Source of the DNA: a virus
Lineage: Duplodnaviria; Caudoviricetes
IMG/VR virus record: IMGVR_UViG_3300050015_000366
Location: 1 to 53,761 of that record
DNA: 53,761 bases
Strand: one strand, 5' to 3'
Shown: positions 1-53,761 of the stretch, piece by piece
How the letters are laid out: each line of letters opens with the position of its first letter
How positions within the stretch are numbered: the stretch's first letter is position 1
Notes under the pieces: model-generated
What the model was told of the DNA's origin: nothing
The model's input: the letters and a program-made list of their open reading frames with translations, nothing else
Database searches by the model: none
Program-made: the position numbers and the translations under genes

Positions 1-128
1 CGGCTGCACCTACGGCGTCGGCTACGGCACAGGCCACACGATCAGCGGCACCGTGAGCGGCTGCACCTACGGCGTCTACTCCGGCACAGGCCACACGATC
101 AGCGGCACCGTGAGCGGCTGCACCTACA
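1..128 (+). repeat. 57-bp coding tandem repeat (left part of array)
   Basis: Unit ggctgcacc(t/a)acggcgtctactccggcacaggccacacgatcagcggcaccgtgagc, about 2.2 copies. Confidence 0.95.
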
Positions 129-736
129 CGGTGTGCATTGGTGACGACGGCCCGGCCAACATTGTTGCGCGTGGAACGGCGACCTTGCCAACTCCACCGA
201 CGTTTTACGGCCGCAACATCTCCGGCGACGGCCATCGTGGGTTGAAGTGCGAGGACTACGGCGGTGTGCTCGGCGCCAGTTACGCCTTCTTTTGCACCGG
301 CGACGTGATTCGGAACGCGTCCATCGTGCGGTCTGGTGGCGCGGATAACTCGTTGGAGGTCGTGCCCTTGTCCGCGTGCGGAACGATTGGTGTCGCCGGG
401 GCCACAGCGGATGGCAAGATCCCGATTTTCGAGTGGGTCGAACTCGACGTGCCCGCCTCCGCGCAAACCAGAAGCGTCTACGTGCGGGGCGAGGGCTGGA
501 CGACGTGGCCCACGGCGGCGCAGCTCTACCTTGAAGCGGAATACTTCTCGGACGATGCACCGATGACGACGACCGTGGTGGCCTCCACGCAGGTACTCAC
601 AGACAACACGACCTGGACGGCGCTCTCTGTGTCGTGTACGCCGCACATGGTCAGCCGTGTGCGTTACCGGATGTGGCTCGGGGCGTACCAAGCGGCCTCG
701 AAGATCTACGTCGATAACCAACTGGTGACGAGTTAG
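1..736 (+). CDS. C-terminal part of tail spike / beta-helix protein (continuation of the ORF starting at 52481)
   Basis: Frame is open from base 2, begins with the same 19-aa GCTxGVYSGTGHTISGTVS repeats that end the window, and stops at 736. Confidence 0.75.
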   Translation, partial: GCTYGVGYGTGHTISGTVSGCTYGVYSGTGHTISGTVSGCTYTVCIGDDGPANIVARGTATLPTPPTFYGRNISGDGHRGLKCEDYGGVLGASYAFFCTGDVIRNASIVRSGGADNSLEVVPLSACGTIGVAGATADGKIPIFEWVELDVPASAQTRSVYVRGEGWTTWPTAAQLYLEAEYFSDDAPMTTTVVASTQVLTDNTTWTALSVSCTPHMVSRVRYRMWLGAYQAASKIYVDNQLVTS

Positions 737-739
737 GCG

Positions 740-2053
740 ATGGCCACGAACGCGGTCTACACGGACGGCGAATCACGGCTCCCGCAGGCGCGGCCTACGA
801 GTGCGGTGTCGCCGGCCTATGCGGACGGAGAGAGCGGGACATTACCGCTGTCTCAATATGTGAGTGCGGGAGGCAACACCTACGAGGTGGCGGCCTCACT
901 CGCCTCCGCCTCCGCCTTCGGCAGCAACACCACCGCGCAGTTCTGTGTCGGCATGGGCCTGTCGGCGACGACGGCGATGGGCGACGGGGCGGCGGGATCG
1001 TTTCAGTCCGCCTTGGCCCTGACCATCGCGGCGGCGCTCCAGGCGGCGACAGCGCTGCAAGTCTCGCCCTCGGCGACGCTCTCCGCATCCACTGGATTGG
1101 TCACGACCAGTTCGCTTCAGGCGCTGGCGGCCTCTGCGCTCGCGGCCAGTTCCGCGCTCACCGATGACGGGGCACGGGTGACGTTCGTGGCGTCGGTCCT
1201 CTCGGCGGCGACTGGTCTCACGAACACGGCGGCGCTCTCGGCGATCGTCTCATCCGCGCTCGCGTCAAGCACCGCGCTCGCCTCGCAAGCGTCACAGATC
1301 GCGGTGGGCGTGGCGGCGTTGTCAGCCGCGACAGCCCTCACCTCGCAGCCCTCGCTCATCGCGCTCGCGGCCCTCATCCTCTCAGGCGCGACGGGGCTCA
1401 CAACCGACGGTAGTCTGCCCGGCGGGTTGCAAGCCGTGGCCGCCCTCTCGGCGGCGACCGGATTCGCGTCGGCCTCGCAGCTTGCGGCGCTGGCACAGGC
1501 GGCGCTCACGGCCTCGGCCAGCCTGACGCCCTCGGTCCTCGCCTCACTACTGGCCTCCGCGTCATTCTCCGCCACGACGACCCTCACGCCTGGCGCGGCG
1601 CTGCTTCTGACCTGTGCCGCCTCGCTGGCCGGACATCCGGCGCTCATCAGCGACGGGGCGCGGACCACGTTCGGCGGGGTGTCGCTTGCGGCCACGGCGG
1701 GACTCACCGACTCGGCGCTGGCTGCGCTGGCGTCCTCGCTGGCGCTGGACATCCATGCGACCCTCGGCGCCACGTCGCAGCAGGTGGCCGTCGTGCTGGC
1801 CGCTCTCGGGGCAAACGCGGGCATCACGGCGACCACCACGGCCGTCCTGCAGGCGGCCCTGCTGCTGTCGGCGGTATCAGCCCTGCAGTCGGTCGGCGCC
1901 CTCAACCTGATCGACCCGACGTTGATTCATCTCGTCGTGACGGCACTGACCACGCCGGGGCTATCGACCGTCTCTCTCACCACGCCGGGCCTGTCCGGTG
2001 TTTCACTGACCGCGCCGGGCCTGTCCGGCATCGACCTGGAGTCCGCATCATGA
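740..2053 (+). CDS. Ala/Ser/Leu/Thr-rich repetitive protein, probably virion-associated
   Basis: 437 aa, quasi-periodic A-x-L-x-A-x-(S/T) pattern, C-terminal LT(T/A)PGLS repeats, lies among tail genes. Confidence 0.6.
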   Translation: MATNAVYTDGESRLPQARPTSAVSPAYADGESGTLPLSQYVSAGGNTYEVAASLASASAFGSNTTAQFCVGMGLSATTAMGDGAAGSFQSALALTIAAALQAATALQVSPSATLSASTGLVTTSSLQALAASALAASSALTDDGARVTFVASVLSAATGLTNTAALSAIVSSALASSTALASQASQIAVGVAALSAATALTSQPSLIALAALILSGATGLTTDGSLPGGLQAVAALSAATGFASASQLAALAQAALTASASLTPSVLASLLASASFSATTTLTPGAALLLTCAASLAGHPALISDGARTTFGGVSLAATAGLTDSALAALASSLALDIHATLGATSQQVAVVLAALGANAGITATTTAVLQAALLLSAVSALQSVGALNLIDPTLIHLVVTALTTPGLSTVSLTTPGLSGVSLTAPGLSGIDLESAS

Positions 2054-2586
2054 CCATGCTCAAGCGCACACTCGCCGCCCTGTTCGGCCTCCACCTCGGG
2101 GCCACGCTGCACCATCACTATGTCGTGGAGGCTCACGACAAGAACGGGAACCTGAAGTGGCGCGAGGAGCTCGATAACCTCGTCACCACGGAAGGCATGA
2201 ACAAGTACCTCGACGCCACGCTCAAAACCGGGCTGGCCTCTCCGGCGTGGTACGTGTCGCTGATCAAGGCGGCGAGTGGATCGATCGTCGCCGCCGACAC
2301 AATGGCCTCGCACTCCGGCTGGACAGAGGGTGCGCCGGGCACCGACTGGACCGGAAACCGGATCGTCTGGACGCCGGGCACCATCGCGGCCGGATCGGTG
2401 GACAACTCCGGGAGCAAGGCGGTCTTCCCGATCCTCGGCTCGCTCACCATCAAGGGCGCCCTGCTGACCGACGCGGCGACCGGCACGGCCGGAAAGCTGC
2501 TCGGCGCGGCGCTGTTCACGGGCGGGGACCGAACCGTGGTGGGTGGCGACACGCTGTCCGTGCAAGTCACCTGCTCGCTGTCGTAA
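2050..2586 (+). CDS. putative phage tail/baseplate structural protein
   Basis: ATGA overlap with the previous gene; NLVTTEGMNKYLD...FTGGDRTVVGGDTLSV resembles small tail-associated proteins. Confidence 0.6.
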   Translation: MTMLKRTLAALFGLHLGATLHHHYVVEAHDKNGNLKWREELDNLVTTEGMNKYLDATLKTGLASPAWYVSLIKAASGSIVAADTMASHSGWTEGAPGTDWTGNRIVWTPGTIAAGSVDNSGSKAVFPILGSLTIKGALLTDAATGTAGKLLGAALFTGGDRTVVGGDTLSVQVTCSLS

Positions 2587-2601
2587 GGACGGGAGCCCTG
2601 A

Positions 2602-3018
2602 ATGAACGCGACGCCTCGCACGGTGGTGCCCGGTCTGTTTGCCGAGGGGGCCAGCGCGGTCCTCTCGGCCACGCTGCTGGACGTCGACGGCGTCACGCCC
2701 GTCGCCGGCGCCGACAGCGTCTTCGACACGCTGACCATGACGCTCTACGAGCTGCGATCGGGCACGGTCGTGAACGCCACGGCGACACTCCGCAACATTC
2801 TGAACGCCAACGGCGGCGTCGTGACGGCCGCGGGGCTACTCACGATCGCGCTGGACGGTGCCGCCGATATGGTCTGCGTGGGCCAGAGCGAGACCGAGGC
2901 GCACGTGGCCCGCATCGTCGGGAAGTGGGGCGCGACCCCGGAGAAGGTGCTCGAGCACGAGATCGTCTTCACGGTGCACCGGCGCGCGACCGTGGTGGCG
3001 GCGCCGCCGACGCCATGA
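2602..3018 (+). CDS. hypothetical beta-rich protein (BppU-like N-terminal domain possible)
   Basis: GGGAG SD, genome-typical codon bias, beta-strand pattern ending IVFTV. Confidence 0.55.
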   Translation: MNATPRTVVPGLFAEGASAVLSATLLDVDGVTPVAGADSVFDTLTMTLYELRSGTVVNATATLRNILNANGGVVTAAGLLTIALDGAADMVCVGQSETEAHVARIVGKWGATPEKVLEHEIVFTVHRRATVVAAPPTP

Positions 3019-3035
3019 CCGCCTACGGAGGGCCG

Positions 3036-3341
3036 ATGCGGCTCGTGGATCTCAATCCGTGGTTCGTCGGCCACGGCGGCGAGGGCGTCACCGAAACCGC
3101 GACCGGCAACCCCATCCCGCGCCGCGAAGGTGTCGGCGTCGGCTTCGATTGCCCCTGCGGGTGCGGGCAGGAGATCTACGTGCCCTTCGCCAACCCGATC
3201 GATGGCGGGACGGCGATCCAGCGCGGCTGGGTGCGCGTCGGCGAGACGATGGAGACCCTGACGCTCACGCCGTCGATCCTGCGGCTGAGCGGCTGTCGGT
3301 GGCACGGCTGGGTGACGCGCGGCGAGGTAACGGCGGTATGA
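3036..3341 (+). CDS. DUF6527-like Cys/His protein
   Basis: FDCPCGCG...W...LTLTPSILRLSGCRWHGWVTRGEV; GGAGG SD before ATG 3036 (alternative start 3015). Confidence 0.65.
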   Translation: MRLVDLNPWFVGHGGEGVTETATGNPIPRREGVGVGFDCPCGCGQEIYVPFANPIDGGTAIQRGWVRVGETMETLTLTPSILRLSGCRWHGWVTRGEVTAV

Positions 3342-3856
3342 AGATCCCCGACTGCCTGAAGCCCGGCGACTGCTTGCTCTACCGGCCCAACTCGATCGTG
3401 GGCTGGTTCATCGCCGTGAAGACGTGGCGCCGCGTCTCGCATTGCGAGGTCTACGTCGGCGGCGGGATGAGCGTCGCGGCGCGCGGCCCACAGGACGGCG
3501 TCGGCGGCGTCGGCCTCTACGCGCTGCGACTCGCCGATCTCGCGCACGTGCTCCGCCCGTCGGACGTGTTTCGCCTCGGCGACGCGATGCAGTGGTTCGG
3601 GACGGTGGCGGGGGAGAAGTACGACTTCTGGGGCCTACTCCGGTTCTTCACCATCGGCACGGGCTGGCCCGATCGCATGTTCTGCAGCGAGTTCGCGACG
3701 CGGTTCTATCGCCGCGGCGGGCTCGAGCCGTTCCAGCCGGACGTCGACGCCGACACGGTCGCTCCCGGCGAGCTGCTGCTCTCGCCGGTGTTCACGCACT
3801 ACGTCGTGCACGGCGAGCTTCTCGCGCCGGCGCACCTCCTCAAGGAGACAGTATGA
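3338..3856 (+). CDS. permuted papain-like NlpC/P60 (YiiX/YaeF-type) enzyme
   Basis: LKPGDCLLY...SHCEVYVG...KYDFWG...MFCSEF, with His before Cys (permuted order). Confidence 0.75.
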   Translation: MKIPDCLKPGDCLLYRPNSIVGWFIAVKTWRRVSHCEVYVGGGMSVAARGPQDGVGGVGLYALRLADLAHVLRPSDVFRLGDAMQWFGTVAGEKYDFWGLLRFFTIGTGWPDRMFCSEFATRFYRRGGLEPFQPDVDADTVAPGELLLSPVFTHYVVHGELLAPAHLLKETV

Positions 3857-4542
3857 ACTGGAAGAACGCACTCGGGATCTTTGGCGGACTCCTGATTGTC
3901 CTCGGCGCCGAGCTGATGAAGATCTCGGCCTGGAAGGAAGCGATGACGCCCGCGTTCGTCGGGCTACTCTTCGGCCAGATTGGCGGCATGATCGCACTGG
4001 TCACGGGCGCGATCTACACGCTGAAGCCGGGGCAGCAGGAGTCCTCGACGACCACCACCAGCACGGCGACGAAGGTCCTGCCCGCCGTCCTGTTGCTGCT
4101 CGCGCTGCCGGTGATGGGGATGAGCGTGACGGGCTGCGCGCTCTTCACGAAGAAGCCCACGCCCGCGACCGTCGAGCAGGGCTACCAGCAGGTGAAGACG
4201 GCGGCCGACGTCGTGAACAGCGCTGGCAAGATCGTCGCCTCGGCGCAGCAGCTCGAGATCCAGCTCGCGCAGAACCCGGCCGTCATTCCCCGGGCGACAC
4301 ACCGAGCGATCCAGCAAGGCTTCAGCGTCACAGCCGACAAGGTGACCAAGGGCCTCCAGGTGCTGCAGGACGTGACGAAGACGGCCACGGAGCGCCAGGC
4401 GGCGATTCAATCCATTTCGGATTCGGTCGGGCATCTCATCGACACGGAACTCGCCAGCCTTGCGCCTGAGACGCGGGCCGCGATCGTCGCAATCCTGGGC
4501 GGGGCGACCGTCGTGCTCAAGGCCGCCCTGCTGCTCACATAG
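3853..4542 (+). CDS. membrane protein: holin-like N-terminus, internal lipobox, C-terminal hydrophobic helix
   Basis: AAGGAG SD; two N-terminal hydrophobic helices, then VLLLLALPVMGMSVTG-C, helical body and hydrophobic C-terminus. Confidence 0.6.
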   Translation: MNWKNALGIFGGLLIVLGAELMKISAWKEAMTPAFVGLLFGQIGGMIALVTGAIYTLKPGQQESSTTTTSTATKVLPAVLLLLALPVMGMSVTGCALFTKKPTPATVEQGYQQVKTAADVVNSAGKIVASAQQLEIQLAQNPAVIPRATHRAIQQGFSVTADKVTKGLQVLQDVTKTATERQAAIQSISDSVGHLIDTELASLAPETRAAIVAILGGATVVLKAALLLT

Positions 4543-4550
4543 GAGGCACC

Positions 4551-4829
4551 ATGCTCGGAACGATTCTGCTCATCCTCGAGGGCGCGGAGAAAGCGATCCC
4601 ACTCGGTCTCGTGGCCGTCCAAGAGATTCAGAAGCTCATCGCCCTGCTCACGCCCGCGCCGAATCCCGACGGTACCACGCCGACGCAGGAAGAGGCTCTC
4701 GCGGCGGTCCTCGCGGCGATCGCCACCTGGCAGAGCGTCAAGGCGACGGCCGACGCCGAGGTGGCGAAGGTGGACGCCGAGACGCCGACCCCGCCGGTCG
4801 CACCGACCGATGCCGGCACCGGCCAGTAA
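4551..4829 (+). CDS. hypothetical protein (lysis-cluster associated)
   Basis: AGGAGG SD, amphipathic helices, last gene of the late operon. Confidence 0.65.
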   Translation: MLGTILLILEGAEKAIPLGLVAVQEIQKLIALLTPAPNPDGTTPTQEEALAAVLAAIATWQSVKATADAEVAKVDAETPTPPVAPTDAGTGQ

Positions 4830-4837
4830 CCTCATCG

Positions 4838-4887
4838 CCCGGCCGCTGCTCTGGGACGCGCTGCCCCGGCGCGAAGCGGCGGCCGGG
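4838..4887. terminator. possible hairpin between convergent operons
   Basis: cccggccgc...gcggccggg inverted repeat between convergent stops; no clear U-tract. Confidence 0.3.
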
Positions 4888-4890
4888 ACT

Positions 4891-5469
4891 CTAAAACGTG
4901 TCGAACAGTTCCGCTTGGAAGGCCGGCATGTTGGCCGCGACCGGAGGTTCCTCCGGGCATAGTTCCGACAACGGGGCAAGGGCGAGAAGATCGGCGATGG
5001 CCCGGTACACCATCCCGTGCCGACCCCAGTTCGGACTGGTGTGGTTGACGTGTTCAGACAGGTAGGCCAGATCGTTTCCGTAGAGGCCCGACGGGCTGGT
5101 GGCCGGGCTGTCCTTCGCCTGCCCGCCACGATGCAGAAACAGCAACCAGACCGGGCACTGAACGATCCGGCTCACGTCCTGATACTCGCGGTAATGATGC
5201 GCGTCGATCCCGGTCGTCCAGCGTTTCGTGATCCGGTGCCATGAAAAGGCTTCCTTGTGCTTGGCCTCGATCCACATCACGCCGCCGTGCCGAAAGACAA
5301 CAAGATCGGGAGCGACCAGTTGGCCGGCTGGAGTAAAGAGCCTCGGCCCCTTTCCGTCGTCGATCAGTTTTTCGTAGACCGGCAGCACCGACGATCCACG
5401 AAGCCGCAACCAGCGCGCTATCGCAGATTCTCCCGCCCGGCCTTCGTCTAGTCTCGCCGAGAAGTTCAT
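4891..5469 (-). CDS. PD-(D/E)xK family nuclease-like protein
   Basis: GRAGESAIARWL...APDLVVF...WIEAKHK matches the PD-(D/E)xK catalytic pattern; overlaps the MTase stop. Confidence 0.65.
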   Translation of the reverse strand: MNFSARLDEGRAGESAIARWLRLRGSSVLPVYEKLIDDGKGPRLFTPAGQLVAPDLVVFRHGGVMWIEAKHKEAFSWHRITKRWTTGIDAHHYREYQDVSRIVQCPVWLLFLHRGGQAKDSPATSPSGLYGNDLAYLSEHVNHTSPNWGRHGMVYRAIADLLALAPLSELCPEEPPVAANMPAFQAELFDTF

Positions 5470-6434
5470 TCCCAGGTCCGCCAGACGATCCCAGAATCAT
5501 TGAACGCCCCTGCAAAAGAGGCGGCCTCGCGCCCGAGGTAGATCACGATCTGGCCCTGAAGCGGTGCGCCCGTTGGTTCGCCGTCGGGGTTGAGGAATCG
5601 GACGCGCCCGCGAATGAGACAGATCGCGCTGGCTCTGAGAAGTAGGCGCTGGCACCAGTCGGTTTCGGTGGCATTGTTCACCAACACGCACGCCTGCTCG
5701 ATTTCGTGTGTGTCAAACCGCTTGGCGAGTTCGGCGCAGAAGTCCGCGATAGCCGGCTGTGCGTAAGGTGGATTCATCCACACCCGTGCGCCCCAGGGCT
5801 GCATCAGCCCGTTGGCCTCGGCGGTGTGCCAGGTCGTCGCCTTCACTGTCCGGTTGGCAGCATCAGATGACGCCGGGTCGCAATCGATCCCGCCCATCGT
5901 CTTGCGTGCGGCTTCGATGTAGCGGGAGGGCGTGTACCACTCATTGTCGCCGCTCGCGTTGGATACATGGGCGGGGGCTTTCAAGATGTCTACGGTGGCT
6001 CTCGCCTTGTCTTCCGTCACATTCTGCCGCCACTCGCCGATCATCCGCTCGAACTTCTGCTCTGGCACGGCGGCGAGTTTCCGCGCCGTGTCCGCTAGGT
6101 GCTTGTCGATCCCGGCGTCGGCCAGGGCGGGCACGAGCTTTGGTTTCACCGGGTCCGACTTCGACCCGGTGCTCCGAGTGTCTCCGCCGCCCTTCGCCAG
6201 TCCCACGGTGGCCCGCTGTGCGGCCATCATCAAGCCGACGCGGCGCTCGGCCCTGATTCAGATCTCAGCGGCGTCCGCTTCGAGCTGCTTGTTTTTGGCG
6301 ATCCGGGCATAGGCGGCAAGCGCCGCCCCGGAGTTGCGGATCTGCCTCACTTCGTCAACGGTTTTCGCGTTGGCGATGGCGAGACAGGCCGCGTCGTAGC
6401 GGATCAGTTGCGTGGTATTCTTGTCGTTGGCCAT
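5466..6434 (-). CDS. phage DNA N6-adenine methyltransferase with N-terminal helical extension; in-frame TGA at 6258-6260
   Basis: EWYTP, IDCDPAS, VWMNPPY and GRVRF motifs; the upstream ORF (MANDKN..., ATG 6434) is in the same frame, separated only by one TGA. Confidence 0.85.
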
Positions 6435-6569
6435 GCGGTGCCGTCTCCAGGGCGGCGCGGTGTGGACAGGGGCGTTCGGGTGTTCAGTCACTTGGACGCC
6501 TCGCTTACTTTACCCGATCCCGCCCGCTTTGACCTCAAAAAATAATTCTCGCGATCCCACTGAATTAGG

Positions 6570-6599
6570 TTGACAGCGTATTAGCGGACCCTGTAAGAT
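6570..6599 (+). promoter_or_regulatory. sigma70-type early promoter
   Basis: TTGACA (6570-6575), 18-nt spacer, TAAGAT (6594-6599), in an AT-rich divergent intergenic region. Confidence 0.7.
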
Positions 6600-6620
6600 G
6601 GCCCCGTCAGTGAGAAACGC

Positions 6621-6818
6621 ATGACGAAAACGCAGCTACTGAACAGAATCGAAGCGGCCATCAGGCAGGCCGGAAGCGCGAAGAACCTGGCCGACCAGTG
6701 GGGCGTCTCGCCGGCCTACATCAGTGATGTGCGGCGAGGGCGGCGCGATCCGGGTCCGGCGGTCCTGCGGAACCTCGGCCTCTCGGCCACGACGTCCTAC
6801 GCCGCGACCGGCGAGTAG
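6621..6818 (+). CDS. Cro-like helix-turn-helix regulator
   Basis: AKNLADQWGVSPAYISDVRRGRRDPG; first gene after the promoter. Confidence 0.85.
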   Translation: MTKTQLLNRIEAAIRQAGSAKNLADQWGVSPAYISDVRRGRRDPGPAVLRNLGLSATTSYAATGE

Positions 6819-6879
6819 CCGTACACACGACGGGCGCCGCTAGAACGGCGCCCAACCAACCAGAGTCACAGGAGGACTC

Positions 6880-7413
6880 ATGGCCAGCACGCAACAGTTT
6901 ACACCGTTCCTCCCCGTCACCGCCCTGAGTTCCTTCATGTCCCACTTCGACCGCACCTCCGCGTCTCGGTCGGGCGCCGCTCCGGTGGCCCCCAGCCCGG
7001 CCGAGACGCCCGTCGTGGCCGAGACCCCGGCCGAGACGCGCGCGATGGACGTCTCGGCGCGGTTCTTCCCGGCGCTCGCCTACGGCCAGCGGCGGACGCT
7101 GGTGCGCGCGATCGCCCGGATGACCGAGCACCCGGACTCGCCGCGCTTCGAGGTCGAGATCCGGGCGGCGTACCGGGGCGCCGTGATCGAGACGACGCCC
7201 TCGGGCCTCATCAACCCGACGCCGCTCGACTGGACGGCGCTGTGGCTGTCGCAGCAGCTCCCGGGCGCCGCGATGCACGTCTACCGCGCGCTGGTGACGC
7301 GGATGCTCGAACACGTCCGCCTGCTTGGTGCGGGGCGCCTGACGCCAGAGCAGACCCGGATCCACTGCGTCTACCGCAAGGCGGCGAGCGAACTCGCCAC
7401 GGAAAGAGAGTAG
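6880..7413 (+). CDS. hypothetical protein
   Basis: AGGAGG SD, genome-typical codon bias. Confidence 0.65.
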   Translation: MASTQQFTPFLPVTALSSFMSHFDRTSASRSGAAPVAPSPAETPVVAETPAETRAMDVSARFFPALAYGQRRTLVRAIARMTEHPDSPRFEVEIRAAYRGAVIETTPSGLINPTPLDWTALWLSQQLPGAAMHVYRALVTRMLEHVRLLGAGRLTPEQTRIHCVYRKAASELATERE

Positions 7414-7419
7414 GGCATC

Positions 7420-8646
7420 ATGGCCAACGACACCAACGCCCTGGTTGCGCTGCAGAAGAGCGCCGGGCAGAGCATCACCACCGCCAACGACCTCGCCACG
7501 CGCATCCGCGAGTGGAACGAGCTCGCGCACGTCCTGACGCCCGCGATCTCCGTCTCGTCGATCGCGCCGCAGCACGTCGTCAACGTCGCCGTCGTCGTCA
7601 TCAGCCCCGTCGTCGGCGACAACGGCCGGGGCGACGACACCTACGGCCTCGACAAGGATGACAAGGGCCTGCCCTGGCTGAAGCGGGGTGAGCGAGCCAT
7701 CAACCGCGTCGGCCTGATGAAGCTCTCCCAGGCGGCCGGCGTGTCGTGGGACGCGGCGCTCTCGGGCCGTACCGACGACCGCAAGGAGCGCTACTACTGG
7801 GAATACAAGGCCGTCGGGCACTACGTCGGCTTCGACGGCAACCTCCAGACGATCATCGGCACCTTCGAGCTGGACCTCCGGAACGATTCGCCCGCGATGA
7901 AGGGCTTCACCGACTCGCAGATCACGGCCACGCGCAAGAGCGGCCTGCGGATCTGCGAATCGAAAGCCCAGGCGGCGGCCGTCCGGCAGCTCGGCCTGAA
8001 GCAGAAATACACAGCCGAGGAACTGAAGAAGCCCTTCGTCATCCTCAGGACCTCGTTCGTCCCCGACCTGGGGGACCCCGAGCAGCGGCGGATGGTGGCC
8101 GAGCGCGGCCTCGCCGGCGCCAGCGCGCTCTATCCGTCGCGGCAGCTCGGCGCCGGCCACCACGAGGCCGACACGATCGACGTGCAGGCCACGCGCGTCG
8201 AAACCGTCGACACGTCGGCGGGGAAGGTCGACACCGGCACGGGCGAGATCGTCGAGCAGGCGCCGCCGACGAACGGGAACGGCGCGCAGGCCGCGGGCCA
8301 GCAGCAGCAGCAGCAGCAGCCGGCCGAGCCCACCGGCCCGACGATCGTCAACGTCCGGCTGCAGCCCGGCACCACGACCGACGTGAAGGACGCGCAGGGC
8401 AACGTCACCCGCAAGGGCGGCCGGCCCTACACGCGCTACTTCATCACGCTCAGCGACGGCCGCGAGCTGCACACCTTCGACACCAACATCGGCAAGCTGG
8501 CGCAGGAGCTGATGGCCGCGAAGGCGCCGATCGAGGTGACCCCCCAGGAGAGCCGGTGGGGGATCGACATCGTCGAGCTGCGGCGCGCGCAGCCGCGCCT
8601 GCCGATGGACAGCGACGGGCCGACCGACGCGGATCTCAAATTGTAG
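7420..8646 (+). CDS. hypothetical protein, possibly a single-strand annealing/recombination protein
   Basis: 408 aa, globular N-domain, low-complexity linker with Q7, small C-domain; directly upstream of sbcD/sbcC; function inferred from context only. Confidence 0.5.
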   Translation: MANDTNALVALQKSAGQSITTANDLATRIREWNELAHVLTPAISVSSIAPQHVVNVAVVVISPVVGDNGRGDDTYGLDKDDKGLPWLKRGERAINRVGLMKLSQAAGVSWDAALSGRTDDRKERYYWEYKAVGHYVGFDGNLQTIIGTFELDLRNDSPAMKGFTDSQITATRKSGLRICESKAQAAAVRQLGLKQKYTAEELKKPFVILRTSFVPDLGDPEQRRMVAERGLAGASALYPSRQLGAGHHEADTIDVQATRVETVDTSAGKVDTGTGEIVEQAPPTNGNGAQAAGQQQQQQQPAEPTGPTIVNVRLQPGTTTDVKDAQGNVTRKGGRPYTRYFITLSDGRELHTFDTNIGKLAQELMAAKAPIEVTPQESRWGIDIVELRRAQPRLPMDSDGPTDADLKL

Positions 8647-8656
8647 GAGCCGCGCC

Positions 8657-9874
8657 ATGACCACCACCTTCGTCCACATCGGCGACATCCACCTCGGCCC
8701 GAACGGGCGCGAGGCCGAGCGCCTCCGAGTGCTCGACCAGATCATCGGGAAGGCCCGGCAGATGGCCGACCTCGGCGCGTTCCTGATTCCGGGCGACATC
8801 CACCACGCGCGCAGCACGCCCGACACGCGCAATGCCTTCGCCGACCGGCTCGTCCAGATGGCGAGCCTCGCCCCGACGATTCTGGCTTACGGCAACCACG
8901 ATCAGGTTTCGGAGCTTGAGATTTTTGGTCGGCTCCACACAACCTGGCCGATCTACGTCGTGAGCGGGCCCGAGGTGCTCCGCCTGGCGCTTCCCAACGG
9001 CCAGGGCGCTGCGGTGGCCGTCCTCCCATACCCATCGCGCGGGGGATTGATTGCTGCCGGCTCGACGGCCGACGAGACGCTCCAGGAGGCATACGTCGGA
9101 CTGGAGGCGATCGTCCGCAGCTTCGCGCTCGAGCTGAACGACGCCGTCGCCGACGGGCTCATGCCGCTCTTCATCGGCCACGTTGCCGTGAGCGGCGCAC
9201 TCGCCTCGAATCTTCAGCCGCAGATCGGCCGGGAGATGTCGATCGACAAGGCGCTGCTCGACCTGCTCGGCCCGATCTACAAAGGCCTCTCGCACATCCA
9301 CCTCCCGCAAGAGATCGGCGGCGCCTGGTACGCAGGCTCCATCAGTCCATGCGATTTCGGGGAGCAGGAACTCAAGCGGTTCCTGGTCGTTCACTATCAC
9401 CGGGTCGATTCGGAGGACTGGCGATACGACGTCGAGTCCTGGCCGATTGACACGCCGCGTCTCTTCCGGGCGCGCGGAGAACTGACGCGGGACGGCTTCA
9501 CGCTCGAACCGAGCGCCGAGTATCCAGAGTCGTGGGCCGGCTGTGAAGTGAAAGTGACGTATTCCTTCCTCGCCTCCGAGCGCAACGTCCTCGACCACAA
9601 CCTCGTGCGCATCCCCTTCGAAGGCGCCTTGCGTCTCGAGGTCGAACCCGTCGCGGTGCCCGACCGGGCGCTGAGGGCGCCGGAAGTCGCCGCGGCGCAC
9701 ACGCTCGCCGCCAAGGTCGCCGCGTGGGCGTCGTTCTCCGGCGCGACCGTGAGCGACGGCGTGCCGAACAAGCTGGCCCAGCTCGAGCACCAGGACGCGA
9801 CAGCAACGCTCTCGGCCGTCGCCACCCGGATCGCCGCGATCGAGCACGCGGAGAAGAGCGAGAAGGCCGCATGA
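8657..9874 (+). CDS. sbcD: SbcD/Mre11-like metallophosphoesterase nuclease
   Basis: HIGDIH, PGDIHH, GNHD and SHIH motifs, YAGS...DFGE. Confidence 0.9.
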   Translation: MTTTFVHIGDIHLGPNGREAERLRVLDQIIGKARQMADLGAFLIPGDIHHARSTPDTRNAFADRLVQMASLAPTILAYGNHDQVSELEIFGRLHTTWPIYVVSGPEVLRLALPNGQGAAVAVLPYPSRGGLIAAGSTADETLQEAYVGLEAIVRSFALELNDAVADGLMPLFIGHVAVSGALASNLQPQIGREMSIDKALLDLLGPIYKGLSHIHLPQEIGGAWYAGSISPCDFGEQELKRFLVVHYHRVDSEDWRYDVESWPIDTPRLFRARGELTRDGFTLEPSAEYPESWAGCEVKVTYSFLASERNVLDHNLVRIPFEGALRLEVEPVAVPDRALRAPEVAAAHTLAAKVAAWASFSGATVSDGVPNKLAQLEHQDATATLSAVATRIAAIEHAEKSEKAA

Positions 9875-12384
9875 AACTCGAAAATCTGAGCATCCACGGC
9901 CTGCTCCGCTTCGCCGACACCGTGACGATCGACTGCACCTCGCTCCCGGTCGGCCTCATTGCGCTCGTCGGCCCGAACGGATCCGGCAAGACGACGCTGA
10001 TGGAAGCGGCCCTGGCTGCGCTCTTCCGATCATTCCCCTCTCGCGAGAAGGAGCTGTTCGACTACGCGCACGACCGGGACAGCTTTGTCGAGGCGGCCTT
10101 CTCGCTCGACGGCACGGGCACCTACCGCGCTCGCGTGAACGTCGACGGCGTCAAGCGGCTGAGCGAAGCGGTGCTCACGCACGATGGCGAGCCGCCGCTC
10201 AACAACGGATTGGTCTCGACGTTCGACGCAGCTGTTGCCCGCGTCTTTCCGCCGCGCGAGGTCCTGCTCGCCTCGGCGTTCTCGGCGCAGAACAAAGCGG
10301 GCAGCTTCATCAGCCTCGACCGCAAGGGCCGCAAGCAGCTCTTCGCGCAACTCCTCGGCCTCGACCACCTCGAGGCGATGGCGCAGACGGCGCGAACGGC
10401 TGCCGGGCTGGTCGAGACAGCACGCGGGAAGCTCGCGGCGGTGCGGGAGGTCCTCGCGCGCGGCAGCGACGTTGAGATCGAACTGGCGCTCGACAACGCC
10501 GGCGCGGTCATCACGCTCGAGCGAGCGCGGACCGACGCCGGCCGCCGGCAGCTCCAGGCGGAGATCGTCGACGCCGAGGCCACGCTCGCGACCGTGGCCG
10601 ACCAGGTGGCCGCCTACGCCGTCGCGACGCAGCGCGTGCAGTCGCTCGAGCGTGAGCAGCTCGCCGCGGAGGCACAGCGGACGCAGGCGGCGGATCTCCG
10701 GGCCGGGGTGACCACCGCGCTCGACGCCGAGGTCCTCCGGCTGGAGAACGCGCGCAACCGCGGATGCGTCGACCTGGACACCCGGCGCGCCAAGAGCGGC
10801 CGGACGCTGGTCGACGAACTCGCGGCGATCGAGGCGAAGCTTGTGGCCACGCTCGCGGACTTCGACGCCCGGATCGGCAACAACCGGGATCTTCTGGCCA
10901 GGGCCGACGAGATCCGCGCGGCCGTCGCGCAGATCGCCACCTTCGAGGTGTCGCTGGCCGACGATCGGCGGTCTCAACAGACCTTCCGGGACCAGATCGC
11001 GGCGCTCGACGCCGAGGATCGGGACGTGCTCGTGCCGGCACTCGCGAAGGCGACGACCGCCAAGCAGCATCTCGAGCTGGCACAGATGAACGCGGCGCTG
11101 CTCGGCACGGTGCCGTGCGGCGGGGCGGGAGACTTTTCGGGCTGCAAGTTTCTGACGAATGCGAAGGCCGCGGCCGATCGGATCCCCGGCTTCGAGGCGG
11201 AGGCGGCCGGGATCGCCGAGACCGAAGCGGCCAGGAAGATGCTCGCGACCACGCGCGCCACGGCCAAGGGGTTCGCCGATGGCTGCGCCGTCCGGATCGT
11301 CCAGTTCGAGGCGCGGAAGACGGACCTTGCGAAGGCGGCGAAGCTCGAGCCCTCCATCGCCGCGGCCGAAGCCCGGATCGCGGAACTGATGACGGCCAAG
11401 GCGGACGCCATGACCTCCGCCGGCCAGGCGGCGCAAGACGCGGACGCCCGGGCAGCCGACCGAAGCGCCGAGATCCTCACCGCGCGGGCGACGCTCGAGG
11501 CGACGACGACCCAAGCCGTCACCGAGGCGAAGGAACGCGCCGAGGACCAGGCGGTCAGGCTCGACGACCAGCTCGAAGGGATCACCGAACAGCTCGCAGA
11601 CCTCGCTCAGCGACTCCTGGCGGCGCAGGCCGGCCTCGGGGCGGCGGCCGCCGGCAACCAGCAGGCGGCGCAGCTGCAGGCCGCCCTGGCCATCCTGCGC
11701 GGGCGGTGGGACGCCACGACGGCGGAGCTCGGACGATTGGACGGCGCGGAGCGCGACCTCGAGCGCCGGCGGCAGGAGCTGGCCACGCGTCGCGCGGAGC
11801 TGGCCGACGTCGAGCGTCGGATCCGGCTGCTCGACACGGAGCTGCTCGACTGGCAGCTGCTCGCCAAGGCGCTCGGCCGGGACGGCCTGCCGGTCCTCGA
11901 AATCGACGCGGCGGGCCCGACCGTGACGGCCTTCGCGAACGACCTGCTCGCGAGCTGCTTCGGCCCGCGGTTCAGCCTCGAGCTCGTGACGCAGGAAGCG
12001 AAGGCGTCGGGCAAGGGCGTCAAAGAGGCGTTCAACATCATCGTTCTGGATAACGAGCGCGGCGGCGATGCCAGGGACATCGGGGACCTCTCCGGCGGCG
12101 AGCAGATCATCGTCGGCGAGGCACTCGCGAACGCCATCAGCCTCTTCGTCAACCAGCGCAACGGCTCGGCGATTCGGACCTGCTGGCGCGACGAGACGAC
12201 GGGGCCGCTCGACGCCGAGAACGCGGCGCGCTACGTCCCGATGCTGCGCCGGCTGCGCGAGCTCGGCGGCTTCGCGCAGATCTTCTTCGTGTCCCACAAC
12301 AGCGAGAGCGCCGCGATGGCCGACGCGCAGCTCGTCTTCAGCGACGGCCGCGTGACGGTCGCGCTGCCGCCCTACGCGGCCTGA
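9871..12384 (+). CDS. sbcC: SbcC/Rad50-like SMC ATPase
   Basis: GPNGSGKT Walker A, long coiled coil with central Cys pair, LSGGE signature, DE Walker B, VSH; ATGA overlap with sbcD. Confidence 0.92.
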   Translation: MKLENLSIHGLLRFADTVTIDCTSLPVGLIALVGPNGSGKTTLMEAALAALFRSFPSREKELFDYAHDRDSFVEAAFSLDGTGTYRARVNVDGVKRLSEAVLTHDGEPPLNNGLVSTFDAAVARVFPPREVLLASAFSAQNKAGSFISLDRKGRKQLFAQLLGLDHLEAMAQTARTAAGLVETARGKLAAVREVLARGSDVEIELALDNAGAVITLERARTDAGRRQLQAEIVDAEATLATVADQVAAYAVATQRVQSLEREQLAAEAQRTQAADLRAGVTTALDAEVLRLENARNRGCVDLDTRRAKSGRTLVDELAAIEAKLVATLADFDARIGNNRDLLARADEIRAAVAQIATFEVSLADDRRSQQTFRDQIAALDAEDRDVLVPALAKATTAKQHLELAQMNAALLGTVPCGGAGDFSGCKFLTNAKAAADRIPGFEAEAAGIAETEAARKMLATTRATAKGFADGCAVRIVQFEARKTDLAKAAKLEPSIAAAEARIAELMTAKADAMTSAGQAAQDADARAADRSAEILTARATLEATTTQAVTEAKERAEDQAVRLDDQLEGITEQLADLAQRLLAAQAGLGAAAAGNQQAAQLQAALAILRGRWDATTAELGRLDGAERDLERRRQELATRRAELADVERRIRLLDTELLDWQLLAKALGRDGLPVLEIDAAGPTVTAFANDLLASCFGPRFSLELVTQEAKASGKGVKEAFNIIVLDNERGGDARDIGDLSGGEQIIVGEALANAISLFVNQRNGSAIRTCWRDETTGPLDAENAARYVPMLRRLRELGGFAQIFFVSHNSESAAMADAQLVFSDGRVTVALPPYAA

Positions 12385-12394
12385 GGAGTCCTTC

Positions 12395-12631
12395 ATGGCG
12401 ACAGGCTACCGCGTGCAGACGAGATACGAGGGCGGCGTGTGGCGCACGGTCCGGACGTGGACCGACGAGACGGCCGCGAAGGAAGACGCGCGGCTGCTCG
12501 CGGCCGAGCGTCGTCAGATCGACGGCGTCAAGCGCCACGGGGTAACGCTCTCGATTCCGGTCCATCCCTACGTGCGGCTGATGCACGAGCAGAAAGTCGC
12601 GGTGGCCTTCGGGCCGGGTAGGGAGGCGTGA
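12395..12631 (+). CDS. hypothetical protein
   Basis: GAGGAG SD, operon-coupled. Confidence 0.6.
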   Translation: MATGYRVQTRYEGGVWRTVRTWTDETAAKEDARLLAAERRQIDGVKRHGVTLSIPVHPYVRLMHEQKVAVAFGPGREA

Positions 12632-12912
12632 TGCCACGCGGCGAAATCGACATCCTCGTAAACGGTGCGCGCGGCTCTCGCCGTCGCGGGGCCGGAACGT
12701 GTCGCGGCTGCGGGAACGCGATCTGGTGGGTCGCATCGGCGGCGGGGAAGCCGATCCCGTTCGATGAGGTGCCCGACCCGATCGAGACGAACGGCGACGT
12801 CGAGACGGTGAGCACCGACAAGTGCCACTGGTCGACCTGCGAGAAGCGCGACGAGTTCAAGAAGCCGGCCGCCCCGAAGGCGCCGCCGGCAGACCGAGGA
12901 TTCGAGTTCTAG
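12628..12912 (+). CDS. small Zn-binding phage protein
   Basis: CRGCGNAIWW...GKPIPFD...HWSTC pattern. Confidence 0.65.
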   Translation: MMPRGEIDILVNGARGSRRRGAGTCRGCGNAIWWVASAAGKPIPFDEVPDPIETNGDVETVSTDKCHWSTCEKRDEFKKPAAPKAPPADRGFEF

Positions 12913-13002
12913 GAGCCAGGCCGCCGCCGGACAGAACCGGCGGGCGAACCCTGACAGGGGAGAGTGCCCGTAGCGCCGGAGTGAATCCGGCCGGCCTGGC
13001 TC
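12913..13002 (+). ncRNA. candidate multi-stem structured RNA / leader
   Basis: 11-bp closing stem enclosing three hairpins, filling the intergenic gap. Confidence 0.45.
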
Positions 13003-13012
13003 GGGAGACGTC

Positions 13013-13321
13013 ATGACCAATTTCGCCATCATCTGCATGTCGGTCGCCGTGGGCTTCGTGGCCCTCGGCGGCATCTTCACGGTAAGCCTGCTCACGGCGG
13101 GGAAGAAGCCCGCGCCCACGCCGCCCCCGGTCGTGCCCGTGACCGCGAAGGGCCGGCCCCTGGCCGTGTGCGAGCACTGCCAGCGCACCGTCGCCGTTCG
13201 CAAGGGCGACGGGATGCCGTACGCGGGGAGGCACGCCTGTCACAAGGCGCCGGAGACGCTGACCGAGGCGCACGCCGAGGGGATGCGCGGCCAGCCGACG
13301 ACGGGAGACAACGCGGCATGA
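13013..13321 (+). CDS. membrane-anchored Zn-ribbon protein
   Basis: N-terminal TM helix, CEHC...H-x-C. Confidence 0.6.
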   Translation: MTNFAIICMSVAVGFVALGGIFTVSLLTAGKKPAPTPPPVVPVTAKGRPLAVCEHCQRTVAVRKGDGMPYAGRHACHKAPETLTEAHAEGMRGQPTTGDNAA

Positions 13322-13403
13322 CCCCCTCTGCCGCCGCTTCCGCCGTGACCCTGACATACCTCTGCGCCCTGGCGCTGCTGGCATTGGCGGCCGGGAGACG
13401 ACG

Positions 13404-13611
13404 ATGACTCGCCCCCTGGGCGCGGCCCGCCGGGTACAGCGCCGCCGCCTTCCGGTTGCTGTTCGGGCGGCGTAAGGCCGCGGGACAGTGCATCCGGTGT
13501 CGGAAGAAGGTGACCAAGCACCTGGAGCGCGTGGCGTGCCGCGCAAAGCGGTGCGACTACGAACGTCGTCGGCGCCAGCGCCAGGCGCAGGCAGAAAGGC
13601 TGGCCGCATGA
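13404..13611 (+). pseudogene. small Cys-rich gene with apparent frameshift in a C5 run
   Basis: ATGA-coupled start at 13404 stops early; the +1 frame gives ...AAGQCIRCRKK... and ends overlapping the next ATG at 13608. Confidence 0.4.
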
Positions 13612-13772
13612 GCCTCCCGTATCGTCGCGGCGTTCCGGACTCGCCCTGGCTGCGCCGGCTCGTGATGACGCCAGTCCTGCTGCTGGTCCTGCCGCTCTAC
13701 ACGCTCGTCGGCGGCGCCTACGGCTGCCGCATGTGGTGGTCCGAGGTCCGAGACACCTGGAGGAGACCATGA
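13608..13772 (+). CDS. small membrane protein
   Basis: Hydrophobic helix, ATGA-coupled on both sides. Confidence 0.5.
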   Translation: MSLPYRRGVPDSPWLRRLVMTPVLLLVLPLYTLVGGAYGCRMWWSEVRDTWRRP

Positions 13773-13963
13773 CGCTCACGCTCTGGACAATCGTCGTCGG
13801 CATCGTGTCGTTCCTCGTCGGGTGCGAGGTGGGCGTCAGACGCAGCGCCACCCCGACTCAGCGCATCGAGAACTTGCGGAAGGGCACCATGCGCGATCTG
13901 CTCGCGCACGGCGACATCGTGCGGTCCGGCGACCGGTTCAAGGACGCCGAGGCGGGCCGGTGA
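13769..13963 (+). CDS. small membrane protein
   Basis: GGAGGAG SD, N-terminal TM helix. Confidence 0.55.
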   Translation: MTLTLWTIVVGIVSFLVGCEVGVRRSATPTQRIENLRKGTMRDLLAHGDIVRSGDRFKDAEAGR

Positions 13964-14079
13964 GGCGCTTCCTCGGCTCGCTGATCCTGCCCCTCGGCGT
14001 GCTGGCGTTCGCGCTGCTGCTCATCGGGAGTCGCGAGCTGGAGAAGAAGGCGTTCGGAGACGACTGGAGGATTCAGTGA
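13960..14079 (+). CDS. small membrane peptide
   Basis: GTGA overlaps at both ends, one TM helix. Confidence 0.45.
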   Translation: MRRFLGSLILPLGVLAFALLLIGSRELEKKAFGDDWRIQ

Positions 14080-14510
14080 GCGCACCGAAGACGGCGAGTA
14101 TCGAGGCCCTGGTGGACGCGAGGATCGCGGACCTGACCAGGTGCCGGGATCACGTGGCGGCGGGAACGTGTCCGATCCTCGCGGGTATGACAGGCGAGGT
14201 CACACCGGAGCCGAAGGTCCGGAAGGCGTCGGCTCAGCGCAGCGGCAAGCCGGCGAAGGTCGCGATTCCGGATAAGCCGAAGGCGAAGGACAACGGCAAG
14301 CCGGTTCAAGTCGCCCCCCCCCGAACGCGCGTGAAGGACGATGACGTGTTCGCGGCCATCAAGGGCTCCGCGGGTCTCACAGGGACCGAGGTCGGCGCGA
14401 AGTTCGGCGTGCCGCCGGGCAACGTGCAGCACAGGCTTGATCGGCTGATCGCCGCCGGCAAGCTGGTCAAGGGCGGCGACAAGAAATACCGGATCGTGGT
14501 GACGCAGTAG
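14076..14510 (+). CDS. winged-helix DNA-binding protein
   Basis: C-terminal GLTGTEVGAKFGV...HRLDRLIAAGKLVKGG. Confidence 0.7.
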   Translation: MSAPKTASIEALVDARIADLTRCRDHVAAGTCPILAGMTGEVTPEPKVRKASAQRSGKPAKVAIPDKPKAKDNGKPVQVAPPRTRVKDDDVFAAIKGSAGLTGTEVGAKFGVPPGNVQHRLDRLIAAGKLVKGGDKKYRIVVTQ

Positions 14511-14526
14511 GAGAGGCGAGGCACTC

Positions 14527-14886
14527 ATGCAGGAACTGGCAAGCCCTCCGTCCACCGGTCGCAGCGCGACCTCTCGCGCGAACAGCCGGGCGAGCGCGAA
14601 GAAGGCCGCGCACTACGCGGGCGCGCAGGCGCAGGCCGTGCTCCGCGTCATCCGGGAGTCGGGCCTTCGCGGGCTCACCGACTGGGACATCTGCGCCCTC
14701 GCCGACATCTCGCGCACGAGCTGCTGCGCGCGGCGGAACGCGCTGATGGATGCGACGCCACCGCTCGTGGTCGAGCATCCGGACGAGAAGCAGCGGAGCC
14801 GGGTCGCGGGACGGTGGAGCAGGAACTGCACGGTGTACGTCAGCGCCGAGGCCGCGCGGCAGTGGCAGAACGGGAGATCGAAATGA
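14527..14886 (+). CDS. putative winged-helix protein
   Basis: VLRVIRESGLRGLTDWDI...SCCARRNAL pattern. Confidence 0.6.
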   Translation: MQELASPPSTGRSATSRANSRASAKKAAHYAGAQAQAVLRVIRESGLRGLTDWDICALADISRTSCCARRNALMDATPPLVVEHPDEKQRSRVAGRWSRNCTVYVSAEAARQWQNGRSK

Positions 14887-15368
14887 AGGTCCGGCGGGCC
14901 ATCCTGGCGGAGATCGTCGCGGTGACGCAGCGGACCAAGGGCGTCGACGTCGCCGCGGTCGCCCTCGCCTTCGCGAAGCGCCTCTCGCACGACGACTGGA
15001 AGCCGGCCTTCGCGGTCCTCGGCTGGGAGCCGCCGAAGAAAGCCAGCGGCTGCTTCGACTACCGCGGCATCGCCCTCAAGCGCGTGGCGGCCGCCTCCTC
15101 GCCGGAGATCGCCCGGTTCCTCATCGTCGCGACGCTGGTATCGACGCTCACGATCAGCACCTACCAGGGGCCGGAATTGACACGAGAGGACCGGAAGGCG
15201 CTCCTGGCCGCCGCGGAGCACGCGGCGGTCGACGCGCCAGCCATCGAGCGGAAGATCCGGGCAGAGGCCGCGGAGAAGGAGAACGCCAAGGCGAAGGGCA
15301 AGCCCGCGAAGTCGAAGAAGCCGGCGAAGAAGGCCGAGAAGAAGCGGAGCGACGGAGGCCGGGCATGA
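14883..15368 (+). CDS. hypothetical protein with Lys-rich C-terminus
   Basis: ATGA overlap, genome-typical codon bias. Confidence 0.55.
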   Translation: MKVRRAILAEIVAVTQRTKGVDVAAVALAFAKRLSHDDWKPAFAVLGWEPPKKASGCFDYRGIALKRVAAASSPEIARFLIVATLVSTLTISTYQGPELTREDRKALLAAAEHAAVDAPAIERKIRAEAAEKENAKAKGKPAKSKKPAKKAEKKRSDGGRA

Positions 15369-15862
15369 TCGTCATCGGCATCGACCCCGGCCAGTCCGGC
15401 GGCATCGCGTGGATCGAACCGGCCTTCGTCACGCCGCGCGTGGCCGGCGCCGCGAAGATGCCCGAGACCGAGCACGACGTCTGCGAGCACCTCCGCGACC
15501 TGGCCAAGCGACAGGGCGAGCCGGTGCTCGTGGTCGTCGAACTGGTCACGCCAATGCCGAAGCAGGGGCTCGGCTCGACGTGGAAGTTCGGCCAGCACTA
15601 CGGGATGCTGCGCGGCATTCTCGCCGCGCTCGGCTGGCGCTACCAGCTCGTCACCGCCGGGAAGTGGCAGAAGGCGCTCGGCTGCCTCACGCACGGCGAC
15701 AAGAACATCAGCAAGGCCGCGGCGCAGCGACTCTTCCCGGAGCTGAAGATCACGCACGCGACCGCCGACGCGCTGCTGCTCGCCTACTACGCGACCCGGA
15801 CACTCGACGCGTCGCCGGCAGGGGCCGCGCTCAACACGCAACCCGCGCACCTGGAGGGATGA
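15365..15862 (+). CDS. RuvC-like Holliday junction resolvase
   Basis: MIVIGIDPGQSGGIA, VVVE, FGQHYG, W-x-K, ADALLLA. Confidence 0.85.
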   Translation: MIVIGIDPGQSGGIAWIEPAFVTPRVAGAAKMPETEHDVCEHLRDLAKRQGEPVLVVVELVTPMPKQGLGSTWKFGQHYGMLRGILAALGWRYQLVTAGKWQKALGCLTHGDKNISKAAAQRLFPELKITHATADALLLAYYATRTLDASPAGAALNTQPAHLEG

Positions 15863-16920
15863 CCGTGGAACCAGAGAGACCCGTCGAGACGACCGAATGT
15901 CCGCTCGGAATAGCCACCCTGATCGGCCAGCTCCGCGAGTGCATGCTGGACGTCACGGGGTGCGCCGAAACCCTGAAGGCGACAAAGGGCAAGGGGATCG
16001 GCGCTCGGAAGAAGGCGCTGCAGGAGGCCGAACAGCGCCACACCGACGCCCTCGCGAAGCTCGGTGAGGGCACCGATCTCCAGGTCGCTATCGTCTGCAT
16101 GGACATCCTCGACGACCCGGCGAGCTTCGTCGACGGGGAGGGTGCCGCGCCGCTCTCGAACGAAGACGTCTACCGAGTGGCGATCGCGACGATCGCGGAG
16201 TTGGACAAGTCGAACGACGCGGTGCCGGCCGTCGAATACCCGCACTGCGCCTGCGGCGCGGTGCTCGCCCTGGACGTCGAGAAGACGGCCGGCCTCTGCG
16301 AGAGCTGCCTCGAAAGAGCGAAGGCCGGACCTGAGACGATTCCGGCGAACGGTGACGTGCAAGCGCCTGTCAGCGAGACGGCCGCCCCGCAGGACGTGCC
16401 CTTGCCATTCCCCCCGCCGCCGGTCGAGCCGTTCGACTTCCAGGCCGCGGCCGTCGAGATGTTCAAGCACAACCGCATCGTCGAGTCGATGAAGCGGGTC
16501 TACGACGAGGCCGCGGAGTCGGCGAAGGACGCCAAGAAGCAGTGGGAAGCCGCGGCCGTCCGCCTGGGCCTGCTCATCAGCGATTACGACCGCAGGGCCC
16601 GCGAGTCGGACGAAGCGAACAGGCGACGCGCTGAGCTGCAGCGCTGCTACCAGGAGCAGCTCGAACACGCCGCGGCGGCTGCCACGGACGAGGCGCCGGC
16701 CGTCCCGCAGTCGAGCCCGGAAGAGCGCGTGCCGGACCTGGCGGGCGCAGAACCGGCCCGGGAATATTCCGAAACCATTCCGGGCGATGCACGGGAGGCC
16801 GCTCCCGATGCACCGACGCCGCTCTCCGATGCGCTCCCGGCCTGTCCGTGCGGCAACGCCCTGGCGCTCGACACCGAGAAGGCCCGCGGGACGTGCGACG
16901 AGTGCCACGTGAAGGCGTAG
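15859..16920 (+). CDS. hypothetical protein with two Zn-finger repeats and a coiled coil
   Basis: C-x-CG-x2-LALD-x-EK-x2-G-x-C-x2-C occurs twice; GGAGG SD. Confidence 0.6.
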   Translation: MTVEPERPVETTECPLGIATLIGQLRECMLDVTGCAETLKATKGKGIGARKKALQEAEQRHTDALAKLGEGTDLQVAIVCMDILDDPASFVDGEGAAPLSNEDVYRVAIATIAELDKSNDAVPAVEYPHCACGAVLALDVEKTAGLCESCLERAKAGPETIPANGDVQAPVSETAAPQDVPLPFPPPPVEPFDFQAAAVEMFKHNRIVESMKRVYDEAAESAKDAKKQWEAAAVRLGLLISDYDRRARESDEANRRRAELQRCYQEQLEHAAAAATDEAPAVPQSSPEERVPDLAGAEPAREYSETIPGDAREAAPDAPTPLSDALPACPCGNALALDTEKARGTCDECHVKA

Positions 16921-16923
16921 CCG

Positions 16924-18645
16924 ATGACGTTCCACCTCAGCGACCACTCGGCGCCCGTCGACCTCTCGGCTTTGATCGACACGCGACTGCTCGTTCAGGC
17001 CAACAGCGGCGGCGGCAAGAGCTGGTGCTTGCGGCGCATCCTCGAGCAGACGCACGGGCGGGCGCAGCACCTGGTGATCGACCCAGAGGGCGAGTTTGCC
17101 AGCCTCCGGGAGCGGTTCGACTACGTGCTCGCCGCGCGCCAGGGCGGGGACACGGCCGCAGACCCGCGCTCCGCAAAGCTCCTGGCTGAACGCCTGCTCG
17201 AGCTCGGGGCCTCGGCCGTCCTCGACATCTACGAGCTGAAGGCGCACGAGCGCATCCGGTTCGTGCGCGCCTTCCTCGAGGCGCTGGTCGATGCCCCGAA
17301 GAAGCTCTGGCATCCGGCGCTGGTCGTGGTCGACGAGGCGCACGTCTACTGCCCGCAGGTAGGCGAGGCCGAGAGCGCCGGCGCCGTCATTGACCTGGCG
17401 ACGCGCGGCCGCAAGCGCGGGTTCTGCGCCATCCTCGCTACGCAGCGCCTCTCGAAGCTCCACAAGGACGCCGCGGCGGAGTGCAACAACAAGCTGATCG
17501 GGCGCACTGGCCTCGACGTCGACATGAAGCGCGCCGGCGACGAGCTCGGGTTTACCAAGGACCGGCTCCACGAGCTGCGCGAGCTGGACGCGGGGCACTT
17601 CTTCGCGTTCGGGCCGGCCATCTCCAGGAGCGTAACGAAGGTCCACGTCGGCGGCGTGCAGACGACGCACCCGAAGACGGGCAGCCGGATCGCGTTCACC
17701 GCGCCGCCACCCACAGAGAAGGTCCGCGCGCTGCTTCCGAAGCTGGCCGACCTTCCGGCGGAAGCCGAGGCCCGCCAGAAGACGGTCGAGGACCTCAAGC
17801 GTGAGCTGGCCACGGCGCGCCGCGAGCTGACGATCGCCAGGCAAGCCGCCCCGGCTCCGGCGCCGCCGAAGGTCGAGCGGATCGAGGTTCCGGTTCTGGT
17901 GGACGAAGATCGGGCAGGGCTCCGGGAAGTCGTCCAGTCGCTTCGATCGACCGCGGAAACACTGGGCGCTCGTGCGGACCAAATCGAGGGGGCGCTCCGC
18001 CGAGTAGGCCAGGCGCCGATGGAGCCGCGCGGACTGCGCCCGATGCCGAACGCGACGCGGCAAATCCAGCAGCACGTGGACGGCATGATTGCTCGCGCCG
18101 CGCGGAAGCCTGTGACGCCGTCGCTGCCGCGGCGAGCCGCCGAGTCGAACGGCAATCTCACCGGCCCCGAGCAGCGCATCCTCGACGCGATTGCGTGGCT
18201 CGCGGCGATCGGCGTCTCGGAACCCGAGCAGGCCGCCGTCGCCTTCCTCGCCGGCTACACCTACGGCGGCGGCGCCTTCAACAACCCGCGCGGCTCGCTC
18301 CGCACGAGGGGCCTAGTCGACTACCGGCCAGGGGAGCGCATCGTCCTGACGGTTGATGGTGCCGCCTCGGCCAACGCGCCCGACGCGCCGCTGACCGCCG
18401 AGGAGCTGCAGGCCCGCGTGCTGGCGCGCCTGCCGGGCCCGGAGCAGCGCCTCCTGCGGCCGCTCCTGGCCGCCTACCCTGACGCGCTCAGCAACGAGGA
18501 CCTGGCCGGCCAGGCGAACTACACGCCGAACGCAGGGGCGTTCAACAACCCGAGGGGGCGCCTGCGAAGCCTCGGCCTCATCGACTACCCGCGGCCCGGC
18601 TACGTCGTCGCGAAGCCGCTGCTGTTCCTGGAGGAACGCTCGTGA
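16924..18645 (+). CDS. HerA/FtsK-superfamily ATPase with tandem C-terminal winged-helix repeats
   Basis: ANSGGGKS, VIDPEGE, VVDEAH, GRKRG, LATQR; GAFNNPRG-x-LR-x2-GL-x-DY occurs twice. Confidence 0.85.
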   Translation: MTFHLSDHSAPVDLSALIDTRLLVQANSGGGKSWCLRRILEQTHGRAQHLVIDPEGEFASLRERFDYVLAARQGGDTAADPRSAKLLAERLLELGASAVLDIYELKAHERIRFVRAFLEALVDAPKKLWHPALVVVDEAHVYCPQVGEAESAGAVIDLATRGRKRGFCAILATQRLSKLHKDAAAECNNKLIGRTGLDVDMKRAGDELGFTKDRLHELRELDAGHFFAFGPAISRSVTKVHVGGVQTTHPKTGSRIAFTAPPPTEKVRALLPKLADLPAEAEARQKTVEDLKRELATARRELTIARQAAPAPAPPKVERIEVPVLVDEDRAGLREVVQSLRSTAETLGARADQIEGALRRVGQAPMEPRGLRPMPNATRQIQQHVDGMIARAARKPVTPSLPRRAAESNGNLTGPEQRILDAIAWLAAIGVSEPEQAAVAFLAGYTYGGGAFNNPRGSLRTRGLVDYRPGERIVLTVDGAASANAPDAPLTAEELQARVLARLPGPEQRLLRPLLAAYPDALSNEDLAGQANYTPNAGAFNNPRGRLRSLGLIDYPRPGYVVAKPLLFLEERS

Positions 18646-20849
18646 GCGCCTACGCCCTCCGGCCCTATCAGCGTTCCGCCGCCGACGCCGGCGTGGCCTA
18701 CTTGACCAACCCGCGGCTGCGCGACCGGAACGGCATCATCGTCGCGCCGACGGGGTCAGGGAAATCGCTACTGGTCGCCAGCATCGCGACGGCGCTGCCG
18801 GGGCCGTGCATCGTCCTGCAGCCGACCAAGGAGATCCTCGAGCAGAACGCCGCGAAGCTCACAGCCTACGGCTTTCCGCCGGCCCTGTACTCGGCCAGCG
18901 TAGGCCGCAAGGAGATCGGGCGCATCACGCTCGCGACGTTCGGCAGCGTGGTCAAGCAGGCGGAGGCGTTCCGGGACTTCTCGTTCGTGCTCATCGATGA
19001 GTGCTTTGTCGCCGGAACGCTTGTTGATGGTCGCCCAATCGAGAGCGTTCTTCCCGGAGACGTCGTCACGACATACGACCACGAACGGGGGCAGGTCTCG
19101 TCCGGTCGCGTGCTTTCGACGATGAAGCGGCTGAGGCCGGAACGGCTCTGCCGCGTTACGGCTAGTGGCCAGCAAGTCTCGTGTACGCCAAATCATCCGT
19201 TTTTCGTCGAGGGCCACGGCTACACGCGAGCCGACAGCCTTCAGATCGGAGATCGCCTTGCCTACTGGAGTCTACCAACGACCACCGCTCCCGATAGTGC
19301 CGTGCACCCACTGCGGAGCGGACCTGAAGATCAAGAACGGGGCCCAGCATTCCTATTATCGGAAGACCGGGAGGGCTTTTCACCCGGAATGCGGGCGAAG
19401 ACAGGTCTCGGAGAACACGTCCCGGATTATGTCTGGGAGGACGCCGACCCTCAAGGCCAGGGCCGCGTCCAGCGAGCGGATGAAGCGCCGGAATCCGATG
19501 TCCAACCCGCTGATTCGCGCGAAGGTCTCCGGGTCACTGCGCAAGATCGGACACCGTCCGCGCGTTCGGGGCGGGAACGGGTGTCCGATGCCAGAGGCAC
19601 AGCGGTTGCTGCTGGCCCGACTCGGAGAGGGATGGGCCCTGGAATTCGTGGTGAAAACAGGACGTCGAGCCGAGGGGTATCCGCATTGCTACAAGATCGA
19701 CCTGGCGAACCCGGCCCTGATGATCGCGGTCGAGATCGACGGGGGGAGCCACAGTCTATCGAGGCGAGCGGAGGACGAACGGAAAACGGCGTTCTTGACC
19801 TCGCTCGGGTGGAGAGTGTGGAGGTTCTCGAACGAGAGCGTCCTAACCTCTTTGGAGCTGGTTGCGCGGGAGATTACGTTTACAACCTCGAAGTAGCCGA
19901 GCACAACAACTACTTCGCCAACGGTCTCCTCGTCCACAACTGCCACCAGGCCGTCTCGCCGAAGGGCGGCATGGTCAAGGCCTTCCTCGACGTGCTGCAG
20001 CACGCGAGAATTCTCGGATTCACAGCCACGCCGTTCCGGCTCGCGAGCAACTCCTGGGGCTCGACGCTGCGCTTCCTGACCCGGACCCGGCCTCGCATCT
20101 TCCGCGACGTCGTGCACGTCACGCAGATCGCCGAGCTGGTGCGCGGCGGCTTCCTATGCCCCGTCCAGTACGACGTGCGGCCGCTCATCAAACGGGACCG
20201 CCTTCGCTACAACAGCACAGGCGGCGACTACACCGACGCGTCGGTCCAGGCGGCCTTCGCGGAAGTCGGCTTCCCGGGCCAGCTGCGCCGAGGGGTCCAG
20301 CGCGTGCTCGACAGCGGCCGGCAGCACGCCCTGGTGTTCACCCGGTTCGTCGACGAGGCGCAGCAACTCGCGGCGGCGATCCCCGGCGCGGCGGTCGTCA
20401 CTGGCGAGACGCCAGCCGGCGAGCGGGCCCGGATTCTGAACGACTTCAAGGCTGGGCGGATCCGAGTCGTGGCGAACTGCGCTGTCCTACTCGTGGGCTT
20501 CGACTTCCCCGAGCTGGACGCCGTCGTGCTGGCCTCGCCGACCGTCTCCCTGGCCCGCTACTACCAGAGCGTCGGCCGCGGTATTCGCCCGGCGCCGGGC
20601 AAGCGTGATGCCCTGGTCGTGGACCTAGTGGGGACCGTCGAGCAGTTCGGCCACGTCGAGGATCTCGTGCTCGAGCCGGGCGGTGTGACAGGTGAGAAGT
20701 GGGTGGTCAAGAGCAGGGGGCGAGAGTTGACGAATTGCTACTACGGCGACCAGGCGAGCCAGGAGAAGCGGAAGAAGTCGGCGGAGTTCTGGAGCGGGCG
20801 GCGGGGTGGACAGGCGAGGTCACAGGCGGCGGACAACGGACGATTTTAG
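18642..20849 (+). CDS. SF2 (DExH) helicase containing an intein
   Basis: LRPYQ, APTGSGKS, DE|CH split by the intein, GFTATP, GFDFP, YYQSVGRGIR. Confidence 0.92.
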   Translation: MSAYALRPYQRSAADAGVAYLTNPRLRDRNGIIVAPTGSGKSLLVASIATALPGPCIVLQPTKEILEQNAAKLTAYGFPPALYSASVGRKEIGRITLATFGSVVKQAEAFRDFSFVLIDECFVAGTLVDGRPIESVLPGDVVTTYDHERGQVSSGRVLSTMKRLRPERLCRVTASGQQVSCTPNHPFFVEGHGYTRADSLQIGDRLAYWSLPTTTAPDSAVHPLRSGPEDQERGPAFLLSEDREGFSPGMRAKTGLGEHVPDYVWEDADPQGQGRVQRADEAPESDVQPADSREGLRVTAQDRTPSARSGRERVSDARGTAVAAGPTRRGMGPGIRGENRTSSRGVSALLQDRPGEPGPDDRGRDRRGEPQSIEASGGRTENGVLDLARVESVEVLERERPNLFGAGCAGDYVYNLEVAEHNNYFANGLLVHNCHQAVSPKGGMVKAFLDVLQHARILGFTATPFRLASNSWGSTLRFLTRTRPRIFRDVVHVTQIAELVRGGFLCPVQYDVRPLIKRDRLRYNSTGGDYTDASVQAAFAEVGFPGQLRRGVQRVLDSGRQHALVFTRFVDEAQQLAAAIPGAAVVTGETPAGERARILNDFKAGRIRVVANCAVLLVGFDFPELDAVVLASPTVSLARYYQSVGRGIRPAPGKRDALVVDLVGTVEQFGHVEDLVLEPGGVTGEKWVVKSRGRELTNCYYGDQASQEKRKKSAEFWSGRRGGQARSQAADNGRF
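19002..19940 (+). mobile_element. intein (313 aa) inserted in the helicase DE/CH motif
   Basis: Starts CFVAGT, block B CTPNHPF, ends VYNLEV...NYFANGLLVHN followed by Cys+1; removal restores DECH. Confidence 0.95.
19258..19896 (+). CDS. Vsr/DUF559-like endonuclease overprinted in the +1 frame inside the helicase intein
   Basis: CTHC, NUMOD3-like RMKRRNPM...RAKVS, EAQRLL...YKIDLA...IAVEIDGGSH...DERKTAFLTSLGWRVWRFSN; GGAG SD before TTG 19258 (ORF open from 19165). Confidence 0.85.
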   Translation: MPTGVYQRPPLPIVPCTHCGADLKIKNGAQHSYYRKTGRAFHPECGRRQVSENTSRIMSGRTPTLKARAASSERMKRRNPMSNPLIRAKVSGSLRKIGHRPRVRGGNGCPMPEAQRLLLARLGEGWALEFVVKTGRRAEGYPHCYKIDLANPALMIAVEIDGGSHSLSRRAEDERKTAFLTSLGWRVWRFSNESVLTSLELVAREITFTTSK

Positions 20850-20862
20850 GGGCGGGGAATTC

Positions 20863-21858
20863 ATGCCGGACGATCGGATGTTACATCGGCGAGCGGGTCA
20901 CTCGGAGAGGGTGTCGGGGCTGTCAGACTTCGACTACAGGGTCTGGACCACCTACTTACTCGCCGCCGACGACTTCGGAATTATGCGGGCGACGGCAGTG
21001 ACCCTCCAGGCAGCGGACGAGTCACTCGCGAAAAGGCCTCCCGGCACCGTGCAGGCGGCCCTGGAACGGGTGCTCCTGGTTGGCCTGGTCGGCGTGTTCA
21101 CGCACCAGCGCCAGCGGTTCGTCTACCAAGCCGACTGGCAGGATTGGCAGAAGGTCAAGTATCCGCGGGAAACGCAGAACCCCGCGCCGCCATTGGACTT
21201 ACTCGCGAGGTGCAGCCCCGAGACTCGGGAGTTGTTCCAGAAGCACCCGGGCGGGAACAAGCCGAGGAGCGGGAAAAATTCTCCGAAGATTTCCGAAACG
21301 TTGGGGGAAAATTCTGGAAAAGTTCCGGAAACTTTTCCGCCCAACGCGCGCGCGCGTACGCCGTTAGCCGTTAGCCGTAAGCCATTAGCCGTTAGCCATA
21401 CGCCGTCAGCCGGCGGCCAGGAGGCTGCGCCTCCGACGACGGGCGCGCCACCGGACGACCCTCCCAACGATGACATCCCGACGGACGAGGAACTGCCCGA
21501 TCCCGAGCCTCAAGCCTTGAGCCCCGAGCCTCCTCCTCGGTCCGTTCCGCGAATCGCGTCCGGCCAGCACAAGCATCACGCGCACTGCGACCTGGTCTGC
21601 GTGCCCGCGTTCCTGCACGCGGAATTCCGACAGGCCCTCAACCGGCCGAACGACCCGGACGGCGTCGATGCCGAACTCGTCGCCGGCTACACCGCGCACT
21701 GCCAGGGTTGGCCAGAGGGCGAGGCCACCGGCGACGCCGTCTCATTCTGGCGGGCGTGGTTCCGAGCGCGCTACCCGGCACCGACAACCCGGCAGATCCG
21801 GCAGGTGACCGAGCGCCAGCGCAACGCGGAGTGGCTCGCTAAGGAGGGCATCCGGTGA
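20863..21858 (+). CDS. phage replication initiator / replisome organiser
   Basis: N-terminal LLAADDFG...DWQDWQK domain, low-complexity middle with internal DNA repeats, followed by a loader-like gene. Confidence 0.7.
   Translation: MPDDRMLHRRAGHSERVSGLSDFDYRVWTTYLLAADDFGIMRATAVTLQAADESLAKRPPGTVQAALERVLLVGLVGVFTHQRQRFVYQADWQDWQKVKYPRETQNPAPPLDLLARCSPETRELFQKHPGGNKPRSGKNSPKISETLGENSGKVPETFPPNARARTPLAVSRKPLAVSHTPSAGGQEAAPPTTGAPPDDPPNDDIPTDEELPDPEPQALSPEPPPRSVPRIASGQHKHHAHCDLVCVPAFLHAEFRQALNRPNDPDGVDAELVAGYTAHCQGWPEGEATGDAVSFWRAWFRARYPAPTTRQIRQVTERQRNAEWLAKEGIR
21271..21398. repeat. probable replication origin: A/T-tract repeats plus 7-bp tandem GCCGTTA x5.5
   Basis: GGAAAAATTCT/GGAAAATTCT/GGAAAAGTTCC/GGAAACTTTTCC, then (GCCGTTA)-like units at 21360-21398, inside the initiator gene. 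Confidence 0.6.
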
Positions 21859-22289
21859 CCCCGCGGCAGCTCTTCGTCACGGCCTACCACCGGATCGTCA
21901 AGGGCCTCGGCGTCGTGCGCGACGACGAGCAGTTCGAGGAATGCTGGACGCAGGCGCAACGCTTCGACCCTGCGCTCTTCGATGCTGCGGCGACCCGGCT
22001 CCTCGAGACCGCCGTCTGGATGCCCAAGCCAGCCGAGTGGGCGCGCGCCTGCGCAGACGTCGGCGCCTCCCGCGACCAACAGGCTCGCGACCACGCCTCG
22101 CAGACGGCCGCGGCGTACGTCGGCATGGCCGGGCCCTACTGCGGCGACTGCCGAGACACCGGCTTTCGCAAGAGCGTGAAGCGGCCCGGCTATGTGACGG
22201 CCTGCGAGTGCTGCGACGAGAACCCGGTGATTCAAGCCAGACGTCACGGGATCGCGATTCCCGGCGACGAGAACGGAGCGACCGTATGA
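21855..22289 (+). CDS. putative helicase loader/inhibitor-like protein with Zn finger
   Basis: WMPKPAEW then CGDCRDTG...CECC, directly after the initiator. Confidence 0.6.
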   Translation: MTPRQLFVTAYHRIVKGLGVVRDDEQFEECWTQAQRFDPALFDAAATRLLETAVWMPKPAEWARACADVGASRDQQARDHASQTAAAYVGMAGPYCGDCRDTGFRKSVKRPGYVTACECCDENPVIQARRHGIAIPGDENGATV

Positions 22290-22684
22290 CCCCCAGCGAA
22301 GCGCGGTCGATCCCCTACGAGCAGTATCTCCAGACCGAGCACTGGCAGGCCATGCGCCGGCTGGCGCTCGAGGCCGCGGACCACCATTGCCTGCTCTGCG
22401 ACGCCGATTCGAACCTCGACGTGCACCATCGGACCTACGAACGGCTGGGCATGGAGCAGCTGCGCGACCTGGTCGTGCTCTGCGAGACGTGTCACGCGCG
22501 CCATCACGAGGTGTTCGAACGGGCCGCACTGACCGCCGCTGAATCCGAGCGCATCGCGTTCCTCGAGGCCGAGATCCTGGCGGAGATGGCCGGCGCGCAA
22601 TTCCTCGCGGCCCAGGTCGAACGCGCCTGGGTCGACGGGGTCGAGGAAGGCCGACGGCGGGGCAAAACCGAGGGTGTGGCGTGA
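22286..22684 (+). CDS. HNH endonuclease
   Basis: YLQTEHW, CLLC, LDVHHRTY, LVVLCETCHARHH. Confidence 0.85.
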   Translation: MTPSEARSIPYEQYLQTEHWQAMRRLALEAADHHCLLCDADSNLDVHHRTYERLGMEQLRDLVVLCETCHARHHEVFERAALTAAESERIAFLEAEILAEMAGAQFLAAQVERAWVDGVEEGRRRGKTEGVA

Positions 22685-22724
22685 TCGCCCTGGCCACGGC
22701 CCGCCGGGCGCTGGAGGAAGACAA

Positions 22725-23360
22725 GTGAACATCAACTTACCGGGTGTGCTACGTGCGATGGCCAAGGCCGAGGATCGCGTGGAGATGGTGGCCGAAGATC
22801 CGTCGGTCATCGACTACTGCGCGGCGGCTGCAGATCGACTGGACGCTGATGCCGCCGCCCTTGCCGCGCTCCGCGAGCAGTTGGCCGAGGCGCAGCGGGA
22901 GAACCGGCGGCTCACCGACGAGATCATGGCCATCATCGCCCCGACTGAAGTCGGCGGTGGGGTGGTGGCACACCTGAAGCAAAAGCTGGACGATGCGAAT
23001 CACGCCGTCGAACTCCTGACGAAAGCCGACGAGGCGGCGGTCTACCTGTTCCATAAGTTGGAAGAGGCCGACCAGAAGCTGGAGCGCCACATCAAGCAAG
23101 CGCACGACATCTCGCACCTACTCAGCGAGGCCGGAATTGGGCCGTGTCCCATACCTGAGGGCGTGCATCAGTTATTGACCCGCGCCGAATCCTCCGAGCG
23201 CGAGTTAGCCGCCCTGAAGGCGCAGGGGTGCGAGACATGCGCCCATCAAGGGCTGCGGCTTACGCCGGACATCTACTGTGCGCTGCACGAGGACATGGCC
23301 GCGAGGTTCGGCAACCGCTGTGGTCGCTGGACGCCCGTCGCGCCCACGCCGGAGGGATGA
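22725..23360 (+). CDS. hypothetical coiled-coil protein
   Basis: GGAGG SD before GTG, Cys-rich C-terminus. Confidence 0.55.
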   Translation: MNINLPGVLRAMAKAEDRVEMVAEDPSVIDYCAAAADRLDADAAALAALREQLAEAQRENRRLTDEIMAIIAPTEVGGGVVAHLKQKLDDANHAVELLTKADEAAVYLFHKLEEADQKLERHIKQAHDISHLLSEAGIGPCPIPEGVHQLLTRAESSERELAALKAQGCETCAHQGLRLTPDIYCALHEDMAARFGNRCGRWTPVAPTPEG

Positions 23361-23656
23361 GGATGCCACACTTGCCGTGGGCTGGATTCGCTCCATTGCG
23401 ACCGGGCCGGATTCATGTCTTTTGCCCGCGCTGTCATCGGAAGGTATCGAACGCCGAGCGTGGGAAGTACGACCCGCCTCGCGCCACGCTGGTGCATACG
23501 CACTGCGACAGGTGCGGGGCAGGCGACAAGGATTGCAGCGAGACATTCTTCGCCGCCAACGGTAGAGAGATTTCGGGGGCCGAGATGGACCGGGCCTTTG
23601 AGCGTGTATTCAACGCGCCCGCCCCGCCCTCGGGGGCCGGGAAGGAGAAGCCATGA
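23357..23656 (+). CDS. hypothetical Zn-ribbon protein
   Basis: CPRC...CDRC, ATGA-coupled. Confidence 0.55.
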   Translation: MRMPHLPWAGFAPLRPGRIHVFCPRCHRKVSNAERGKYDPPRATLVHTHCDRCGAGDKDCSETFFAANGREISGAEMDRAFERVFNAPAPPSGAGKEKP

Positions 23657-23844
23657 AGAAGATGCATCCGTTTGAGGCGTTCTTAATACTCACCCACGAG
23701 GACGTGCCGATCTGCGTGAGGCTGCACGAGGAGGACGCCGTGGCGAACTGCGACGAGAAGAAGCGCGGCGAGCGCATCCAGCGCGTGCTGATCACCCCGG
23801 TCCCGCTGCCGGGGAGGAAGGGAGGCCAGACCAATGGCAAGTAA
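23617..23844 (+). repeat. 228-bp direct repeat, copy 1
   Basis: Near-identical to 25459-25686, with four mismatches near the 3' end. Confidence 0.95.
23653..23844 (+). CDS. hypothetical protein (duplicated gene, copy 1)
   Basis: AAGGAG SD; MKKMHPFEAF... Confidence 0.6.
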   Translation: MKKMHPFEAFLILTHEDVPICVRLHEEDAVANCDEKKRGERIQRVLITPVPLPGRKGGQTNGK

Positions 23845-24334
23845 CTCGATGACCCCGGCCCCGGAGACGGCGGCGCTGGTGGAGAGACTTACCGCGCTGG
23901 CGGAAACGCTTGTGTTCACTGGCTCATCGGCATCTGCCCGAGACGTATTCGCCGCCGCCGCGCTCCTCTCGCGCCCGCCGCAGCCGGAGCCGCAGGGGAC
24001 GGCGAGGGCGCTTGTCGAGTCCATCAAGCTACAGGCCCACTACGCCGAACTGCTGAACATGCACGACGGAGGACAGCGGCTGATCTTCAAGACGGTCGAG
24101 GAATGGTTGGCACGATTGGATGGCCTTATCGCTCGTTCGGCGATGGCCCAGCACGGAGAGGGGGCGAAGTACGAGCGGCCGGAAATACGCGCACGGTGGG
24201 AATCCGACGCGCTTTCCATCGTCTCCGCCATACGACGCGACTATCTGCCCTCGATGGACGACAACGACGGCGGACAGATTCTCGTGTGGATTCTCGACCT
24301 CATTGAGCGGTCGTCCTGCGGGGAGAAAGCATGA
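23834..24334 (+). CDS. hypothetical protein
   Basis: GGAGG SD; contains QAHYAELLNMHDGG-x-R. Confidence 0.55.
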   Translation: MASNSMTPAPETAALVERLTALAETLVFTGSSASARDVFAAAALLSRPPQPEPQGTARALVESIKLQAHYAELLNMHDGGQRLIFKTVEEWLARLDGLIARSAMAQHGEGAKYERPEIRARWESDALSIVSAIRRDYLPSMDDNDGGQILVWILDLIERSSCGEKA

Positions 24335-24726
24335 AGCTCACAGAATGCGTCGGCAAGCGGCTGCTCATCAAAACGCGGTCGTGGACTAACGAGGTTGTCG
24401 AAGCATCGATCCTCGAGGCCTCGGCGTCAGGTTGCGTGCTGGTTCGCTCCCGCAACGGTGCCGAGGGGTGGTTCGATGCGGCCAGCGCGGGGAACTGCAT
24501 CGTCATCGACGAACTGCCAGTGCCGCCCGCCGAGACCCAGCACGGAGAGGGGGAGAAGCCGGTTGACGTGCCGCCATACGACGTTCGCACACACGTTGAA
24601 TGGGCGCTTCGGATGGTGACGCAATCGGCAACCCCGGAGGCGGTCGATTGGAAGACGTTCCTACGCCAACTGCTCAAGATGTTGCCGCCCTCCGAGGCCT
24701 GCCGCGAGGGAGAAGGGAAGCCATGA
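24331..24726 (+). CDS. hypothetical protein
   Basis: ATGA-coupled, GGAG SD. Confidence 0.5.
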   Translation: MKLTECVGKRLLIKTRSWTNEVVEASILEASASGCVLVRSRNGAEGWFDAASAGNCIVIDELPVPPAETQHGEGEKPVDVPPYDVRTHVEWALRMVTQSATPEAVDWKTFLRQLLKMLPPSEACREGEGKP

Positions 24727-25277
24727 CTGAGCAGGACAGGGAGACGGCGAAGCGGATCCTTGCCGATGCGTGGCGTCACGGGGCGTTGATGACCGGCCCT
24801 ACTGTCGCAGACGCCATCGCCTCCGCGCTGTCTGCGGCACGGGCTGAATCCGAAGCTGAGCGCGATGCCATTCAAGAGACGCTGACGGCTGTCGAGCATG
24901 AAGTAGCCATCGTCTACTGCCACATCACAGACGGCGCGATCTCGAAGTGCAACACGCTCGCGTCTGAGGTCAAGACGGCGGCTGACGACTGCACGATGAA
25001 GCTGGTAGACCGTGAGATCGCGGAATACGAACGCCGTGCCGAAGCCGCCGAGCGCGAGGTCGCCGCCCTGAAGGCGCAGGGGGCGTGCGAGTGGACGGAA
25101 GACAGCGACGGGAACTGGGATACCGCGTGCGGGGAGACGTTCGTTCTCATCGACGGCATCCCGACCGGGAACGACATGAAGTTCTGCTGCTACTGCGGAA
25201 AGGCGTTGACCGAAGTGCGCTACGCCGAGCCGCCGATTGACGACGAGGCGCCCGTCGCGCCCACGCCGGAGGGATGA
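24723..25277 (+). CDS. hypothetical protein with C-terminal Zn ribbon
   Basis: CEWTED...WDTACG...KFCCYCGK. Confidence 0.6.
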   Translation: MTEQDRETAKRILADAWRHGALMTGPTVADAIASALSAARAESEAERDAIQETLTAVEHEVAIVYCHITDGAISKCNTLASEVKTAADDCTMKLVDREIAEYERRAEAAEREVAALKAQGACEWTEDSDGNWDTACGETFVLIDGIPTGNDMKFCCYCGKALTEVRYAEPPIDDEAPVAPTPEG

Positions 25278-25498
25278 GGACGCCTTGCTGCGAACGCTGC
25301 TGGTCGATGGCAAGGGGTCATGCTGACGAATACCATCGTCAGCTTGCGGCTAATCAGTGCTCGCCCGAACAACAGGCGGGGCCGGAAGCTACTGACTGTC
25401 CCAAGTGCCAGCGCAAGACGGTCCACCAGTACGCCAAGGTCTGCACGAACTGCGGATGGCCCGCCCCGCCCTCGGGGGCCGGGAAGGAGAAGCCATGA
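25274..25498 (+). CDS. hypothetical Cys-rich protein
   Basis: CCERC, CPKC, CTNC; ATGA-coupled. Confidence 0.55.
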   Translation: MRTPCCERCWSMARGHADEYHRQLAANQCSPEQQAGPEATDCPKCQRKTVHQYAKVCTNCGWPAPPSGAGKEKP

Positions 25499-25686
25499 AG
25501 AAGATGCATCCGTTTGAGGCGTTCTTAATACTCACCCACGAGGACGTGCCGATCTGCGTGAGGCTGCACGAGGAGGACGCCGTGGCGAACTGCGACGAGA
25601 AGAAGCGCGGCGAGCGCATCCAGCGCGTGCTGATCACCCCGGTCCCGCTGCCGGGAAGGAGGGGAGGCCAGGCCAATGGCAGGTAA
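25459..25686 (+). repeat. 228-bp direct repeat, copy 2
   Basis: Matches 23617-23844. Confidence 0.95.
25495..25686 (+). CDS. hypothetical protein (duplicated gene, copy 2)
   Basis: Near-identical to 23653-23844. Confidence 0.6.
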   Translation: MKKMHPFEAFLILTHEDVPICVRLHEEDAVANCDEKKRGERIQRVLITPVPLPGRRGGQANGR

Positions 25687-25783
25687 GGGCGATCGCGGCC
25701 GGGCTCAGGGGATCGTGAGGGCCCGGCGGCTTCACGCGGGCGCAGTCGCGCGGGCACCGAGAGAATCTTAGCCGGGTGGACTC

Positions 25784-26452
25784 ATGGATGAATCACGGGA
25801 CAGCGAACAGGCGAAGCCGAAACGGCAGGCGAAGAAGGCGCGCCGCCTCTTCGGAGGCCTTCGGCATCGTAACGCGCGCGCGCAGCGGGCCTTCCTGGCC
25901 GCCTATGCGAAAACGGGCAACATCTCGCGGTCGGCGAAGGCGGCACGGATCGACCGGGACACGCACTGCAACTGGCTGAAGTTTCCCGGGCCAGCCGGCG
26001 AGGCCTACCGTGCGGCGTTTGCCGTGGCCGAGGAGATGGCCGCCGACGTCCTCGAGGAGGAAGCCAGGCGCCGCGCCGTCAACGGGCTCGTGCGCTTCCA
26101 GTTCGATCGCCACGGCAACCCATTGAAGCACCCGGTCACCGGCAAGCCCTACACCGAGACCGAATATAGCGACCTGCTGCTGCGCGAGCTGCTCAAGGGA
26201 AACCGGCCGGCGAAGTATCGCGACCAGCCGAAGGAGGCCGTCTCGGTTGAGGACGTGGTCCGGCTCTTCGCGGCCTTCACGGCGGCGTTCAGGGCTGAAG
26301 TCTTCTCGATCGTCGCCGACGCCGCGATCGCCAACCGCCTGCTCTCGGCCGTGCAGCTGCGCGTGTCGAAGGCCCTGGCGCTGCCAGACGTGCCGGCAAC
26401 GGCTGCCGTGTCGGAGCCCGTCGCGATCGAGAAGCCGGAGGCCGGCGCATGA
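25784..26452 (+). CDS. terS: terminase small subunit
   Basis: AFLAAYAKTGNISRSA HTH, LEEEARRRAVNG, YSDLLL...PAKYRD; directly upstream of terL. Confidence 0.8.
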   Translation: MDESRDSEQAKPKRQAKKARRLFGGLRHRNARAQRAFLAAYAKTGNISRSAKAARIDRDTHCNWLKFPGPAGEAYRAAFAVAEEMAADVLEEEARRRAVNGLVRFQFDRHGNPLKHPVTGKPYTETEYSDLLLRELLKGNRPAKYRDQPKEAVSVEDVVRLFAAFTAAFRAEVFSIVADAAIANRLLSAVQLRVSKALALPDVPATAAVSEPVAIEKPEAGA

Positions 26453-28050
26453 GGACTGCCACGATCGGCGACCCGCTGTTGCGCATCAAGCAGGCCATCA
26501 TCGACGGCCTGGCGCCCGACGTGAACGAACAGCGGCCCGTGATCGGGGCACCCGTCATCACGACTGAGTCGGAGCTCGCCGCCTACCTGCGCGACACGTT
26601 CGGCGTGCGGCTGCCGTCGACGCGCGTCTGTCCGACGCACTGCTCGCCGTGGGAGGCGTTCTGCGAGGCCTACTTCGCCCGCTCGCCGGTGTCGGTGTGG
26701 AAGGCCTCGCGGGGCCTCGGCGGAAAGTCGTTCACGCTCTCGCTGCTCGGCCTGGTCGAGGCCGTGACGCTCGGCGTGGACGTCAACGTCGTCGGTGGAT
26801 CCGGTGAACAGGCGCAGCGCGTGCTCGAAGCGATGGGGCGGCTCTGGGACGCGCCGAGCGCGCCCCGGGCGATGCTGGCCTCCGAGCCGGCGCAGCGCCA
26901 TACGAAGCTCGTCGCCGGCAACGTCATCCGCGCGCTGATGGCGTCGACCAAGTCGGTGCGTGGTCCGCATCCTGTGCGCCTGCGCCTGGACGAGGTCGAC
27001 GAGATGGACCTGGCGATCCTCGACGCGGCGATGGGACAGCCGATGAGTGCGCGCGGCGTGCTCTCCCAGACCGTCATGTCGTCGACCCACCAGTATCCGG
27101 ACGGGACGATGACGCAGATCTTGCAGCGGGCGAAGGAGCGGAACTGGCCGATTCGCGAGTGGTGCTGGCGGGAGTCGATGGCGCCGCACGGCTGGCTCGA
27201 CCCCGCCGAGATCGAGCGCAAGCGGCAGCAAGTGACCGACGCGATGTGGAAGACGGAATACGACCTGCAGGAACCGTCCGCCGAAGGGCGCGCCATCATG
27301 ACCGAGAAGGTCGCCGCGATGTTCGCGCGCGAGCTCGGTCACTTCCCGACGGGGCACCAGGGCGCGATCGAGGCCGAGCCGCCCGACCCGAAGGCGACGT
27401 ATGCAACCGGTGCCGACTGGGCGAAGGAACAGGACTGGACGGTCATCGTCACGTTCCGGACCGACGTCACGCCCTGGCGACTCGTCGCGTTCGAGCGCCT
27501 GCAGCGCCGGCCGTGGCCCGACATGGTGAGCCGGCTCGACGCGCGGATCGCGCGCTACGCGGGATCACGTCACCTCGCAGCGCACGATGCGACGGGCGGC
27601 GGCAACGTCGTGTCCGACCTCATCGAACACCAGGTCGAGGGCGTCATCATGGTCGGGCGCGAGCGGTCGACGCTCTTCTCGAACTACATCAAGGGCATTG
27701 AGCACGACGAGCTGCGGGCGCCGTTCATCGAAACGATGGAGGCCGAGCACCGCTACGCGACGGTCGATGACCTCTTCGGTGCCGGGCATCCGCCGGACAG
27801 CCTGGTCGCCGGCGCGCTCGCGTATCGGGCCGCGGTCGGACGCGGGCGCGGCTTCCTCGACTGGATGAAGGGCAAATCGGACGGCGCCGCCTCGCCAGCG
27901 CTGCCGCCCCCGGCGGCCCCCGGCGACGACGCGGACGCGCTGGTCATGCGGCACCAGCAGTGCAGGATTCGCGGGATGACGCGGACCGTGGTCGAGGGCG
28001 GACGCGTGCGGTGTGCCACCTGTGGATGTGATCTTGGGAGGGCAGGATGA
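26449..28050 (+). CDS. terL: terminase large subunit
   Basis: RGLGGKS Walker A, LRLDEVDE Walker B, nuclease motifs GADWAKEQDWTV, HDATG, PDSLVA. Confidence 0.88.
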   Translation: MRTATIGDPLLRIKQAIIDGLAPDVNEQRPVIGAPVITTESELAAYLRDTFGVRLPSTRVCPTHCSPWEAFCEAYFARSPVSVWKASRGLGGKSFTLSLLGLVEAVTLGVDVNVVGGSGEQAQRVLEAMGRLWDAPSAPRAMLASEPAQRHTKLVAGNVIRALMASTKSVRGPHPVRLRLDEVDEMDLAILDAAMGQPMSARGVLSQTVMSSTHQYPDGTMTQILQRAKERNWPIREWCWRESMAPHGWLDPAEIERKRQQVTDAMWKTEYDLQEPSAEGRAIMTEKVAAMFARELGHFPTGHQGAIEAEPPDPKATYATGADWAKEQDWTVIVTFRTDVTPWRLVAFERLQRRPWPDMVSRLDARIARYAGSRHLAAHDATGGGNVVSDLIEHQVEGVIMVGRERSTLFSNYIKGIEHDELRAPFIETMEAEHRYATVDDLFGAGHPPDSLVAGALAYRAAVGRGRGFLDWMKGKSDGAASPALPPPAAPGDDADALVMRHQQCRIRGMTRTVVEGGRVRCATCGCDLGRAG

Positions 28051-28952
28051 AGTTCGACGTCGACAAGATCTCCGATCAGAAGCGCCTCGCGAGGGGCGAG
28101 CAGTGGCTATTGGCCAGGGCATGCCTTCGCGCCAGGGACGGAGTCCATCATCGTCAGTGGCGCGTGATGACCCTTTCGGGCGAGGCGCCAGGCGGAGAGT
28201 TCACAGCGATTAGAGAGCTGATGCCAAAGGCCCAGATCACTGCGGTCGATTTGAGCACGGCCGCGCTTGAGAAGGCTATCGAGGCAGGGGCGGACGAAGT
28301 CATTTGTTGCGATCTTTCGCAAACGACAGACAGCCCAAGGTCGGATGGTCAAACGAGAAACGGCCCAGCGTCGGCCCTGGCCGGGCTGAGATACGACGTT
28401 GTGAACCTTGATTTCTGCGGAACGCCGACAGACCAGATGCGAGAAGTCATCTCGGTCTATCGTCACATCGTTGAGCACTTCGGCGTCTACATGGTGACGT
28501 TCGCCTACGGCAGGGACGTCATTGAGCGCTGGGCCGGGATCGTGCCTACGGAGCGGCGGCGTCTCGTCCGCGCTGCAGCCATGGCGCAGAAGACGGGCTT
28601 GCCCACAAGAACGACGCGCACCATACGGGTCTTGGATCGCCTCGTCTCGGCCCTTGATGACACGCTCGCCGCGCGCGTCGTCTGGCTCTCAAGGGGGATC
28701 CTCGCAGACCTTCGGTCGGTCATCGTCTACCGCGGCCACGCGATGCCGATGTGTGCGCTTCTCTTCTGTTCGCTGCGCCATCCGGGAGAGCCGTCGGTTG
28801 TTACGCTGGACGAAGGAGATTTCGAGTTGGCAGTCGAACACCTCAGCGCCTCTCGGCTATACGACTGCCCGGAGGATCGTATCGCGTTCTTTCGTCGGCA
28901 CGCCATTGCGATGAGCGCGGTTCGCACGCGACAAGCGAGACAGGCATCATGA
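28047..28952 (+). CDS. hypothetical protein, possible class I SAM-dependent methyltransferase fold
   Basis: MTLSG...ITAVD...YDVVNLDFCG; codon usage less GC3-biased than its neighbours. Confidence 0.5.
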   Translation: MKFDVDKISDQKRLARGEQWLLARACLRARDGVHHRQWRVMTLSGEAPGGEFTAIRELMPKAQITAVDLSTAALEKAIEAGADEVICCDLSQTTDSPRSDGQTRNGPASALAGLRYDVVNLDFCGTPTDQMREVISVYRHIVEHFGVYMVTFAYGRDVIERWAGIVPTERRRLVRAAAMAQKTGLPTRTTRTIRVLDRLVSALDDTLAARVVWLSRGILADLRSVIVYRGHAMPMCALLFCSLRHPGEPSVVTLDEGDFELAVEHLSASRLYDCPEDRIAFFRRHAIAMSAVRTRQARQAS

Positions 28953-29158
28953 GCGACCTCTCGAACGCGACTCTCAACCCCGCCGAAGCCGTGCGGCGTC
29001 TTACCAAAGTCATCGAGCGCCTGAAGCGAGAACCTCCAGTCATCAGGCGACTGCAGCTCCTGGCGCGATCGCCATCGACAACCGAGTACGAGCGCCTAGC
29101 CATCGCGACAACCATACTAGCGATCCGGCGACAATCGCTACGGAAGACCACATCATGA
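28949..29158 (+). CDS. hypothetical protein
   Basis: ATGA-coupled on both sides. Confidence 0.5.
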   Translation: MSDLSNATLNPAEAVRRLTKVIERLKREPPVIRRLQLLARSPSTTEYERLAIATTILAIRRQSLRKTTS

Positions 29159-29478
29159 GCCAGTCTGCCACGCCCATCGAAGACTTCGCCAACATGAACC
29201 CGCTCGGCACCCACGGCCTCACGCGCCTCGACTCCGGCCTGCTCGTTCCGGAGTCGGCGGTCCCGCCCCAGCCGCCGCCCACGCTGGCGCGCGAGGTCTG
29301 GCTGCGCGAGGACCTGAAGATCCTGCGGCGGATGGACAAGCGGCTCGTCGCGCTCGGCGTCAGGACGATGCTGCTCTGCGTCAACCCCGACTGCAAGGCG
29401 CCGTTGCTCGGGCTGCAGGCCGAAGAAGACGGGACGACGGTGCTCCAGTGCGGATGCAAGCGAAGGGAGATTCGATGA
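29155..29478 (+). CDS. hypothetical protein with Zn ribbon
   Basis: CVNPDC...CGC. Confidence 0.6.
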   Translation: MSQSATPIEDFANMNPLGTHGLTRLDSGLLVPESAVPPQPPPTLAREVWLREDLKILRRMDKRLVALGVRTMLLCVNPDCKAPLLGLQAEEDGTTVLQCGCKRREIR

Positions 29479-29756
29479 AGGGCGAGGCGCTGAGGAACGG
29501 CGCGGATAGCGCTAAGGTCGCGGCCGACCAGCAGGATGTCAAGCCAGCGCTCGCGAGCGCCCCCCCCTTCTGTGTTCGGCCTGCTCGCGCCGGACGCGGC
29601 AAAGGCGTACTCGGCCACCATCGCGATGCTTGACTCGGTGGACCCGCGATCGGGGACCGTCACACGCAAGCGGCGCTGGTGATCTCGGCCGGCGCGCGCG
29701 CGATCGTGTGACCACGGCGGGGACGTCACTCGGACGGAGGATGTCAGTGAGGACTC

Positions 29757-29975
29757 ATGGCGACGATTCGACGATTGCTCGAACAGGCCCAGCGCGACGA
29801 GTACGTCTCGGCGACGGCGCTCGCGGCGTTCTACGGCGTCTCGGCTCGCACCGTCCACAGGCTTGCCGAGCGGGGGCGCTGCCCGCATCGCCACGTGGGG
29901 CACCAGATCCGCTACCGCCGCGAGCAACTGCTGCGCCTGATGGCCGAGCACTACCCGGCCGATCCAGAGAGCTGA
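29757..29975 (+). CDS. excisionase/MerR-like helix-turn-helix protein
   Basis: YVSATALAAFYGVSARTVHRLAERGRCP...VGHQIRY; GAGGA SD. Confidence 0.8.
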   Translation: MATIRRLLEQAQRDEYVSATALAAFYGVSARTVHRLAERGRCPHRHVGHQIRYRREQLLRLMAEHYPADPES

Positions 29976-29981
29976 ATCGGT

Positions 29982-30029
29982 CAATAGCGACACTAGCGCC
30001 AATAGCGACACTAGCGCCAATAGCGACAC
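29982..30029 (+). repeat. 18-bp tandem repeat CAATAGCGACACTAGCGC x2.7
   Basis: Exact copies at 29982 and 30000, partial copy at 30018; intergenic. Confidence 0.9.
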
Positions 30030-30071
30030 AACCCATTGCGCCGCGCCTCCCCAGCCTCTACGGTGGAGGCC

Positions 30072-31991
30072 GTGCCGCTCGATCTGCGCGTCGGTCCCGT
30101 CCACCTGCACGTCGGCCGCGAGGCCCGGCAGGCGGAGCGATCGCCCGCACTCGCGGTCAATGCGGAGGTAGACCATGACCAGGTAGCCACGAAAGCCTCG
30201 CTCCCCTCAATGGCCGTGCCCAACGTCGAAGGCACGGCTCAGATTCGCGCCGCCGCCGCACAACCGAAGACGCCCTCGGGCTTTCCGATCCCGCCAGCCA
30301 CCGGCCAGCCTCCCGACCCAGGACAGACCCCGAACGCGAGCGACGCCAGCCGCCTCCTAGGCCCGATTCGCTACCAGTTCCCCTACGGCACCAACGCCAC
30401 CTTCACGCCGCGCGGCACACTGCGCCCGTTCGACCAGTTGCGCCGGATCGCCGACGCCTGCGCCGAGGTGCGGTTCTGCATCGAGACGCGCAAGGACCAG
30501 ATCTGCTCGCTCTCCTGGGACATCACGCCGAAGGACAGCAAGGCGACCGGGCAGAGCCTCGACGGCGAGATCAAGGCGGCGCGCGCGTTCTTCTCGGCGC
30601 CGGATCCTGGTCAGCCGCTCTCGACGTGGTTCCGCCAGGCGATCGAAGAGATCCTGGTCACCGACGCCCTGGCCATCTACCGCCGCCGCTCGCGCGGCGG
30701 AGACCTGCTCGGCCTCGAGCTCGTCGACGGCGCGACCTTCAAGTGCCAACTCGCCCAGGACGGACGGACGCCGAAGCCGCCGCTCGTGGCCTACCGCCAG
30801 ATCATCTACGGGCAGCCCGTCGCCGGCGGCGACTGCACGATCGACGACCTGATCTACCGCCCGCGCACCGTGCGGACGTGGACGCCCTACGGCATGAGCC
30901 CGACCGAGGCGGTCATGCTCGCCGTGACGGCCACGCTCAATCGCCAGGCCTTCGACGTCCTGCAATACACCGAGGGCACGCTGCCCGAGTCGTGGGCGAC
31001 GGTGCCGGAGTCCTGGCAGCCGAAGGACATCGACGAGTTCCAGACGTTCTTCGATTCCATGATGTCGGGGAACCTCACCCAGCGCAGCCGCGTGAAGTTC
31101 ATGCCGGCGGGCTCGAAGATCGAGTCGATGCGCCTGCGCGACTTTCAGGCCGGCTGGTACGAATGGTGGTTGAAGCTGATCGCGGCCGCCTTCGCCGTGC
31201 CGCCGTCCGAGCTGGGGTTCACGAACGACGTGAACCGAGCCACGTCGAAGAGCCAGGAGGACGTGGCCTTCCGCCGCGGCGTACGCCCGCTCGGGTCGTT
31301 CCTCAAAGAAATCTTCGACGACGTGCTCGCACGAGACCTGCGGCTTCCGCACCTCGAGTTCGTGTGGAAGAACACCGAGACCGAGGACCGCGCGAAGCAG
31401 GCGGCCGTCGACGAGATCCGCGTGCGCACCGGGATCGACAGCATCGACGAGATCCGCGTGCGCGACGGCCTGCCGATGATCGGCATGGGGAACGCCATCT
31501 TCACGCCGACCGGGCCGCTGTTCGTCGAGGATCTGATCGCGGACGTCGACGACGACCCGACGACCACGGAGACGAAGCCGGCTCCGGCCGCGCCCGCAAC
31601 GGCCACGCCGAAACCGTCCGCGCCGGCGCCGGAGCCAACGCCGCACACGGAAGGCGAAGCGCTGGACGGCCTCGAGGGCCAGGCCAAGGCGCTGGCGGCC
31701 GACCTCCGGCATTGGCGCACCGTGGCGCTCAAGGCGGCCAAGGCCGGCGCGCCCTGCAAGCCGTTCGTGAGCGCCGCGATCCCGCACGACGTCCACCACG
31801 AGATCGAGACAGCCCTGAAGGCCGCGACGACGCCGGCAGCCGTGCGCGCGCTGTTCGCCGAGATCGAGAAGCGCAAGCCGACGCTGCTCGAGCAGACGCG
31901 GATGCGTCGCAGGGTGCGCACAATGGCGGCCGACATTTTCCGGGCGCAAGGCGCCGCCCTGGTCGCGCACCTCGAGGAGCCCGCGTCATGA
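30072..31991 (+). CDS. portal protein
   Basis: LELVDGAT, YRQ, YGMSPTE, IAAAFAVPPSELG, IDEIRVRDGLP; GGAGG SD before GTG 30072 (alternative ATG 30210). Confidence 0.88.
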   Translation: MPLDLRVGPVHLHVGREARQAERSPALAVNAEVDHDQVATKASLPSMAVPNVEGTAQIRAAAAQPKTPSGFPIPPATGQPPDPGQTPNASDASRLLGPIRYQFPYGTNATFTPRGTLRPFDQLRRIADACAEVRFCIETRKDQICSLSWDITPKDSKATGQSLDGEIKAARAFFSAPDPGQPLSTWFRQAIEEILVTDALAIYRRRSRGGDLLGLELVDGATFKCQLAQDGRTPKPPLVAYRQIIYGQPVAGGDCTIDDLIYRPRTVRTWTPYGMSPTEAVMLAVTATLNRQAFDVLQYTEGTLPESWATVPESWQPKDIDEFQTFFDSMMSGNLTQRSRVKFMPAGSKIESMRLRDFQAGWYEWWLKLIAAAFAVPPSELGFTNDVNRATSKSQEDVAFRRGVRPLGSFLKEIFDDVLARDLRLPHLEFVWKNTETEDRAKQAAVDEIRVRTGIDSIDEIRVRDGLPMIGMGNAIFTPTGPLFVEDLIADVDDDPTTTETKPAPAAPATATPKPSAPAPEPTPHTEGEALDGLEGQAKALAADLRHWRTVALKAAKAGAPCKPFVSAAIPHDVHHEIETALKAATTPAAVRALFAEIEKRKPTLLEQTRMRRRVRTMAADIFRAQGAALVAHLEEPAS

Positions 31992-33514
31992 CGCCCGAGC
32001 AGCTCCGCCACCTGCTCGTGACGTTCCCGTGGGACAAGTGGGACGCGGAGTGGAAGCAAAAGTACGAGCCGCTCCACCGCGAGCTGCTCACCCTGGGCGG
32101 CGCCGCGGGCGCGACCGAGGCCGGGGGCGCGTTCGCGATCGACGACCCGATCGTGTCGGCGCTCAGCGAGCGCTACGTCGGCGAGCTCATCACGGAGCTC
32201 CAAGGCACGACGCGCGACGCGGTCTCCGCGCTCATCGAACGGACGATTGAAGACGGCCAGGCGGCGGCCTCTGGCGCGACGCCGTTCGAGCTGGGCACGG
32301 CGATCCGGGACGCGGTGCGCGAAGAGTTCTCCGGCTACGAGCGCTGGCGCGCGGACCGGATCGCCCGCACGGAATGCCTCCTACCTGAGACGCAGGTTGA
32401 CGCTGCTGTGGTGCGGGCAGCTCACAGACGGCCGTATGAAGGTCAGGTGGTCGAGGTCGAGACTGCCTCTGGCCGCCAGTTCACCGCAACCCCGAATCAC
32501 CCGATGCTCACGAGCTCTGGATGGCTTCCGTCTGGTCTCCTGGCAGAAGGCCACGATCTCGTCTGCGACAGTTTCCAAGAGCACCATGGTGCGACGGGCG
32601 ATCAGGATGTACAGCGACACCCATCCACGATCGCGCAGGTATTTGATGCGGTCGAGGCAGTAGGGGTCACGGAACGGCGTCGTTGTGCCGATCCAGACTT
32701 CCACGGCGACGGGCGGAAGGGCTATGTCGATGTTGCGTGTCCCAACGGGACGCTGACGCTCGGCAGATTCTCCGCGATCGACCAGCCACTGATGGAGTCG
32801 TTCTTCGCCCCATCCGATCAGGCGCGTGCGCGTTTCTGCGGCCGATGTAAACGCCTTCTCCCGATTGAGCAGACGTTGTGCCTCTGCGGCGTTTCTCGTG
32901 GCGACACCGGCCTCGCGCAGCCTGCGCTCGATAGCAGTGTTCGAGACGCCAAACCGCGCACAGAGGTCGACGACGGACTCGCCGTTCATGTAGCGCCTGA
33001 CGATTTGGTCAGAGGGCAGTCCCCGCAGGGTCCGCGGATGCTCGCCGCGAGCGAACCTGGCCAGGGCAGCATCGGACAGGCTGCGTTGAACGCCGGCTCG
33101 ACGAACGACATCAACCACCCAGTCAGCCTTGACGCCAAGCTCTCTGGCTATAGCCGTCGAGCCGAGCCCGGACAAATACAACTTGATCGCGTTCTCTCGG
33201 TGCGCATCAGGCAGTGGTCTGGACATGTGTTCAACCTCACGACCAGTGACGGTTACTTCGCCATTGCGGGTGGATTATACAGCGGGAACACGGCGATAGT
33301 CTACAACCAAGGCGCAGCGCTCGCCTACCACCAGAACGGGATCACGCACGTGGTGATCAGCGACGGACAGGGCGAGAACGGATGCGAGGAGTGCGAAGCC
33401 GTCGACGGCGAGATCTGGACCATCGAAGAGTTCCTGGCCGAACCGACTGCCCACCCGAACTGCACCAGGTCGGCGAGCCCGGCCGAGGCTGACGAGGCCG
33501 AAGAGGCCGCATAG
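31988..33514 (+). CDS. MuF/SPP1 gp7-like minor head protein containing an intein
   Basis: RADRIARTE|T split by the intein; C-terminal CEEC...HPNC-x-R; directly after the portal. Confidence 0.88.
   Translation: MTPEQLRHLLVTFPWDKWDAEWKQKYEPLHRELLTLGGAAGATEAGGAFAIDDPIVSALSERYVGELITELQGTTRDAVSALIERTIEDGQAAASGATPFELGTAIRDAVREEFSGYERWRADRIARTECLLPETQVDAAVVRAAHRRPYEGQVVEVETASGRQFTATPNHPMLTSSGWLPSGLLAEGHDLVCDSFQEHHGATGDQDVQRHPSTIAQVFDAVEAVGVTERRRCADPDFHGDGRKGYVDVACPNGTLTLGRFSAIDQPLMESFFAPSDQARARFCGRCKRLLPIEQTLCLCGVSRGDTGLAQPALDSSVRDAKPRTEVDDGLAVHVAPDDLVRGQSPQGPRMLAASEPGQGSIGQAALNAGSTNDINHPVSLDAKLSGYSRRAEPGQIQLDRVLSVRIRQWSGHVFNLTTSDGYFAIAGGLYSGNTAIVYNQGAALAYHQNGITHVVISDGQGENGCEECEAVDGEIWTIEEFLAEPTAHPNCTRSASPAEADEAEEAA
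32375..33289 (+). mobile_element. intein (305 aa) inserted in the MuF IARTE/T motif
   Basis: Starts CLLPET, block B TATPNHPMLT-x-x-GW, ends HVFNLTT...YSGN followed by Thr+1; removal restores IARTETA. Confidence 0.9.
32381..33226 (-). CDS. tandem-HTH plus Vsr/DUF559-like endonuclease encoded antisense inside the MuF intein
   Basis: Two HTH repeats (LYLSGLGSTAIARELGV; RYMNGESVVDLCARFGVS), then GEERL...Q-x-PVG-x-RNIDIA...VAVEV...RIKYLRDRGW; GAGGT SD before ATG. Confidence 0.82.
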   Translation of the reverse strand: MSRPLPDAHRENAIKLYLSGLGSTAIARELGVKADWVVDVVRRAGVQRSLSDAALARFARGEHPRTLRGLPSDQIVRRYMNGESVVDLCARFGVSNTAIERRLREAGVATRNAAEAQRLLNREKAFTSAAETRTRLIGWGEERLHQWLVDRGESAERQRPVGTRNIDIALPPVAVEVWIGTTTPFRDPYCLDRIKYLRDRGWVSLYILIARRTMVLLETVADEIVAFCQETRRKPSRAREHRVIRGCGELAARGSLDLDHLTFIRPSVSCPHHSSVNLRLR

Positions 33515-33524
33515 GAGCACGCAC

Positions 33525-34961
33525 ATGGCAGGACATCTCGAGCACGCAAAGTCGCAGACCGCGCCCGTCGAGCCGCCCGTTCGGCTGCTGATTCCAATCG
33601 TGAAGGTGGACGCGACGAAGCGCCTGGTGCGCGGCGTCGCGACGGCTGAAGTGCTCGACAGCCAGGGCGAGATCGTGGACTACGAGTCCGCGAAGGACGC
33701 CTTCTCGCGCTGGCGCGGCAATGTGCGCGAGATGCACCAGCCGAAGGCCGTCGGCAAGCGGACGGACGTCACCTTCGACGACGCGACGAAGCAGATCGTG
33801 GTCGAGAGCTATATCAGCAAGGGCGCGCCGGACACGTGGGAGAAGGTCCAGGACGGCACGCTCTCGATGTACAGCATCGGCGGGACCGCACGCGAACGCC
33901 GGCCGGAGAAGTGCGGCGATGCCGTCGCATCGCGCCTGTTCGTCAAGGACCTCACCGAGCTCTCGCTCGTCGACAACGGCGCCTGCCCGGTCGCGACCTT
34001 CGACCTGGTCAAGGCCGTCGATGGCCAGCCGACCGAGGTCCAGCCCGAGGATCCGTCCGGCGAGGCGGAGCCGGCCGCCGCGGACACCACGAAGCAGGCC
34101 GCGGACGTCGTGCCTGAACCCTGGGACCTGACGCGCGCCCTCGCCGTGATCGCGCAGCTCGAGGAGCTCCTGGCCGACGAGGCCTGGTCCGCGCGCTATT
34201 CCAGCGATCCGGCCGTGGCCGTGGCCGAGCGGGCCCAGGTGGAGATGCTGCGAACCGCCATCGAGGCCGTCGTGGCGTTCTTCCTCGCCGAGCACGATGA
34301 GCAGTTCACGCTGCCGGCCGCGGGTGACGCCGAGGCGGTCGCGATGTTCGCCCGTGCGGTCATTGCCAAGGCTGGCGCGCGGAACAGCAAGAAGGACCTC
34401 GAAACGATTCAGAAGGTGCACGACCACGCCGTCACGCTCGGCGCGACGTGTGCCACCACGGAAAAGCTGGCGACGCAGGTTGCCACCCCGGCCGCGCTTC
34501 CTCCCGCGGCCCCGGCTCCCGAGCCGACGACACCCGCGTCGCCAGCCCCTCTCGTGAAGGCGGAGGACAGCCCGGTCGTCAAGGCCCTCCAGACCGACCT
34601 CGCACAGGCCACGGACGCGCTCGTGAAGACCACGGCCACGCTCACGGAGCAGCAGGCGACGATCGCCGCGCAAGCGGGATCGATCGCGAAGCTCGAGGCG
34701 TGGGTCGAGACCTTCAAGCAGCAGCCGTTGCCGGGCGGCCCGGTCGCGCGGGTCGTGACGGTCGAGAAGACGCTGGGCGGACCGCCGGCTGGCGGCGGCG
34801 CCGAGATCGACCCCGCCGCGATGGAGGCCGCGTTCAAGGCCCTCATCGCCGCGGCCCCGACGGCGGTCGAGAAGGACCGGATCGTCCAGCAGTACATCAA
34901 GTGGCAGCAGGACAGCGGCGTGACCGCGGTGAAGCTCGAGCGTCGAGCCCACCTGCAGTAA
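33525..34961 (+). CDS. prohead protease fused to scaffold
   Basis: RLVRGVAT, DSQGEIVD, VREMH, YSIGG, LTELSLVD; coiled-coil C-terminus. Confidence 0.85.
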   Translation: MAGHLEHAKSQTAPVEPPVRLLIPIVKVDATKRLVRGVATAEVLDSQGEIVDYESAKDAFSRWRGNVREMHQPKAVGKRTDVTFDDATKQIVVESYISKGAPDTWEKVQDGTLSMYSIGGTARERRPEKCGDAVASRLFVKDLTELSLVDNGACPVATFDLVKAVDGQPTEVQPEDPSGEAEPAAADTTKQAADVVPEPWDLTRALAVIAQLEELLADEAWSARYSSDPAVAVAERAQVEMLRTAIEAVVAFFLAEHDEQFTLPAAGDAEAVAMFARAVIAKAGARNSKKDLETIQKVHDHAVTLGATCATTEKLATQVATPAALPPAAPAPEPTTPASPAPLVKAEDSPVVKALQTDLAQATDALVKTTATLTEQQATIAAQAGSIAKLEAWVETFKQQPLPGGPVARVVTVEKTLGGPPAGGGAEIDPAAMEAAFKALIAAAPTAVEKDRIVQQYIKWQQDSGVTAVKLERRAHLQ

Positions 34962-35011
34962 CGGCCCGTCCCTTTCGCGCCGCCCTTGAGGGGGCGGTCA
35001 GGAGCTGAGTC

Positions 35012-36388
35012 ATGGAACCCATCGATGCCGCCCTCGCCAAGGTGAAGGAAATCCTGGCCGGGTCGCCGTCCGCCGACTTCATCCCCGGTGTCCGCAAGGA
35101 CATCACGACCTCGACTGGCCTCGTGGCCTACAACCTCGAGCCGGCCGCCCGCCTGCTCGTCCCGATGACCACGCCGCTGCGCAACCGCATCCCGCGCGTG
35201 AACAACACCCGCGGCGGCACGGCGGCGCACTGGAAGCTCATCACGGCCCTCGACAACGCGCGCACGGACGTCTTCACGGCCGAGGGCACCAAGGCCGGCA
35301 CCATCAGCATCACGACCGCCGACAAGTCGGCGACGTACGCGACGATCAGCAAGGGCGACAACATCACGTTCCAGGCCGTCAAGGCGGCGCTGTCCTTCGA
35401 GGACGCGCTGGCGAAGATGCCGCTGCGGCTGCTCAAGGACGTGATGATCGACGAGGAACGCGCGATCATCGGCGGCCGGATCGCCGCGCTCGGCGCCGTG
35501 GCCGCGCCGACGTGCACGCCGATCACCACGGGCGGCACGATCATCGACACGACCTACTACGTCGTGTGCCGGGCGGTCACCGCGATCGGCCGCGGGAAGA
35601 AGTCGGCGACGGCGACGGCGGTCGTCACCACGGGCACGGACCACCTGAACAGCATCGGCTGCCACTCCGCCTACGTCGAGGGCGCCGTGAAGTACGAGTG
35701 GTACGTCGGGACCGTGGACGATGGCTCGGAGAAGCTCGAGGCGACCACCTACACCAACTCCGTGAACCTGACCGCGATCGCGGGCACGGGCGCGACGCTG
35801 CCGGCGGACAACTCGGCCGACGCGAACGGCTTCGACGGCCTGCTCGCGCTCCTGACCGCGGCCAACGGCGCCTACGTCCACACGCTGGCCACCGGGGCGG
35901 ACGGCGTCGGGACGAAGCTGGCGCTGTCGGACCTCGACACGATGTTCCAGTCGCTCTGGGACAGCTCCAGGGCGAATCCGGAGGTCCTCGAGGTCGCGTC
36001 GCAGCAGGCGATCGACATCACCAATCTCGTGCTGGCGGCCAACGGCGGCCCGACGCTCTACGTCGCCTCCGGCGACAAGACGGAGATCGGCGCGGTCACC
36101 GGCGGCTACCGGGTGACCCACTACATCAACAAGGTGACGGGGCGCCCCGTGCAGCTCGAGGTCAACCCGTACATGCCGAAGGGCACGCTGTCGGCGCTGT
36201 CCTTCGAGATCCCGTTCTCGGCGAGCGAGATCACGAACGGCATCGAGGTCGAGACGCAGCAGGACTACCTGCAGATCGACTACCCGATCGTCGCGCCGAA
36301 GTACGAGAAGGAGGTCTTCGTCATCGAGGTCCTCAAGCTCTACTTCGCGCTCGGCTGCGGCGTGATCCGCAACATCGCCAACGGGTAA
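35012..36388 (+). CDS. major capsid protein
   Basis: GLVAYNLE...TPLRNRIPRV, FDGLL, C-terminal GVIRNIANG; follows the protease and precedes a hairpin. Confidence 0.85.
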   Translation: MEPIDAALAKVKEILAGSPSADFIPGVRKDITTSTGLVAYNLEPAARLLVPMTTPLRNRIPRVNNTRGGTAAHWKLITALDNARTDVFTAEGTKAGTISITTADKSATYATISKGDNITFQAVKAALSFEDALAKMPLRLLKDVMIDEERAIIGGRIAALGAVAAPTCTPITTGGTIIDTTYYVVCRAVTAIGRGKKSATATAVVTTGTDHLNSIGCHSAYVEGAVKYEWYVGTVDDGSEKLEATTYTNSVNLTAIAGTGATLPADNSADANGFDGLLALLTAANGAYVHTLATGADGVGTKLALSDLDTMFQSLWDSSRANPEVLEVASQQAIDITNLVLAANGGPTLYVASGDKTEIGAVTGGYRVTHYINKVTGRPVQLEVNPYMPKGTLSALSFEIPFSASEITNGIEVETQQDYLQIDYPIVAPKYEKEVFVIEVLKLYFALGCGVIRNIANG

Positions 36389-36400
36389 GGCTCCAGGAGG

Positions 36401-36433
36401 CGAGGGCGGGGGACCTCAAGCCCCCCGCCCTCG
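36401..36433 (+). terminator. GC-rich hairpin after the capsid gene
   Basis: cgagggcggggg...cccccgccctcg inverted repeat; no U-tract. Confidence 0.5.
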
Positions 36434-36442
36434 TGACACACG

Positions 36443-36742
36443 ATGCGATTCCGTCATCCGTTCCTCGTCTCGGGCGTTGTCGCACAGGGCGGCCAGTCCT
36501 GGCCCGTTGAGGCTGGCGTGATCGACGTCCCTGAAGACGTCGGCCGGACCGAAGGCTGGCAGCGGGCACCGGCCGCGCCCGTGATGCCAACGGTCGCTGA
36601 ACCCGAGCCATCCGCCGAGGCAGTGTCCGAACCCGAGCAGGCGGACGTGCCGAGTCCGGAGGTATCCGAACCAACGCCGGCGGCGGACATCGAACCGCCC
36701 AAACCCGATCGCAAGACGCGGCCCTTCCGCGCGAAAGGATAG
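36443..36742 (+). CDS. hypothetical head-region protein
   Basis: Pro/Glu-rich C-terminus, located after the capsid gene. Confidence 0.55.
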   Translation: MRFRHPFLVSGVVAQGGQSWPVEAGVIDVPEDVGRTEGWQRAPAAPVMPTVAEPEPSAEAVSEPEQADVPSPEVSEPTPAADIEPPKPDRKTRPFRAKG

Positions 36743-36747
36743 CGACC

Positions 36748-37539
36748 ATGAAGCGACTGCAGACGGGCCTGATCCTCGCCGGCCTGGTGGCCATGCTGAT
36801 GGCGGTCACGTGGGCGGCCCCGACCGACCAGGCGATCCCGCGCCGCACGACCGTGACCTGTCCGGACACGGCGCCGTACGTCTACTACAACACCAGCGAC
36901 CTGCTCTGGCACTGCACCGACACGCCGGTGCTGGCCAGCAACGCGGCCTTCCCGGCCTACGGGACGACCACGACCCCGCTGACGACGTCGACCGCCAACA
37001 AGAACTTCCTCGGCTTCTGGGTCCAGTCCACCGCGACGACCGGCGACGCCAGGGGGATGTACTTGCGGCTCTACCTGTCCGGTGGGGGCAGCGGCGAGGC
37101 GGGCCGGTTCTACACGACCATCAACAACGGGACCGTCGCGGTCGGCGGCACCGTGAACGGCGCGCACATCAGCCTCAATGCGACCGGGGCGAGTGCGGCC
37201 GTCTCCGGGTCAGCCAACGCGGTCCGCGCGACGCTCGACCTGGCCTCGACGGTCGGGGCGATCGGCGGCACGCTGGCCGTCATCAGGGCCGACACCAACA
37301 TTGCGACCGGCCCGACCGTTCCAGCCACAACGGCGTTCATGGCCTTCGACAACGCCGGCACGCAGAAGCTCGGCTACCTGTTCAACATCACGAACCCGGA
37401 CACGTCCGCGATGTTCGTGAACGCAGGCACGGGCGCCCAGTCCTGCGGGGTGTCGACGGGCGCGGTCGCTAACAAGGTCCTGAAGATCACCGTCGGCGGC
37501 GTCAACTACTGGCTGCCGCTCTGCTCGAGCAATTCGTAA
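36748..37539 (+). CDS. beta-rich protein with signal-peptide-like N-terminus (head fibre/decoration candidate)
   Basis: MKRLQTGLILAGLVAMLMAVTWA then Gly/Thr/Ala-rich body ending KVLKITVGGVNYWLPL. Confidence 0.6.
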   Translation: MKRLQTGLILAGLVAMLMAVTWAAPTDQAIPRRTTVTCPDTAPYVYYNTSDLLWHCTDTPVLASNAAFPAYGTTTTPLTTSTANKNFLGFWVQSTATTGDARGMYLRLYLSGGGSGEAGRFYTTINNGTVAVGGTVNGAHISLNATGASAAVSGSANAVRATLDLASTVGAIGGTLAVIRADTNIATGPTVPATTAFMAFDNAGTQKLGYLFNITNPDTSAMFVNAGTGAQSCGVSTGAVANKVLKITVGGVNYWLPLCSSNS

Positions 37540-37552
37540 CCGGAGCCTGACG

Positions 37553-37756
37553 ATGCTGGGACAGCGACTGAAGACGGCGGCGGAGGAGGGCCTGGTCTGC
37601 GGCGTCAAGTGGGCCGTGGCGATCCTTATCGTCGCCGTCGTCATCGCCTGGGCGCTCGGGGATTACGCCGTTGTGAGACAGCGGTCGCTCAACGGCCAGG
37701 TCGCGTTCGAATGCTGGCAGCATCCGCAGGCCTGCCAGGCGCCGGCAGGAAAGTAA
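37553..37756 (+). CDS. small membrane protein
   Basis: Single TM helix. Confidence 0.5.
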   Translation: MLGQRLKTAAEEGLVCGVKWAVAILIVAVVIAWALGDYAVVRQRSLNGQVAFECWQHPQACQAPAGK

Positions 37757-37759
37757 CCG

Positions 37760-38359
37760 ATGCCGACTCCCTCTCCCGCTGCCGCCCCCGCTACCGCCGC
37801 GACGACCCTCGTGTCGCTCGACGCCTTCCGCGCGTGGATGCGCGTGGAGGAGGCCGACGACTCGAAGGACGAGCTCCTGGTGACGGCCGCGGACGCGGCG
37901 TCGGCCGAGCTCGAGCAGGGAACCTCGCTCATCTTCGTGACGCGGTCCGTGACGGACACCCTGGACGGGAACGGAAGAACCGACCTGTGGCTGTCGCGCC
38001 GGCCGATCGTGTCGGTCACGAGCGTCACGGCCGACGGCGTCCTGGTCGATCCGAGCCTCTACGTGCTCGACGCGAGGATGGGGCGCCTGCGCATGAAGTC
38101 GGGCGCCTGGTCGTGCGGCATGGCGAACATCGTCGTGGTCTACAGCGCCGGCTACGGGGCGCAGGACGCGGCCACGCTGCCGGCCGATGTCAAGCGGGCC
38201 TGCCTCGACCTGGCCAAGGCGATCTTCGACGAGCTCGTGAGCGGCGCGCTGACGCTCTCGTCGGTCTCGATGGGCCCCGGGTCGATGGTGCTCAAGACGG
38301 GGCAGATGCCGCCGAGCGTCGAGCGGGTCTTCGACCGCTGGCGCGAGACGCGGGTGTAA
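37760..38359 (+). CDS. head-tail adaptor (gp6/gp15-like)
   Basis: LVSLDAFRAWM...DELL, V-x-YSAGY, LPADVKRACL. Confidence 0.8.
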   Translation: MPTPSPAAAPATAATTLVSLDAFRAWMRVEEADDSKDELLVTAADAASAELEQGTSLIFVTRSVTDTLDGNGRTDLWLSRRPIVSVTSVTADGVLVDPSLYVLDARMGRLRMKSGAWSCGMANIVVVYSAGYGAQDAATLPADVKRACLDLAKAIFDELVSGALTLSSVSMGPGSMVLKTGQMPPSVERVFDRWRETRV

Positions 38360-38361
38360 CG

Positions 38362-38994
38362 ATGATCGAGATCACCTGCGACACCGGCGTGCTCACCGCG
38401 AAGCTGGCCGCGGCCTCGGCCGAGGCGGGCAAGCGCCTGCTCGCGCGGATGAAACCGATCGGCGCGCGCCTCCACAACATCGTGCAGCGGGAGAAGATCG
38501 CGCGGGGCGGTCTCCTTGAGCCGCGCACGGGCAATTTGCAGCGGTCGATCCAGTCGGCGGCGAACAACCCCGGGGCGACGACGGTCCAGGGTGACACGCT
38601 CGCCACGCGCGTCTGGTTCGACCCGGCGATCGCCAAGTACGGCGCCATCCACGAGTACGGCGGGGCCATCGTCCCGAAGCGGTCGCAGAACCTCGCGATT
38701 CCGCTCCCCGCCATGAAGACCGGCAACGGCGTCACGGCGCGTGAGGTCTTCGCCAACCCGCAGGCGTTCGGCTTCAAGCACGTCTTCGTCGCGAAGAACG
38801 TGATCTTCGGCTGCCAGGGGCACGGCGCGCGCGGCATGGTCACCACGGTGCCGCTCTTCGTGCTCAAGCGGAGCGTCGTCATTCCGGCGCGGCGGCCGCT
38901 GCGCTCGACGCTCGAAGGCTCGCGGGAGTGGATTGCCGGAGAAATCACCGCCGCGACGCAGGAAGTCGTGGCCTGGCTGGAGTCGGCATCATGA
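38362..38994 (+). CDS. tail completion/neck protein (HK97 gp10 / Mu G-like)
   Basis: RTGNLQRSI, YGAIHEYGG, IPARRPL. Confidence 0.75.
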   Translation: MIEITCDTGVLTAKLAAASAEAGKRLLARMKPIGARLHNIVQREKIARGGLLEPRTGNLQRSIQSAANNPGATTVQGDTLATRVWFDPAIAKYGAIHEYGGAIVPKRSQNLAIPLPAMKTGNGVTAREVFANPQAFGFKHVFVAKNVIFGCQGHGARGMVTTVPLFVLKRSVVIPARRPLRSTLEGSREWIAGEITAATQEVVAWLESAS

Positions 38995-39491
38995 CCGCGC
39001 CGACCTTCCCGCTCGCGATGCCAGTCCGCCTGGCCGTGCTGCACTCGATCGCGGAGGCCCTGCGTTCGATGGGGCCGCAGACCGGGTGCTACTTCCAGGT
39101 GACGCGCGAAGAGGACGTCACGCTGGACAGCCGAGTCCTGGCGGACGCGAAGAGCCTGCCGGCGTTCGTCGTGCAGCCGGCGCCAGGTGGGACGCGGGAG
39201 TTCCAGCCGGCAAATCGGATGAAGGAGACCTTCCCGGTCCTCATCTCCGGCCGCGTGGACGCCACCGGGATCTCGGACATGGCGCGTCGCATCACCGCGT
39301 TCGAGCTGCTCGTCGCAGACCTCGAGCGCGTGCTCACGATCGACATCACGCGGGGCGGGATCGCGGTCGACACGCGGGCGCAGTCGCCGCGCGAGCCGTA
39401 CGTGGACCCCGACCCGGTCAACACGGTTTACATCGAGCAGCCGGTGGACGTCATCCTCCGGCGCATCTACGGCACGCCCGAGGGGAGCTGA
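38991..39491 (+). CDS. putative tail terminator
   Basis: Size and position before the tail tube; LPAFVV, DITRGG. Confidence 0.6.
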   Translation: MTAPTFPLAMPVRLAVLHSIAEALRSMGPQTGCYFQVTREEDVTLDSRVLADAKSLPAFVVQPAPGGTREFQPANRMKETFPVLISGRVDATGISDMARRITAFELLVADLERVLTIDITRGGIAVDTRAQSPREPYVDPDPVNTVYIEQPVDVILRRIYGTPEGS

Positions 39492-39493
39492 GC

Positions 39494-39766
39494 ATGTGGC
39501 ACCGCAGCCGATTGACGGACGCCATCGAAATCCGCGCCGGCGAGGCGAGCCGGACGATCGCGCCGGGCCAGCGCGTGGACCTCGCCGCCGAGATCCTCCC
39601 CGGCGTGCCGCTCGCGCAGGTCGTAAAGCTGGAGTGGTTCGAGCCGGAGATCGACGACTCCGGCGCCGGCCACTCGGGCGACTTCCAGGACTTCGGTGCC
39701 GAAACGCCGGTCACCCTCCACGGAATCGAGGCCGACCACGAGGCGGACCAGGACGGGAACCGATAA
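39494..39766 (+). CDS. hypothetical protein
   Basis: GGGGAG SD, acidic C-terminus. Confidence 0.5.
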   Translation: MWHRSRLTDAIEIRAGEASRTIAPGQRVDLAAEILPGVPLAQVVKLEWFEPEIDDSGAGHSGDFQDFGAETPVTLHGIEADHEADQDGNR

Positions 39767-39797
39767 CACCGCGGCGCAGACCGCAGGAGCGTAGCAG

Positions 39798-40952
39798 ATG
39801 ACAAACTGGACTCTCGGACGCACCGGACTGGTCTACGTCGCCGAAGAAGCGACCTACGGCACCGCGCCGACGTTCGTGGCGACGAACGCCTTCCGGCACC
39901 TCAACATCAACCTGCCCTACAACCCGAAGAACCGGGTCGACAGCCCGGCTCGGTGGGCGGACCCGGACATCCGCGCGCGGCTGCAGCGCCGGAAGACGGG
40001 CAGCTTCGACATCAGCGGCCTCTTCTACCCGTCGGGCACGCTGAACACAGTCCCCGAGTGCGCGCCGTTCCTGAAGAACGGCCTGGGCGCGGTGGCCTCG
40101 GCGGTCGCGAGCTCGACCGTCTCGGCCTCGCCGGCGCCGTCGACGACGGGCTGCACGGTGGCCTCGGCCACGAACTTCGTGGTGAACACCTTCATCACGA
40201 TCACCATCGCCTCGGGGGCCTCGGCCGGCACCTACGTGCGGTTCCTGACCGGGATCGCGACGAACGCGCTGACCTGGGCGCCCGCGCTCCCGGCCGCGCC
40301 GGCGTCGCTCGACACGGTCAAGAGCGGCGTGACCTACTCGCTGGCGACCGACCTGCCGAAGTCGCTCGACATCGCGCACTACGCGGCGAACCAGAACCGC
40401 GAGCAGCTCGGGTGCGTCGTCGACAAGATCACGATCACCCTCGACGCGAGCCAGGAGCCGCGGATCCAGATCACTGGGCCGTCGCAGGGCTTCGCGGCCT
40501 CGGCGCAGGCGAAGCCCGGGTCGTTCACGACCGTCGGCACAGACGCCGGGATCCCGAGCGGGCTCTTCGGCGCGCTGCTCGTCGGCGACACCTCGCTCGA
40601 CTTCCTGAAGCTGGTCCTGGAGATCAACAACGGGATGGACCTGCAGCAGACGAACTTCGGGACGCAGGGCGCCGTCGCGTTCTACCGCAAGACCAGGCGA
40701 ATCATCAACCTCTCGCTCGACACGATGGTGAGCGACCAGCTCACGCTCAAGACGGCCTCGGAGGCCACGACCGACAAGGCGATCTTCGCGCAGTGCGGCG
40801 TGACCGAGGGCAAGCAGGTCGCCATCTACTGCCCGGTGACGCAGTGGGACGTGCCCGACACGCCGGACAGCGACGAAACCAACCAGTGGGCCTTCAAGGG
40901 CCGCGCGATCGGCGTCTCGGGCAATGACGCCTGCTACGTCGGGATCTGCTGA
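39798..40952 (+). CDS. major tail tube protein
   Basis: EEATYGTAP N-terminus, GCVVDKITI, LEINNG...RIINLSL; AGGAG SD. Confidence 0.8.
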   Translation: MTNWTLGRTGLVYVAEEATYGTAPTFVATNAFRHLNINLPYNPKNRVDSPARWADPDIRARLQRRKTGSFDISGLFYPSGTLNTVPECAPFLKNGLGAVASAVASSTVSASPAPSTTGCTVASATNFVVNTFITITIASGASAGTYVRFLTGIATNALTWAPALPAAPASLDTVKSGVTYSLATDLPKSLDIAHYAANQNREQLGCVVDKITITLDASQEPRIQITGPSQGFAASAQAKPGSFTTVGTDAGIPSGLFGALLVGDTSLDFLKLVLEINNGMDLQQTNFGTQGAVAFYRKTRRIINLSLDTMVSDQLTLKTASEATTDKAIFAQCGVTEGKQVAIYCPVTQWDVPDTPDSDETNQWAFKGRAIGVSGNDACYVGIC

Positions 40953-41118
40953 CGCGGCGGCGGTTCTCTCTTTCGGCCTTTCGCGCTCGCTGAGGCCGGG
41001 CTTGTCGGGGCGTCCTTCCCGGCGGCTCGGCCTCCCCACAGCAGGGCGCTCCTGACAGGGTGACGGATTCTCGGCACGGCCGATACACGGCCGTCGCCCA
41101 CAACGTCAGGAGCGTCAC

Positions 41119-41703
41119 GTGGCGAAGAAGAAGCTCGAGCGGTTCATCCCGACCACCTTCCCCCTCGACGGGGATCTTCTCAACATCCGCGTGCGCCGGT
41201 TCACCGAGGCCGAGCTCCTCGAGGAGAAGCGGCTCCGCGAGAACGTCGTCAAGGGCGACGACGGCGCCCCCGTGCCCGATGTCGAGACCATCAAGGCGCG
41301 CGCGCTCGAGAACGCGAAGCGGATGGTCCGCGAGTACGTCGTCATCGAATCCGGCGAGCTCGACGACGCGAACGACAAGCCGATCACGACGGGCGCGCAG
41401 CTGCTCAACGCGATGCCCGGCCGCGAGGACGTGACGTTCGGCCTGATGCAGCTCGTCTTCGCCGAGAACCAGCTCTCCGAGGGCCAGCGGCAGGATTTTC
41501 GGCGGGCAGTCGGTTCCGCGCTTGGTTGGCCGGTGTGGAGCGGCAAACCAAATGGGGCCGAACCGGCTCCGACTGCCGAAAGTGCCAGGCCGAAGGACTC
41601 CAGCGAGAGCGCGGCTGCGCCGTTGCCCGAGACGCCACACGCGGACGGATCGTCTGGAGCGACGGCGGACTCCACCTTCGGCGCTGCCCCGTCCGAAGCC
41701 TGA
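41119..41703 (+). CDS. tail assembly chaperone (G-like)
   Basis: Between tube and tape measure; AGGAG SD before GTG. Confidence 0.7.
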   Translation: MAKKKLERFIPTTFPLDGDLLNIRVRRFTEAELLEEKRLRENVVKGDDGAPVPDVETIKARALENAKRMVREYVVIESGELDDANDKPITTGAQLLNAMPGREDVTFGLMQLVFAENQLSEGQRQDFRRAVGSALGWPVWSGKPNGAEPAPTAESARPKDSSESAAAPLPETPHADGSSGATADSTFGAAPSEA

Positions 41704-41948
41704 CGCCGAAGACCGAGTTCGCGCTGGACTGGTTCCACGCGACGCACACGGTCACGGCGCAGGGGTTCACGGCGGTCTGGAGCCTGGTCGCGATGCCGAG
41801 GGCGGGCGGGGTGGGCGACCAGGATGCGTGGTTGTGGGAGGCGCTGATCGCGCTGAGAGACGTCCACAACACGATTCTGCGGGAACGCGAGAAGCAGCAA
41901 GCGGAGAAGCCGACGAAGGGACGAGCGAAGACGGACGCTGATGGCTGA
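41493..41948 (+). CDS. -1 frameshift extension of the tail chaperone (T-like)
   Basis: G-GAT-TTT at 41493-41499; the -1 frame is open to 41948 and overlaps the tape-measure start. Confidence 0.65.
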   Translation, partial: GFSAGSRFRAWLAGVERQTKWGRTGSDCRKCQAEGLQRERGCAVARDATRGRIVWSDGGLHLRRCPVRSLTPKTEFALDWFHATHTVTAQGFTAVWSLVAMPRAGGVGDQDAWLWEALIALRDVHNTILREREKQQAEKPTKGRAKTDADG

Positions 41949-44900
41949 CAACGTCGCGCAGATCACCGTCTCAGTCAAGAACCTCACGGCCGAGGCCTTT
42001 CAGTCCATTACCGCGGACCTGAATCGCCTGAGCGGGCAGGCGTCTGCCACCGGGCAGCAGACGGCCGAGGCAATGGCGAAGGCGGGCGCGGCGTCGAAGG
42101 ACGCGAAGGACTCCGCGAGCGGCCTGTTCTCGACGTTCCAATCCGGAGCCCAAGGCCCCGTGCAGACGCTCAGGAGTCAGCTCGGCGGCCTCGTCGACCA
42201 GGAGCTCGGCAAGGCCGCCGCGGCGATGGGCATGACCAAGTCCGAGGCGGTCGGCCTGGCGGTTGGCCTGGGCGTCACGGTCGGCGCGGCGGTGGCGGTC
42301 GGCGCGGCGCTGGTGAGTGCGACCAACGCCACCGTGGACATCGGTGCCGAGCTCCACCGGATGTCCCTGATGACCGGGATCTCGGTCGAAGGGCTCTCGA
42401 AGCTGCGATACGCCTCCACCGTGCTCGGCGACGACTTGACGTCGGTCGGCGGCGCGATGTTCCAGCTCCAGCGCCGGATGTCGAGCAACCCGCCAGAGTT
42501 CCAGGCCGGGCTCAAGGCGATCGGCCTGACCCTCGACCAGTTGCAGGCGCTCTCGCCCGACCAGCAGCTCATCGCCATCAGCGACGCCATGCGGACGGCC
42601 GGCAATCAGACCGAAATAGCCGCGGCGGCGTTCGGCCTGTTCGGCCGCCAGGGCCGCGAGCTGCTGCCGATGCTGCTCGAAGACCTGCACGAGCTGACCG
42701 ACGAATCGGACCGCGTCGGCTCGACGTGGACGAAGGGGCAGGCGGACATGGCCGAGTCCGTCGAGCACGCCGAGGGGCGCATCAAGGCGGCGTGGGAGCG
42801 GATGAAGGTGAAGGCCGGCGAGACGATTCTGCCGGCTTTGGCCGCCATGCTGCAGATGGCGACCGGCACAACCGACCCGAATGAGAAATCGGCCGGAATC
42901 GCCGCGGCGCTCACGCAAGGGAGCCTGAGCAGCGGGAGCCCGTTCGCCGCCTCATGGGAAGAAGGCGACGCCTTCTTCAACTCGTTCAAGGCGCAGCTGT
43001 TGAAGTCGCTCACGACGGGCGGCCCGAGCGGCAACATCGGCGCGGCCTTCGGCCAGTCTCCGTTGCCGGTTCCCGACACCGAAAAGGCCACGGCCGCGCT
43101 CCGCGCGTTCGACCAGGAGGTGAGTCAGGGCCTCGAACCGGCCGTCCGGAACGCCGCGCTCGCCATCTTTGGGAAGGGCGGCAGCCTCAGCGACGCGATG
43201 GAGGCCTTGCGCGTCGGCGGCTTTGCGCCGAGCCAGCGGGCGCTCAGCGACCTATACGACGGGTTCAAGAAGACCCAGGAAGCCTCGAAGAACGCCGCCG
43301 ACGAAGCCGCCGCGGCCTCGAAAAAGCAGGCCGACGCGCTCGCACTCATCCAGGGCGCGCAGCAGGGCCTGACCGACGCCGAACGGCTCCAGGTGGACGC
43401 GGACCACGCCGCCGGTGCCAGCGCGGGCGAGATCGCGGTCGCCCACAACCTGAACCGGATCGCCGTCGAAAACGAGACGAAGGCCTACGACGCGCAGACC
43501 AAGGCCGGGCAGGAATCGGTCAAGGCGCAGATCAAGGCGACGTCGCAGCTCATCGAAGACGTCAGCACGCGGGGCGAGAAGACGCAGGAGGCGAACGACC
43601 GGCTCTTCGAGATCCAGCAGGAATACGACGGCAAGGCCAAGGAACTGTGGCTGAGCGGGACGGCGCTGCAGCTCCAACAGCTCCAAATCCAGGAAGACGC
43701 CGAGATCGCGAGGATTCGGAACACCAAGGATGCCGACGAGGCATCGAAGGCTGCCGCGATCGAGCGTGTCCGGAACTTCTTCGCCCAGCAGCGCCAGATC
43801 ATCGCGGCCGGCTACGGCGACTGGATCAGCTACTTCTCGCAGCTTGAAGCGGCCTCGCAGACGCTCGCGTCGAGTCAGAACGCCAGCGTCGCCGGGATCG
43901 GGACGGCGTTGGTTTCGGTGACGAGTGGGTTCAAGCTCGCCCTGCAGTCGAGCGCCAAGATCGGGACCGACTTCAAGATCCTCCAGTCTGGCGTCGGCGA
44001 CACGGACAAGGCGGCCATCCAATTCGGCCTCGACATCGCCGCCGCCGCCGCGAACGCCGTCGCCTCCTTCTCTCAGATTTCCGACAGCGCGAGCCGCGCG
44101 TCGAACACGCTGCACGGCGCGATGGGTGGCGTCGAGGCCGGCTCCGCGTTCGGGCCGTGGGGCATGTTGGTCGGGGGCATCATCGGCGGCCTCGTGGGCC
44201 TCTTCCACAGCGCGGCCGACGAGATGAAGGCCACGCAGGCGGACCTCGACAAGTTCACCTCGAGCCAGGGCGGGATCGACAAGCTCACGGCGTCGGTCGA
44301 GAAGTTCGGCCTGACGATGGACTACGTCAACACGATGATCGCGACGAAGCCCGGGATCACGATGATGACGCAGGAGCTGGCCGAGGACCAGAAGATCATG
44401 GACGCCGCGACGGCCTCGGGGAAGGCGTTCGGGGACATGGTCTCGGGCTGGGCCACGCCGATCACCGCCGCCGCGACCCAGCTCGCCGACCTCAAGAGCC
44501 AACTCGCCAAGGTCACCAGCGCCGCCGACTACGCGGCCATCTCGAAGCAGATCGCCGACCTCCAGGCGTCGATGACGTCCGGCGCGGCGGACAGCCAGGC
44601 CGAGTTCTCGCGCCTGATGGATGAGGCGCAGGCGTCAATGGCGGCGATGCTGCAGACCGGCTCGACGCTCACCGACGTCCTGACGACGATGGGGCCGGCG
44701 TTCAAGACGCTCGTCGACATGCAGGGCGCCTACAACTTCGCGCTCGACACGGGCGACAAGAAGCTCCTCGACTTCTACGGCGCCGTCACGAAGAACGCGG
44801 ACGTCGTCCAGTACCTCTCCGGCCTCGCCGGCTTCATCACGGGCATCGGCGGATCGATGGGGATTACCTCCGCGATGGCCTCCGACTGGGGCGCGCAGCT

Positions 44901-45606
44901 CCAGGGCGTGATGACCAAGCTGACGGCCGGCGGCACGTCCCACGAGGACGCGCTCCTGATGATGCAAGGGGCGCTGCAGGCTGCGTGGGAGCAGTCCACC
45001 AAGCAGATCCTGCCCCTCGAAGGCCCGCTCAAGGACCTGGTGGACGAGGCGCTCAAGCAGGGGATCATCGGCGAGAACCAGAAGTCCGTGGCCGAGCAGC
45101 AGCTCGACGCCCTGGTGGACATCAAGAACGCCGTGATCGGGCTCGTGCAGGAATGGCAACAGATGCACGGCGGCAGCGGCGGAGGAGGCGGCGGGGGCGG
45201 CGGCCAGCAGCAGAGTTTCGGGTGGACCTCGCCGGCCTACCAGGCCAACAGCTTTTACGGCTCCTCCTGGTACGGCTCGGGCTATACGGGGCTGACGAAC
45301 GGCGCGATGGGGCTGGGGGGAGGTATCGACTACGAGTCGCTCGTCGCGCACAGGAACAAGTTTGCCTCCGGCTCGGACGGCTTCCGCGACTTCGGCCGCG
45401 GCACGCCGGCCGTCCTCCACGGCGTTGAGGCCGTCATGCGGCCGATGGACCTGGCGAGCGTCGTCCGCGCGGCCAGCGGGGCGGCGGCAGGCGGCAACGG
45501 TGTCGTCCCGGTCAACGTCACGCTCCAGGTCGACCGCCAGGTGCTTGGACGCATCGCTTTCGACCTGACGGCCGAGGAACTGCTCTCCGCGCGGCTGAGG
45601 AACTGA
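41941..45606 (+). CDS. tape measure protein
   Basis: 1221 aa, Ala-rich and helical, LFGRQGRELLP, C-terminal FASG...AVLHGVEAV. Confidence 0.9.
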   Translation: MADNVAQITVSVKNLTAEAFQSITADLNRLSGQASATGQQTAEAMAKAGAASKDAKDSASGLFSTFQSGAQGPVQTLRSQLGGLVDQELGKAAAAMGMTKSEAVGLAVGLGVTVGAAVAVGAALVSATNATVDIGAELHRMSLMTGISVEGLSKLRYASTVLGDDLTSVGGAMFQLQRRMSSNPPEFQAGLKAIGLTLDQLQALSPDQQLIAISDAMRTAGNQTEIAAAAFGLFGRQGRELLPMLLEDLHELTDESDRVGSTWTKGQADMAESVEHAEGRIKAAWERMKVKAGETILPALAAMLQMATGTTDPNEKSAGIAAALTQGSLSSGSPFAASWEEGDAFFNSFKAQLLKSLTTGGPSGNIGAAFGQSPLPVPDTEKATAALRAFDQEVSQGLEPAVRNAALAIFGKGGSLSDAMEALRVGGFAPSQRALSDLYDGFKKTQEASKNAADEAAAASKKQADALALIQGAQQGLTDAERLQVDADHAAGASAGEIAVAHNLNRIAVENETKAYDAQTKAGQESVKAQIKATSQLIEDVSTRGEKTQEANDRLFEIQQEYDGKAKELWLSGTALQLQQLQIQEDAEIARIRNTKDADEASKAAAIERVRNFFAQQRQIIAAGYGDWISYFSQLEAASQTLASSQNASVAGIGTALVSVTSGFKLALQSSAKIGTDFKILQSGVGDTDKAAIQFGLDIAAAAANAVASFSQISDSASRASNTLHGAMGGVEAGSAFGPWGMLVGGIIGGLVGLFHSAADEMKATQADLDKFTSSQGGIDKLTASVEKFGLTMDYVNTMIATKPGITMMTQELAEDQKIMDAATASGKAFGDMVSGWATPITAAATQLADLKSQLAKVTSAADYAAISKQIADLQASMTSGAADSQAEFSRLMDEAQASMAAMLQTGSTLTDVLTTMGPAFKTLVDMQGAYNFALDTGDKKLLDFYGAVTKNADVVQYLSGLAGFITGIGGSMGITSAMASDWGAQLQGVMTKLTAGGTSHEDALLMMQGALQAAWEQSTKQILPLEGPLKDLVDEALKQGIIGENQKSVAEQQLDALVDIKNAVIGLVQEWQQMHGGSGGGGGGGGGQQQSFGWTSPAYQANSFYGSSWYGSGYTGLTNGAMGLGGGIDYESLVAHRNKFASGSDGFRDFGRGTPAVLHGVEAVMRPMDLASVVRAASGAAAGGNGVVPVNVTLQVDRQVLGRIAFDLTAEELLSARLRN

Positions 45607-47327
45607 TGGCCGACGCCCTCATCCTCCCGATCGTGGTGACCATCGGCGGCGTCGACCGGACGACGAAGGTGGCGGACTCCATCTACTGGTCCCGCGTCGT
45701 CAACGGCATCGGCCAGGCGCGCTTCGACACGATGGACCCAACCGGCAGCTACGCGCCCGTCGAGGGCGACCCGGTCGTGATCAGCCTCGGCGGGACGGTC
45801 CGGTGGCGCGGCGAGGTCGACGCGGCTGACACGCACTTCCTCGGGCCGACCAAGGGCGTCCTCACGCACGTCACGGCGACCTACTGCGCCCAGTACCTGC
45901 AGCGCGACGTCATCAACACGACCTTTGTCGCCGGCCTGCAGAAAACGGTCCTCCAGGCGCTGGTCGCCAGCGGCACGGTCCTCGCCGCGCTCGGCGTGAC
46001 GCTCGACGCGGCGCAGCCGGACGGGGCGACCCTGACCGAGATCGCGGCGCCCTACATGACGCCCGAGGCGATCCTCCAATACCTCTCGACGGTGACGGGC
46101 GACATCTACGACGTCAGCCCCTCGCTCGTCCTCGGCATGTGGGCGCCCGGCGCGAAGAGCAGCGGGATCACGATCACGCTCGGCGGTGGCTACCTCGTCG
46201 ACGCGAACTGGAAGCGCCGCCGGTTCGACTACCGCAACCGAGAGATCCTGTCCTACGGCTCGCCGACGACCGTCCAGATGATCGACGAGACGTTCATTGG
46301 CAACGGCAGCCGGCGCATCTTCGCGCTGCACTACGTTCCAGCGACCGCGCCGTCGAGCCTCACGATCAACGACACGCCCTACCCGGTCGGCACCTACGGG
46401 ACGAGCGGCACCGTCTGGACCTACCGCGCCTCGGACAACTCGCTCTACCAGGACTCCGGCGCGCCCGTGCTGACCAGCGGCCAGGTCCTGGACGTGACGC
46501 TGCCCGTCTTCTTCCCGCAGACCGTCACCTACCAGGACGACGCGGAAATCGCCGCGAACGGCCCGTGGGCGCGGGCGGACTCCCAGCCGGACGTCACAAC
46601 CTACGCCGCGGCGATGGCCGTCGCGCAGGGGCTCGTCGAGCAGAACAAGCCGAAGCCGCCCGTTCCGGTCGTGACGATCACGGCCGACGGCCCGCTGCCT
46701 GGCTACACGATCGTCATCGACCTGCCGGCAATTCAGCTCGCCTCGCAGACGTGTCTCATCCAGCAGGTCGAGACGACGTGTGTCAAGGCACTCGACCAGG
46801 CGGACGTGCAGCACACGCTGACGCTGGTCTCCGGCACGACGCTCGTAGCGACGCCGCGCGACATCTGGAAGCTGTTCCTGTTCGGCAACCAGACGGCCTC
46901 GCTCGGGTCAGGGGCCGGGAGTGGCGGCCTGACTGCCGCCACGGCCGTGACACCGCTCTCGGTGCAGCTCACCGCCACGACGACGGCCTACGCCGACAAC
47001 GCCGTGCGCGGCGCCAACGTCGCGGGCCCAGTCGCCGAGGCGACGCGCCCGAGGCTGAACGGATCGATGCTCGTCGGCGTCGGGCTCCAGGTGCGCGCCC
47101 GAGTGAGCTCGCCGGACGGCGGGACGGTGACGCTGCATCTGCGGGACGTCACGAACAACGTGGACGTCGGCTCGAGCGTCGCGACGGCGCTGACGGCCAA
47201 CACGGTCACGCCGATCACCTTCCGCGTCGTGCCGAGCGACGGCGCCGCCGAATACGAGCTGTGGTGGGAAGCAACGGCCGCGCCGATCAACCTGTGCCCC
47301 GGCCCGGCTTTCCTGGAGACCGCCTGA
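45606..47327 (+). CDS. tail hub / distal tail protein
   Basis: Follows the tape measure; VTIGGVD start, beta-rich. Confidence 0.7.
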   Translation: MADALILPIVVTIGGVDRTTKVADSIYWSRVVNGIGQARFDTMDPTGSYAPVEGDPVVISLGGTVRWRGEVDAADTHFLGPTKGVLTHVTATYCAQYLQRDVINTTFVAGLQKTVLQALVASGTVLAALGVTLDAAQPDGATLTEIAAPYMTPEAILQYLSTVTGDIYDVSPSLVLGMWAPGAKSSGITITLGGGYLVDANWKRRRFDYRNREILSYGSPTTVQMIDETFIGNGSRRIFALHYVPATAPSSLTINDTPYPVGTYGTSGTVWTYRASDNSLYQDSGAPVLTSGQVLDVTLPVFFPQTVTYQDDAEIAANGPWARADSQPDVTTYAAAMAVAQGLVEQNKPKPPVPVVTITADGPLPGYTIVIDLPAIQLASQTCLIQQVETTCVKALDQADVQHTLTLVSGTTLVATPRDIWKLFLFGNQTASLGSGAGSGGLTAATAVTPLSVQLTATTTAYADNAVRGANVAGPVAEATRPRLNGSMLVGVGLQVRARVSSPDGGTVTLHLRDVTNNVDVGSSVATALTANTVTPITFRVVPSDGAAEYELWWEATAAPINLCPGPAFLETA

Positions 47328-50251
47328 TGCGACGCGCGCCCTTCGCCCTGCTCGTGGCCCTACTCCTGGCGCTCGCGCTGGCCCTGGCGCTCATCCTGCT
47401 CTCGGCCGCCAATGCCTCGGCGCAGCAGCGCACGGTGACGGCCGACACTGTGAAGCTGCTCACGGTGCCCTGCACGATCACCAGCGGGTCGGCCTCGCCG
47501 ACCGGGGGCGCGAACTGCAACCTGTACCTCAAGAGTGACGGCACGCTCTGGCAGCGGACCGGCGGCGTGTGGGTCAAGGCGGGGAATGTCGGCTCGGGCA
47601 CCGTCGGCCAGATTCCCAAGTGGGTGACGAGTACGACATTTGGCGACAGCGTGATTACGGAGAGTGGCGGCAACGTCGGCATCGGGACGACGAGTCCAAC
47701 GGCGACTTTACAGGTTACGAACCAAGGATTTTCTGAAGGGACATTTCGTTCCGTGGTCACGGGGTTGATTTTAAAATCTCAAGCCACAAACGCCAGGACA
47801 TCCTTGGCTCTTGTTCCAGGTGCAGGTTCAACAATTGCGGATATTCGACTATTTACATCGACCGACACGAACACAAATTACTCATCAATTGCGTGGGGAT
47901 ATGAGGCAGGTTCAAGTGCGTGGGGCTGGAACAGCGAAAAGGGTGGAACAGAAACAGCAAAAGCAATTTATTTTAACGCTACAAATGGTCAAAGTGCGGC
48001 GACAGCGAATATGTTTTTAGCAACAAACGGCAACGTCGGCATCGGGACGACGGGGCCTGGGTCACTTCTTGAAATTTATAAATCCACGGCGTTCGCTATT
48101 GGCCCGACCCTTACTTTGAATAACCCAGCAGGTGGTGTGGGTGGAGGGTCATCTATTGACTTCAAGGGTCATGGTCCAGCATCTCAACTTATTGCATCAC
48201 GTATAGTAACGACAGATGACAATAATTGGTCTAACAATATAGATTTCCAAACAAAAGCGCAGAGTTCGGGGGGAACTTTAAGTTCTAAGTTATATATACA
48301 ATCAACCGGCAACGTCGGCATCGGGACGACGACGCCGAACTTCCAACTGTCCACGACCGGCACGGTCGCCGCCAACGCCTACGCCTCCCAGACGACAGGC
48401 TGGGCCATCACCAACGCGGGCGCAGCCGACTTCCGCTATCTCTATACCGACGAGCTCCACGCCAAAGCGTTTATCGCAGACCTCGAACAGGCTCTGGCCG
48501 GCGGCCAGATCATCAGCAAGAGCGTCGCGAAGATCTACGCCGCATTCGACACGTCCAGCGCCACGCGCCTCATCGTGGAGGACTTCGCCGGGTACGACGG
48601 CGTGGCCGTGTTCCAGGCGGGCGACTACGTGCAAGTGCGGTCCTTCTCGCGGGCAGCGGGAAGCCTGACCATCGCGAATGCCTATGGCACCGTCGCCCTC
48701 GATACCACCTACGGCGTAAGCGGGTACGATGCCGCGACGCACACCCAAGCCTGGACGTGGACCAAGATCGGCACGCCGACTGTCGTGGCCGGCGCAGGGT
48801 CGCTCGCGCTGGACCTGGGCGTGTCGGGGAACGGCTACTACGAGGTCAACAGCATCGACGGGGCCTACGGCGCGAACTCGCCGTACTCGCAGATCGTGAC
48901 GTGGGCGACGACGCCCAGCAACAAGACGGTGCGCGCGCGCATGGGCAACCTCTTCGGCGTGACGAGTACCGCCGAGTACGGCCTGTGGGCCGGGAAGTCC
49001 TTCGCGAACAATCAGTACTTCCTCGCCTCCGATACGAACTTCGAACTGCGCGGGATCGATCTCAAACTGTTCGACGGCGCGACGAACACCGTCCGCCTCG
49101 ACCCGAGCGTGCCGAGCTTCGCGATGGGCTCGACGCTGCCTTCGGGCTTCTCGACGGGCACCGGGATCTGGATGGGCAAGGATTCGAGCGCCTACAAGTT
49201 CCGCGTGGGCGACCCGTCGGCCGGGCAGCTCGCGTGGGACGGCTCGGCGCTCACGGCCGCTGGCTGGACGATCGGCGCCTCGGCGCTGATGAAGGACGGC
49301 AGCACCGAGGCGACCTCGGCCGGGATGGCGCCGACGGATTATCCCTTCTACGCGGGCGCGACCTACGCGAATCGGGCGACTGCCCCGTTCCGCGTGAGCC
49401 TAGCCGGCGGCGTCACGGCCACCTCCGGCACGATTGGCGGTTGGACGCTCGGCACGACCAGCCTCACGTCTGGGACCGGTGCCACCACTGTCGGCCTCGA
49501 CAGCGGCGGCACGAACCCCGCCTTCTACGCAGGCAGCGCGACACCGGCCTCTGCGCCGTTCCGGGTCACGAACGCGGGCGTGCTGACGGCGACGGGTGCG
49601 AACATCGTGAACGGAGTCATCACCTTTGACAACGGCGCGTTCATGAAGGTGAGCGGGAATGGCTTCGGCTCGACGAACCAGTTCATCGAATGGTGGGGCC
49701 CGCATCAGTCGGCGCTTACCAGTTGCACCGAAGCGAACGCCACCTACTACTTGAAAACAGACGGGACGGCCTACTTCGGCGGAGCACTCCTGGCTGGCGT
49801 GCTGAAGAACACCGTGACGGGCACCGTGCTCAACAACACGAACAGCGCAGTCCTCGGGCCATACGCGTCGAACGGCAACACGATCACGATCAATTGGTCG
49901 TTGGATTTCTATTCCACGAAGGCGTACGTCCCCAGTGACTCGGCCGGGTGGACCGCCGCCGACCGCACGGCGCCGACCGCCACCCTGAAACTCGAGCGGT
50001 CGGTGAGCGGCGGGGGCTACTCAACGATCTGGAGCACCACGGTCTGCAACGGGACGGTGACCGCCGAAGCACCGAACGGCGTGGACTCGGGCTTCATCTC
50101 GAAGACGGTCGTCTGCTCAGGCACCTACACGGACCCGGATCACAACACGAACACGCGGTCCTATCGGCTGTCGTTCGTGAGCGACAGCCACGTCTTCGTG
50201 CCCGGCGGCGTCGTGCGAAATAACCTCTCGCTCGTGTCGATCGAGCGGTAG
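47327..50251 (+). CDS. tail fibre / host-specificity protein with signal-peptide-like N-terminus
   Basis: GNVGIGTT x3, APFRV...G-x-IGGW motifs; N-terminus MRRAPFALLVALLLALALALALILLSAANASA. Confidence 0.75.
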   Translation: MRRAPFALLVALLLALALALALILLSAANASAQQRTVTADTVKLLTVPCTITSGSASPTGGANCNLYLKSDGTLWQRTGGVWVKAGNVGSGTVGQIPKWVTSTTFGDSVITESGGNVGIGTTSPTATLQVTNQGFSEGTFRSVVTGLILKSQATNARTSLALVPGAGSTIADIRLFTSTDTNTNYSSIAWGYEAGSSAWGWNSEKGGTETAKAIYFNATNGQSAATANMFLATNGNVGIGTTGPGSLLEIYKSTAFAIGPTLTLNNPAGGVGGGSSIDFKGHGPASQLIASRIVTTDDNNWSNNIDFQTKAQSSGGTLSSKLYIQSTGNVGIGTTTPNFQLSTTGTVAANAYASQTTGWAITNAGAADFRYLYTDELHAKAFIADLEQALAGGQIISKSVAKIYAAFDTSSATRLIVEDFAGYDGVAVFQAGDYVQVRSFSRAAGSLTIANAYGTVALDTTYGVSGYDAATHTQAWTWTKIGTPTVVAGAGSLALDLGVSGNGYYEVNSIDGAYGANSPYSQIVTWATTPSNKTVRARMGNLFGVTSTAEYGLWAGKSFANNQYFLASDTNFELRGIDLKLFDGATNTVRLDPSVPSFAMGSTLPSGFSTGTGIWMGKDSSAYKFRVGDPSAGQLAWDGSALTAAGWTIGASALMKDGSTEATSAGMAPTDYPFYAGATYANRATAPFRVSLAGGVTATSGTIGGWTLGTTSLTSGTGATTVGLDSGGTNPAFYAGSATPASAPFRVTNAGVLTATGANIVNGVITFDNGAFMKVSGNGFGSTNQFIEWWGPHQSALTSCTEANATYYLKTDGTAYFGGALLAGVLKNTVTGTVLNNTNSAVLGPYASNGNTITINWSLDFYSTKAYVPSDSAGWTAADRTAPTATLKLERSVSGGGYSTIWSTTVCNGTVTAEAPNGVDSGFISKTVVCSGTYTDPDHNTNTRSYRLSFVSDSHVFVPGGVVRNNLSLVSIER
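47668..48331 (+). repeat. three identical 25-bp direct repeats bounding two AT-rich cassettes
   Basis: CGGCAACGTCGGCATCGGGACGACG at 47668, 48028 and 48307. Confidence 0.92.
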
Positions 50252-50261
50252 GGAGACGGCA

Positions 50262-50870
50262 ATGAGCGGCGAAAGCGAACCCGTCACGCGCGGCGAATTG
50301 GCGATGCACCTCGCGCCCCTCGGGGAGATGCGCGACATGTTCCGGGCGTCGCTTGGTCGCGTCGAAAAGGGCCAAGAGCGGATACTTTCGCAGATTGCCG
50401 AGATGGACATCCGCATCACTCGCCGTCAGGACATCACGAACGGGCGGACCGCCAAGGTCGAGAACCTTGCCGCCACCATCCATATCAGCGCCGTAGAAGC
50501 CAAGGCGGCCACCGTGCTCGCGCAGCAGATCGCGATCGAGGCGAAGGAAGCGGTCGGCGTCGCTCAGCAGACCGCGATCGAGGCGAAGGAAGCGGCGTCT
50601 GGAGCGGCCAAGGTCGGAACTGACGTGCAGGCGATCGTCGCACATATCGATCAGTTCGGGTGTCGACAGAAGGGCCGACACGAGGACATGGTGGACGCGC
50701 TGGTCCAGGCCGGAGTAACGCCCGGTGAAGCGACACCGATCACGCGCTGGACGCGACGCCAGAAGGGCAGCATGGGCGCAGGGCTGGCCGCCGCGACTGC
50801 GCTTGGCGCGCTCACGCCCTACCTGGTCCCGGCAGTTGAACATCTCGCGCGGTGGGTGCGGAGCTGGTAG
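50262..50870 (+). CDS. coiled-coil protein with C-terminal membrane segment (lysis-associated?)
   Basis: AQQ-x-AIEAKEA repeated, hydrophobic C-terminus, abuts the hydrolase gene. Confidence 0.6.
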   Translation: MSGESEPVTRGELAMHLAPLGEMRDMFRASLGRVEKGQERILSQIAEMDIRITRRQDITNGRTAKVENLAATIHISAVEAKAATVLAQQIAIEAKEAVGVAQQTAIEAKEAASGAAKVGTDVQAIVAHIDQFGCRQKGRHEDMVDALVQAGVTPGEATPITRWTRRQKGSMGAGLAAATALGALTPYLVPAVEHLARWVRSW

Positions 50871-51350
50871 ATGAGGCGAACCATGATGACCGACGCAGAG
50901 ATCAGGGCTGCACTGAACAACCGCCAAGCGTTCTCGCTCACGCTGTATGGCGAGGCCAGGGGTGAGCCAGAAGCCGGCCGCGTGGCCGTGGCGCACGTCA
51001 TCGACAACCGGGTAAAGGCGGGCAAGTGGGGGCCGACCCACAAGACGGTCTGCCTCTGGCCGGCGCAGTTCTCGTGCTGGCAACCCGTAGGCGGCGCGAT
51101 GAACTACGCGGTCGTGATGGCGATGGCGCGGGCCCTCCTCGGGGATCGCCCGGTGGCCATCCCGGCGAGCCTTCAGCGATGCGTGGAGATTGCCGACGCG
51201 GTGATCGCCGGGAAGAGCGAGGACCCAACCGGGGGATCGTGCTTCTATCTCACGCACACGCTCTATGCCACGGATCCGCCGAAGTGGACGCTGGCGATGA
51301 CGATGACTGTGCAGATCGGGGAGCACGTGTTCCTCGCGGAGCGCGCGTGA
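50871..51350 (+). CDS. SleB/CwlJ-family cell wall hydrolase (endolysin candidate)
   Basis: TLYGEARGE, AVAHVIDNRV, QFSCW, DPTGG...Y, IGEHVF. Confidence 0.88.
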   Translation: MRRTMMTDAEIRAALNNRQAFSLTLYGEARGEPEAGRVAVAHVIDNRVKAGKWGPTHKTVCLWPAQFSCWQPVGGAMNYAVVMAMARALLGDRPVAIPASLQRCVEIADAVIAGKSEDPTGGSCFYLTHTLYATDPPKWTLAMTMTVQIGEHVFLAERA

Positions 51351-51574
51351 CGGCGGTCGAGCATCGGGCGCTTCGGGAGGCGTGCTGCGAGTTGCGCCGG
51401 CTCGCTCGGTGGTTACAACGGGAGGTCACGCTGGCGATGCCCGACGGTCGATGGGCCTATCGCGTGAGTCGCCCGCGAGAGGAACGGCTGGCGATGCTGA
51501 ACTCGCAGATCGACGGCCTCGGGGATCAATGTCAGGCGATTGCGTTGGCCCGTCCAGCGCACAAGGAGAAGTAG
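51347..51574 (+). CDS. hypothetical protein
   Basis: GTGA overlap with the hydrolase. Confidence 0.45.
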   Translation: MTAVEHRALREACCELRRLARWLQREVTLAMPDGRWAYRVSRPREERLAMLNSQIDGLGDQCQAIALARPAHKEK

Positions 51575-51576
51575 CG

Positions 51577-52005
51577 ATGCGACTCAGAACAGCGGTGCTT
51601 GCGGCGTGCGTGATGGCGGTATTCGGATTCTGGGGGATCACCGGAACGGCGCAGGGCACCGTCGCGGTCAACCCGACACTCGTGCAGTTCACCCCGAGCG
51701 CGGACCACAGTGTGCTCAACCTGGACGGGACGCCCATTGTTTCGCGTTACGACATGCGCGTCTACGTGCCGACCGCGTTGACTGTGGTCGTATTCACGCA
51801 GTCCCTCGGAAAACCGGCGCCCGGCACAGACGGAACGATTCAGGTCGATCTCGGGAACAGCGCCGTCGCCGCGCTTCTGAAGAACACGCAGTATGTCGCA
51901 GAGGTCGTGGCGATCGGCCCCTACGGCGAGGGGGTGAGCGCGCCGTCAAACCCTTTCGGTTTTGCAGCGCCACCTCGGCCGGCGGGTGCGCCAGTCCTCC
52001 GGTGA
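51577..52005 (+). CDS. secreted/membrane-anchored fibronectin-III-like protein
   Basis: AAGGAG SD; signal-like N-terminus; LKNTQYVAEVVAIGPYGEG-x-S-x-PS. Confidence 0.65.
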   Translation: MRLRTAVLAACVMAVFGFWGITGTAQGTVAVNPTLVQFTPSADHSVLNLDGTPIVSRYDMRVYVPTALTVVVFTQSLGKPAPGTDGTIQVDLGNSAVAALLKNTQYVAEVVAIGPYGEGVSAPSNPFGFAAPPRPAGAPVLR

Positions 52006-52096
52006 GCAAGCCGGGGTGTGGGCGCTGATGCGCTGCCCCCTCTCTCGCCGTCCTCGTCTCTCCGGTCTCGTCAGGTAGGGAGCGCGAGATCAGACT

Positions 52097-52477
52097 ATGG
52101 CACTCATCATTGATCGCGTCTGGGGCCGCGTCGCCCGCCCGTGGGGCTTCGAGGTGCGCGTGGATCTGCGCGATGACGCGGGCACGGCCTATAACGAGGC
52201 GATGACCTTCAAGACTGAGCCGGATGCCGACGCCTTGAACAAGCGTGTGGCCGCGCTCGTGACCCAGATCGAAGATCGCCTGGCGCATCCGCAGGGCGAT
52301 CCCCTCGATCCGAAAGACGCCGAGATCGCCACGCTGAAGGCAGACAAGGCCGCGCTCTGGTTGGTGGGCGATAACGATCAGAAGGTGCTCGACGCCCTCG
52401 TGGCGAAGTACGGCAAGGGCGCCACGGACATCATTGCGGCGGTGAGCACGAAGCCGCCGAAGCCTCCCAAGGGATAA
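52097..52477 (+). CDS. hypothetical protein
   Basis: Clean ORF with genome-typical codon bias, upstream of the spike gene. Confidence 0.6.
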   Translation: MALIIDRVWGRVARPWGFEVRVDLRDDAGTAYNEAMTFKTEPDADALNKRVAALVTQIEDRLAHPQGDPLDPKDAEIATLKADKAALWLVGDNDQKVLDALVAKYGKGATDIIAAVSTKPPKPPKG

Positions 52478-52480
52478 GAC

Positions 52481-53761
52481 ATGGCCACCCGCACCTCGAC
52501 CAAGAGCGGCTCGTGGAGTGACGCGAGCGCCTGGGATACCGGCGCTCCGGCTGATGGCGACGCCGTCACCATCGCTGCTGGGCACAATGTCTTGATGGAT
52601 ACCGACCTATCCGCGTGGACGGGCCTGCTCACGGTCACGATCTCGGGTGGCGCGACGACGCCGGGGATGCTGTACTTCGCCTCTGGCACCAGCGGGTATC
52701 TCAAGATCCGCACCGGCTACAACCTGGTGGGCACGAGTGGGGCCGCAAAGGGCCGACTGCACGCGAGCGCCACCGGCGCGACGTGGGCCGACACCACTGC
52801 GCTGCCGTTTGCGAACAAGGCCGTCATCGGCCTCGGGGCCACGTCGAAGATCGACGCGCAGTACCTGGACATCGCGCTGTATTGCGTGAATCCGACGCAC
52901 GCCTACGTGCGGACCTACGGCGTCAGGAAGACCGCCACGGCTTCGGCGAGCACCGACACCTTCACATCGGCCTCCCACGGTCTGGCGAACGGCACGCCGG
53001 TGATGGTTATGTCGTCGGGGACGTTACCCGGTGGCCTCGTGGCAGATTACGTCTATTACGTCGTCGCCACCGCGACGAGCACCTTCAAACTCGCCCCAGT
53101 CTCAGGCGGCACGGCGATTGACCTGACCAGCGATGGCAGCGGAACGATCGAGGTGTATACCGGCGCGGCGAGCGGGGCCAATCCTGTCAAGGTCTTCGAG
53201 GACGTGACGGCCGAGACGGGATGGACGAACGCGGCGGGGCATAACCGCGTCGTGGCCGTCAGCGCGGGGCAGAACTACGACCAGCAGCGGCTGACCATCA
53301 CGACGCTCGCCTCCGACGCGATCACGCTGTCGGCCGCGTTGGACTCACTCCAGTACCCCGGCGCACGGATCTACCTCGTCGCCCGCAACGTGTCGATCCG
53401 CTCGGCCTGCACGACGGCTGTCAACATCGTCGATTACGCCGGCGCCGCGACTTCGGCAGGCGTGCTTGGCTGCGAGATTTGGTCAAGTGCGGGCACCGGC
53501 ACCACGTTCTACGGCACCGGCGTCTACTACGGCACAGGCCACACGATCAGCGGCGCCGTGAGCGGCTGCACCAACGGCGTCTACTCCGGCACAGGCCACA
53601 CGATCAGCGGCACCGTGAGCGGCGGCAGCACCGGCGTCTACTCCGGCACAGGCCACACGATCAGCGGCACCGTGAGCGGCTGCACCTACGGCGTCTACTC
53701 CGGCACAGGCCACACGATCAGCGGCACCGTGAGCGGCTGCACCAACGGCGTCTACTCCGGC
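52481..53761 (+). CDS. N-terminal part of tail spike (G8-like start, beta-helix repeats); runs off the window
   Basis: MATRTSTKSGSWSDASAW...PADGDAVTIAAGHNV; HGLANGTPV...YYVV...TFKLA domain; no stop before 53761, so absent from the ORF track. Confidence 0.8.
   Translation, partial: MATRTSTKSGSWSDASAWDTGAPADGDAVTIAAGHNVLMDTDLSAWTGLLTVTISGGATTPGMLYFASGTSGYLKIRTGYNLVGTSGAAKGRLHASATGATWADTTALPFANKAVIGLGATSKIDAQYLDIALYCVNPTHAYVRTYGVRKTATASASTDTFTSASHGLANGTPVMVMSSGTLPGGLVADYVYYVVATATSTFKLAPVSGGTAIDLTSDGSGTIEVYTGAASGANPVKVFEDVTAETGWTNAAGHNRVVAVSAGQNYDQQRLTITTLASDAITLSAALDSLQYPGARIYLVARNVSIRSACTTAVNIVDYAGAATSAGVLGCEIWSSAGTGTTFYGTGVYYGTGHTISGAVSGCTNGVYSGTGHTISGTVSGGSTGVYSGTGHTISGTVSGCTYGVYSGTGHTISGTVSGCTNGVYSG
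53507..53761 (+). repeat. 57-bp coding tandem repeat (right part of array)
   Basis: About 4.5 copies of the unit also found at 1-128. Confidence 0.95.

What the first reader, a model, noticed from the sequence alone, without database searches (positions are those of the whole stretch)
18642..33514. Candidate class of mobile element: contiguous inteins with out-of-frame Vsr-like endonucleases, present twice in different geometries
Both inteins in this genome use the same design, in different host genes, with dissimilar nucleases and different frames (+1 sense versus antisense). That argues against an assembly accident. Established: phage 'fractured genes' place a free-standing Vsr-like endonuclease between two split-intein halves. 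Here the halves are still joined by an open read-through frame. Inference: this could be an intermediate on the way to split inteins or a stable overlapping-gene architecture. Standard annotation would miss it by calling these mini-inteins with long linkers. I cannot confirm from the sequence alone that it is undescribed.
Basis: inference. Interest (0 to 1): 0.88.

Follow-up and report, generated by a model that had tools for sequence, protein, structure and literature searches.

The report
Inteins carrying off-frame homing endonuclease genes
Two self-splicing protein inserts (inteins) in this phage each hide a complete DNA-cutting "homing" gene, one read one base out of step and one on the opposite strand; the layout is real, kept by selection and common in phages, but the design is already in print.

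Summary
The SF2 helicase gene (18642-20849) carries a contiguous class-1 intein (19002-19940). Its +1 frame encodes a DUF559/EDxHD nuclease (19165-19896, probable TTG start at 19258). The MuF-like head gene (31988-33514) carries a contiguous intein (32375-33289). Its codon-aligned antisense strand encodes an HTH + Vsr-fold nuclease (33226-32381).

In this 68% GC window the open read-through frames are not significant on their own (347/5000 and 942/5000 recodings stay open). The relatives settle it. 75 of 80 IMG/VR loci of nuclease 1 (GC 0.28-0.67) and 45 of 46 loci of nuclease 2 keep the same geometry. In every locus examined exactly two of the six frames are stop-free.

Start codon, SD and a -10 box of the antisense nuclease lie in the antisense of intein blocks F and G. 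Contigs from two other metagenome runs carry a near-identical MuF gene that lacks exactly the 915-nt intein.

This favours a stable, co-adapted composite mobile element, not a stage towards split inteins.

It is not a new class. Gosselin, Arsenault and Gogarten (bioRxiv 2025) describe antisense VSR-like and out-of-frame endonucleases in actinophage inteins. This scan had noted the design in at least 22 genomes. My searches found no published report of the +1 Vsr-like helicase form.

The parts
18642..20849 (+). SF2 (DEAD/DEAH, ResIII-type) phage DNA helicase gene, host of intein 1
   Evidence: Pfam ResIII E 3.5e-13, Helicase_C E 1.9e-12, DEAD E 7.7e-7; PHROG 16 'DNA helicase' E 5e-68
19002..19940 (+). 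Intein 1, contiguous class-1 intein of 313 aa inserted in helicase motif II (DE|C ... VHN|CH). Splicing parts lie at about 19002-19271 and 19791-19940. The 173-aa stretch between them (19272-19790) is the other reading of the nuclease gene.
   Evidence: Pfam Intein_splicing 39.8 bits (cut-off 35.8). Junction residues. The N and C parts find homologues in 64 and 60 of 80 related loci. The linker reading gives only 12 weak rows at E<=10.
19165..19896 (+). Nuclease 1 ORF, in the +1 frame relative to the helicase: CxxC zinc-knuckle region plus DUF559/EDxHD (Vsr-like) catalytic domain. Longest ORF shown; the stop lies at 19894-19896.
   Evidence: Pfam DUF559 E 1e-10. PDB 3hrl E 3.8e-4. E190, D192, H196 and D204 are invariant in 16 homologues. 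tblastn finds 40 phage records, the listed ones inside helicase genes.
19248..19260 (+). Probable translation start of nuclease 1: GGAG (19248-19251), 6 nt, TTG (19258-19260). The GGAG is formed by the Gly-Asp codons of the intein's 'IGD' motif.
   Evidence: Read from the sequence. An SD-like motif stands 4-11 nt before a start codon upstream of the first CxxC in 33 of 69 unique related loci, against 14.1 expected. Inferred, not shown.
31988..33514 (+). MuF-like head morphogenesis / minor capsid gene, host of intein 2. Its ATG overlaps the portal gene's stop (ATGA).
   Evidence: PHROG 15127 'head protein' E 6.5e-27; PHROG 2468 'head morphogenesis'; Pfam Phage_Mu_F 18.6 bits, below its cut-off of 29.6. 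It lies directly after the portal gene 30036-31991 (Phage_portal E 1.9e-16).
32375..33289 (+). Intein 2, contiguous intein of 305 aa (RIARTE|C ... YSGN|T): block B TPNHP, block F HVFNL, C-terminal Gly-Asn, +1 Thr
   Evidence: Pfam Intein_splicing is only 20.5 bits, below its cut-off. AF2 model: residues 1-66 and 267-305 at pLDDT 86-95, residues 172-265 below 35. Foldseek's best rows are almost all inteins or HINT domains, best E 1.7e-3. Contigs in two runs lack exactly these 915 nt.
32381..33226 (-). Nuclease 2 gene, codon-aligned antisense to intein residues 3-284: three HTH modules plus a Vsr-fold nuclease core. The last 40 or so residues mirror the intein's N-terminal splicing domain.
   Evidence: Pfam HTH_28, HTH_23 and HTH_7 above cut-off. 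AF2 pLDDT 76. VIA-align gives Vsr Z 8.8, I-Bth0305I Z 7.1, 3hrl Z 6.6. 106 phage records by tblastn; the six fetched lie antisense inside MuF/head genes. 46 IMG/VR loci.
33235..33238 (-). GAGG, SD-like, 8 nt before the nuclease 2 ATG (33226-33224). The ATG is the antisense of the His codon CAT of block F; GAGG is the antisense of the Asn-Leu codons.
   Evidence: The start codon stands at this homologous place in 37 of 41 unique sequences (34 ATG, 3 GTG). Function is inferred.
33274..33303 (-). Promoter-like site for nuclease 2: TAGACT, 18 nt, TATAAT (10 of 12). The -10 box is the antisense of the block G codons Gly-Leu(TTA)-Tyr. The -35 box lies in the first C-extein codons.
   Evidence: 1 site found, shuffles give a mean of 0.2; a -10 hexamer matching 5/6 or better lies at -80..-20 in 19 of 37 loci against 0.7 expected, mostly at -50 to -53. 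This is a consensus match only. No RNA data.

Best explanation
Both features are composite selfish elements: a contiguous class-1 intein whose interior doubles as the gene of a separately translated Vsr-type homing endonuclease.

The host mRNA is translated straight through. The intein's N and C splicing parts fold into a HINT domain. They cut themselves out together with the meaningless, probably disordered linker, which is simply the other reading of the nuclease gene. This restores the helicase and the MuF protein.

Nuclease 1 is probably made from the same mRNA by internal initiation in the +1 frame (GGAG, 6 nt, TTG 19258).

Nuclease 2 is probably made from an antisense transcript. That transcript would start at a promoter embedded in the antisense of intein block G and the first extein codons. 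Translation would begin at an ATG that is the antisense of the block F His codon.

Each nuclease is inferred to cut the intein-less allele of its host gene in a co-infecting phage, so that repair copies intein plus nuclease (homing).

Selection has to keep two frames open at once. The arrangement is old, stable and co-adapted, and is not a passing stage.

Shown here: anatomy, homology, conservation of the geometry, which frame is under selection, and a presence/absence polymorphism. Inferred: splicing, expression routes, cleavage and homing.
For: 1. Domains and junctions.

2. The same geometry in distant phages. In Vibrio phage CP-T1 (46.5% GC) the helicase frame is open through the intein, the nuclease lies in +1, and the third frame is full of stops. 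MR14 and K391 are the same. Antisense nuclease 2 homologues lie inside uninterrupted MuF/head genes of Gordonia, Haemophilus/Aggregatibacter, Salmonella, Pseudomonas and Vibrio phages.

3. Recoding null. The host frame stays open in 0/5000 recodings (CP-T1), 0/5000 (K391), 1/5000 (MR14), 0/5000 (Aaphi23) and 53/5000 (LSPA1).

4. IMG/VR surveys. 75 of 80 nuclease 1 loci have a spanning ORF with the nuclease in +1; 3 are cut by contig ends and 2 have none. Locus GC runs from 0.28 to 0.67. 53 of 80 have both intein halves by phmmer in that one ORF. 45 of 46 nuclease 2 loci have both halves in one codon-aligned antisense ORF. Over the last 600 nt of the nuclease ORF, exactly two frames are stop-free in 67/67 and 35/35 unique loci. 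Each of the other four frames has at least one stop in every locus.

5. Which frame is selected. In family 1, diversity at nuclease codon position 3 is 0.63-0.68 against 0.33-0.48 at positions 1 and 2 (residues 91-210). In family 2, position 3 > 1 > 2 over residues 1-240, and this inverts over 241-281 where the gene overlaps the N splicing domain.

6. Expression signals.

7. Mobility.
- Contigs of runs X5 and X8 (one study) match the MuF exteins with 4/380 and 3/213 differences. They skip 32368-33301 and have 19 letters in their place. That is the exact absence of the 915-nt intein.
- By my comparison, 7 of those 19 letters differ from the window's flanks. The amino-acid reading differs only by Ile to Thr.
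- In run X3 the extein part differs at 10/90 places and the intein at 18/615.
- The 11 closest helicase extein relatives (58-38% identity) all lack an intein. Overall 73 of 80 lack one.
- The MuF exteins of the 46 loci are unrecognisable by phmmer (0/46 and 1/46), while intein and nuclease are found in 45-46 of 46.
- Two free-standing nuclease 1 homologues lie directly upstream of intein-less helicase genes.
Against: - There are no expression, splicing or cleavage data. No RNA run holds the stretch (reported under Tried and rejected).
- In the window itself the open frames are within chance (7% and 19%). For Gordonia phage Fosterous the recoding test was uninformative: 5000/5000 stayed open, from a background of only 231 codons.
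- Nuclease 2 lacks the second Asp and the His of the EDxHD motif (it reads VAVEVW) and has no DUF559 hit at E<=0.1. Its catalytic competence is therefore less certain.
- Intein 2 ends in Gly-Asn, not His-Asn, and scores below Pfam's cut-off.
- Promoter and SD are consensus matches. The host is unknown and may use other promoter types. SD enrichment for nuclease 1 is modest (33 against 14.1 expected, of 69).
- The presence/absence polymorphism could also come from precise loss.
- The codon-position test uses saturated, distant sequences.
Confidence: 0.8

Rival explanations
1. In this phage the inner nuclease genes are silent relics. The inteins persist as mini-inteins with long junk linkers, and the inner ORFs are open only because stops are rare at 68% GC.
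For: In the window, an open alternative frame is not rare: recodings stay open in 347/5000 and 942/5000 cases. Long spurious ORFs abound, for example a 537-aa antisense ORF over the portal gene. Nuclease 2 lacks two EDxHD residues.
Against: Both ORFs are full-length relative to their homologues, with catalytic or invariant residues in place. Start, SD and -10 box are present in the window, including a rare TTA Leu codon and a CAT His codon that serve the antisense signals. The families show purifying selection on the nuclease frame. An intein-less allele in a near-identical gene points to recent gain or loss.
Confidence: 0.1
2. Nuclease 1 is not initiated on its own. It is made by a programmed +1 ribosomal frameshift from the helicase/intein frame, giving an N-extein/N-intein-nuclease fusion.
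For: The nuclease is on the same strand, always in +1 (75/80). Its ORF overlaps the end of the N splicing domain. 36 of 69 unique loci lack a strong SD by my criterion.
Against: In many loci a stop codon in the nuclease frame lies just before the start codon; in CP-T1 it lies directly before the ATG. That leaves little or no room for a shift. Start codons lie close upstream of the first CxxC in most loci, and SD motifs are enriched 2.3-fold. Free-standing homologues begin at the same point. No slippery site was looked for.
Confidence: 0.05
3. The nucleases are kept mainly because they help the phage, for example by cutting competing co-infecting genomes (marker exclusion) or host DNA. Homing of the intein would be a by-product.
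For: Free-standing homologues sit next to intein-less helicase genes, as free-standing phage homing genes often do (recalled general knowledge). The design is long-lived and its signals are co-adapted.
Against: Nothing here separates benefit to the phage from selfish spread. Sporadic distribution among close extein relatives and intein conservation above extein conservation are the usual marks of selfish homing.
Confidence: 0.1
4. Sequencing or assembly frameshifts: the endonucleases are really in frame, as in canonical inteins.
For: The window is a metagenome assembly.
Against: This would need two compensating errors in each intein. The same offset recurs in 75/80 and 45/46 independent contigs and in isolate genomes. 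The nuclease ORFs have their own start and stop codons. Nuclease 2 is on the other strand. An independent study's contigs match without a difference where they overlap.
Confidence: 0.01

Closest known systems
Non-canonical actinobacteriophage inteins with the endonuclease in a separate frame (Gosselin, Arsenault and Gogarten, bioRxiv 10.1101/2025.01.02.630785; abstract, sections 8 and 15 and searched passages read)
   Same: Contiguous, apparently splicing inteins whose homing endonuclease lies on the antisense strand (LAGLIDADG or VSR-like) or out of frame (EndoVII-like, frame 3). Minor capsid (MuF-type) proteins are among the hosts, and all of their inteins were non-canonical. The VSR-like enzyme carries extra helices and was linked to I-Bth0305I by HHpred. 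The proposed origin is invasion of an intein by a free-standing endonuclease gene. My tblastn hits include Gordonia phages of that data set (Affeca, Angelicage, Vivi2, Fosterous).
   Different: The preprint lists non-canonical forms in DNA polymerase, minor capsid, terminase and thymidylate synthase, not in helicase. It reports VSR-like enzymes only antisense, so the +1 sense DUF559/EDxHD helicase form is not there. It covers PhagesDB only. The words promoter, ribosome binding and start codon do not occur in its main text.
Fractured genes: split inteins with a free-standing Vsr-like or GIY-YIG endonuclease gene between the halves (Dassa et al. 2009, PMC2677866; abstract and searched passages read)
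   Same: Phage DNA-metabolism genes, inteins, and Vsr-related putative homing endonucleases that also occur free-standing. The endonuclease 3' end overlaps the next coding region.
   Different: There the host gene is broken into two ORFs that are joined by trans-splicing, and the overlaps are 6-69 bp. Here the intein frame is continuous and the overlap is the whole nuclease gene (732 and 846 nt). None of the 126 loci surveyed had split halves.
I-Bth0305I, EDxHD homing endonuclease of a recA group I intron in Bacillus phage 0305phi8-36 (Taylor et al. 2011, PMC3239194; search-listing abstract only; PDB 3r3p)
   Same: Vsr-like catalytic fold. Nuclease 1 has the E, D, H, D residues. The nuclease 2 core aligns to 3r3p at Z 7.1. 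All are mobile-element enzymes of phages.
   Different: I-Bth0305I is encoded in an intron, not overlapped with an intein. Nuclease 2 lacks the second D and the H. DNA-binding parts differ: CxxC region in nuclease 1, three HTH modules in nuclease 2.
Antisense LAGLIDADG gene in the cyanobacterial dnaX intein (Gorbalenya 1998, known to me only through the 2025 preprint's citation; Phillips, DeSimone and Gogarten, bioRxiv 10.64898/2026.09.14.751524, abstract only)
   Same: A contiguous intein with its homing endonuclease in an overlapping, different reading frame. The proposed origin is a secondary invasion of a mini-intein. Intein-plus and intein-minus alleles coexist.
   Different: Cellular host gene and, by the 2025 preprint's account, a LAGLIDADG enzyme.
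Out-of-frame HNH endonuclease insert in phage DNA methylases ('ShiLan domain'; Arsenault, Gosselin and Gogarten 2025, PMC11855218; abstract only)
   Same: A homing endonuclease gene hidden in another frame of an uninterrupted phage gene.
   Different: No intein splicing domain; the read-through insert stays in the host protein.

Membership tests
Intein (class 1) | N-terminal Cys/Ser/Thr; block B Thr-x-x-His; C-terminal Asn; Cys/Ser/Thr at +1 | tested here: met
   Intein 1: C1, TPNH, VHN, +1 Cys. Intein 2: C1, TPNH, SGN, +1 Thr. The penultimate His is replaced by Gly in intein 2 and its relatives (YTGN).
Intein (class 1) | HINT fold / profile match | tested here: met
   Met for intein 1: Pfam PF14890 39.8 bits against a cut-off of 35.8. 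For intein 2 this is only suggestive: 20.5 bits, below the cut-off. Its AF2 model has confident terminal beta parts. Foldseek's best rows are almost all inteins or HINT domains, but the best E is 1.7e-3.
Intein (class 1) | In-frame insert that is precisely absent from homologous alleles | tested here: met
   Intein 2: contigs in runs X5 and X8 lack exactly the 915 nt. Intein 1: 73 of 80 helicase relatives read DE-C/A-H without an insert at that site.
Intein (class 1) | Protein splicing activity | not testable with these tools
   Inferred from intact blocks and from the need for a working helicase and head protein.
EDxHD / DUF559 Vsr-like homing endonucleases (I-Bth0305I type) | Profile match and the E, D, H, D catalytic residues: nuclease 1 | tested here: met
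   DUF559 41.9 bits against a cut-off of 20.6. 3hrl E 3.8e-4. E190, D192, H196 and D204 are invariant in 16 sequences.
EDxHD / DUF559 Vsr-like homing endonucleases (I-Bth0305I type) | Profile match and the E, D, H, D catalytic residues: nuclease 2 | tested here: not met
   No DUF559 hit at E<=0.1. D167 and E176 are conserved, but Trp (variable in relatives) stands where the second Asp would be, and there is no His. It is therefore not filed as EDxHD.
Vsr-like / PD-(D/E)xK nuclease fold | Fold similarity of the nuclease 2 core | tested here: met
   The three best nuclease rows are Vsr 1cw0_A (Z 8.8, rmsd 3.3, 107 aligned), 3r3p (Z 7.1) and 3hrl (Z 6.6). Foldseek gave only weak rows: 1vsr E 0.36, 3r3p E 0.47. 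Z near 8 is not far above the background the tool quotes.
Fractured gene (Dassa et al. 2009) | Host gene and intein split into two ORFs with the endonuclease gene between them | tested here: not met
   Both host frames are continuous, as they are in 75/80 and 45/46 relatives.
Non-canonical intein with the endonuclease in a separate frame (Gosselin et al. 2025) | Contiguous splicing frame, with a recognisable endonuclease encoded inside the intein on the antisense strand or out of frame | tested here: met
   Both inteins. The antisense VSR-like form in a minor capsid gene matches their type C. The +1 sense VSR-like form is not among their four types.
Homing endonuclease (function) | Cleaves the insert-less allele and drives copying of the element | not testable with these tools
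   Indirect only: a presence/absence polymorphism with clustered, mostly silent differences at the site, and sporadic distribution.

The most novel reading that the evidence does not exclude
These are not recent accidents of a free-standing endonuclease landing in an intein. They are two ancient, co-adapted dual-coding elements.

Their nuclease expression signals are written into the conserved intein blocks themselves. For the antisense type, the start codon is the antisense of the block F His codon, the SD is the antisense of the Asn-Leu codons, and the -10 box is the antisense of block G. For the +1 type, the SD is formed by the Gly-Asp codons of the HINT 'GD' motif. Splicing domain and nuclease therefore constrain each other and travel as one unit, even to new insertion sites.

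My searches found no published report of the +1 sense DUF559/EDxHD helicase family. It is widespread from 28% to 67% GC and invisible to annotation.
Probability: 0.45. Interest if true: 0.55.

Novelty: new variant of a known kind. Interest (0 to 1): 0.45.

Why it matters
The design shows that an intein can carry its mobility enzyme as a fully overlapping second gene, on either strand, for long evolutionary periods. That bears on how inteins acquire endonucleases ('splicing first') and on how split inteins arise.

In practice, gene callers miss these nuclease genes. Only 1 of 9 GenBank records examined annotates one. Intein catalogues will therefore file such inteins as mini-inteins with long linkers and undercount mobile inteins.

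The families offer natural cases of two reading frames under joint selection. They also offer compact Vsr-type enzymes with defined natural targets: helicase motif II, and the MuF ARTE|T site. The intein-less allele found here supplies one such target for a cleavage test.

Tried and rejected
- DNA-level searches of GenBank phages found almost nothing. Helicase gene: 4 records covering 6% at about 70% identity. MuF gene: none.
- The search for related loci with single proteins found no relatives. Alignments were needed.
- phmmer of nuclease 2 against PDB sequences gave only a chance row. Foldseek gave no row at E<=0.001. VIA-align was used instead.
- Recoding test for Gordonia phage Fosterous: uninformative (5000/5000 open, background of 231 codons).
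- My first spanning-ORF criterion for family 2 wrongly flagged 11 loci, because the high-GC stop-to-stop ORF of the nuclease runs past the host ORF's end. One search showed both intein halves in one antisense ORF in all 11.
- In one search several projected C-terminal boundaries of family 2 were wrong, because the best C-part hit fell on the block B region. Those rows were ignored.
- No RNA holder was listed for 31988-33514, so expression could not be examined. All four runs laid were contigs, so they give no strand or start information.
- I did not look for slippery sites.
- Trees with topology tests of nuclease against intein against extein were not built.
- Only the best 80 of 271 nuclease 1 relatives were returned. 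Fractured forms may exist among the rest.
- Literature. Searches for intein with 'different reading frame', with overlapping/antisense, with DUF559 and helicase, and with CP-T1 found no report of the +1 Vsr-like helicase form. Supplemental Table 1 of the 2025 preprint might list such cases.
- PMC9403480 was checked and is not relevant.

Full report
**What is there**

The window is a 53,761-base IMG/VR virus record, about 78% complete, at about 68% GC. A profile search of the whole record finds exactly two intein matches, the two in question.

Gene 1 (18642-20849, +) is an SF2 helicase (ResIII, DEAD, Helicase_C; PHROG 16). Its motif II is interrupted between DE and CH by a 313-aa insert at 19002-19940. 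The insert begins with Cys, has block B TPNHP and ends VHN before Cys. Pfam Intein_splicing is above its cut-off. Between the splicing parts the helicase frame reads 173 residues of R/G/P/D/E-rich sequence. The +1 frame over the same DNA (19165-19896) reads a protein with a CxxC region and a DUF559 domain (E 1e-10). It matches the solved DUF559 protein 3hrl. It also has the E, D, H, D residues that are invariant in 16 homologues.

Gene 2 starts at ATG 31988, overlapping the portal gene's stop. The 962-aa ORF from 30626 is a high-GC artefact. It is a MuF-like head protein (PHROG 15127 and 2468; Pfam Phage_Mu_F below its cut-off). It is interrupted after RIARTE by a 305-aa insert at 32375-33289 with Cys1, TPNHP, HVFNL and a YSGN end before Thr. 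The antisense strand holds a 281-aa ORF (33226-32381) with three HTH modules. Its modelled core is closest to Vsr (Z 8.8), I-Bth0305I (Z 7.1) and 3hrl (Z 6.6). It lacks two of the four EDxHD residues and has no DUF559 hit, so I call it Vsr-fold and not EDxHD. The two nucleases are barely alignable (E 0.12).

The intein 2 model has confident beta-rich ends (pLDDT 86-95) and a region at 172-265 with pLDDT below 35. Foldseek's best rows are nearly all inteins, though none passes E 0.001.

**Is it more than chance?**

Not within the window alone. At this GC the window has 73 ORFs of 80 aa or more in 18 kb. When each nuclease is recoded with the window's codon usage, the host frame stays open in 347/5000 and 942/5000 trials.

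The relatives decide the matter. tblastn finds nuclease 1 in 40 GenBank phage records (37 Vibrio, 2 Corynebacterium, 1 Pseudomonas). It finds nuclease 2 in 106 records. All nine records I fetched show the hit inside one uninterrupted annotated helicase or head gene. The hit is in +1 for family 1 and on the opposite strand for family 2. Recoding leaves the host frame open in 0/5000 (CP-T1), 0/5000 (K391), 1/5000 (MR14), 0/5000 (Aaphi23) and 53/5000 (LSPA1). Fosterous was uninformative.

In IMG/VR, 75 of the 80 best nuclease 1 loci have a spanning ORF with the nuclease in +1. Three are cut by contig ends and two have none. Locus GC runs from 0.28 to 0.67 with a median of 0.51. 53 of 80 show both intein halves by single-sequence phmmer in that ORF. 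For nuclease 2, 45 of 46 loci have both halves in one codon-aligned antisense ORF.

Over the last 600 nt of the nuclease ORF, exactly two of six frames are stop-free in all 67 and all 35 unique loci. For this count I left out 5 and 1 loci that were cut by contig ends or free-standing. Each of the other four frames has at least one stop in every locus.

**Which reading is selected**

In family 1, nucleotide diversity is highest at nuclease codon position 3 (0.63-0.68 against 0.33-0.48 at positions 1 and 2, residues 91-210). It drops where the gene overlaps the C splicing part. The intein-frame linker of the window finds only 12 weak rows, while the nuclease frame finds all 80 loci.

In family 2 the frames are codon-aligned. 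A sense stop would be an antisense TTA, CTA or TCA codon, and the two protein sequences mirror each other. The nuclease pattern (position 3 > 1 > 2) holds over residues 1-240 and inverts over 241-281. There the gene runs through the N splicing domain: 'VIRG' is the mirror of TPNHP. The invariant sense-frame motif PDFHGDG is the mirror of the nuclease's VAVEV.

**Expression signals (inferred)**

Nuclease 1: GGAG (19248-19251), 6 nt, TTG 19258, with GGAG formed by the intein's Gly-Asp codons. A similar SD-like motif before a start codon just upstream of the first CxxC occurs in 33 of 69 unique loci against 14.1 expected.

Nuclease 2: in 37 of 41 unique sequences the start codon (34 ATG, 3 GTG) is the antisense of the His codon of block F, H-V-F/Y-N-L. 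The antisense of the Asn-Leu codons often gives GAGG or AAGG eight bases upstream.

In the window a promoter-like site, TAGACT-18-TATAAT (10 of 12), lies at 33303-33274 on the minus strand, 48 nt before the ATG. The -10 box uses a TTA Leu codon, which I expect to be rare at this GC. A -10 hexamer matching 5/6 or better occurs at -80..-20 in 19 of 37 loci against 0.7 expected, mostly at -50 to -53. That position is the antisense of block G. The words promoter, ribosome binding and start codon do not occur in the main text of the 2025 preprint.

**Mobility**

Contigs of two runs of one study (X5 and X8; wastewater and bioreactor metagenomes) match the MuF exteins with 4/380 and 3/213 differences. 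They skip 32368-33301 and have 19 letters in their place, which is the exact absence of the 915-nt intein. By my comparison, 7 of those 19 letters differ from the window's flanks. All the differences are silent except one codon, Ile to Thr. This is what co-conversion at homing, or target-site escape, would leave. Precise loss is not excluded.

In run X3 the extein part differs at 10/90 places and the intein at 18/615. A second study's contigs (X2) match the window without a difference over the parts they cover.

Among the 80 closest helicase C-extein relatives, 73 lack an intein at the site, including the 11 closest. 1 has an HN|C junction and 6 have a GN|C junction (the 9 rows the script labelled 'other' I sorted by eye).

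The MuF exteins of the 46 loci are unrecognisable by phmmer (0/46 and 1/46), while intein and nuclease are found in 45-46 of 46.

Family 1 also sits at other junctions, such as ICW|C...HN|CEEAQ and ...HN|SSLLKN. Two free-standing homologues lie just upstream of intein-less helicase genes.

**Comparison with what is known**

The general design is in print. Gosselin, Arsenault and Gogarten (2025 preprint; abstract, sections 8 and 15 and passages read) report 63 non-canonical actinophage inteins. These include antisense VSR-like and antisense LAGLIDADG endonucleases and a frame-3 EndoVII-like one. The hosts are DNA polymerase, minor capsid, terminase and thymidylate synthase. They cite Gorbalenya 1998 and Gogarten 2002 for the antisense LAGLIDADG case, papers I did not see.

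A 2026 preprint treats the dnaX case (abstract only). Arsenault et al. 2025 describe an out-of-frame HNH without an intein (abstract only). Dassa et al. 2009 describe only the split form, with overlaps of 6-69 bp.

The MuF intein here is therefore a new member of a described type. The +1 sense DUF559/EDxHD helicase form is not among the preprint's types. I did not find it in searches of the held library. That library is incomplete and supplements were closed.

This scan had already noted the same designs in at least 22 other genomes. Those notes agree with my results. I reached the 2025 preprint before reading them. They prompted my search for the 2026 one.

**Verdict**

Interest is moderate. 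It rests on the breadth of the +1 helicase family, the expression signals built into the intein blocks, and the intein-less allele that supplies a natural target.

Noticed in passing
window 30357-31970 (-) and 30626-31987 (+): A 537-aa antisense ORF and a long +frame ORF run over the portal gene. They look like the usual spurious open frames of a 68% GC genome. The 962-aa ORF given for the MuF gene owes its first 454 residues to this.
   Followed up: partly
L050 3358-3999 and L056 3306-3938: Free-standing homologues of nuclease 1, each overlapping the start of an intein-less SF2 helicase gene by a few dozen bases. This is a possible picture of the ancestral free-standing state next to its target gene.
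   Followed up: partly
L026, L043, L045, L046, L071; L053, L060, L061: The same intein plus +1 nuclease unit sits at other junctions (ICW|C...HN|CEEAQ; ...HN|SSLLKN). The host proteins were not identified. This hints at moves to new host genes with the geometry kept.
   Followed up: no
window 32615-32884 (intein 2 residues 81-170, sense frame): AlphaFold gives pLDDT 59-86 and some helices and strands for the sense reading opposite the nuclease core, including the invariant PDFHGDG. It may only echo conservation imposed by the antisense gene, but I did not test this.
   Followed up: no
L150, L154, L155, L161, L205, L206: Helicase relatives with a different insert ending ...FVSGN before CH at the same motif II site. 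This suggests that a second intein type uses this site.
   Followed up: no
L002 1028-4258 (Gordonia phage Fosterous gene 12): The MuF-like gene is 1076 aa, far longer than the window's, and may hold further inserts. The 2025 preprint places related phages (Affeca, Angelicage) in its EndoVII-like cluster.
   Followed up: no
L007 2408-3217 (Salmonella phage PK1): This is the only one of nine GenBank records examined in which the antisense nuclease ORF is annotated, as 'hypothetical protein' overlapping the head morphogenesis gene.
   Followed up: yes
window 24001-25000, 28001-29000, 47001-49000: GC dips to 0.60-0.63 against a background of about 0.68. They are similar to the dip over the helicase intein (19001-20000, 0.622) and may mark other foreign inserts.
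   Followed up: no

What the first reader, a model, noticed from the sequence alone, without database searches (positions are those of the whole stretch)
19002..19940. Helicase intein contains an endonuclease overprinted in the +1 frame
Seen: the intein frame is open for 313 codons, but residues of about 90-265 are low-complexity R/G/P/D/E sequence. The +1 frame over the same DNA reads as a clear protein (MPTGVYQRPP...CTHC, a NUMOD3-like basic segment, then YKIDLA...IAVEIDGGSH...DERKTAFLTSLGWRVWRFSN). Its TTG start at 19258 has a GGAG SD that lies within the codons for the intein's IGD motif, and its stop at 19896 lies within the C-terminal splicing block. Inference: the in-frame linker is a by-product of a nested homing-endonuclease gene and must stay stop-free for the helicase (DE/CH) to be made.
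Basis: partly seen in the sequence, partly recalled or inferred. Interest (0 to 1): 0.9.

Follow-up and report, generated by a model that had tools for sequence, protein, structure and literature searches.

The report
Homing endonuclease gene nested out-of-frame in intein
A phage helicase gene carries a self-splicing intein whose middle encodes, one base out of frame, a complete Vsr-like homing endonuclease, and the same two-frames-in-one-DNA design recurs in about ninety other phage and metagenome sequences.

Summary
A 735-aa DExH helicase ORF (18642-20849) carries a class-1 intein (19002-19940) at DE|CH. The +1 frame (19258-19896) encodes a 212-aa protein that passes Pfam DUF559 (E 1e-10). 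It folds at pLDDT 90 and resembles 3HRL, I-Bth0305I and Vsr.

The helicase-frame reading of the same DNA is a roughly 170-residue stretch with no predicted structure, between two well-folded Hint halves. It has 0 stops against 4.96 expected, and only 0.1% of synonymous shuffles are open.

The design is conserved. In 77 of 80 related viral loci, 13 of 13 genome loci and two cultured phages, the nuclease lies +1 inside a stop-free intein frame, at GC 0.28-0.70. Three free-standing relatives carry 22-29 stops in that frame.

Only the nuclease frame is conserved in the middle. The last ~100 nt code for structured parts of both proteins. An independent assembly shows no indels.

Splicing, internal initiation and homing remain inferred. 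Out-of-frame intein endonucleases were described in 2025-26 preprints, and Vsr-like genes in split inteins in 2009. This sense-strand +1 Vsr-like form is a new variant of a known kind.

The parts
18642..20849 (+). Helicase precursor ORF, 735 aa (ResIII/DEAD N-terminal lobe, Helicase_C, RadD-like), interrupted by the intein
   Evidence: ORF list; Pfam and NCBIfam hits
18642..19001 (+). N-extein, 120 aa, ending in the D-E of helicase motif II
   Evidence: The closest intein-less homologue, L082, reads ...LIDE|CHQAV... without interruption.
19002..19940 (+). Class-1 intein, 313 aa, with Cys1, a TxxH block B, terminal His-Asn and Cys at +1
   Evidence: Pfam Intein_splicing 43.2 bits and TIGR01443. 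C1, H65 and N313 are invariant in 66 related inteins.
19002..19271 (+). N-terminal splicing (Hint) half, intein residues 1-90
   Evidence: AlphaFold pLDDT 95-98 with beta strands; N-splicing HMM hit
19272..19790 (+). Helicase-frame 'linker', intein residues ~91-263. It has no predicted structure and no conservation of its own, but is kept free of stops.
   Evidence: pLDDT 43-58 with no secondary structure. Identity equals the third-frame control. 0 stops against 4.96 expected.
19248..19251 (+). GGAG, a candidate Shine-Dalgarno site for the nested gene, inside the intein's I-G-D codons
   Evidence: Read directly from the sequence. SD-like motifs precede a start candidate in 35 of 66 related loci, against 26% in controls.
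19258..19896 (+). Nested homing-endonuclease gene in the +1 frame: 212 aa from a TTG start to a TAG stop. It has an N-terminal CCHC zinc ribbon, a helical NPM region and a C-terminal DUF559/Vsr-like nuclease.
   Evidence: Pfam DUF559 E 1e-10. 25 homologues, with all 13 invariant columns kept. pLDDT 90.1. PDB 3HRL E 1.1e-10. Foldseek finds 3HRL, 3R3P and 1VSR.
19585..19896 (+). Nuclease core of the nested protein, residues ~110-212 (GGNG, YKIDLA, EIDGGSH, D..RK, GW.V.RF.N)
   Evidence: Alignment A1; hmmsearch alignment to 3HRL; fold model
19791..19896 (+). Dual-coding segment. In frame 0 it encodes Hint beta strands (intein residues 264-277 and onwards). In frame +1 it encodes the nuclease's last strand and helices.
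   Evidence: Both models are structured here. In relatives both frames are about equally conserved and the third-position relaxation disappears. The overlap is 70-133 nt in 66 loci.
19791..19940 (+). C-terminal splicing half, with blocks F and G ending ...VHN
   Evidence: C-splicing HMM; TIGR01443; pLDDT 88-97
19941..20849 (+). C-extein, 302 aa, starting C-H (completing DECH) and carrying Helicase_C

Best explanation
This is a composite mobile element inside a phage DExH helicase gene. A contiguous class-1 intein sits at the Walker-B/motif II site (DE|CH). Its endonuclease-insertion loop is occupied by a separate, intact Vsr-like/DUF559 homing-endonuclease gene read one base downstream of the helicase frame.

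How it most likely works:
- Ribosomes translating the helicase read straight through the nuclease DNA in frame 0. This makes a ~170-residue unstructured tether between the two Hint halves.
- The halves fold and the intein splices out, restoring DECH. This step is inferred.
- Selection therefore removes every frame-0 stop, but does not otherwise constrain the tether. This is shown.
- The nuclease is made separately by internal initiation at TTG 19258, behind a GGAG. This step is inferred.
- It would cut intein-less helicase alleles at or near the DE|CH site, so that repair copies in the intein and nuclease together. This homing step is inferred from the family.
- The last ~100 nt of the nuclease gene also encode the first strands of the C-terminal splicing domain, so the two parts are physically interlocked. 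This is shown.

The nuclease gene came from a pre-existing family that also occurs free-standing next to helicase genes. The 'new' reading is the tether, not the nuclease.
For: - Identity of the parts: helicase and intein hits. The +1 ORF passes DUF559. It keeps all 13 invariant columns of 26 family members. It folds at pLDDT 90.1. It matches 3HRL (E 1.1e-10) and weakly 3R3P, and by fold 3HRL, I-Bth0305I and Vsr.
- Stop avoidance: 0 frame-0 stops in the window against a mean of 4.96, with 0.1% of 2000 shuffles open. Of 71 distinct related DNAs, 68 have 0 stops against a median expectation of 7.9. The third frame shows 14.4 stops observed against 13.4 shuffled.
- Conservation of the design: the frame in which the nuclease is +1 is open and part of a 488-1504-aa ORF in 77 of 80 viral loci. 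The other forward frame is open in 0 of 81. Locus GC spans 0.28-0.70. 13 of 13 genome-contig loci from many phyla show the same, as do Vibrio phage CP-T1 gp10 and Pseudomonas phage MR14 gp44.
- All 66 non-redundant inteins start with Cys and end in [HS]N.
- Natural controls: three free-standing relatives (L004, L044, L051) have 26, 29 and 22 stops in that frame.
- Which frame is selected: in the middle region, nuclease-frame identity is about twice the helicase-frame identity, which equals the third-frame control. Substitutions pile up at nuclease codon position 3. In the 3' overlap both frames are about equally conserved.
- The tether is unstructured and the Hint halves are confident.
- Start site: 64 of 66 loci have a start candidate near the end of the N-splicing domain. 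35 of 66 have an SD-like motif, against 26% in controls. The closest homologue, P0001, also begins M-P-T.
- Sporadic distribution: among 80 helicase homologues, 1 has this element, 6 have another intein at the same site, and the rest, including the closest at 58% identity, are empty.
- Not an assembly error: an independent assembly covers 18642-19997 with 0 differences and 0 gaps.
Against: - There is no direct evidence that the intein splices with this tether, that the +1 ORF is translated, or that its product cuts the empty site.
- The start is a TTG. Only 53% of related loci show an SD-like motif, and 2 of 66 have no ATG/GTG/TTG candidate in the scanned range.
- No + strand sigma-70-like promoter lies before the nested gene.
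- Foldseek E-values are borderline (1e-3 to 8e-3) although probability is 1.00. The sequence match to I-Bth0305I is marginal (E 0.022).
- Pairwise-identity correlations are weak: nuclease against N-splicing domain r 0.19, no stronger than nuclease against extein, r 0.25. Co-inheritance as one unit is therefore not demonstrated at this depth.
- The 80 viral loci are the best 80 of 286 confirmed relatives. The other 206 were not examined.
Confidence: 0.85

Rival explanations
1. Artefact: two compensating indel errors, or real recent frameshifts, displaced an originally in-frame endonuclease domain of an ordinary intein.
For: In-frame forms of the same nuclease core do exist in UvrD-type helicase inteins (P0171, P0173). 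Two proteins have the N-extein, N-splicing half and nuclease fused in one frame (P0108, P0170).
Against: The same +1 arrangement occurs in 77 of 80 viral loci, 13 of 13 genome loci and 2 cultured phages with divergent sequences. An independent assembly is identical, with 0 gaps. The nuclease end and the first Hint strands overlap by 70-133 nt, so no pair of indels can put both in one frame without truncating one of them.
Confidence: 0.01
2. Chance: in 68% GC DNA an alternative frame can stay open by accident, so the helicase frame may be open without selection. The real biology would then be a broken helicase or a fractured gene (split intein with a free-standing endonuclease gene, trans-splicing).
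For: The fractured-gene arrangement with Vsr-like endonucleases, including a 6-69 bp overlap with the downstream intein half, is documented (Dassa 2009, PMC2677866, passages read). High GC lowers stop frequency.
Against: Only 0.1% of synonymous shuffles of the window's gene are open. AT-rich relatives (GC 0.28-0.35) expect 9-13 stops and have none. The third frame is not depleted of stops. Free-standing relatives are full of stops. The fractured-gene definition requires a stop after the N-intein half, and that is absent here.
Confidence: 0.03
3. The nuclease is not made from its own start. It is made by +1 ribosomal frameshifting from the intein frame, which would give an N-extein, N-Hint and nuclease fusion.
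For: The start is a weak TTG. 31 of 66 loci lack an SD-like motif and 2 of 66 lack a start candidate. Fused forms P0108 and P0170 exist in databases.
Against: 64 of 66 loci keep a start codon within about -30 to +120 nt of the end of the N-splicing domain. SD-like motifs are twice as frequent as in controls. Gene callers give compact 158-330 aa proteins for 148 of the best 150 family clusters. No shared slippery motif was looked for or seen.
Confidence: 0.06
4. The nested gene is intact but no longer a homing enzyme. It might be a decaying remnant, or a nuclease used for something else such as competition between phages.
For: No activity data exist. Correlations between nuclease, intein and extein histories are weak. 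Nuclease genes at exchange boundaries in phages are known (PMC10448857, search listing only).
Against: Purifying selection acts on the nuclease frame and all invariant residues are kept. The element is scattered among helicase homologues that have empty sites. It is found at analogous sites in SNF2 helicases and terminases, as expected of an active invader.
Confidence: 0.05

Closest known systems
Non-canonical actinobacteriophage inteins with homing endonucleases outside the intein frame (Gosselin, Arsenault & Gogarten, bioRxiv 10.1101/2025.01.02.630785; abstract, sections 8 and 15 and passages read)
   Same: A contiguous intein whose 'endonuclease region' is unstructured in the host frame, while a real endonuclease is encoded in another reading of the same DNA. 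The proposed origin is invasion of an intein by a free-standing endonuclease gene.
   Different: That paper reports an antisense LAGLIDADG, an antisense VSR-like and a frame-3 endonuclease VII-like enzyme, in DNA polymerase, minor capsid, terminase and thymidylate synthase. It states that VSR-like enzymes were otherwise known only with split inteins. Here the VSR-like gene is on the sense strand in frame +1, mostly in DExH helicases. It overlaps the splicing domain itself, and it is found across many phyla. Its supplementary tables could not be seen.
Cyanobacterial dnaX intein with an out-of-frame LAGLIDADG endonuclease (Phillips, DeSimone & Gogarten, bioRxiv 10.64898/2026.09.14.751524; abstract and section 17 read; that text cites Gorbalenya 1998, which I did not read)
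   Same: A sense-strand out-of-frame endonuclease in a contiguous intein. Selection is frame-dependent, with the nuclease frame conserved.
   Different: A different nuclease family (LAGLIDADG), frame (+2), host gene (dnaX) and lineage (cyanobacterial chromosomes).
Fractured genes: split inteins with a free-standing Vsr-like or GIY-YIG endonuclease gene between the halves (Dassa et al. 2009, PMC2677866; abstract and passages read)
   Same: A Vsr-like endonuclease gene sits at the intein's endonuclease site in phage DNA-metabolism genes, on the same strand, and its 3' end overlaps the C-terminal intein half.
   Different: There the upstream frame ends in a stop, followed by 27-51 nt of non-coding DNA, and the halves trans-splice. 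Here the host frame is continuous and kept stop-free.
[quoted passage not shown] 2011, PMC3239194; passages read; PDB 3R3P)
   Same: An N-terminal DNA-binding region plus a C-terminal Vsr-like PD-(D/E)xK core. Foldseek probability is 1.00 and TM 0.67-0.69 relative to the target.
   Different: I-Bth0305I is encoded in a group I intron and has NUMOD2/HTH repeats. Here there is a zinc ribbon and a different helical region. Sequence similarity is marginal (E 0.022). The closer relative is DUF559 protein 3HRL.
ShiLan element: a hidden out-of-frame HNH endonuclease in a stop-free insertion in phage methylases (Arsenault et al. 2025, PMC11855218; abstract and passages read)
   Same: The host frame reads through an endonuclease gene that lies in another frame, and no stops occur in the host frame.
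   Different: That element has no splicing domain, so the insertion apparently stays in the protein. It uses an HNH nuclease in the third frame.
In-frame DUF559 inteins in UvrD-type helicases
   Same: The same nuclease core motifs and the same kind of site (DE|C ... HN|C).
   Different: The nuclease is in frame as an ordinary intein domain and does not overlap the splicing strands. These forms are rare: 3 of the 4 long proteins found. By contrast, 148 of the best 150 family clusters are compact proteins of 158-330 aa.

Membership tests
Class-1 intein (Hint fold protein-splicing element) | Cys/Ser at position 1, block B T-x-x-H, C-terminal His-Asn, and Cys/Ser/Thr at +1 of the C-extein | tested here: met
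   Cys1 at 19002, a T..H block...VHN ending at 19940, and Cys +1. C1, H65 and N313 are invariant, and T62 and H312 at least 90% conserved, in 66 inteins.
Class-1 intein (Hint fold protein-splicing element) | Sequence and fold match to intein splicing domains | tested here: met
   PF14890 43.2 bits (cut-off 35.8) and TIGR01443 24.8 bits (cut-off 15.6). The AlphaFold beta-rich halves score pLDDT 88-98. That model was not compared with solved inteins.
Class-1 intein (Hint fold protein-splicing element) | Actual protein splicing | not testable with these tools
   Inferred from the intact catalytic residues and from selection for an open frame.
DUF559 / Vsr-like PD-(D/E)xK endonuclease (Pfam PF04480) | Score above the Pfam gathering threshold | tested here: met
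   41.9 bits against 20.6, E 1e-10. The profile of 26 members hits PDB 3HRL at E 1.1e-10.
DUF559 / Vsr-like PD-(D/E)xK endonuclease (Pfam PF04480) | Vsr-like alpha/beta nuclease fold | tested here: met
   Model pLDDT 90.1. Foldseek finds 3HRL (TM 0.80 relative to the target, rmsd 2.1), 3R3P and 1VSR. E-values are 1e-3 or weaker, and probability is 0.89-1.00.
EDxHD homing endonucleases (I-Bth0305I type) | The composite E-D-x-H-D catalytic motif, and clear homology to I-Bth0305I | tested here: inconclusive
   E159, D161, H165 and D173 are invariant or at least 90% conserved in A1. I did not map them onto the published motif. The sequence match to 3R3P is E 0.022.
Homing endonuclease (functional class) | Site-specific cleavage of the element-free allele, and gene conversion | not testable with these tools
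   Indirect only: empty DE|CH sites in the closest helicase homologues, and presence at analogous sites in other ATPases.
Fractured gene / naturally split intein (Dassa 2009) | A stop codon ends the N-extein/N-intein ORF before the endonuclease gene, and the C half has a separate start | tested here: not met
   The helicase frame is open across the whole nested gene in the window and in 77 of 80 viral loci.
Inteins with an out-of-frame endonuclease (non-canonical architecture, 2025-26 preprints) | A contiguous intein with an intact endonuclease ORF in another reading of the endonuclease region, and a host-frame reading that is unstructured | tested here: met
   No NUMOD family among the Pfam hits at E<=1.

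The most novel reading that the evidence does not exclude
The overlap is an adaptation, not a frozen accident. One ancient composite, a class-1 intein interlocked with a +1-frame Vsr-like endonuclease gene whose 3' end doubles as the first strands of the C-terminal splicing domain, has radiated through phages of many bacterial phyla. It hops between Walker-B sites of DExH, SNF2 and UvrD-type helicases and terminases. Because deleting or truncating the nuclease gene also damages splicing of an essential protein, the interlock would protect the nuclease from the decay phase of the homing cycle. Read-through by helicase-frame ribosomes would hold nuclease expression low. The rare in-frame and fused forms would be exits from this state.
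Probability: 0.3. Interest if true: 0.8.

Novelty: new variant of a known kind. Interest (0 to 1): 0.62.

Why it matters
- It shows, with a natural control and quantitative tests, a long dual-reading stretch in which one frame is selected for protein sequence and the other only for the absence of stops. It ends in about 100 nt that encode structured parts of two different proteins.
- It fills the gap between 'fractured genes' (split inteins with a free-standing endonuclease gene) and ordinary in-frame inteins, an intermediate that earlier models predicted.
- The endonuclease gene has no annotation of its own in the two cultured-phage records I opened. It lies inside CDSs called 'putative helicase'. 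Annotation pipelines and intein surveys that read one frame would miss it.
- The family offers many natural site-specific nucleases aimed at conserved ATPase motifs.
- It also offers inteins that tolerate a ~170-residue unstructured insert.

Tried and rejected
I used the search for related loci instead.
- The Mantel-type comparison of pairwise identities (48 DE|CH loci) gave weak correlations everywhere except between the two extein halves (r 0.63). It neither shows nor excludes co-inheritance of nuclease and splicing domain.
- The promoter and terminator scan of 18400-21000 found no + strand promoter-like site and no terminator. It is uninformative for a high-GC phage.
- No RNA holder was listed for the stretch, so nothing can be said on expression.
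- Run X3 holds only a small share: one identical 211-nt contig plus fragments. I do not use it for habitat.
- Foldseek against the PDB gave no hit below E 1e-3. I did not run the VIA-align libraries.
- The NUMOD3 label was not supported.
- I considered a function for the tether itself. I rejected it because its identity among relatives equals the third-frame control.
- Literature searches that found nothing on this exact form: 'intein'+'DUF559' found 1 paper, unrelated to frames. 'intein'+'overprinting' found 1, unrelated. 'CP-T1'+'intein' found 0. 'intein'+'alternative reading frame'+'homing endonuclease' found 0. 'intein'+'out-of-frame'+'endonuclease'+'helicase' found 5, of which the two relevant ones are cited above. 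The library lacks most subscription journals, and supplements were closed. The supplementary tables of the 2025 preprint may list further architectures.
Full report
**What is there**

The window is a 53,761-bp viral contig with 67.7% GC. ORF 18642-20849 (735 aa) is a DExH helicase with ResIII, DEAD, Helicase_C and RadD-like matches. It is interrupted between D-E and C-H of motif II by a 313-codon intein, 19002-19940. The intein has Cys1, a T-x-x-H block, a terminal His-Asn and Cys at +1. Pfam Intein_splicing and TIGR01443 pass their cut-offs.

One base downstream of the helicase frame, an ORF runs from TTG 19258 to TAG 19894-19896. The TTG is preceded by GGAG at 19248-19251 with a 6-nt spacer. 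Its 212-aa product passes Pfam DUF559 (41.9 bits against 20.6).

The position of highest GC in the codon moves to the third position of this +1 frame across exactly this stretch. The exception is the 'NUMOD3' label, which Pfam does not support at E<=1.

**The +1 product is a real protein of a large family**

A word-indexed search found 25 homologues. All carry DUF559, and the best is 58% identical. In the alignment, the window's protein keeps all 13 invariant columns: GGNG, K..D, E.DG.SH, D, L, G and N.

A profile search of 1.84 billion representatives found 963 clusters at E<=1e-30. The best 150 are 158-496 aa long, and 148 of them are at most 330 aa.

AlphaFold with 26 sequences gives mean pLDDT 90.1. 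The profile hits PDB 3HRL, a DUF559 endonuclease-like protein, at E 1.1e-10. It hits 3R3P, the I-Bth0305I catalytic domain, at E 0.022. Foldseek ranks 3HRL, 3R3P and, lower down, Vsr itself. Probabilities are 0.89-1.00, but E-values are only 1e-3 or weaker.

The N-terminal half is a C-x2-C ... H-x2-C zinc ribbon followed by conserved helices with an NPM motif.

**The helicase-frame reading is a by-product that is kept open**

AlphaFold on 66 related inteins gives the following for the window's intein:
- residues 1-90: pLDDT 95-98;
- residues ~91-262: pLDDT 43-58 with no secondary structure;
- residues 264-277: strands, in 10-residue blocks averaging pLDDT 88;
- residues 292-313: pLDDT 96-97.

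I shuffled synonymous codons of the +1 gene, which keeps its protein and its codon usage. This gave a mean of 4.96 stops in the helicase frame, and only 0.1% of 2000 shuffles were stop-free. The real sequence has none. The third frame has 9 stops against 10.3 expected.

**The design is conserved, which excludes accident and error**

A scan of viral contigs returned the best 80 of 286 confirmed relatives.
- In every locus the nuclease homologue is a compact stop-to-stop ORF of 173-357 aa.
- In 77 of 80 loci, the frame in which the nuclease is +1 is open across the whole nuclease and belongs to an ORF of 488-1504 aa. The other forward frame is open in 0 of 81.
- Locus GC ranges from 0.28 to 0.70.
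- Among 71 distinct nuclease DNAs, 68 have no host-frame stop, against a median expectation of 7.9. The AT-rich ones expect 9-13.
- HMMs seeded with the window's N- and C-splicing parts hit 76 of 78 and 78 of 78 host ORFs. One of the 78 C-splicing hits (L015) did not lie beside the nuclease gene, and the two N-splicing misses are loci cut at a contig end.
- All 66 non-redundant inteins, the window's included, begin with Cys and end in His-Asn or Ser-Asn.

The three exceptions (L004, L044, L051) are free-standing copies. They lie immediately upstream of, and slightly overlapping, a helicase gene. They carry 26, 29 and 22 stops in the corresponding frame, against 26.9, 29.3 and 15.4 in their shuffles. 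This makes them a natural control.

Further cases of the nested form:
- All 13 loci found in prokaryotic genome assemblies from many phyla, mostly MAGs.
- One of the window helicase's own homologues, L093.
- Vibrio phage CP-T1 gp10 and Pseudomonas phage MR14 gp44, where GenBank annotates only a 'putative helicase'.

Forty GenBank phage records match the nuclease, but I checked only those two for nesting.

An independent peat-metagenome assembly (X2) covers 18642-19997 in one contig with 0 differences and 0 gaps. X1 may be the source sample and is not independent. These are contigs, not raw reads.

**Which frame is under selection**

I used a codon alignment of 66 non-redundant nested genes, split into two regions: the part upstream of the C-splicing domain, and the part that overlaps it.

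In the upstream part, nuclease-frame identity is about twice the helicase-frame identity (for example 0.444 against 0.212). The helicase-frame identity is indistinguishable from that of the non-coding third frame (0.211). Differences concentrate at nuclease codon position 3.

In the overlap the two frames are about equally conserved (0.346 against 0.301; in closer pairs 0.663 against 0.679). The excess of differences at position 3 shrinks and, in the closer pairs, disappears.

The overlap is 70-133 nt long, median 97. The nuclease stop lies at discrete places in blocks F and G. It ends 8 nt before the intein's last base in 26 loci, 44 nt in 12 and 50 nt in 9. TAG is the stop in 53 of 66 loci.

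In the window, 19791-19896 encodes Hint strands in frame 0. In frame +1 it encodes the last strand and helices of the nuclease. Both are modelled with confidence.

**Mobility**

The insertion sites of the 66 inteins are:

| Site (N-extein end / C-extein start) | Count |
|---|---|
| DE/CH | 53 (2 of these inteins end in Ser-Asn) |
| DE/SS | 5 |
| CW/CE | 3 |
| DE/CQ | 2 |
| DE/ST | 1 |
| DE/CT | 1 |
| DV/CW | 1 |

Pfam assigns representative hosts to ResIII/DEAD helicases, SNF2 helicases and large terminases (Terminase_3, Terminase_6N).

I also examined 80 homologues of the window's C-extein. The closest, at 58% identity, reads ...LIDE|CHQAV... without interruption. Only 1 of the 80 has this element, and 6 have a different intein at the same site.

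Correlations of pairwise identity are weak: nuclease against N-splicing domain r 0.19, nuclease against C-extein r 0.25, and N- against C-extein r 0.63. These do not settle whether the nuclease and the splicing domain travel as one unit.

**How the nuclease is made**

64 of 66 loci keep an ATG, GTG or TTG within about -30 to +120 nt of the end of the N-splicing domain. 35 of 66 have an SD-like tetramer before one of them, against 26% for random same-frame triplets in extein DNA. The closest homologue begins M-P-T like the window's product.

Internal initiation is therefore the likeliest route, but it is inferred. Two database proteins (P0108, P0170) have the N-extein, N-splicing half and nuclease in one frame. 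I could not fetch their DNA.

Rare in-frame forms exist. P0171 and P0173 are UvrD-type helicases whose intein carries the same nuclease core in frame, without overlap with the splicing strands.

**Comparison with what is known**

- Vsr-like endonuclease genes between the halves of split inteins were described in 2009 ('fractured genes'), including a 6-69 bp overlap with the downstream half. There, however, a stop and a non-coding spacer follow the N half (PMC2677866, passages).
- The family's biochemical representative is I-Bth0305I (PMC3239194, passages).
- A 2025 preprint reports contiguous actinophage inteins with antisense LAGLIDADG, antisense VSR-like and frame-3 endonuclease VII-like genes. 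It states that VSR-like enzymes were otherwise known only with split inteins (10.1101/2025.01.02.630785, sections 8 and 15).
- A 2026 preprint describes a +2-frame LAGLIDADG in the cyanobacterial dnaX intein and calls such cases a rarity (10.64898/2026.09.14.751524, abstract and section 17).
- A 2025 paper describes an out-of-frame HNH gene in a stop-free insertion without splicing domains (PMC11855218, passages).

I found no report of a sense-strand +1 Vsr-like gene in a contiguous helicase intein. Supplements were closed and subscription journals are mostly absent from the library.

The kind is therefore known. This form is new in several respects: its interlock with the splicing domain, its breadth and its quantitative support.

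**Verdict**

Confidence is 0.85 that this is a conserved, selected two-frame element working as described. Splicing, internal initiation and homing are inferred steps.

Noticed in passing
Its antisense 281-aa ORF has only HTH hits in Pfam and no PDB sequence match. A profile comparison with the nested-nuclease family aligns 81 columns over the nuclease core at probability 46.8%, E 2e-4. It may correspond to the 'antisense VSR-like' type reported in minor-capsid inteins of actinophages.
   Followed up: partly
P0171, P0173 (and fragment P0172): These are UvrD-type helicases whose intein (DE|C ... HN|CQ) carries the same nuclease core in frame. They are rare canonical counterparts of the out-of-frame form.
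   Followed up: partly
P0108, P0170: In these proteins the N-extein, N-splicing half and nuclease are read in one frame, ending at the nuclease stop. They could be real fused or split variants, or frameshift errors. Their DNA could not be fetched.
   Followed up: no
L004 1513-2148, L044 2998-3639, L051 2806-3435: These are free-standing members of the same nuclease family. Each lies directly upstream of a helicase gene and overlaps its start by 14-32 nt. This is a plausible source population for the intein-nested copies.
   Followed up: partly
L175 (Vibrio phage CP-T1 gp10), L176 (Pseudomonas phage MR14 gp44): These cultured phages carry the nested element. GenBank annotates only 'putative helicase' over it. 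40 phage records match the nuclease in all: 37 Vibrio, 2 Corynebacterium and 1 Pseudomonas.
   Followed up: partly
L015 2169-5414: This 1082-aa helicase-methylase ORF has the N-splicing half and an open host frame over a 357-aa nuclease-frame ORF. No C-splicing hit was found near the nuclease stop, so it may be a degenerate or rearranged copy.
   Followed up: no
L012 1281-5792, L078 3-2528, L067 801-4715: These host ORFs carry a second mobile element (LAGLIDADG/Hom_end intein parts or an HNH_3 domain) besides the nested-nuclease intein.
   Followed up: no
L094, L098, L099 (and 3 loci with the same upstream sequence as L099): A different intein, ending ...SGN, occupies the same DE|CH site in homologues of the window's helicase.
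   Followed up: no
window 18642-18645: The helicase GTG start overlaps the stop of the upstream 573-aa ORF (16924-18645) by 4 nt, which suggests one operon.
   Followed up: no

What the first reader, a model, noticed from the sequence alone, without database searches (positions are those of the whole stretch)
32375..33289. MuF intein contains a complete endonuclease gene on its antisense strand
Seen: the 305-aa intein has normal splicing blocks but its middle shows no LAGLIDADG or HNH motif. The opposite strand (33226->32381, codon-for-codon in register) encodes 281 aa with its own SD (GAGGT, then ATG), two HTH repeats and a Vsr/DUF559-like nuclease core (E...Q-x-PVG-x-RNIDIA...VAVEV...YLRDRGW). 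Sense DFHGDG is the exact reverse complement of antisense PVAVEV. The antisense ORF also runs through the N-terminal splicing blocks and stops at intein residue 3. Established: intein homing endonucleases are normally in-frame domains of the precursor. Inference: this intein's mobility enzyme is a separate antisense gene, which could be expressed independently of the late head operon, and about 280 codons are dual-coding.
Basis: partly seen in the sequence, partly recalled or inferred. Interest (0 to 1): 0.93.

Follow-up and report, generated by a model that had tools for sequence, protein, structure and literature searches.

The report
Intein with antisense homing endonuclease gene
A self-splicing protein insert (intein) in a phage head-assembly gene carries its DNA-cutting mobility enzyme as a separate gene on the opposite DNA strand, an arrangement already reported in a 2025 preprint.

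Summary

In this GC-rich window alone the open antisense frame could be chance. Family-wide it is not:
- 46 IMG/VR loci were found, and 36 of 37 distinct inteins keep the antisense frame intact.
- The central codons evolve as antisense-coding.
- The antisense ATG is the block-F His codon (CAT in 32 of 35).
- The antisense stop is the Leu-2 codon (CTA/TTA in 26 of 31).

A wastewater contig carries the same gene minus exactly 915 nt, which is an intein-free allele.

The architecture is not new. Gosselin et al. (bioRxiv 2025) describe antisense VSR-like endonucleases in actinophage minor-capsid inteins, and antisense LAGLIDADG cases date from 1998.

What this work adds:
- relatives in Salmonella, Pseudomonas, Aggregatibacter and Vibrio phages;
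- overlap with the N-terminal splicing lobe;
- codon-level evidence that some stretches (sense DFHGDG opposite the nuclease AVE strand; block B opposite antisense RVIRG) are selected in both frames.

Expression and cleavage are untested, and the Vsr general-base His is absent.

The parts
31988..33514 (+). MuF-like head morphogenesis / minor capsid gene (precursor with intein). It lies between the portal gene and the head maturation protease gene.
   Evidence: ORF and translation. Pfam Phage_Mu_F is only sub-threshold (18.6 bits). PHROG matches are head protein 15127 (E 6.5e-27) and head morphogenesis 2468. Neighbours are portal (Phage_portal, 60.6 bits) and protease (Peptidase_S78_2, 26.8 bits).
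32375..33289 (+). Class-1 intein of 305 codons: C1, block B T39-P-N-H42, block F G-H284-V-F-N-L, and C-terminal G-N305 followed by Thr.
   Evidence: Sequence. Invariant columns in 37 sense inteins. HINT fold. A related contig lacks exactly these 915 nt.
32375..32569 (+). N-terminal HINT lobe (intein residues 1-65). The 3' end of the antisense ORF overlaps it.
   Evidence: AF2 pLDDT 90-96. The sense frame is the more conserved one here. Within block B the sense synonymous sites are restricted so that the antisense residues are kept.
32612..32779 (+). Sense-frame conserved segment (intein residues about 80-135), predicted as helix plus three strands. It lies opposite the nuclease core.
   Evidence: AF2 block pLDDT 69-87, with H86-96, E98-104, E116-122 and E127-129. 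Nearly invariant P83, F90, R101, D108, F109-D112, G113, L127 and G130.
32696..32713 (+). Sense motif D-F-H-G-D-G, the reverse complement of antisense P-V-A-V-E-V, which holds the putative catalytic Glu176. These codons are constrained in both frames.
   Evidence: Antisense codons are GCC in 36 of 36, GTG in 35 of 36 and GAA in 35 of 36. Variation falls only at sense third positions. The same holds in 11 further or distant loci.
32888..33160 (+). Sense-frame linker (intein residues 172-262), predicted disordered and unconserved in the sense frame. It is the mirror of the antisense HTH region.
   Evidence: AF2 pLDDT below 50 over 172-262. Antisense identity exceeds sense identity here.
33176..33289 (+). 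C-terminal HINT lobe (intein residues 268-305, blocks F and G).
   Evidence: AF2 pLDDT 89-97. Sense-only selection: 3567 sense-synonymous against 360 antisense-synonymous pair differences.
32381..33226 (-). Antisense endonuclease gene of 281 aa (coordinates include the stop).
   Evidence: ORF. 9 close homologues. 2203 cluster representatives at E<=1e-3. 46 viral loci. Codon test.
33098..33208 (-). HTH module 1 (aa 7-43).
32912..33013 (-). HTH module 2 (aa 72-105).
   Evidence: Pfam HTH_28 over aa 74-104, 33.6 bits. A profile of the family matches the tandem-HTH protein 2lvs_A at E 9e-8.
32462..32824 (-). Vsr-like nuclease domain (aa 135-255). E141, Q158, N165, D167 and E176 are invariant.
33224..33226 (-). 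Antisense start codon ATG, the reverse complement of the block-F His284 codon CAT.
   Evidence: CAT is used in 32 of 35 His codons at this site, against 87 of 311 extein His codons.
33235..33238 (-). Shine-Dalgarno-like GAGG, 8 nt before the ATG. It is built from the sense Asn-Leu codons of block F.
   Evidence: Sequence. AGG or GAGG stands at the same place in most family members.
33274..33303 (-). Promoter-like site TAGACT-18-TATAAT. The -10 hexamer lies in the block-G codons and the -35 in the C-extein.
   Evidence: Consensus scan: 10 of 12 matches, 1 site found against 0.3 expected. A TANNNT stands within the last 7 intein codons in 21 of 37.
32381..32383 (-). Antisense stop codon TAG, the reverse complement of intein Leu3 CTA.
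   Evidence: Sequence. In 26 of 37 relatives the stop is the complement of intein codon 2 (CTA or TTA).

Best explanation
This is a mobile class-1 intein in the MuF-like head morphogenesis gene of a GC-rich phage. Its homing endonuclease is not a domain of the intein polypeptide. It is a separate 281-aa protein, made of two helix-turn-helix modules and a Vsr-like nuclease, and it is encoded on the complementary strand in codon register.

The antisense gene starts at the complement of the block-F His codon and ends at the complement of intein codon 3 (codon 2 in most relatives), so it travels with the intein as one unit.

Inferred mechanism: the late head operon is translated through the intein. 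The two HINT lobes (residues 1-65 and 268-305) splice the insert out. The part that mirrors the HTH region is a disordered loop.

Also inferred: the antisense gene is transcribed on its own, possibly from a TATAAT-type site inside the block-G codons. Its product would cut intein-free MuF alleles near IARTE|T, and recombinational repair in a co-infection would copy the intein in.

Shown here:
- the anatomy of both reading frames;
- the predicted fold of both products;
- family-wide purifying selection on the antisense frame;
- selection on both frames in two overlapped stretches;
- the existence of an intein-free allele.

Inferred only: transcription, translation, cleavage and homing.
For: Anatomy.

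Antisense product:
- Pfam HTH_28 and HTH_23 pass their cut-offs.
- The AF2 model has mean pLDDT 88.6.
- hhalign to a Pfam-positive DUF559 ORF gives E 2e-5.

Sense product:
- Residues 172-262 are disordered.

Family:
- 46 IMG/VR loci were found, and in 45 the in-register sense frame is open across the match.
- 36 of 37 distinct inteins have no internal antisense stop.
- About 96 antisense stops are expected from extein codon usage and 13 are seen.

Codon test on 32 sequences:
- Over antisense aa 1-215, differences synonymous only in the antisense frame number 20,342 pair-cells, against 7,744 synonymous only in the sense frame.
- In the non-overlapped C-terminal lobe the counts are 360 against 3,567.

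Start and stop:
- His is CAT in 32 of 35, against 87 of 311 in the exteins.
- Leu-2 is CTA or TTA in 26 of 31, against 81 of 1289 in the exteins.

Double constraint.

Intein-free allele: a 9866-nt contig of run X5 joins 32367 to 33302 with 19 other letters between. The net loss is 915 nt and the frame reads IARTE|TATVYN.

Cultured phages with the same unannotated arrangement.
Against: - There is no evidence of an antisense transcript or protein. No RNA run is listed.
- In this window alone the open antisense frame is what its codon usage predicts (P=1).
- Pfam finds no nuclease family in the antisense protein at E<=1.
- The Vsr / I-Bth0305I general-base His has no counterpart in this clade. 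By the hhalign register it falls at Thr182 or Thr183, so catalysis may differ or be lost.
- The -10-like hexamer is present in only 21 of 37, and the window's site is a bare consensus match.
- Pair counts count related sequences, not independent events. The central ratio (2.6:1) is weaker than the sense control (10:1).
- AF2 confidence in overlapped parts could partly reflect constraints imposed by the other strand.
- The intein-free contig may show loss or an allele never invaded, not homing. The X3 and X4 contigs are short.
Confidence: 0.75

Rival explanations
1. The antisense protein is real and under selection, but it is not a double-strand-cutting homing enzyme. It would be a site-specific DNA binder or nickase, or a regulator or exclusion factor that benefits the phage or the intein by another route. 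It has lost the Vsr-type general base.
For: The His that I-Bth0305I (H213) and Vsr (H69) need (PMC3239194, passages read) has no conserved counterpart in the window's clade. T, S, N or F stands there, although several distant members have His just before the conserved Pro. Pfam DUF559 and Vsr models do not match.
Against: E141, Q158, N165, D167 and E176 are invariant in 29 diverse members, as expected of a live metal site. The element sits at two or more MuF sites and in varied exteins. An intein-free allele exists. Both fit mobility.
Confidence: 0.15
2. The antisense ORF is a decaying relic of a former invasion. The intein is now inherited vertically and the ORF is neither expressed nor needed.
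For: One family member (L010) has two internal antisense stops while its sense frame stays open, so decay does occur. The 2025 preprint reports vertical-looking patterns for some VSR-like cases (section 15).
Against: 36 of 37 are intact. The start and stop codons are held against codon bias. The antisense frame shows purifying selection at 28-54% protein identity.
Confidence: 0.06
3. The antisense ORF is a chance open frame of the kind common opposite GC-rich genes. The true endonuclease, if there is one, is in the sense frame.
For: In this window no extein codon is one that would give an antisense stop.
Against: Homologues stay open in inteins of 43-49% GC. HTH families match above their cut-offs. 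The fold is confident and Vsr-like. The sense middle is disordered and has no family match.
Confidence: 0.01

Closest known systems
Full inteins with an anti-sense VSR-like homing endonuclease in actinobacteriophages (Gosselin, Arsenault & Gogarten, bioRxiv 10.1101/2025.01.02.630785)
   Different: - The window's clade sits at another MuF site (RTE|T, not HPx|CRC).
[quoted passage not shown] Here the ORF starts in block F and runs through the whole N-terminal lobe.
- In the parts I read, the preprint gives no codon-level test of the VSR-like cases, and it calls them rare.
- I could not see its supplementary tables, which list the phages and clusters.
Inteins with out-of-frame or antisense LAGLIDADG endonucleases (Synechocystis/cyanobacterial dnaX; Gorbalenya 1998 as cited in the two preprints; Phillips et al., bioRxiv 10.64898/2026.09.14.751524)
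   Same: The endonuclease is read in a frame other than the intein's. Frame-dependent selection shows the alternative frame is the one that is conserved (sections 14 and 17 read).
   Different: The nuclease family differs (LAGLIDADG) and the host gene is cellular. For dnaX the 2026 text speaks of a +2 ORF. No interlocking with splicing blocks is reported in the sections I read.
Fractured genes: split inteins with a free-standing Vsr-like or GIY-YIG endonuclease gene between the halves (Dassa et al. 2009, PMC2677866)
   Same: Phage genes, a Vsr-like endonuclease with N-terminal DNA-binding modules, and its own expression signals brought along. The endonuclease 3' end overlaps the downstream intein half by 6-69 bp (passages read).
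   Different: There the host gene is broken into two ORFs and the endonuclease lies between them. Here the sense frame is unbroken in 45 of 46 loci and the overlap is almost total.
I-Bth0305I and the EDxHD family (Taylor et al. 2011, PMC3239194; PDB 3R3P)
   Different: I-Bth0305I is encoded in a group I intron on the sense strand. Its His213 general base is not conserved in the window's clade. No sequence-level match to 3R3P was found by profile search.

Membership tests
Intein (class 1, HINT splicing domain) | N-terminal nucleophile (Cys or Ser at position 1) | tested here: met
   C1 is invariant in 37 of 37 sense inteins. The window has TGC at 32375.
Intein (class 1, HINT splicing domain) | Block B TxxH | tested here: met
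   T39-P-N-H42. P40, N41, H42 and P43 are invariant.
Intein (class 1, HINT splicing domain) | C-terminal Asn followed by Cys, Ser or Thr, with exact in-frame boundaries | tested here: met
   N305 is invariant and is followed by Thr. A related contig lacks exactly 915 nt and reads IARTE|TATVYN.
Intein (class 1, HINT splicing domain) | HINT fold | tested here: met
Intein (class 1, HINT splicing domain) | Pfam Intein_splicing above the gathering score | tested here: not met
   21.8 bits against a cut-off of 35.8, and 19-31 bits in 9 of 9 relatives. The long insert and short N-lobe lower the score. The fold and the motifs decide.
Intein (class 1, HINT splicing domain) | Penultimate His (common but not obligatory; that it is not obligatory is recalled) | tested here: not met
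   Gly304. Most relatives end in GN, SN or AN, and only L043-L046 end in HN.
Intein (class 1, HINT splicing domain) | Protein splicing activity | not testable with these tools
   Inferred only. MuF sits in a head operon, and the sense frame is kept open in 45 of 46 loci.
Vsr-like / EDxHD homing endonucleases (I-Bth0305I; DUF559 superfamily) | Vsr-type nuclease fold | tested here: met
Vsr-like / EDxHD homing endonucleases (I-Bth0305I; DUF559 superfamily) | Acidic catalytic residues (E, D, and the extra Glu at Vsr Phe62) | tested here: met
   E141, D167 and E176 (plus Q158 and N165) are invariant in 29 members. The register comes from hhalign to a DUF559 ORF. The correspondence to Vsr numbering is inferred from the papers' text, not from a printed structural alignment.
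Vsr-like / EDxHD homing endonucleases (I-Bth0305I; DUF559 superfamily) | General-base His (Vsr H69 / I-Bth0305I H213) | tested here: not met
   The His of DUF559 'EIDGGSH' aligns with Thr182 or Thr183. The position is T, S, N or F in the window's clade and His in some distant members.
Vsr-like / EDxHD homing endonucleases (I-Bth0305I; DUF559 superfamily) | Sequence-profile membership (Pfam DUF559 or Vsr) | tested here: not met
   No nuclease family matches at E<=1, for the whole protein or for aa 126-281. Only remote homology is seen (hhalign E 2e-5, 77% probability).
Vsr-like / EDxHD homing endonucleases (I-Bth0305I; DUF559 superfamily) | N-terminal modular DNA-binding region | tested here: met
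   Two HTH modules.
Vsr-like / EDxHD homing endonucleases (I-Bth0305I; DUF559 superfamily) | Cleavage of the element-free allele | not testable with these tools
   The candidate target is known from the intein-free contig.
Non-canonical intein with antisense VSR-like endonuclease (Gosselin et al. 2025) | Contiguous intein with the endonuclease ORF wholly inside it on the antisense strand | tested here: met
Non-canonical intein with antisense VSR-like endonuclease (Gosselin et al. 2025) | Host is an actinobacteriophage | not testable with these tools
   The window is an unnamed IMG/VR record. Relatives occur in Gordonia phages and a Tsukamurella genome, but also in phages of Proteobacteria.
Fractured gene with split intein (Dassa et al. 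2009) | Host gene and intein broken into two ORFs around the endonuclease gene | tested here: not met
   The sense frame is unbroken across the intein in the window and in 45 of 46 loci.

The most novel reading that the evidence does not exclude
The intein and its antisense endonuclease are interlocked codon by codon, and parts of the same DNA encode two functional protein segments on opposite strands.

- The nuclease's catalytic strand (A-V-E) is the mirror of a sense motif (F-H-G-D-G) that is itself under sense-frame selection.
- The nuclease's C-terminal strands (R-V-I-R-G) are the mirror of splicing block B (T-P-N-H-P). The Pro codons used there are only those whose complement still reads Arg.
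- The gene's start and stop codons are the block-F His and Leu-2 codons.

Such an interlock would make it hard for the endonuclease to decay without harming splicing of an essential head protein. That could explain why this architecture persists and is widespread, from actinophages to Salmonella and Pseudomonas phages.
Probability: 0.35. Interest if true: 0.7.

Novelty: new member of a known kind. Interest (0 to 1): 0.45.

Why it matters
The case shows that a homing endonuclease can be hidden on the antisense strand of an annotated structural gene. Gene callers and curators miss it. In GenBank records of Salmonella, Gordonia and Pseudomonas phages, only the head gene is annotated over it.

The family data support the 2025 preprint's guess that such inteins are commoner than reported:
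- 46 IMG/VR loci;
- 76 cultured-phage records;
- 831 protein clusters at E<=1e-10, most carrying the mirror image of intein block B (130 of 156 examined).

The codon-level double constraint is a clean natural example of antiparallel overlapping genes. It gives direct handles for experiments: changes that are silent on one strand and disruptive on the other.

Tried and rejected
I used the search for related loci instead.
- blastn of the region against GenBank phages found nothing. tblastn did.
- A profile of the antisense family against PDB sequences found only HTH proteins and no nuclease. The nuclease link came from structure and from hhalign.
- The search for related loci with the short-form alignment A4 failed because no stretch was conserved enough. 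I did not repeat it. The intein context of distant members rests on three cultured-phage loci and on a motif count.
- No RNA holder is listed for the stretch, so nothing can be said about expression.
- Foldseek on the sense model gave no match at E<=0.001. VIA-align gave the HINT matches.
- The terminator scan found none.
- I considered that the sense segment 80-135 might complete the HINT fold. The tools give no coordinates or residue alignment, so this stays open.
- I considered a nucleotide-level reason (a regulatory or RNA element) for the invariant run under DFHGDG. The only variable positions are sense third positions, which favours protein-level selection but does not exclude the other reading.
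- I did not run the 'longer' protein search. Among the best 150 of 2203 representatives, searched without a length limit, none over 600 aa carries the nuclease core.
They may already include the Gordonia phages.
Full report
THE OBSERVATION

The window is an IMG/VR virus record of 53.7 kb. A head gene cluster runs on the + strand:
- portal, 30036-31991 (Pfam Phage_portal, 60.6 bits);
- a MuF-like gene, 31988-33514;
- a head maturation protease, 33525-34961 (Peptidase_S78_2, 26.8 bits; PHROG 9427);
- a probable capsid gene.

The MuF assignment of the window's extein is weak in Pfam (Phage_Mu_F, 18.6 bits against a cut-off of 29.6). It is backed by three things: PHROG head and head-morphogenesis families, gene order, and the annotation of related phage genes.

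Inside this gene a 305-codon insert (32375-33289) has the hallmarks of a class-1 intein. These are C1, block B T-P-N-H, block F G-H-V-F-N-L, and a terminal G-N followed by Thr.

On the opposite strand, in codon register, lies a 281-aa ORF (33226->32381). GAGG stands 8 nt before its ATG. Its stop is the complement of intein codon 3. Sense DFHGDG is the exact complement of antisense PVAVEV.

IS IT MORE THAN CHANCE?

In this register an antisense stop arises only from sense TTA, CTA or TCA. The window's extein uses none of these in 203 codons. So in this window alone the open frame proves nothing. The family decides.

- The antisense protein has 9 close homologues at 42-54% identity.
- It has 2203 cluster representatives at E<=1e-3, of which 831 are at E<=1e-10.
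- A scan of IMG/VR gave 46 loci at 28-54% identity.
- In 45 of these 46 the in-register opposite frame is open across the whole match. The exception, L042, is cut by a contig end.
- After dropping L042 and merging identical copies, 37 distinct inteins remain. Thirty-six have no internal antisense stop. L010 has two.
- Some of these inteins have only 43-49% GC.
- From each locus's extein codon usage about 96 stop-giving codons are expected in the overlapped parts. Thirteen are seen, and eleven of them are the ORF's own stop. The sequences are related, so the formal product of probabilities (1e-42) overstates the case.

WHICH FRAME IS SELECTED?

Each codon of one frame faces exactly one codon of the other, so the two frames can be compared codon by codon. 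I used 32 sequences, leaving out L010 and the four most distant, L043-L046.

| Region | Differences synonymous only in antisense (pair-cells) | Differences synonymous only in sense (pair-cells) |
|---|---|---|
| Antisense aa 1-215 | 20,342 | 7,744 |
| C-terminal splicing lobe (upstream of the antisense ATG) | 360 | 3,567 |
| Overlapped N-terminal lobe | 3,539 | 6,158 |

- Over antisense aa 1-215, nucleotide diversity peaks at antisense third positions.
- The C-terminal lobe serves as the internal control for sense-only coding.
- The N-terminal lobe is sense-favoured.
- These are pair counts, not independent events.

THE TWO PRODUCTS

Antisense protein:
- Pfam HTH_28 and HTH_23 pass their cut-offs.
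- AF2 with 29 family members gives mean pLDDT 88.6. The model has two three-helix modules and an alpha/beta domain over aa 135-255.
- The top Foldseek hit is 3r3p_A (E 0.021).
- E141, Q158, N165, D167 and E176 are invariant in 29 diverse members.
- The general-base His of Vsr and I-Bth0305I is missing. In an hhalign alignment to a DUF559 ORF it faces Thr182 or Thr183.
- Pfam sees no nuclease family.

Sense intein (AF2 with 37 members):
- Confident HINT lobes at residues 1-65 and 268-305.
- A moderately confident helix-plus-three-strand segment at about 80-135.
- Disorder over 172-262.

INTERLOCKING OF THE TWO GENES

- The antisense ATG is the complement of the block-F His codon. That His is CAT in 32 of 35 cases, against 87 of 311 His codons in the exteins.
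- In 26 of 37 inteins the antisense stop is the complement of intein codon 2. That codon is CTA or TTA in 26 of 31 Leu, against 81 of 1289 Leu codons in the exteins.
- The SD-like AGG comes from the block-F Asn-Leu codons.
- In the window a promoter-like TAGACT-18-TATAAT lies on the minus strand at 33303-33274. Its -10 hexamer is in the block-G codons. A TANNNT stands within the last seven intein codons in 21 of 37. This is a lead, not evidence of transcription.

SELECTION ON BOTH FRAMES

Two places show selection on both frames.

1. Under sense D-F-H-G-D-G:
   - The antisense codons are GCC (36 of 36), GTG (35 of 36) and GAA (35 of 36).
   - The flanking antisense codons toggle only GTC/ATC. 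That is silent for sense Asp.
   - The next codon is NCC with a free first base. That is silent for sense Gly.
   - The same holds in 11 further or distant loci, including phages of Salmonella, Gordonia and Pseudomonas.

2. In block B, where the sense synonymous sites are restricted so as to keep the antisense residues:
   - Thr39 is ACC in 35 of 36.
   - Pro40 is only CCG or CCT, the two Pro codons whose complements read Arg.
   - Asn41 is AAT in 34 of 36.
   - His42 is CAC in 36 of 36.
   - In the non-overlapped block F the Gly, Val and Thr codons vary freely.

So the antisense C-terminal strands and the sense DFHGDG segment both appear to be real, selected protein. What the DFHGDG segment does is unexplained.

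MOBILITY

- A 9866-nt wastewater contig (run X5) matches the window on both sides at about 95-96% identity. It joins 32367 to 33302 with 19 other letters between. The net loss is 915 nt and the frame reads IARTE|TATVYN. This fixes the intein boundaries and shows an intein-free allele in a close relative.
This is weak support for transfer between diverged hosts.
- The family occupies at least two MuF sites. One is RTE|T or RVE|T, near Pfam profile position 40. The other is HPx|CRC, at the end of the domain.
- The family also sits in varied exteins, including polyvalent MuF proteins.

WHAT IS KNOWN

Gosselin, Arsenault & Gogarten (bioRxiv 10.1101/2025.01.02.630785; I read the abstract, sections 8 and 15, and passages of 19 and 28) report the following:
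- actinophage inteins with VSR-like endonucleases on the antisense strand, minor capsid proteins among the hosts;
- the view that such inteins are rare but probably under-detected;
- that antisense LAGLIDADG inteins go back to Gorbalenya 1998 and Gogarten 2002.

A 2026 preprint (10.64898/2026.09.14.751524; abstract and sections 14 and 17 read) shows frame-dependent selection for the out-of-frame dnaX endonuclease.

Dassa et al. 2009 (PMC2677866, passages) and Taylor et al. 2011 (PMC3239194, passages) define the Vsr-like/EDxHD homing endonucleases.

The finding is therefore a new member of a known kind.

- A much wider distribution. tblastn finds 76 GenBank phage records: Salmonella 40, Pseudomonas 14, Gordonia 11, and Aggregatibacter/Haemophilus, Vibrio and others.
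- In the three records I opened, the match lies unannotated inside the head gene.
- Four bacterial or MAG contigs also hold the arrangement.
- 130 of 156 homologous proteins carry the mirror image of block B at the right distance from the nuclease core, against 5 of 156 after shuffling.
- The start/stop interlock, the overlap with the splicing lobe, and the double-frame selection described above.

VERDICT

The feature is real and well supported as a selected antisense gene. Its function as a homing enzyme is inferred. The concept is already in print as a preprint.

Noticed in passing
window 19002-19940 (intein in the helicase gene 18642-20849); ORF 19165-19896 (+): A second intein in the same genome holds a 243-aa ORF in the +1 frame of the same strand. 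That ORF matches Pfam DUF559 (E 1e-10, 41.9 bits against a cut-off of 20.6) and aligns with the MuF antisense nuclease family (hhalign E 2e-5). [quoted passage not shown]
   Followed up: partly
window 32368-32374 and 33290-33301 against the X5 contig: The 19 nt flanking the insertion site differ far more between the intein-bearing and the intein-free allele than the rest of the gene does (about 4-5%). The differences are mostly silent. This could reflect co-conversion or target-site immunity.
   Followed up: no
L010:1116-2024: This is the one family member whose antisense ORF has two internal stops while the sense intein frame stays open. It looks like an endonuclease in decay.
   Followed up: no
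window 32375-32818 (sense): PHROG 15127 ('head protein') matches the sense frame of intein residues 1-148 at E 6.5e-27. So this PHROG profile contains intein sequence, not head-protein sequence.
   Followed up: no
L021:5647-9072, L046:4243-8157: Some intein-bearing open frames are long polyvalent proteins. They combine MuF with 2'-5' RNA ligase/LigT or NUDIX domains.
   Followed up: no
L035, L040, L046 (inteins of 364-370 codons): Three family members carry about 55-65 extra codons in the sense-disordered part. The extra codons fall in the N-terminal region of the antisense protein.
   Followed up: no
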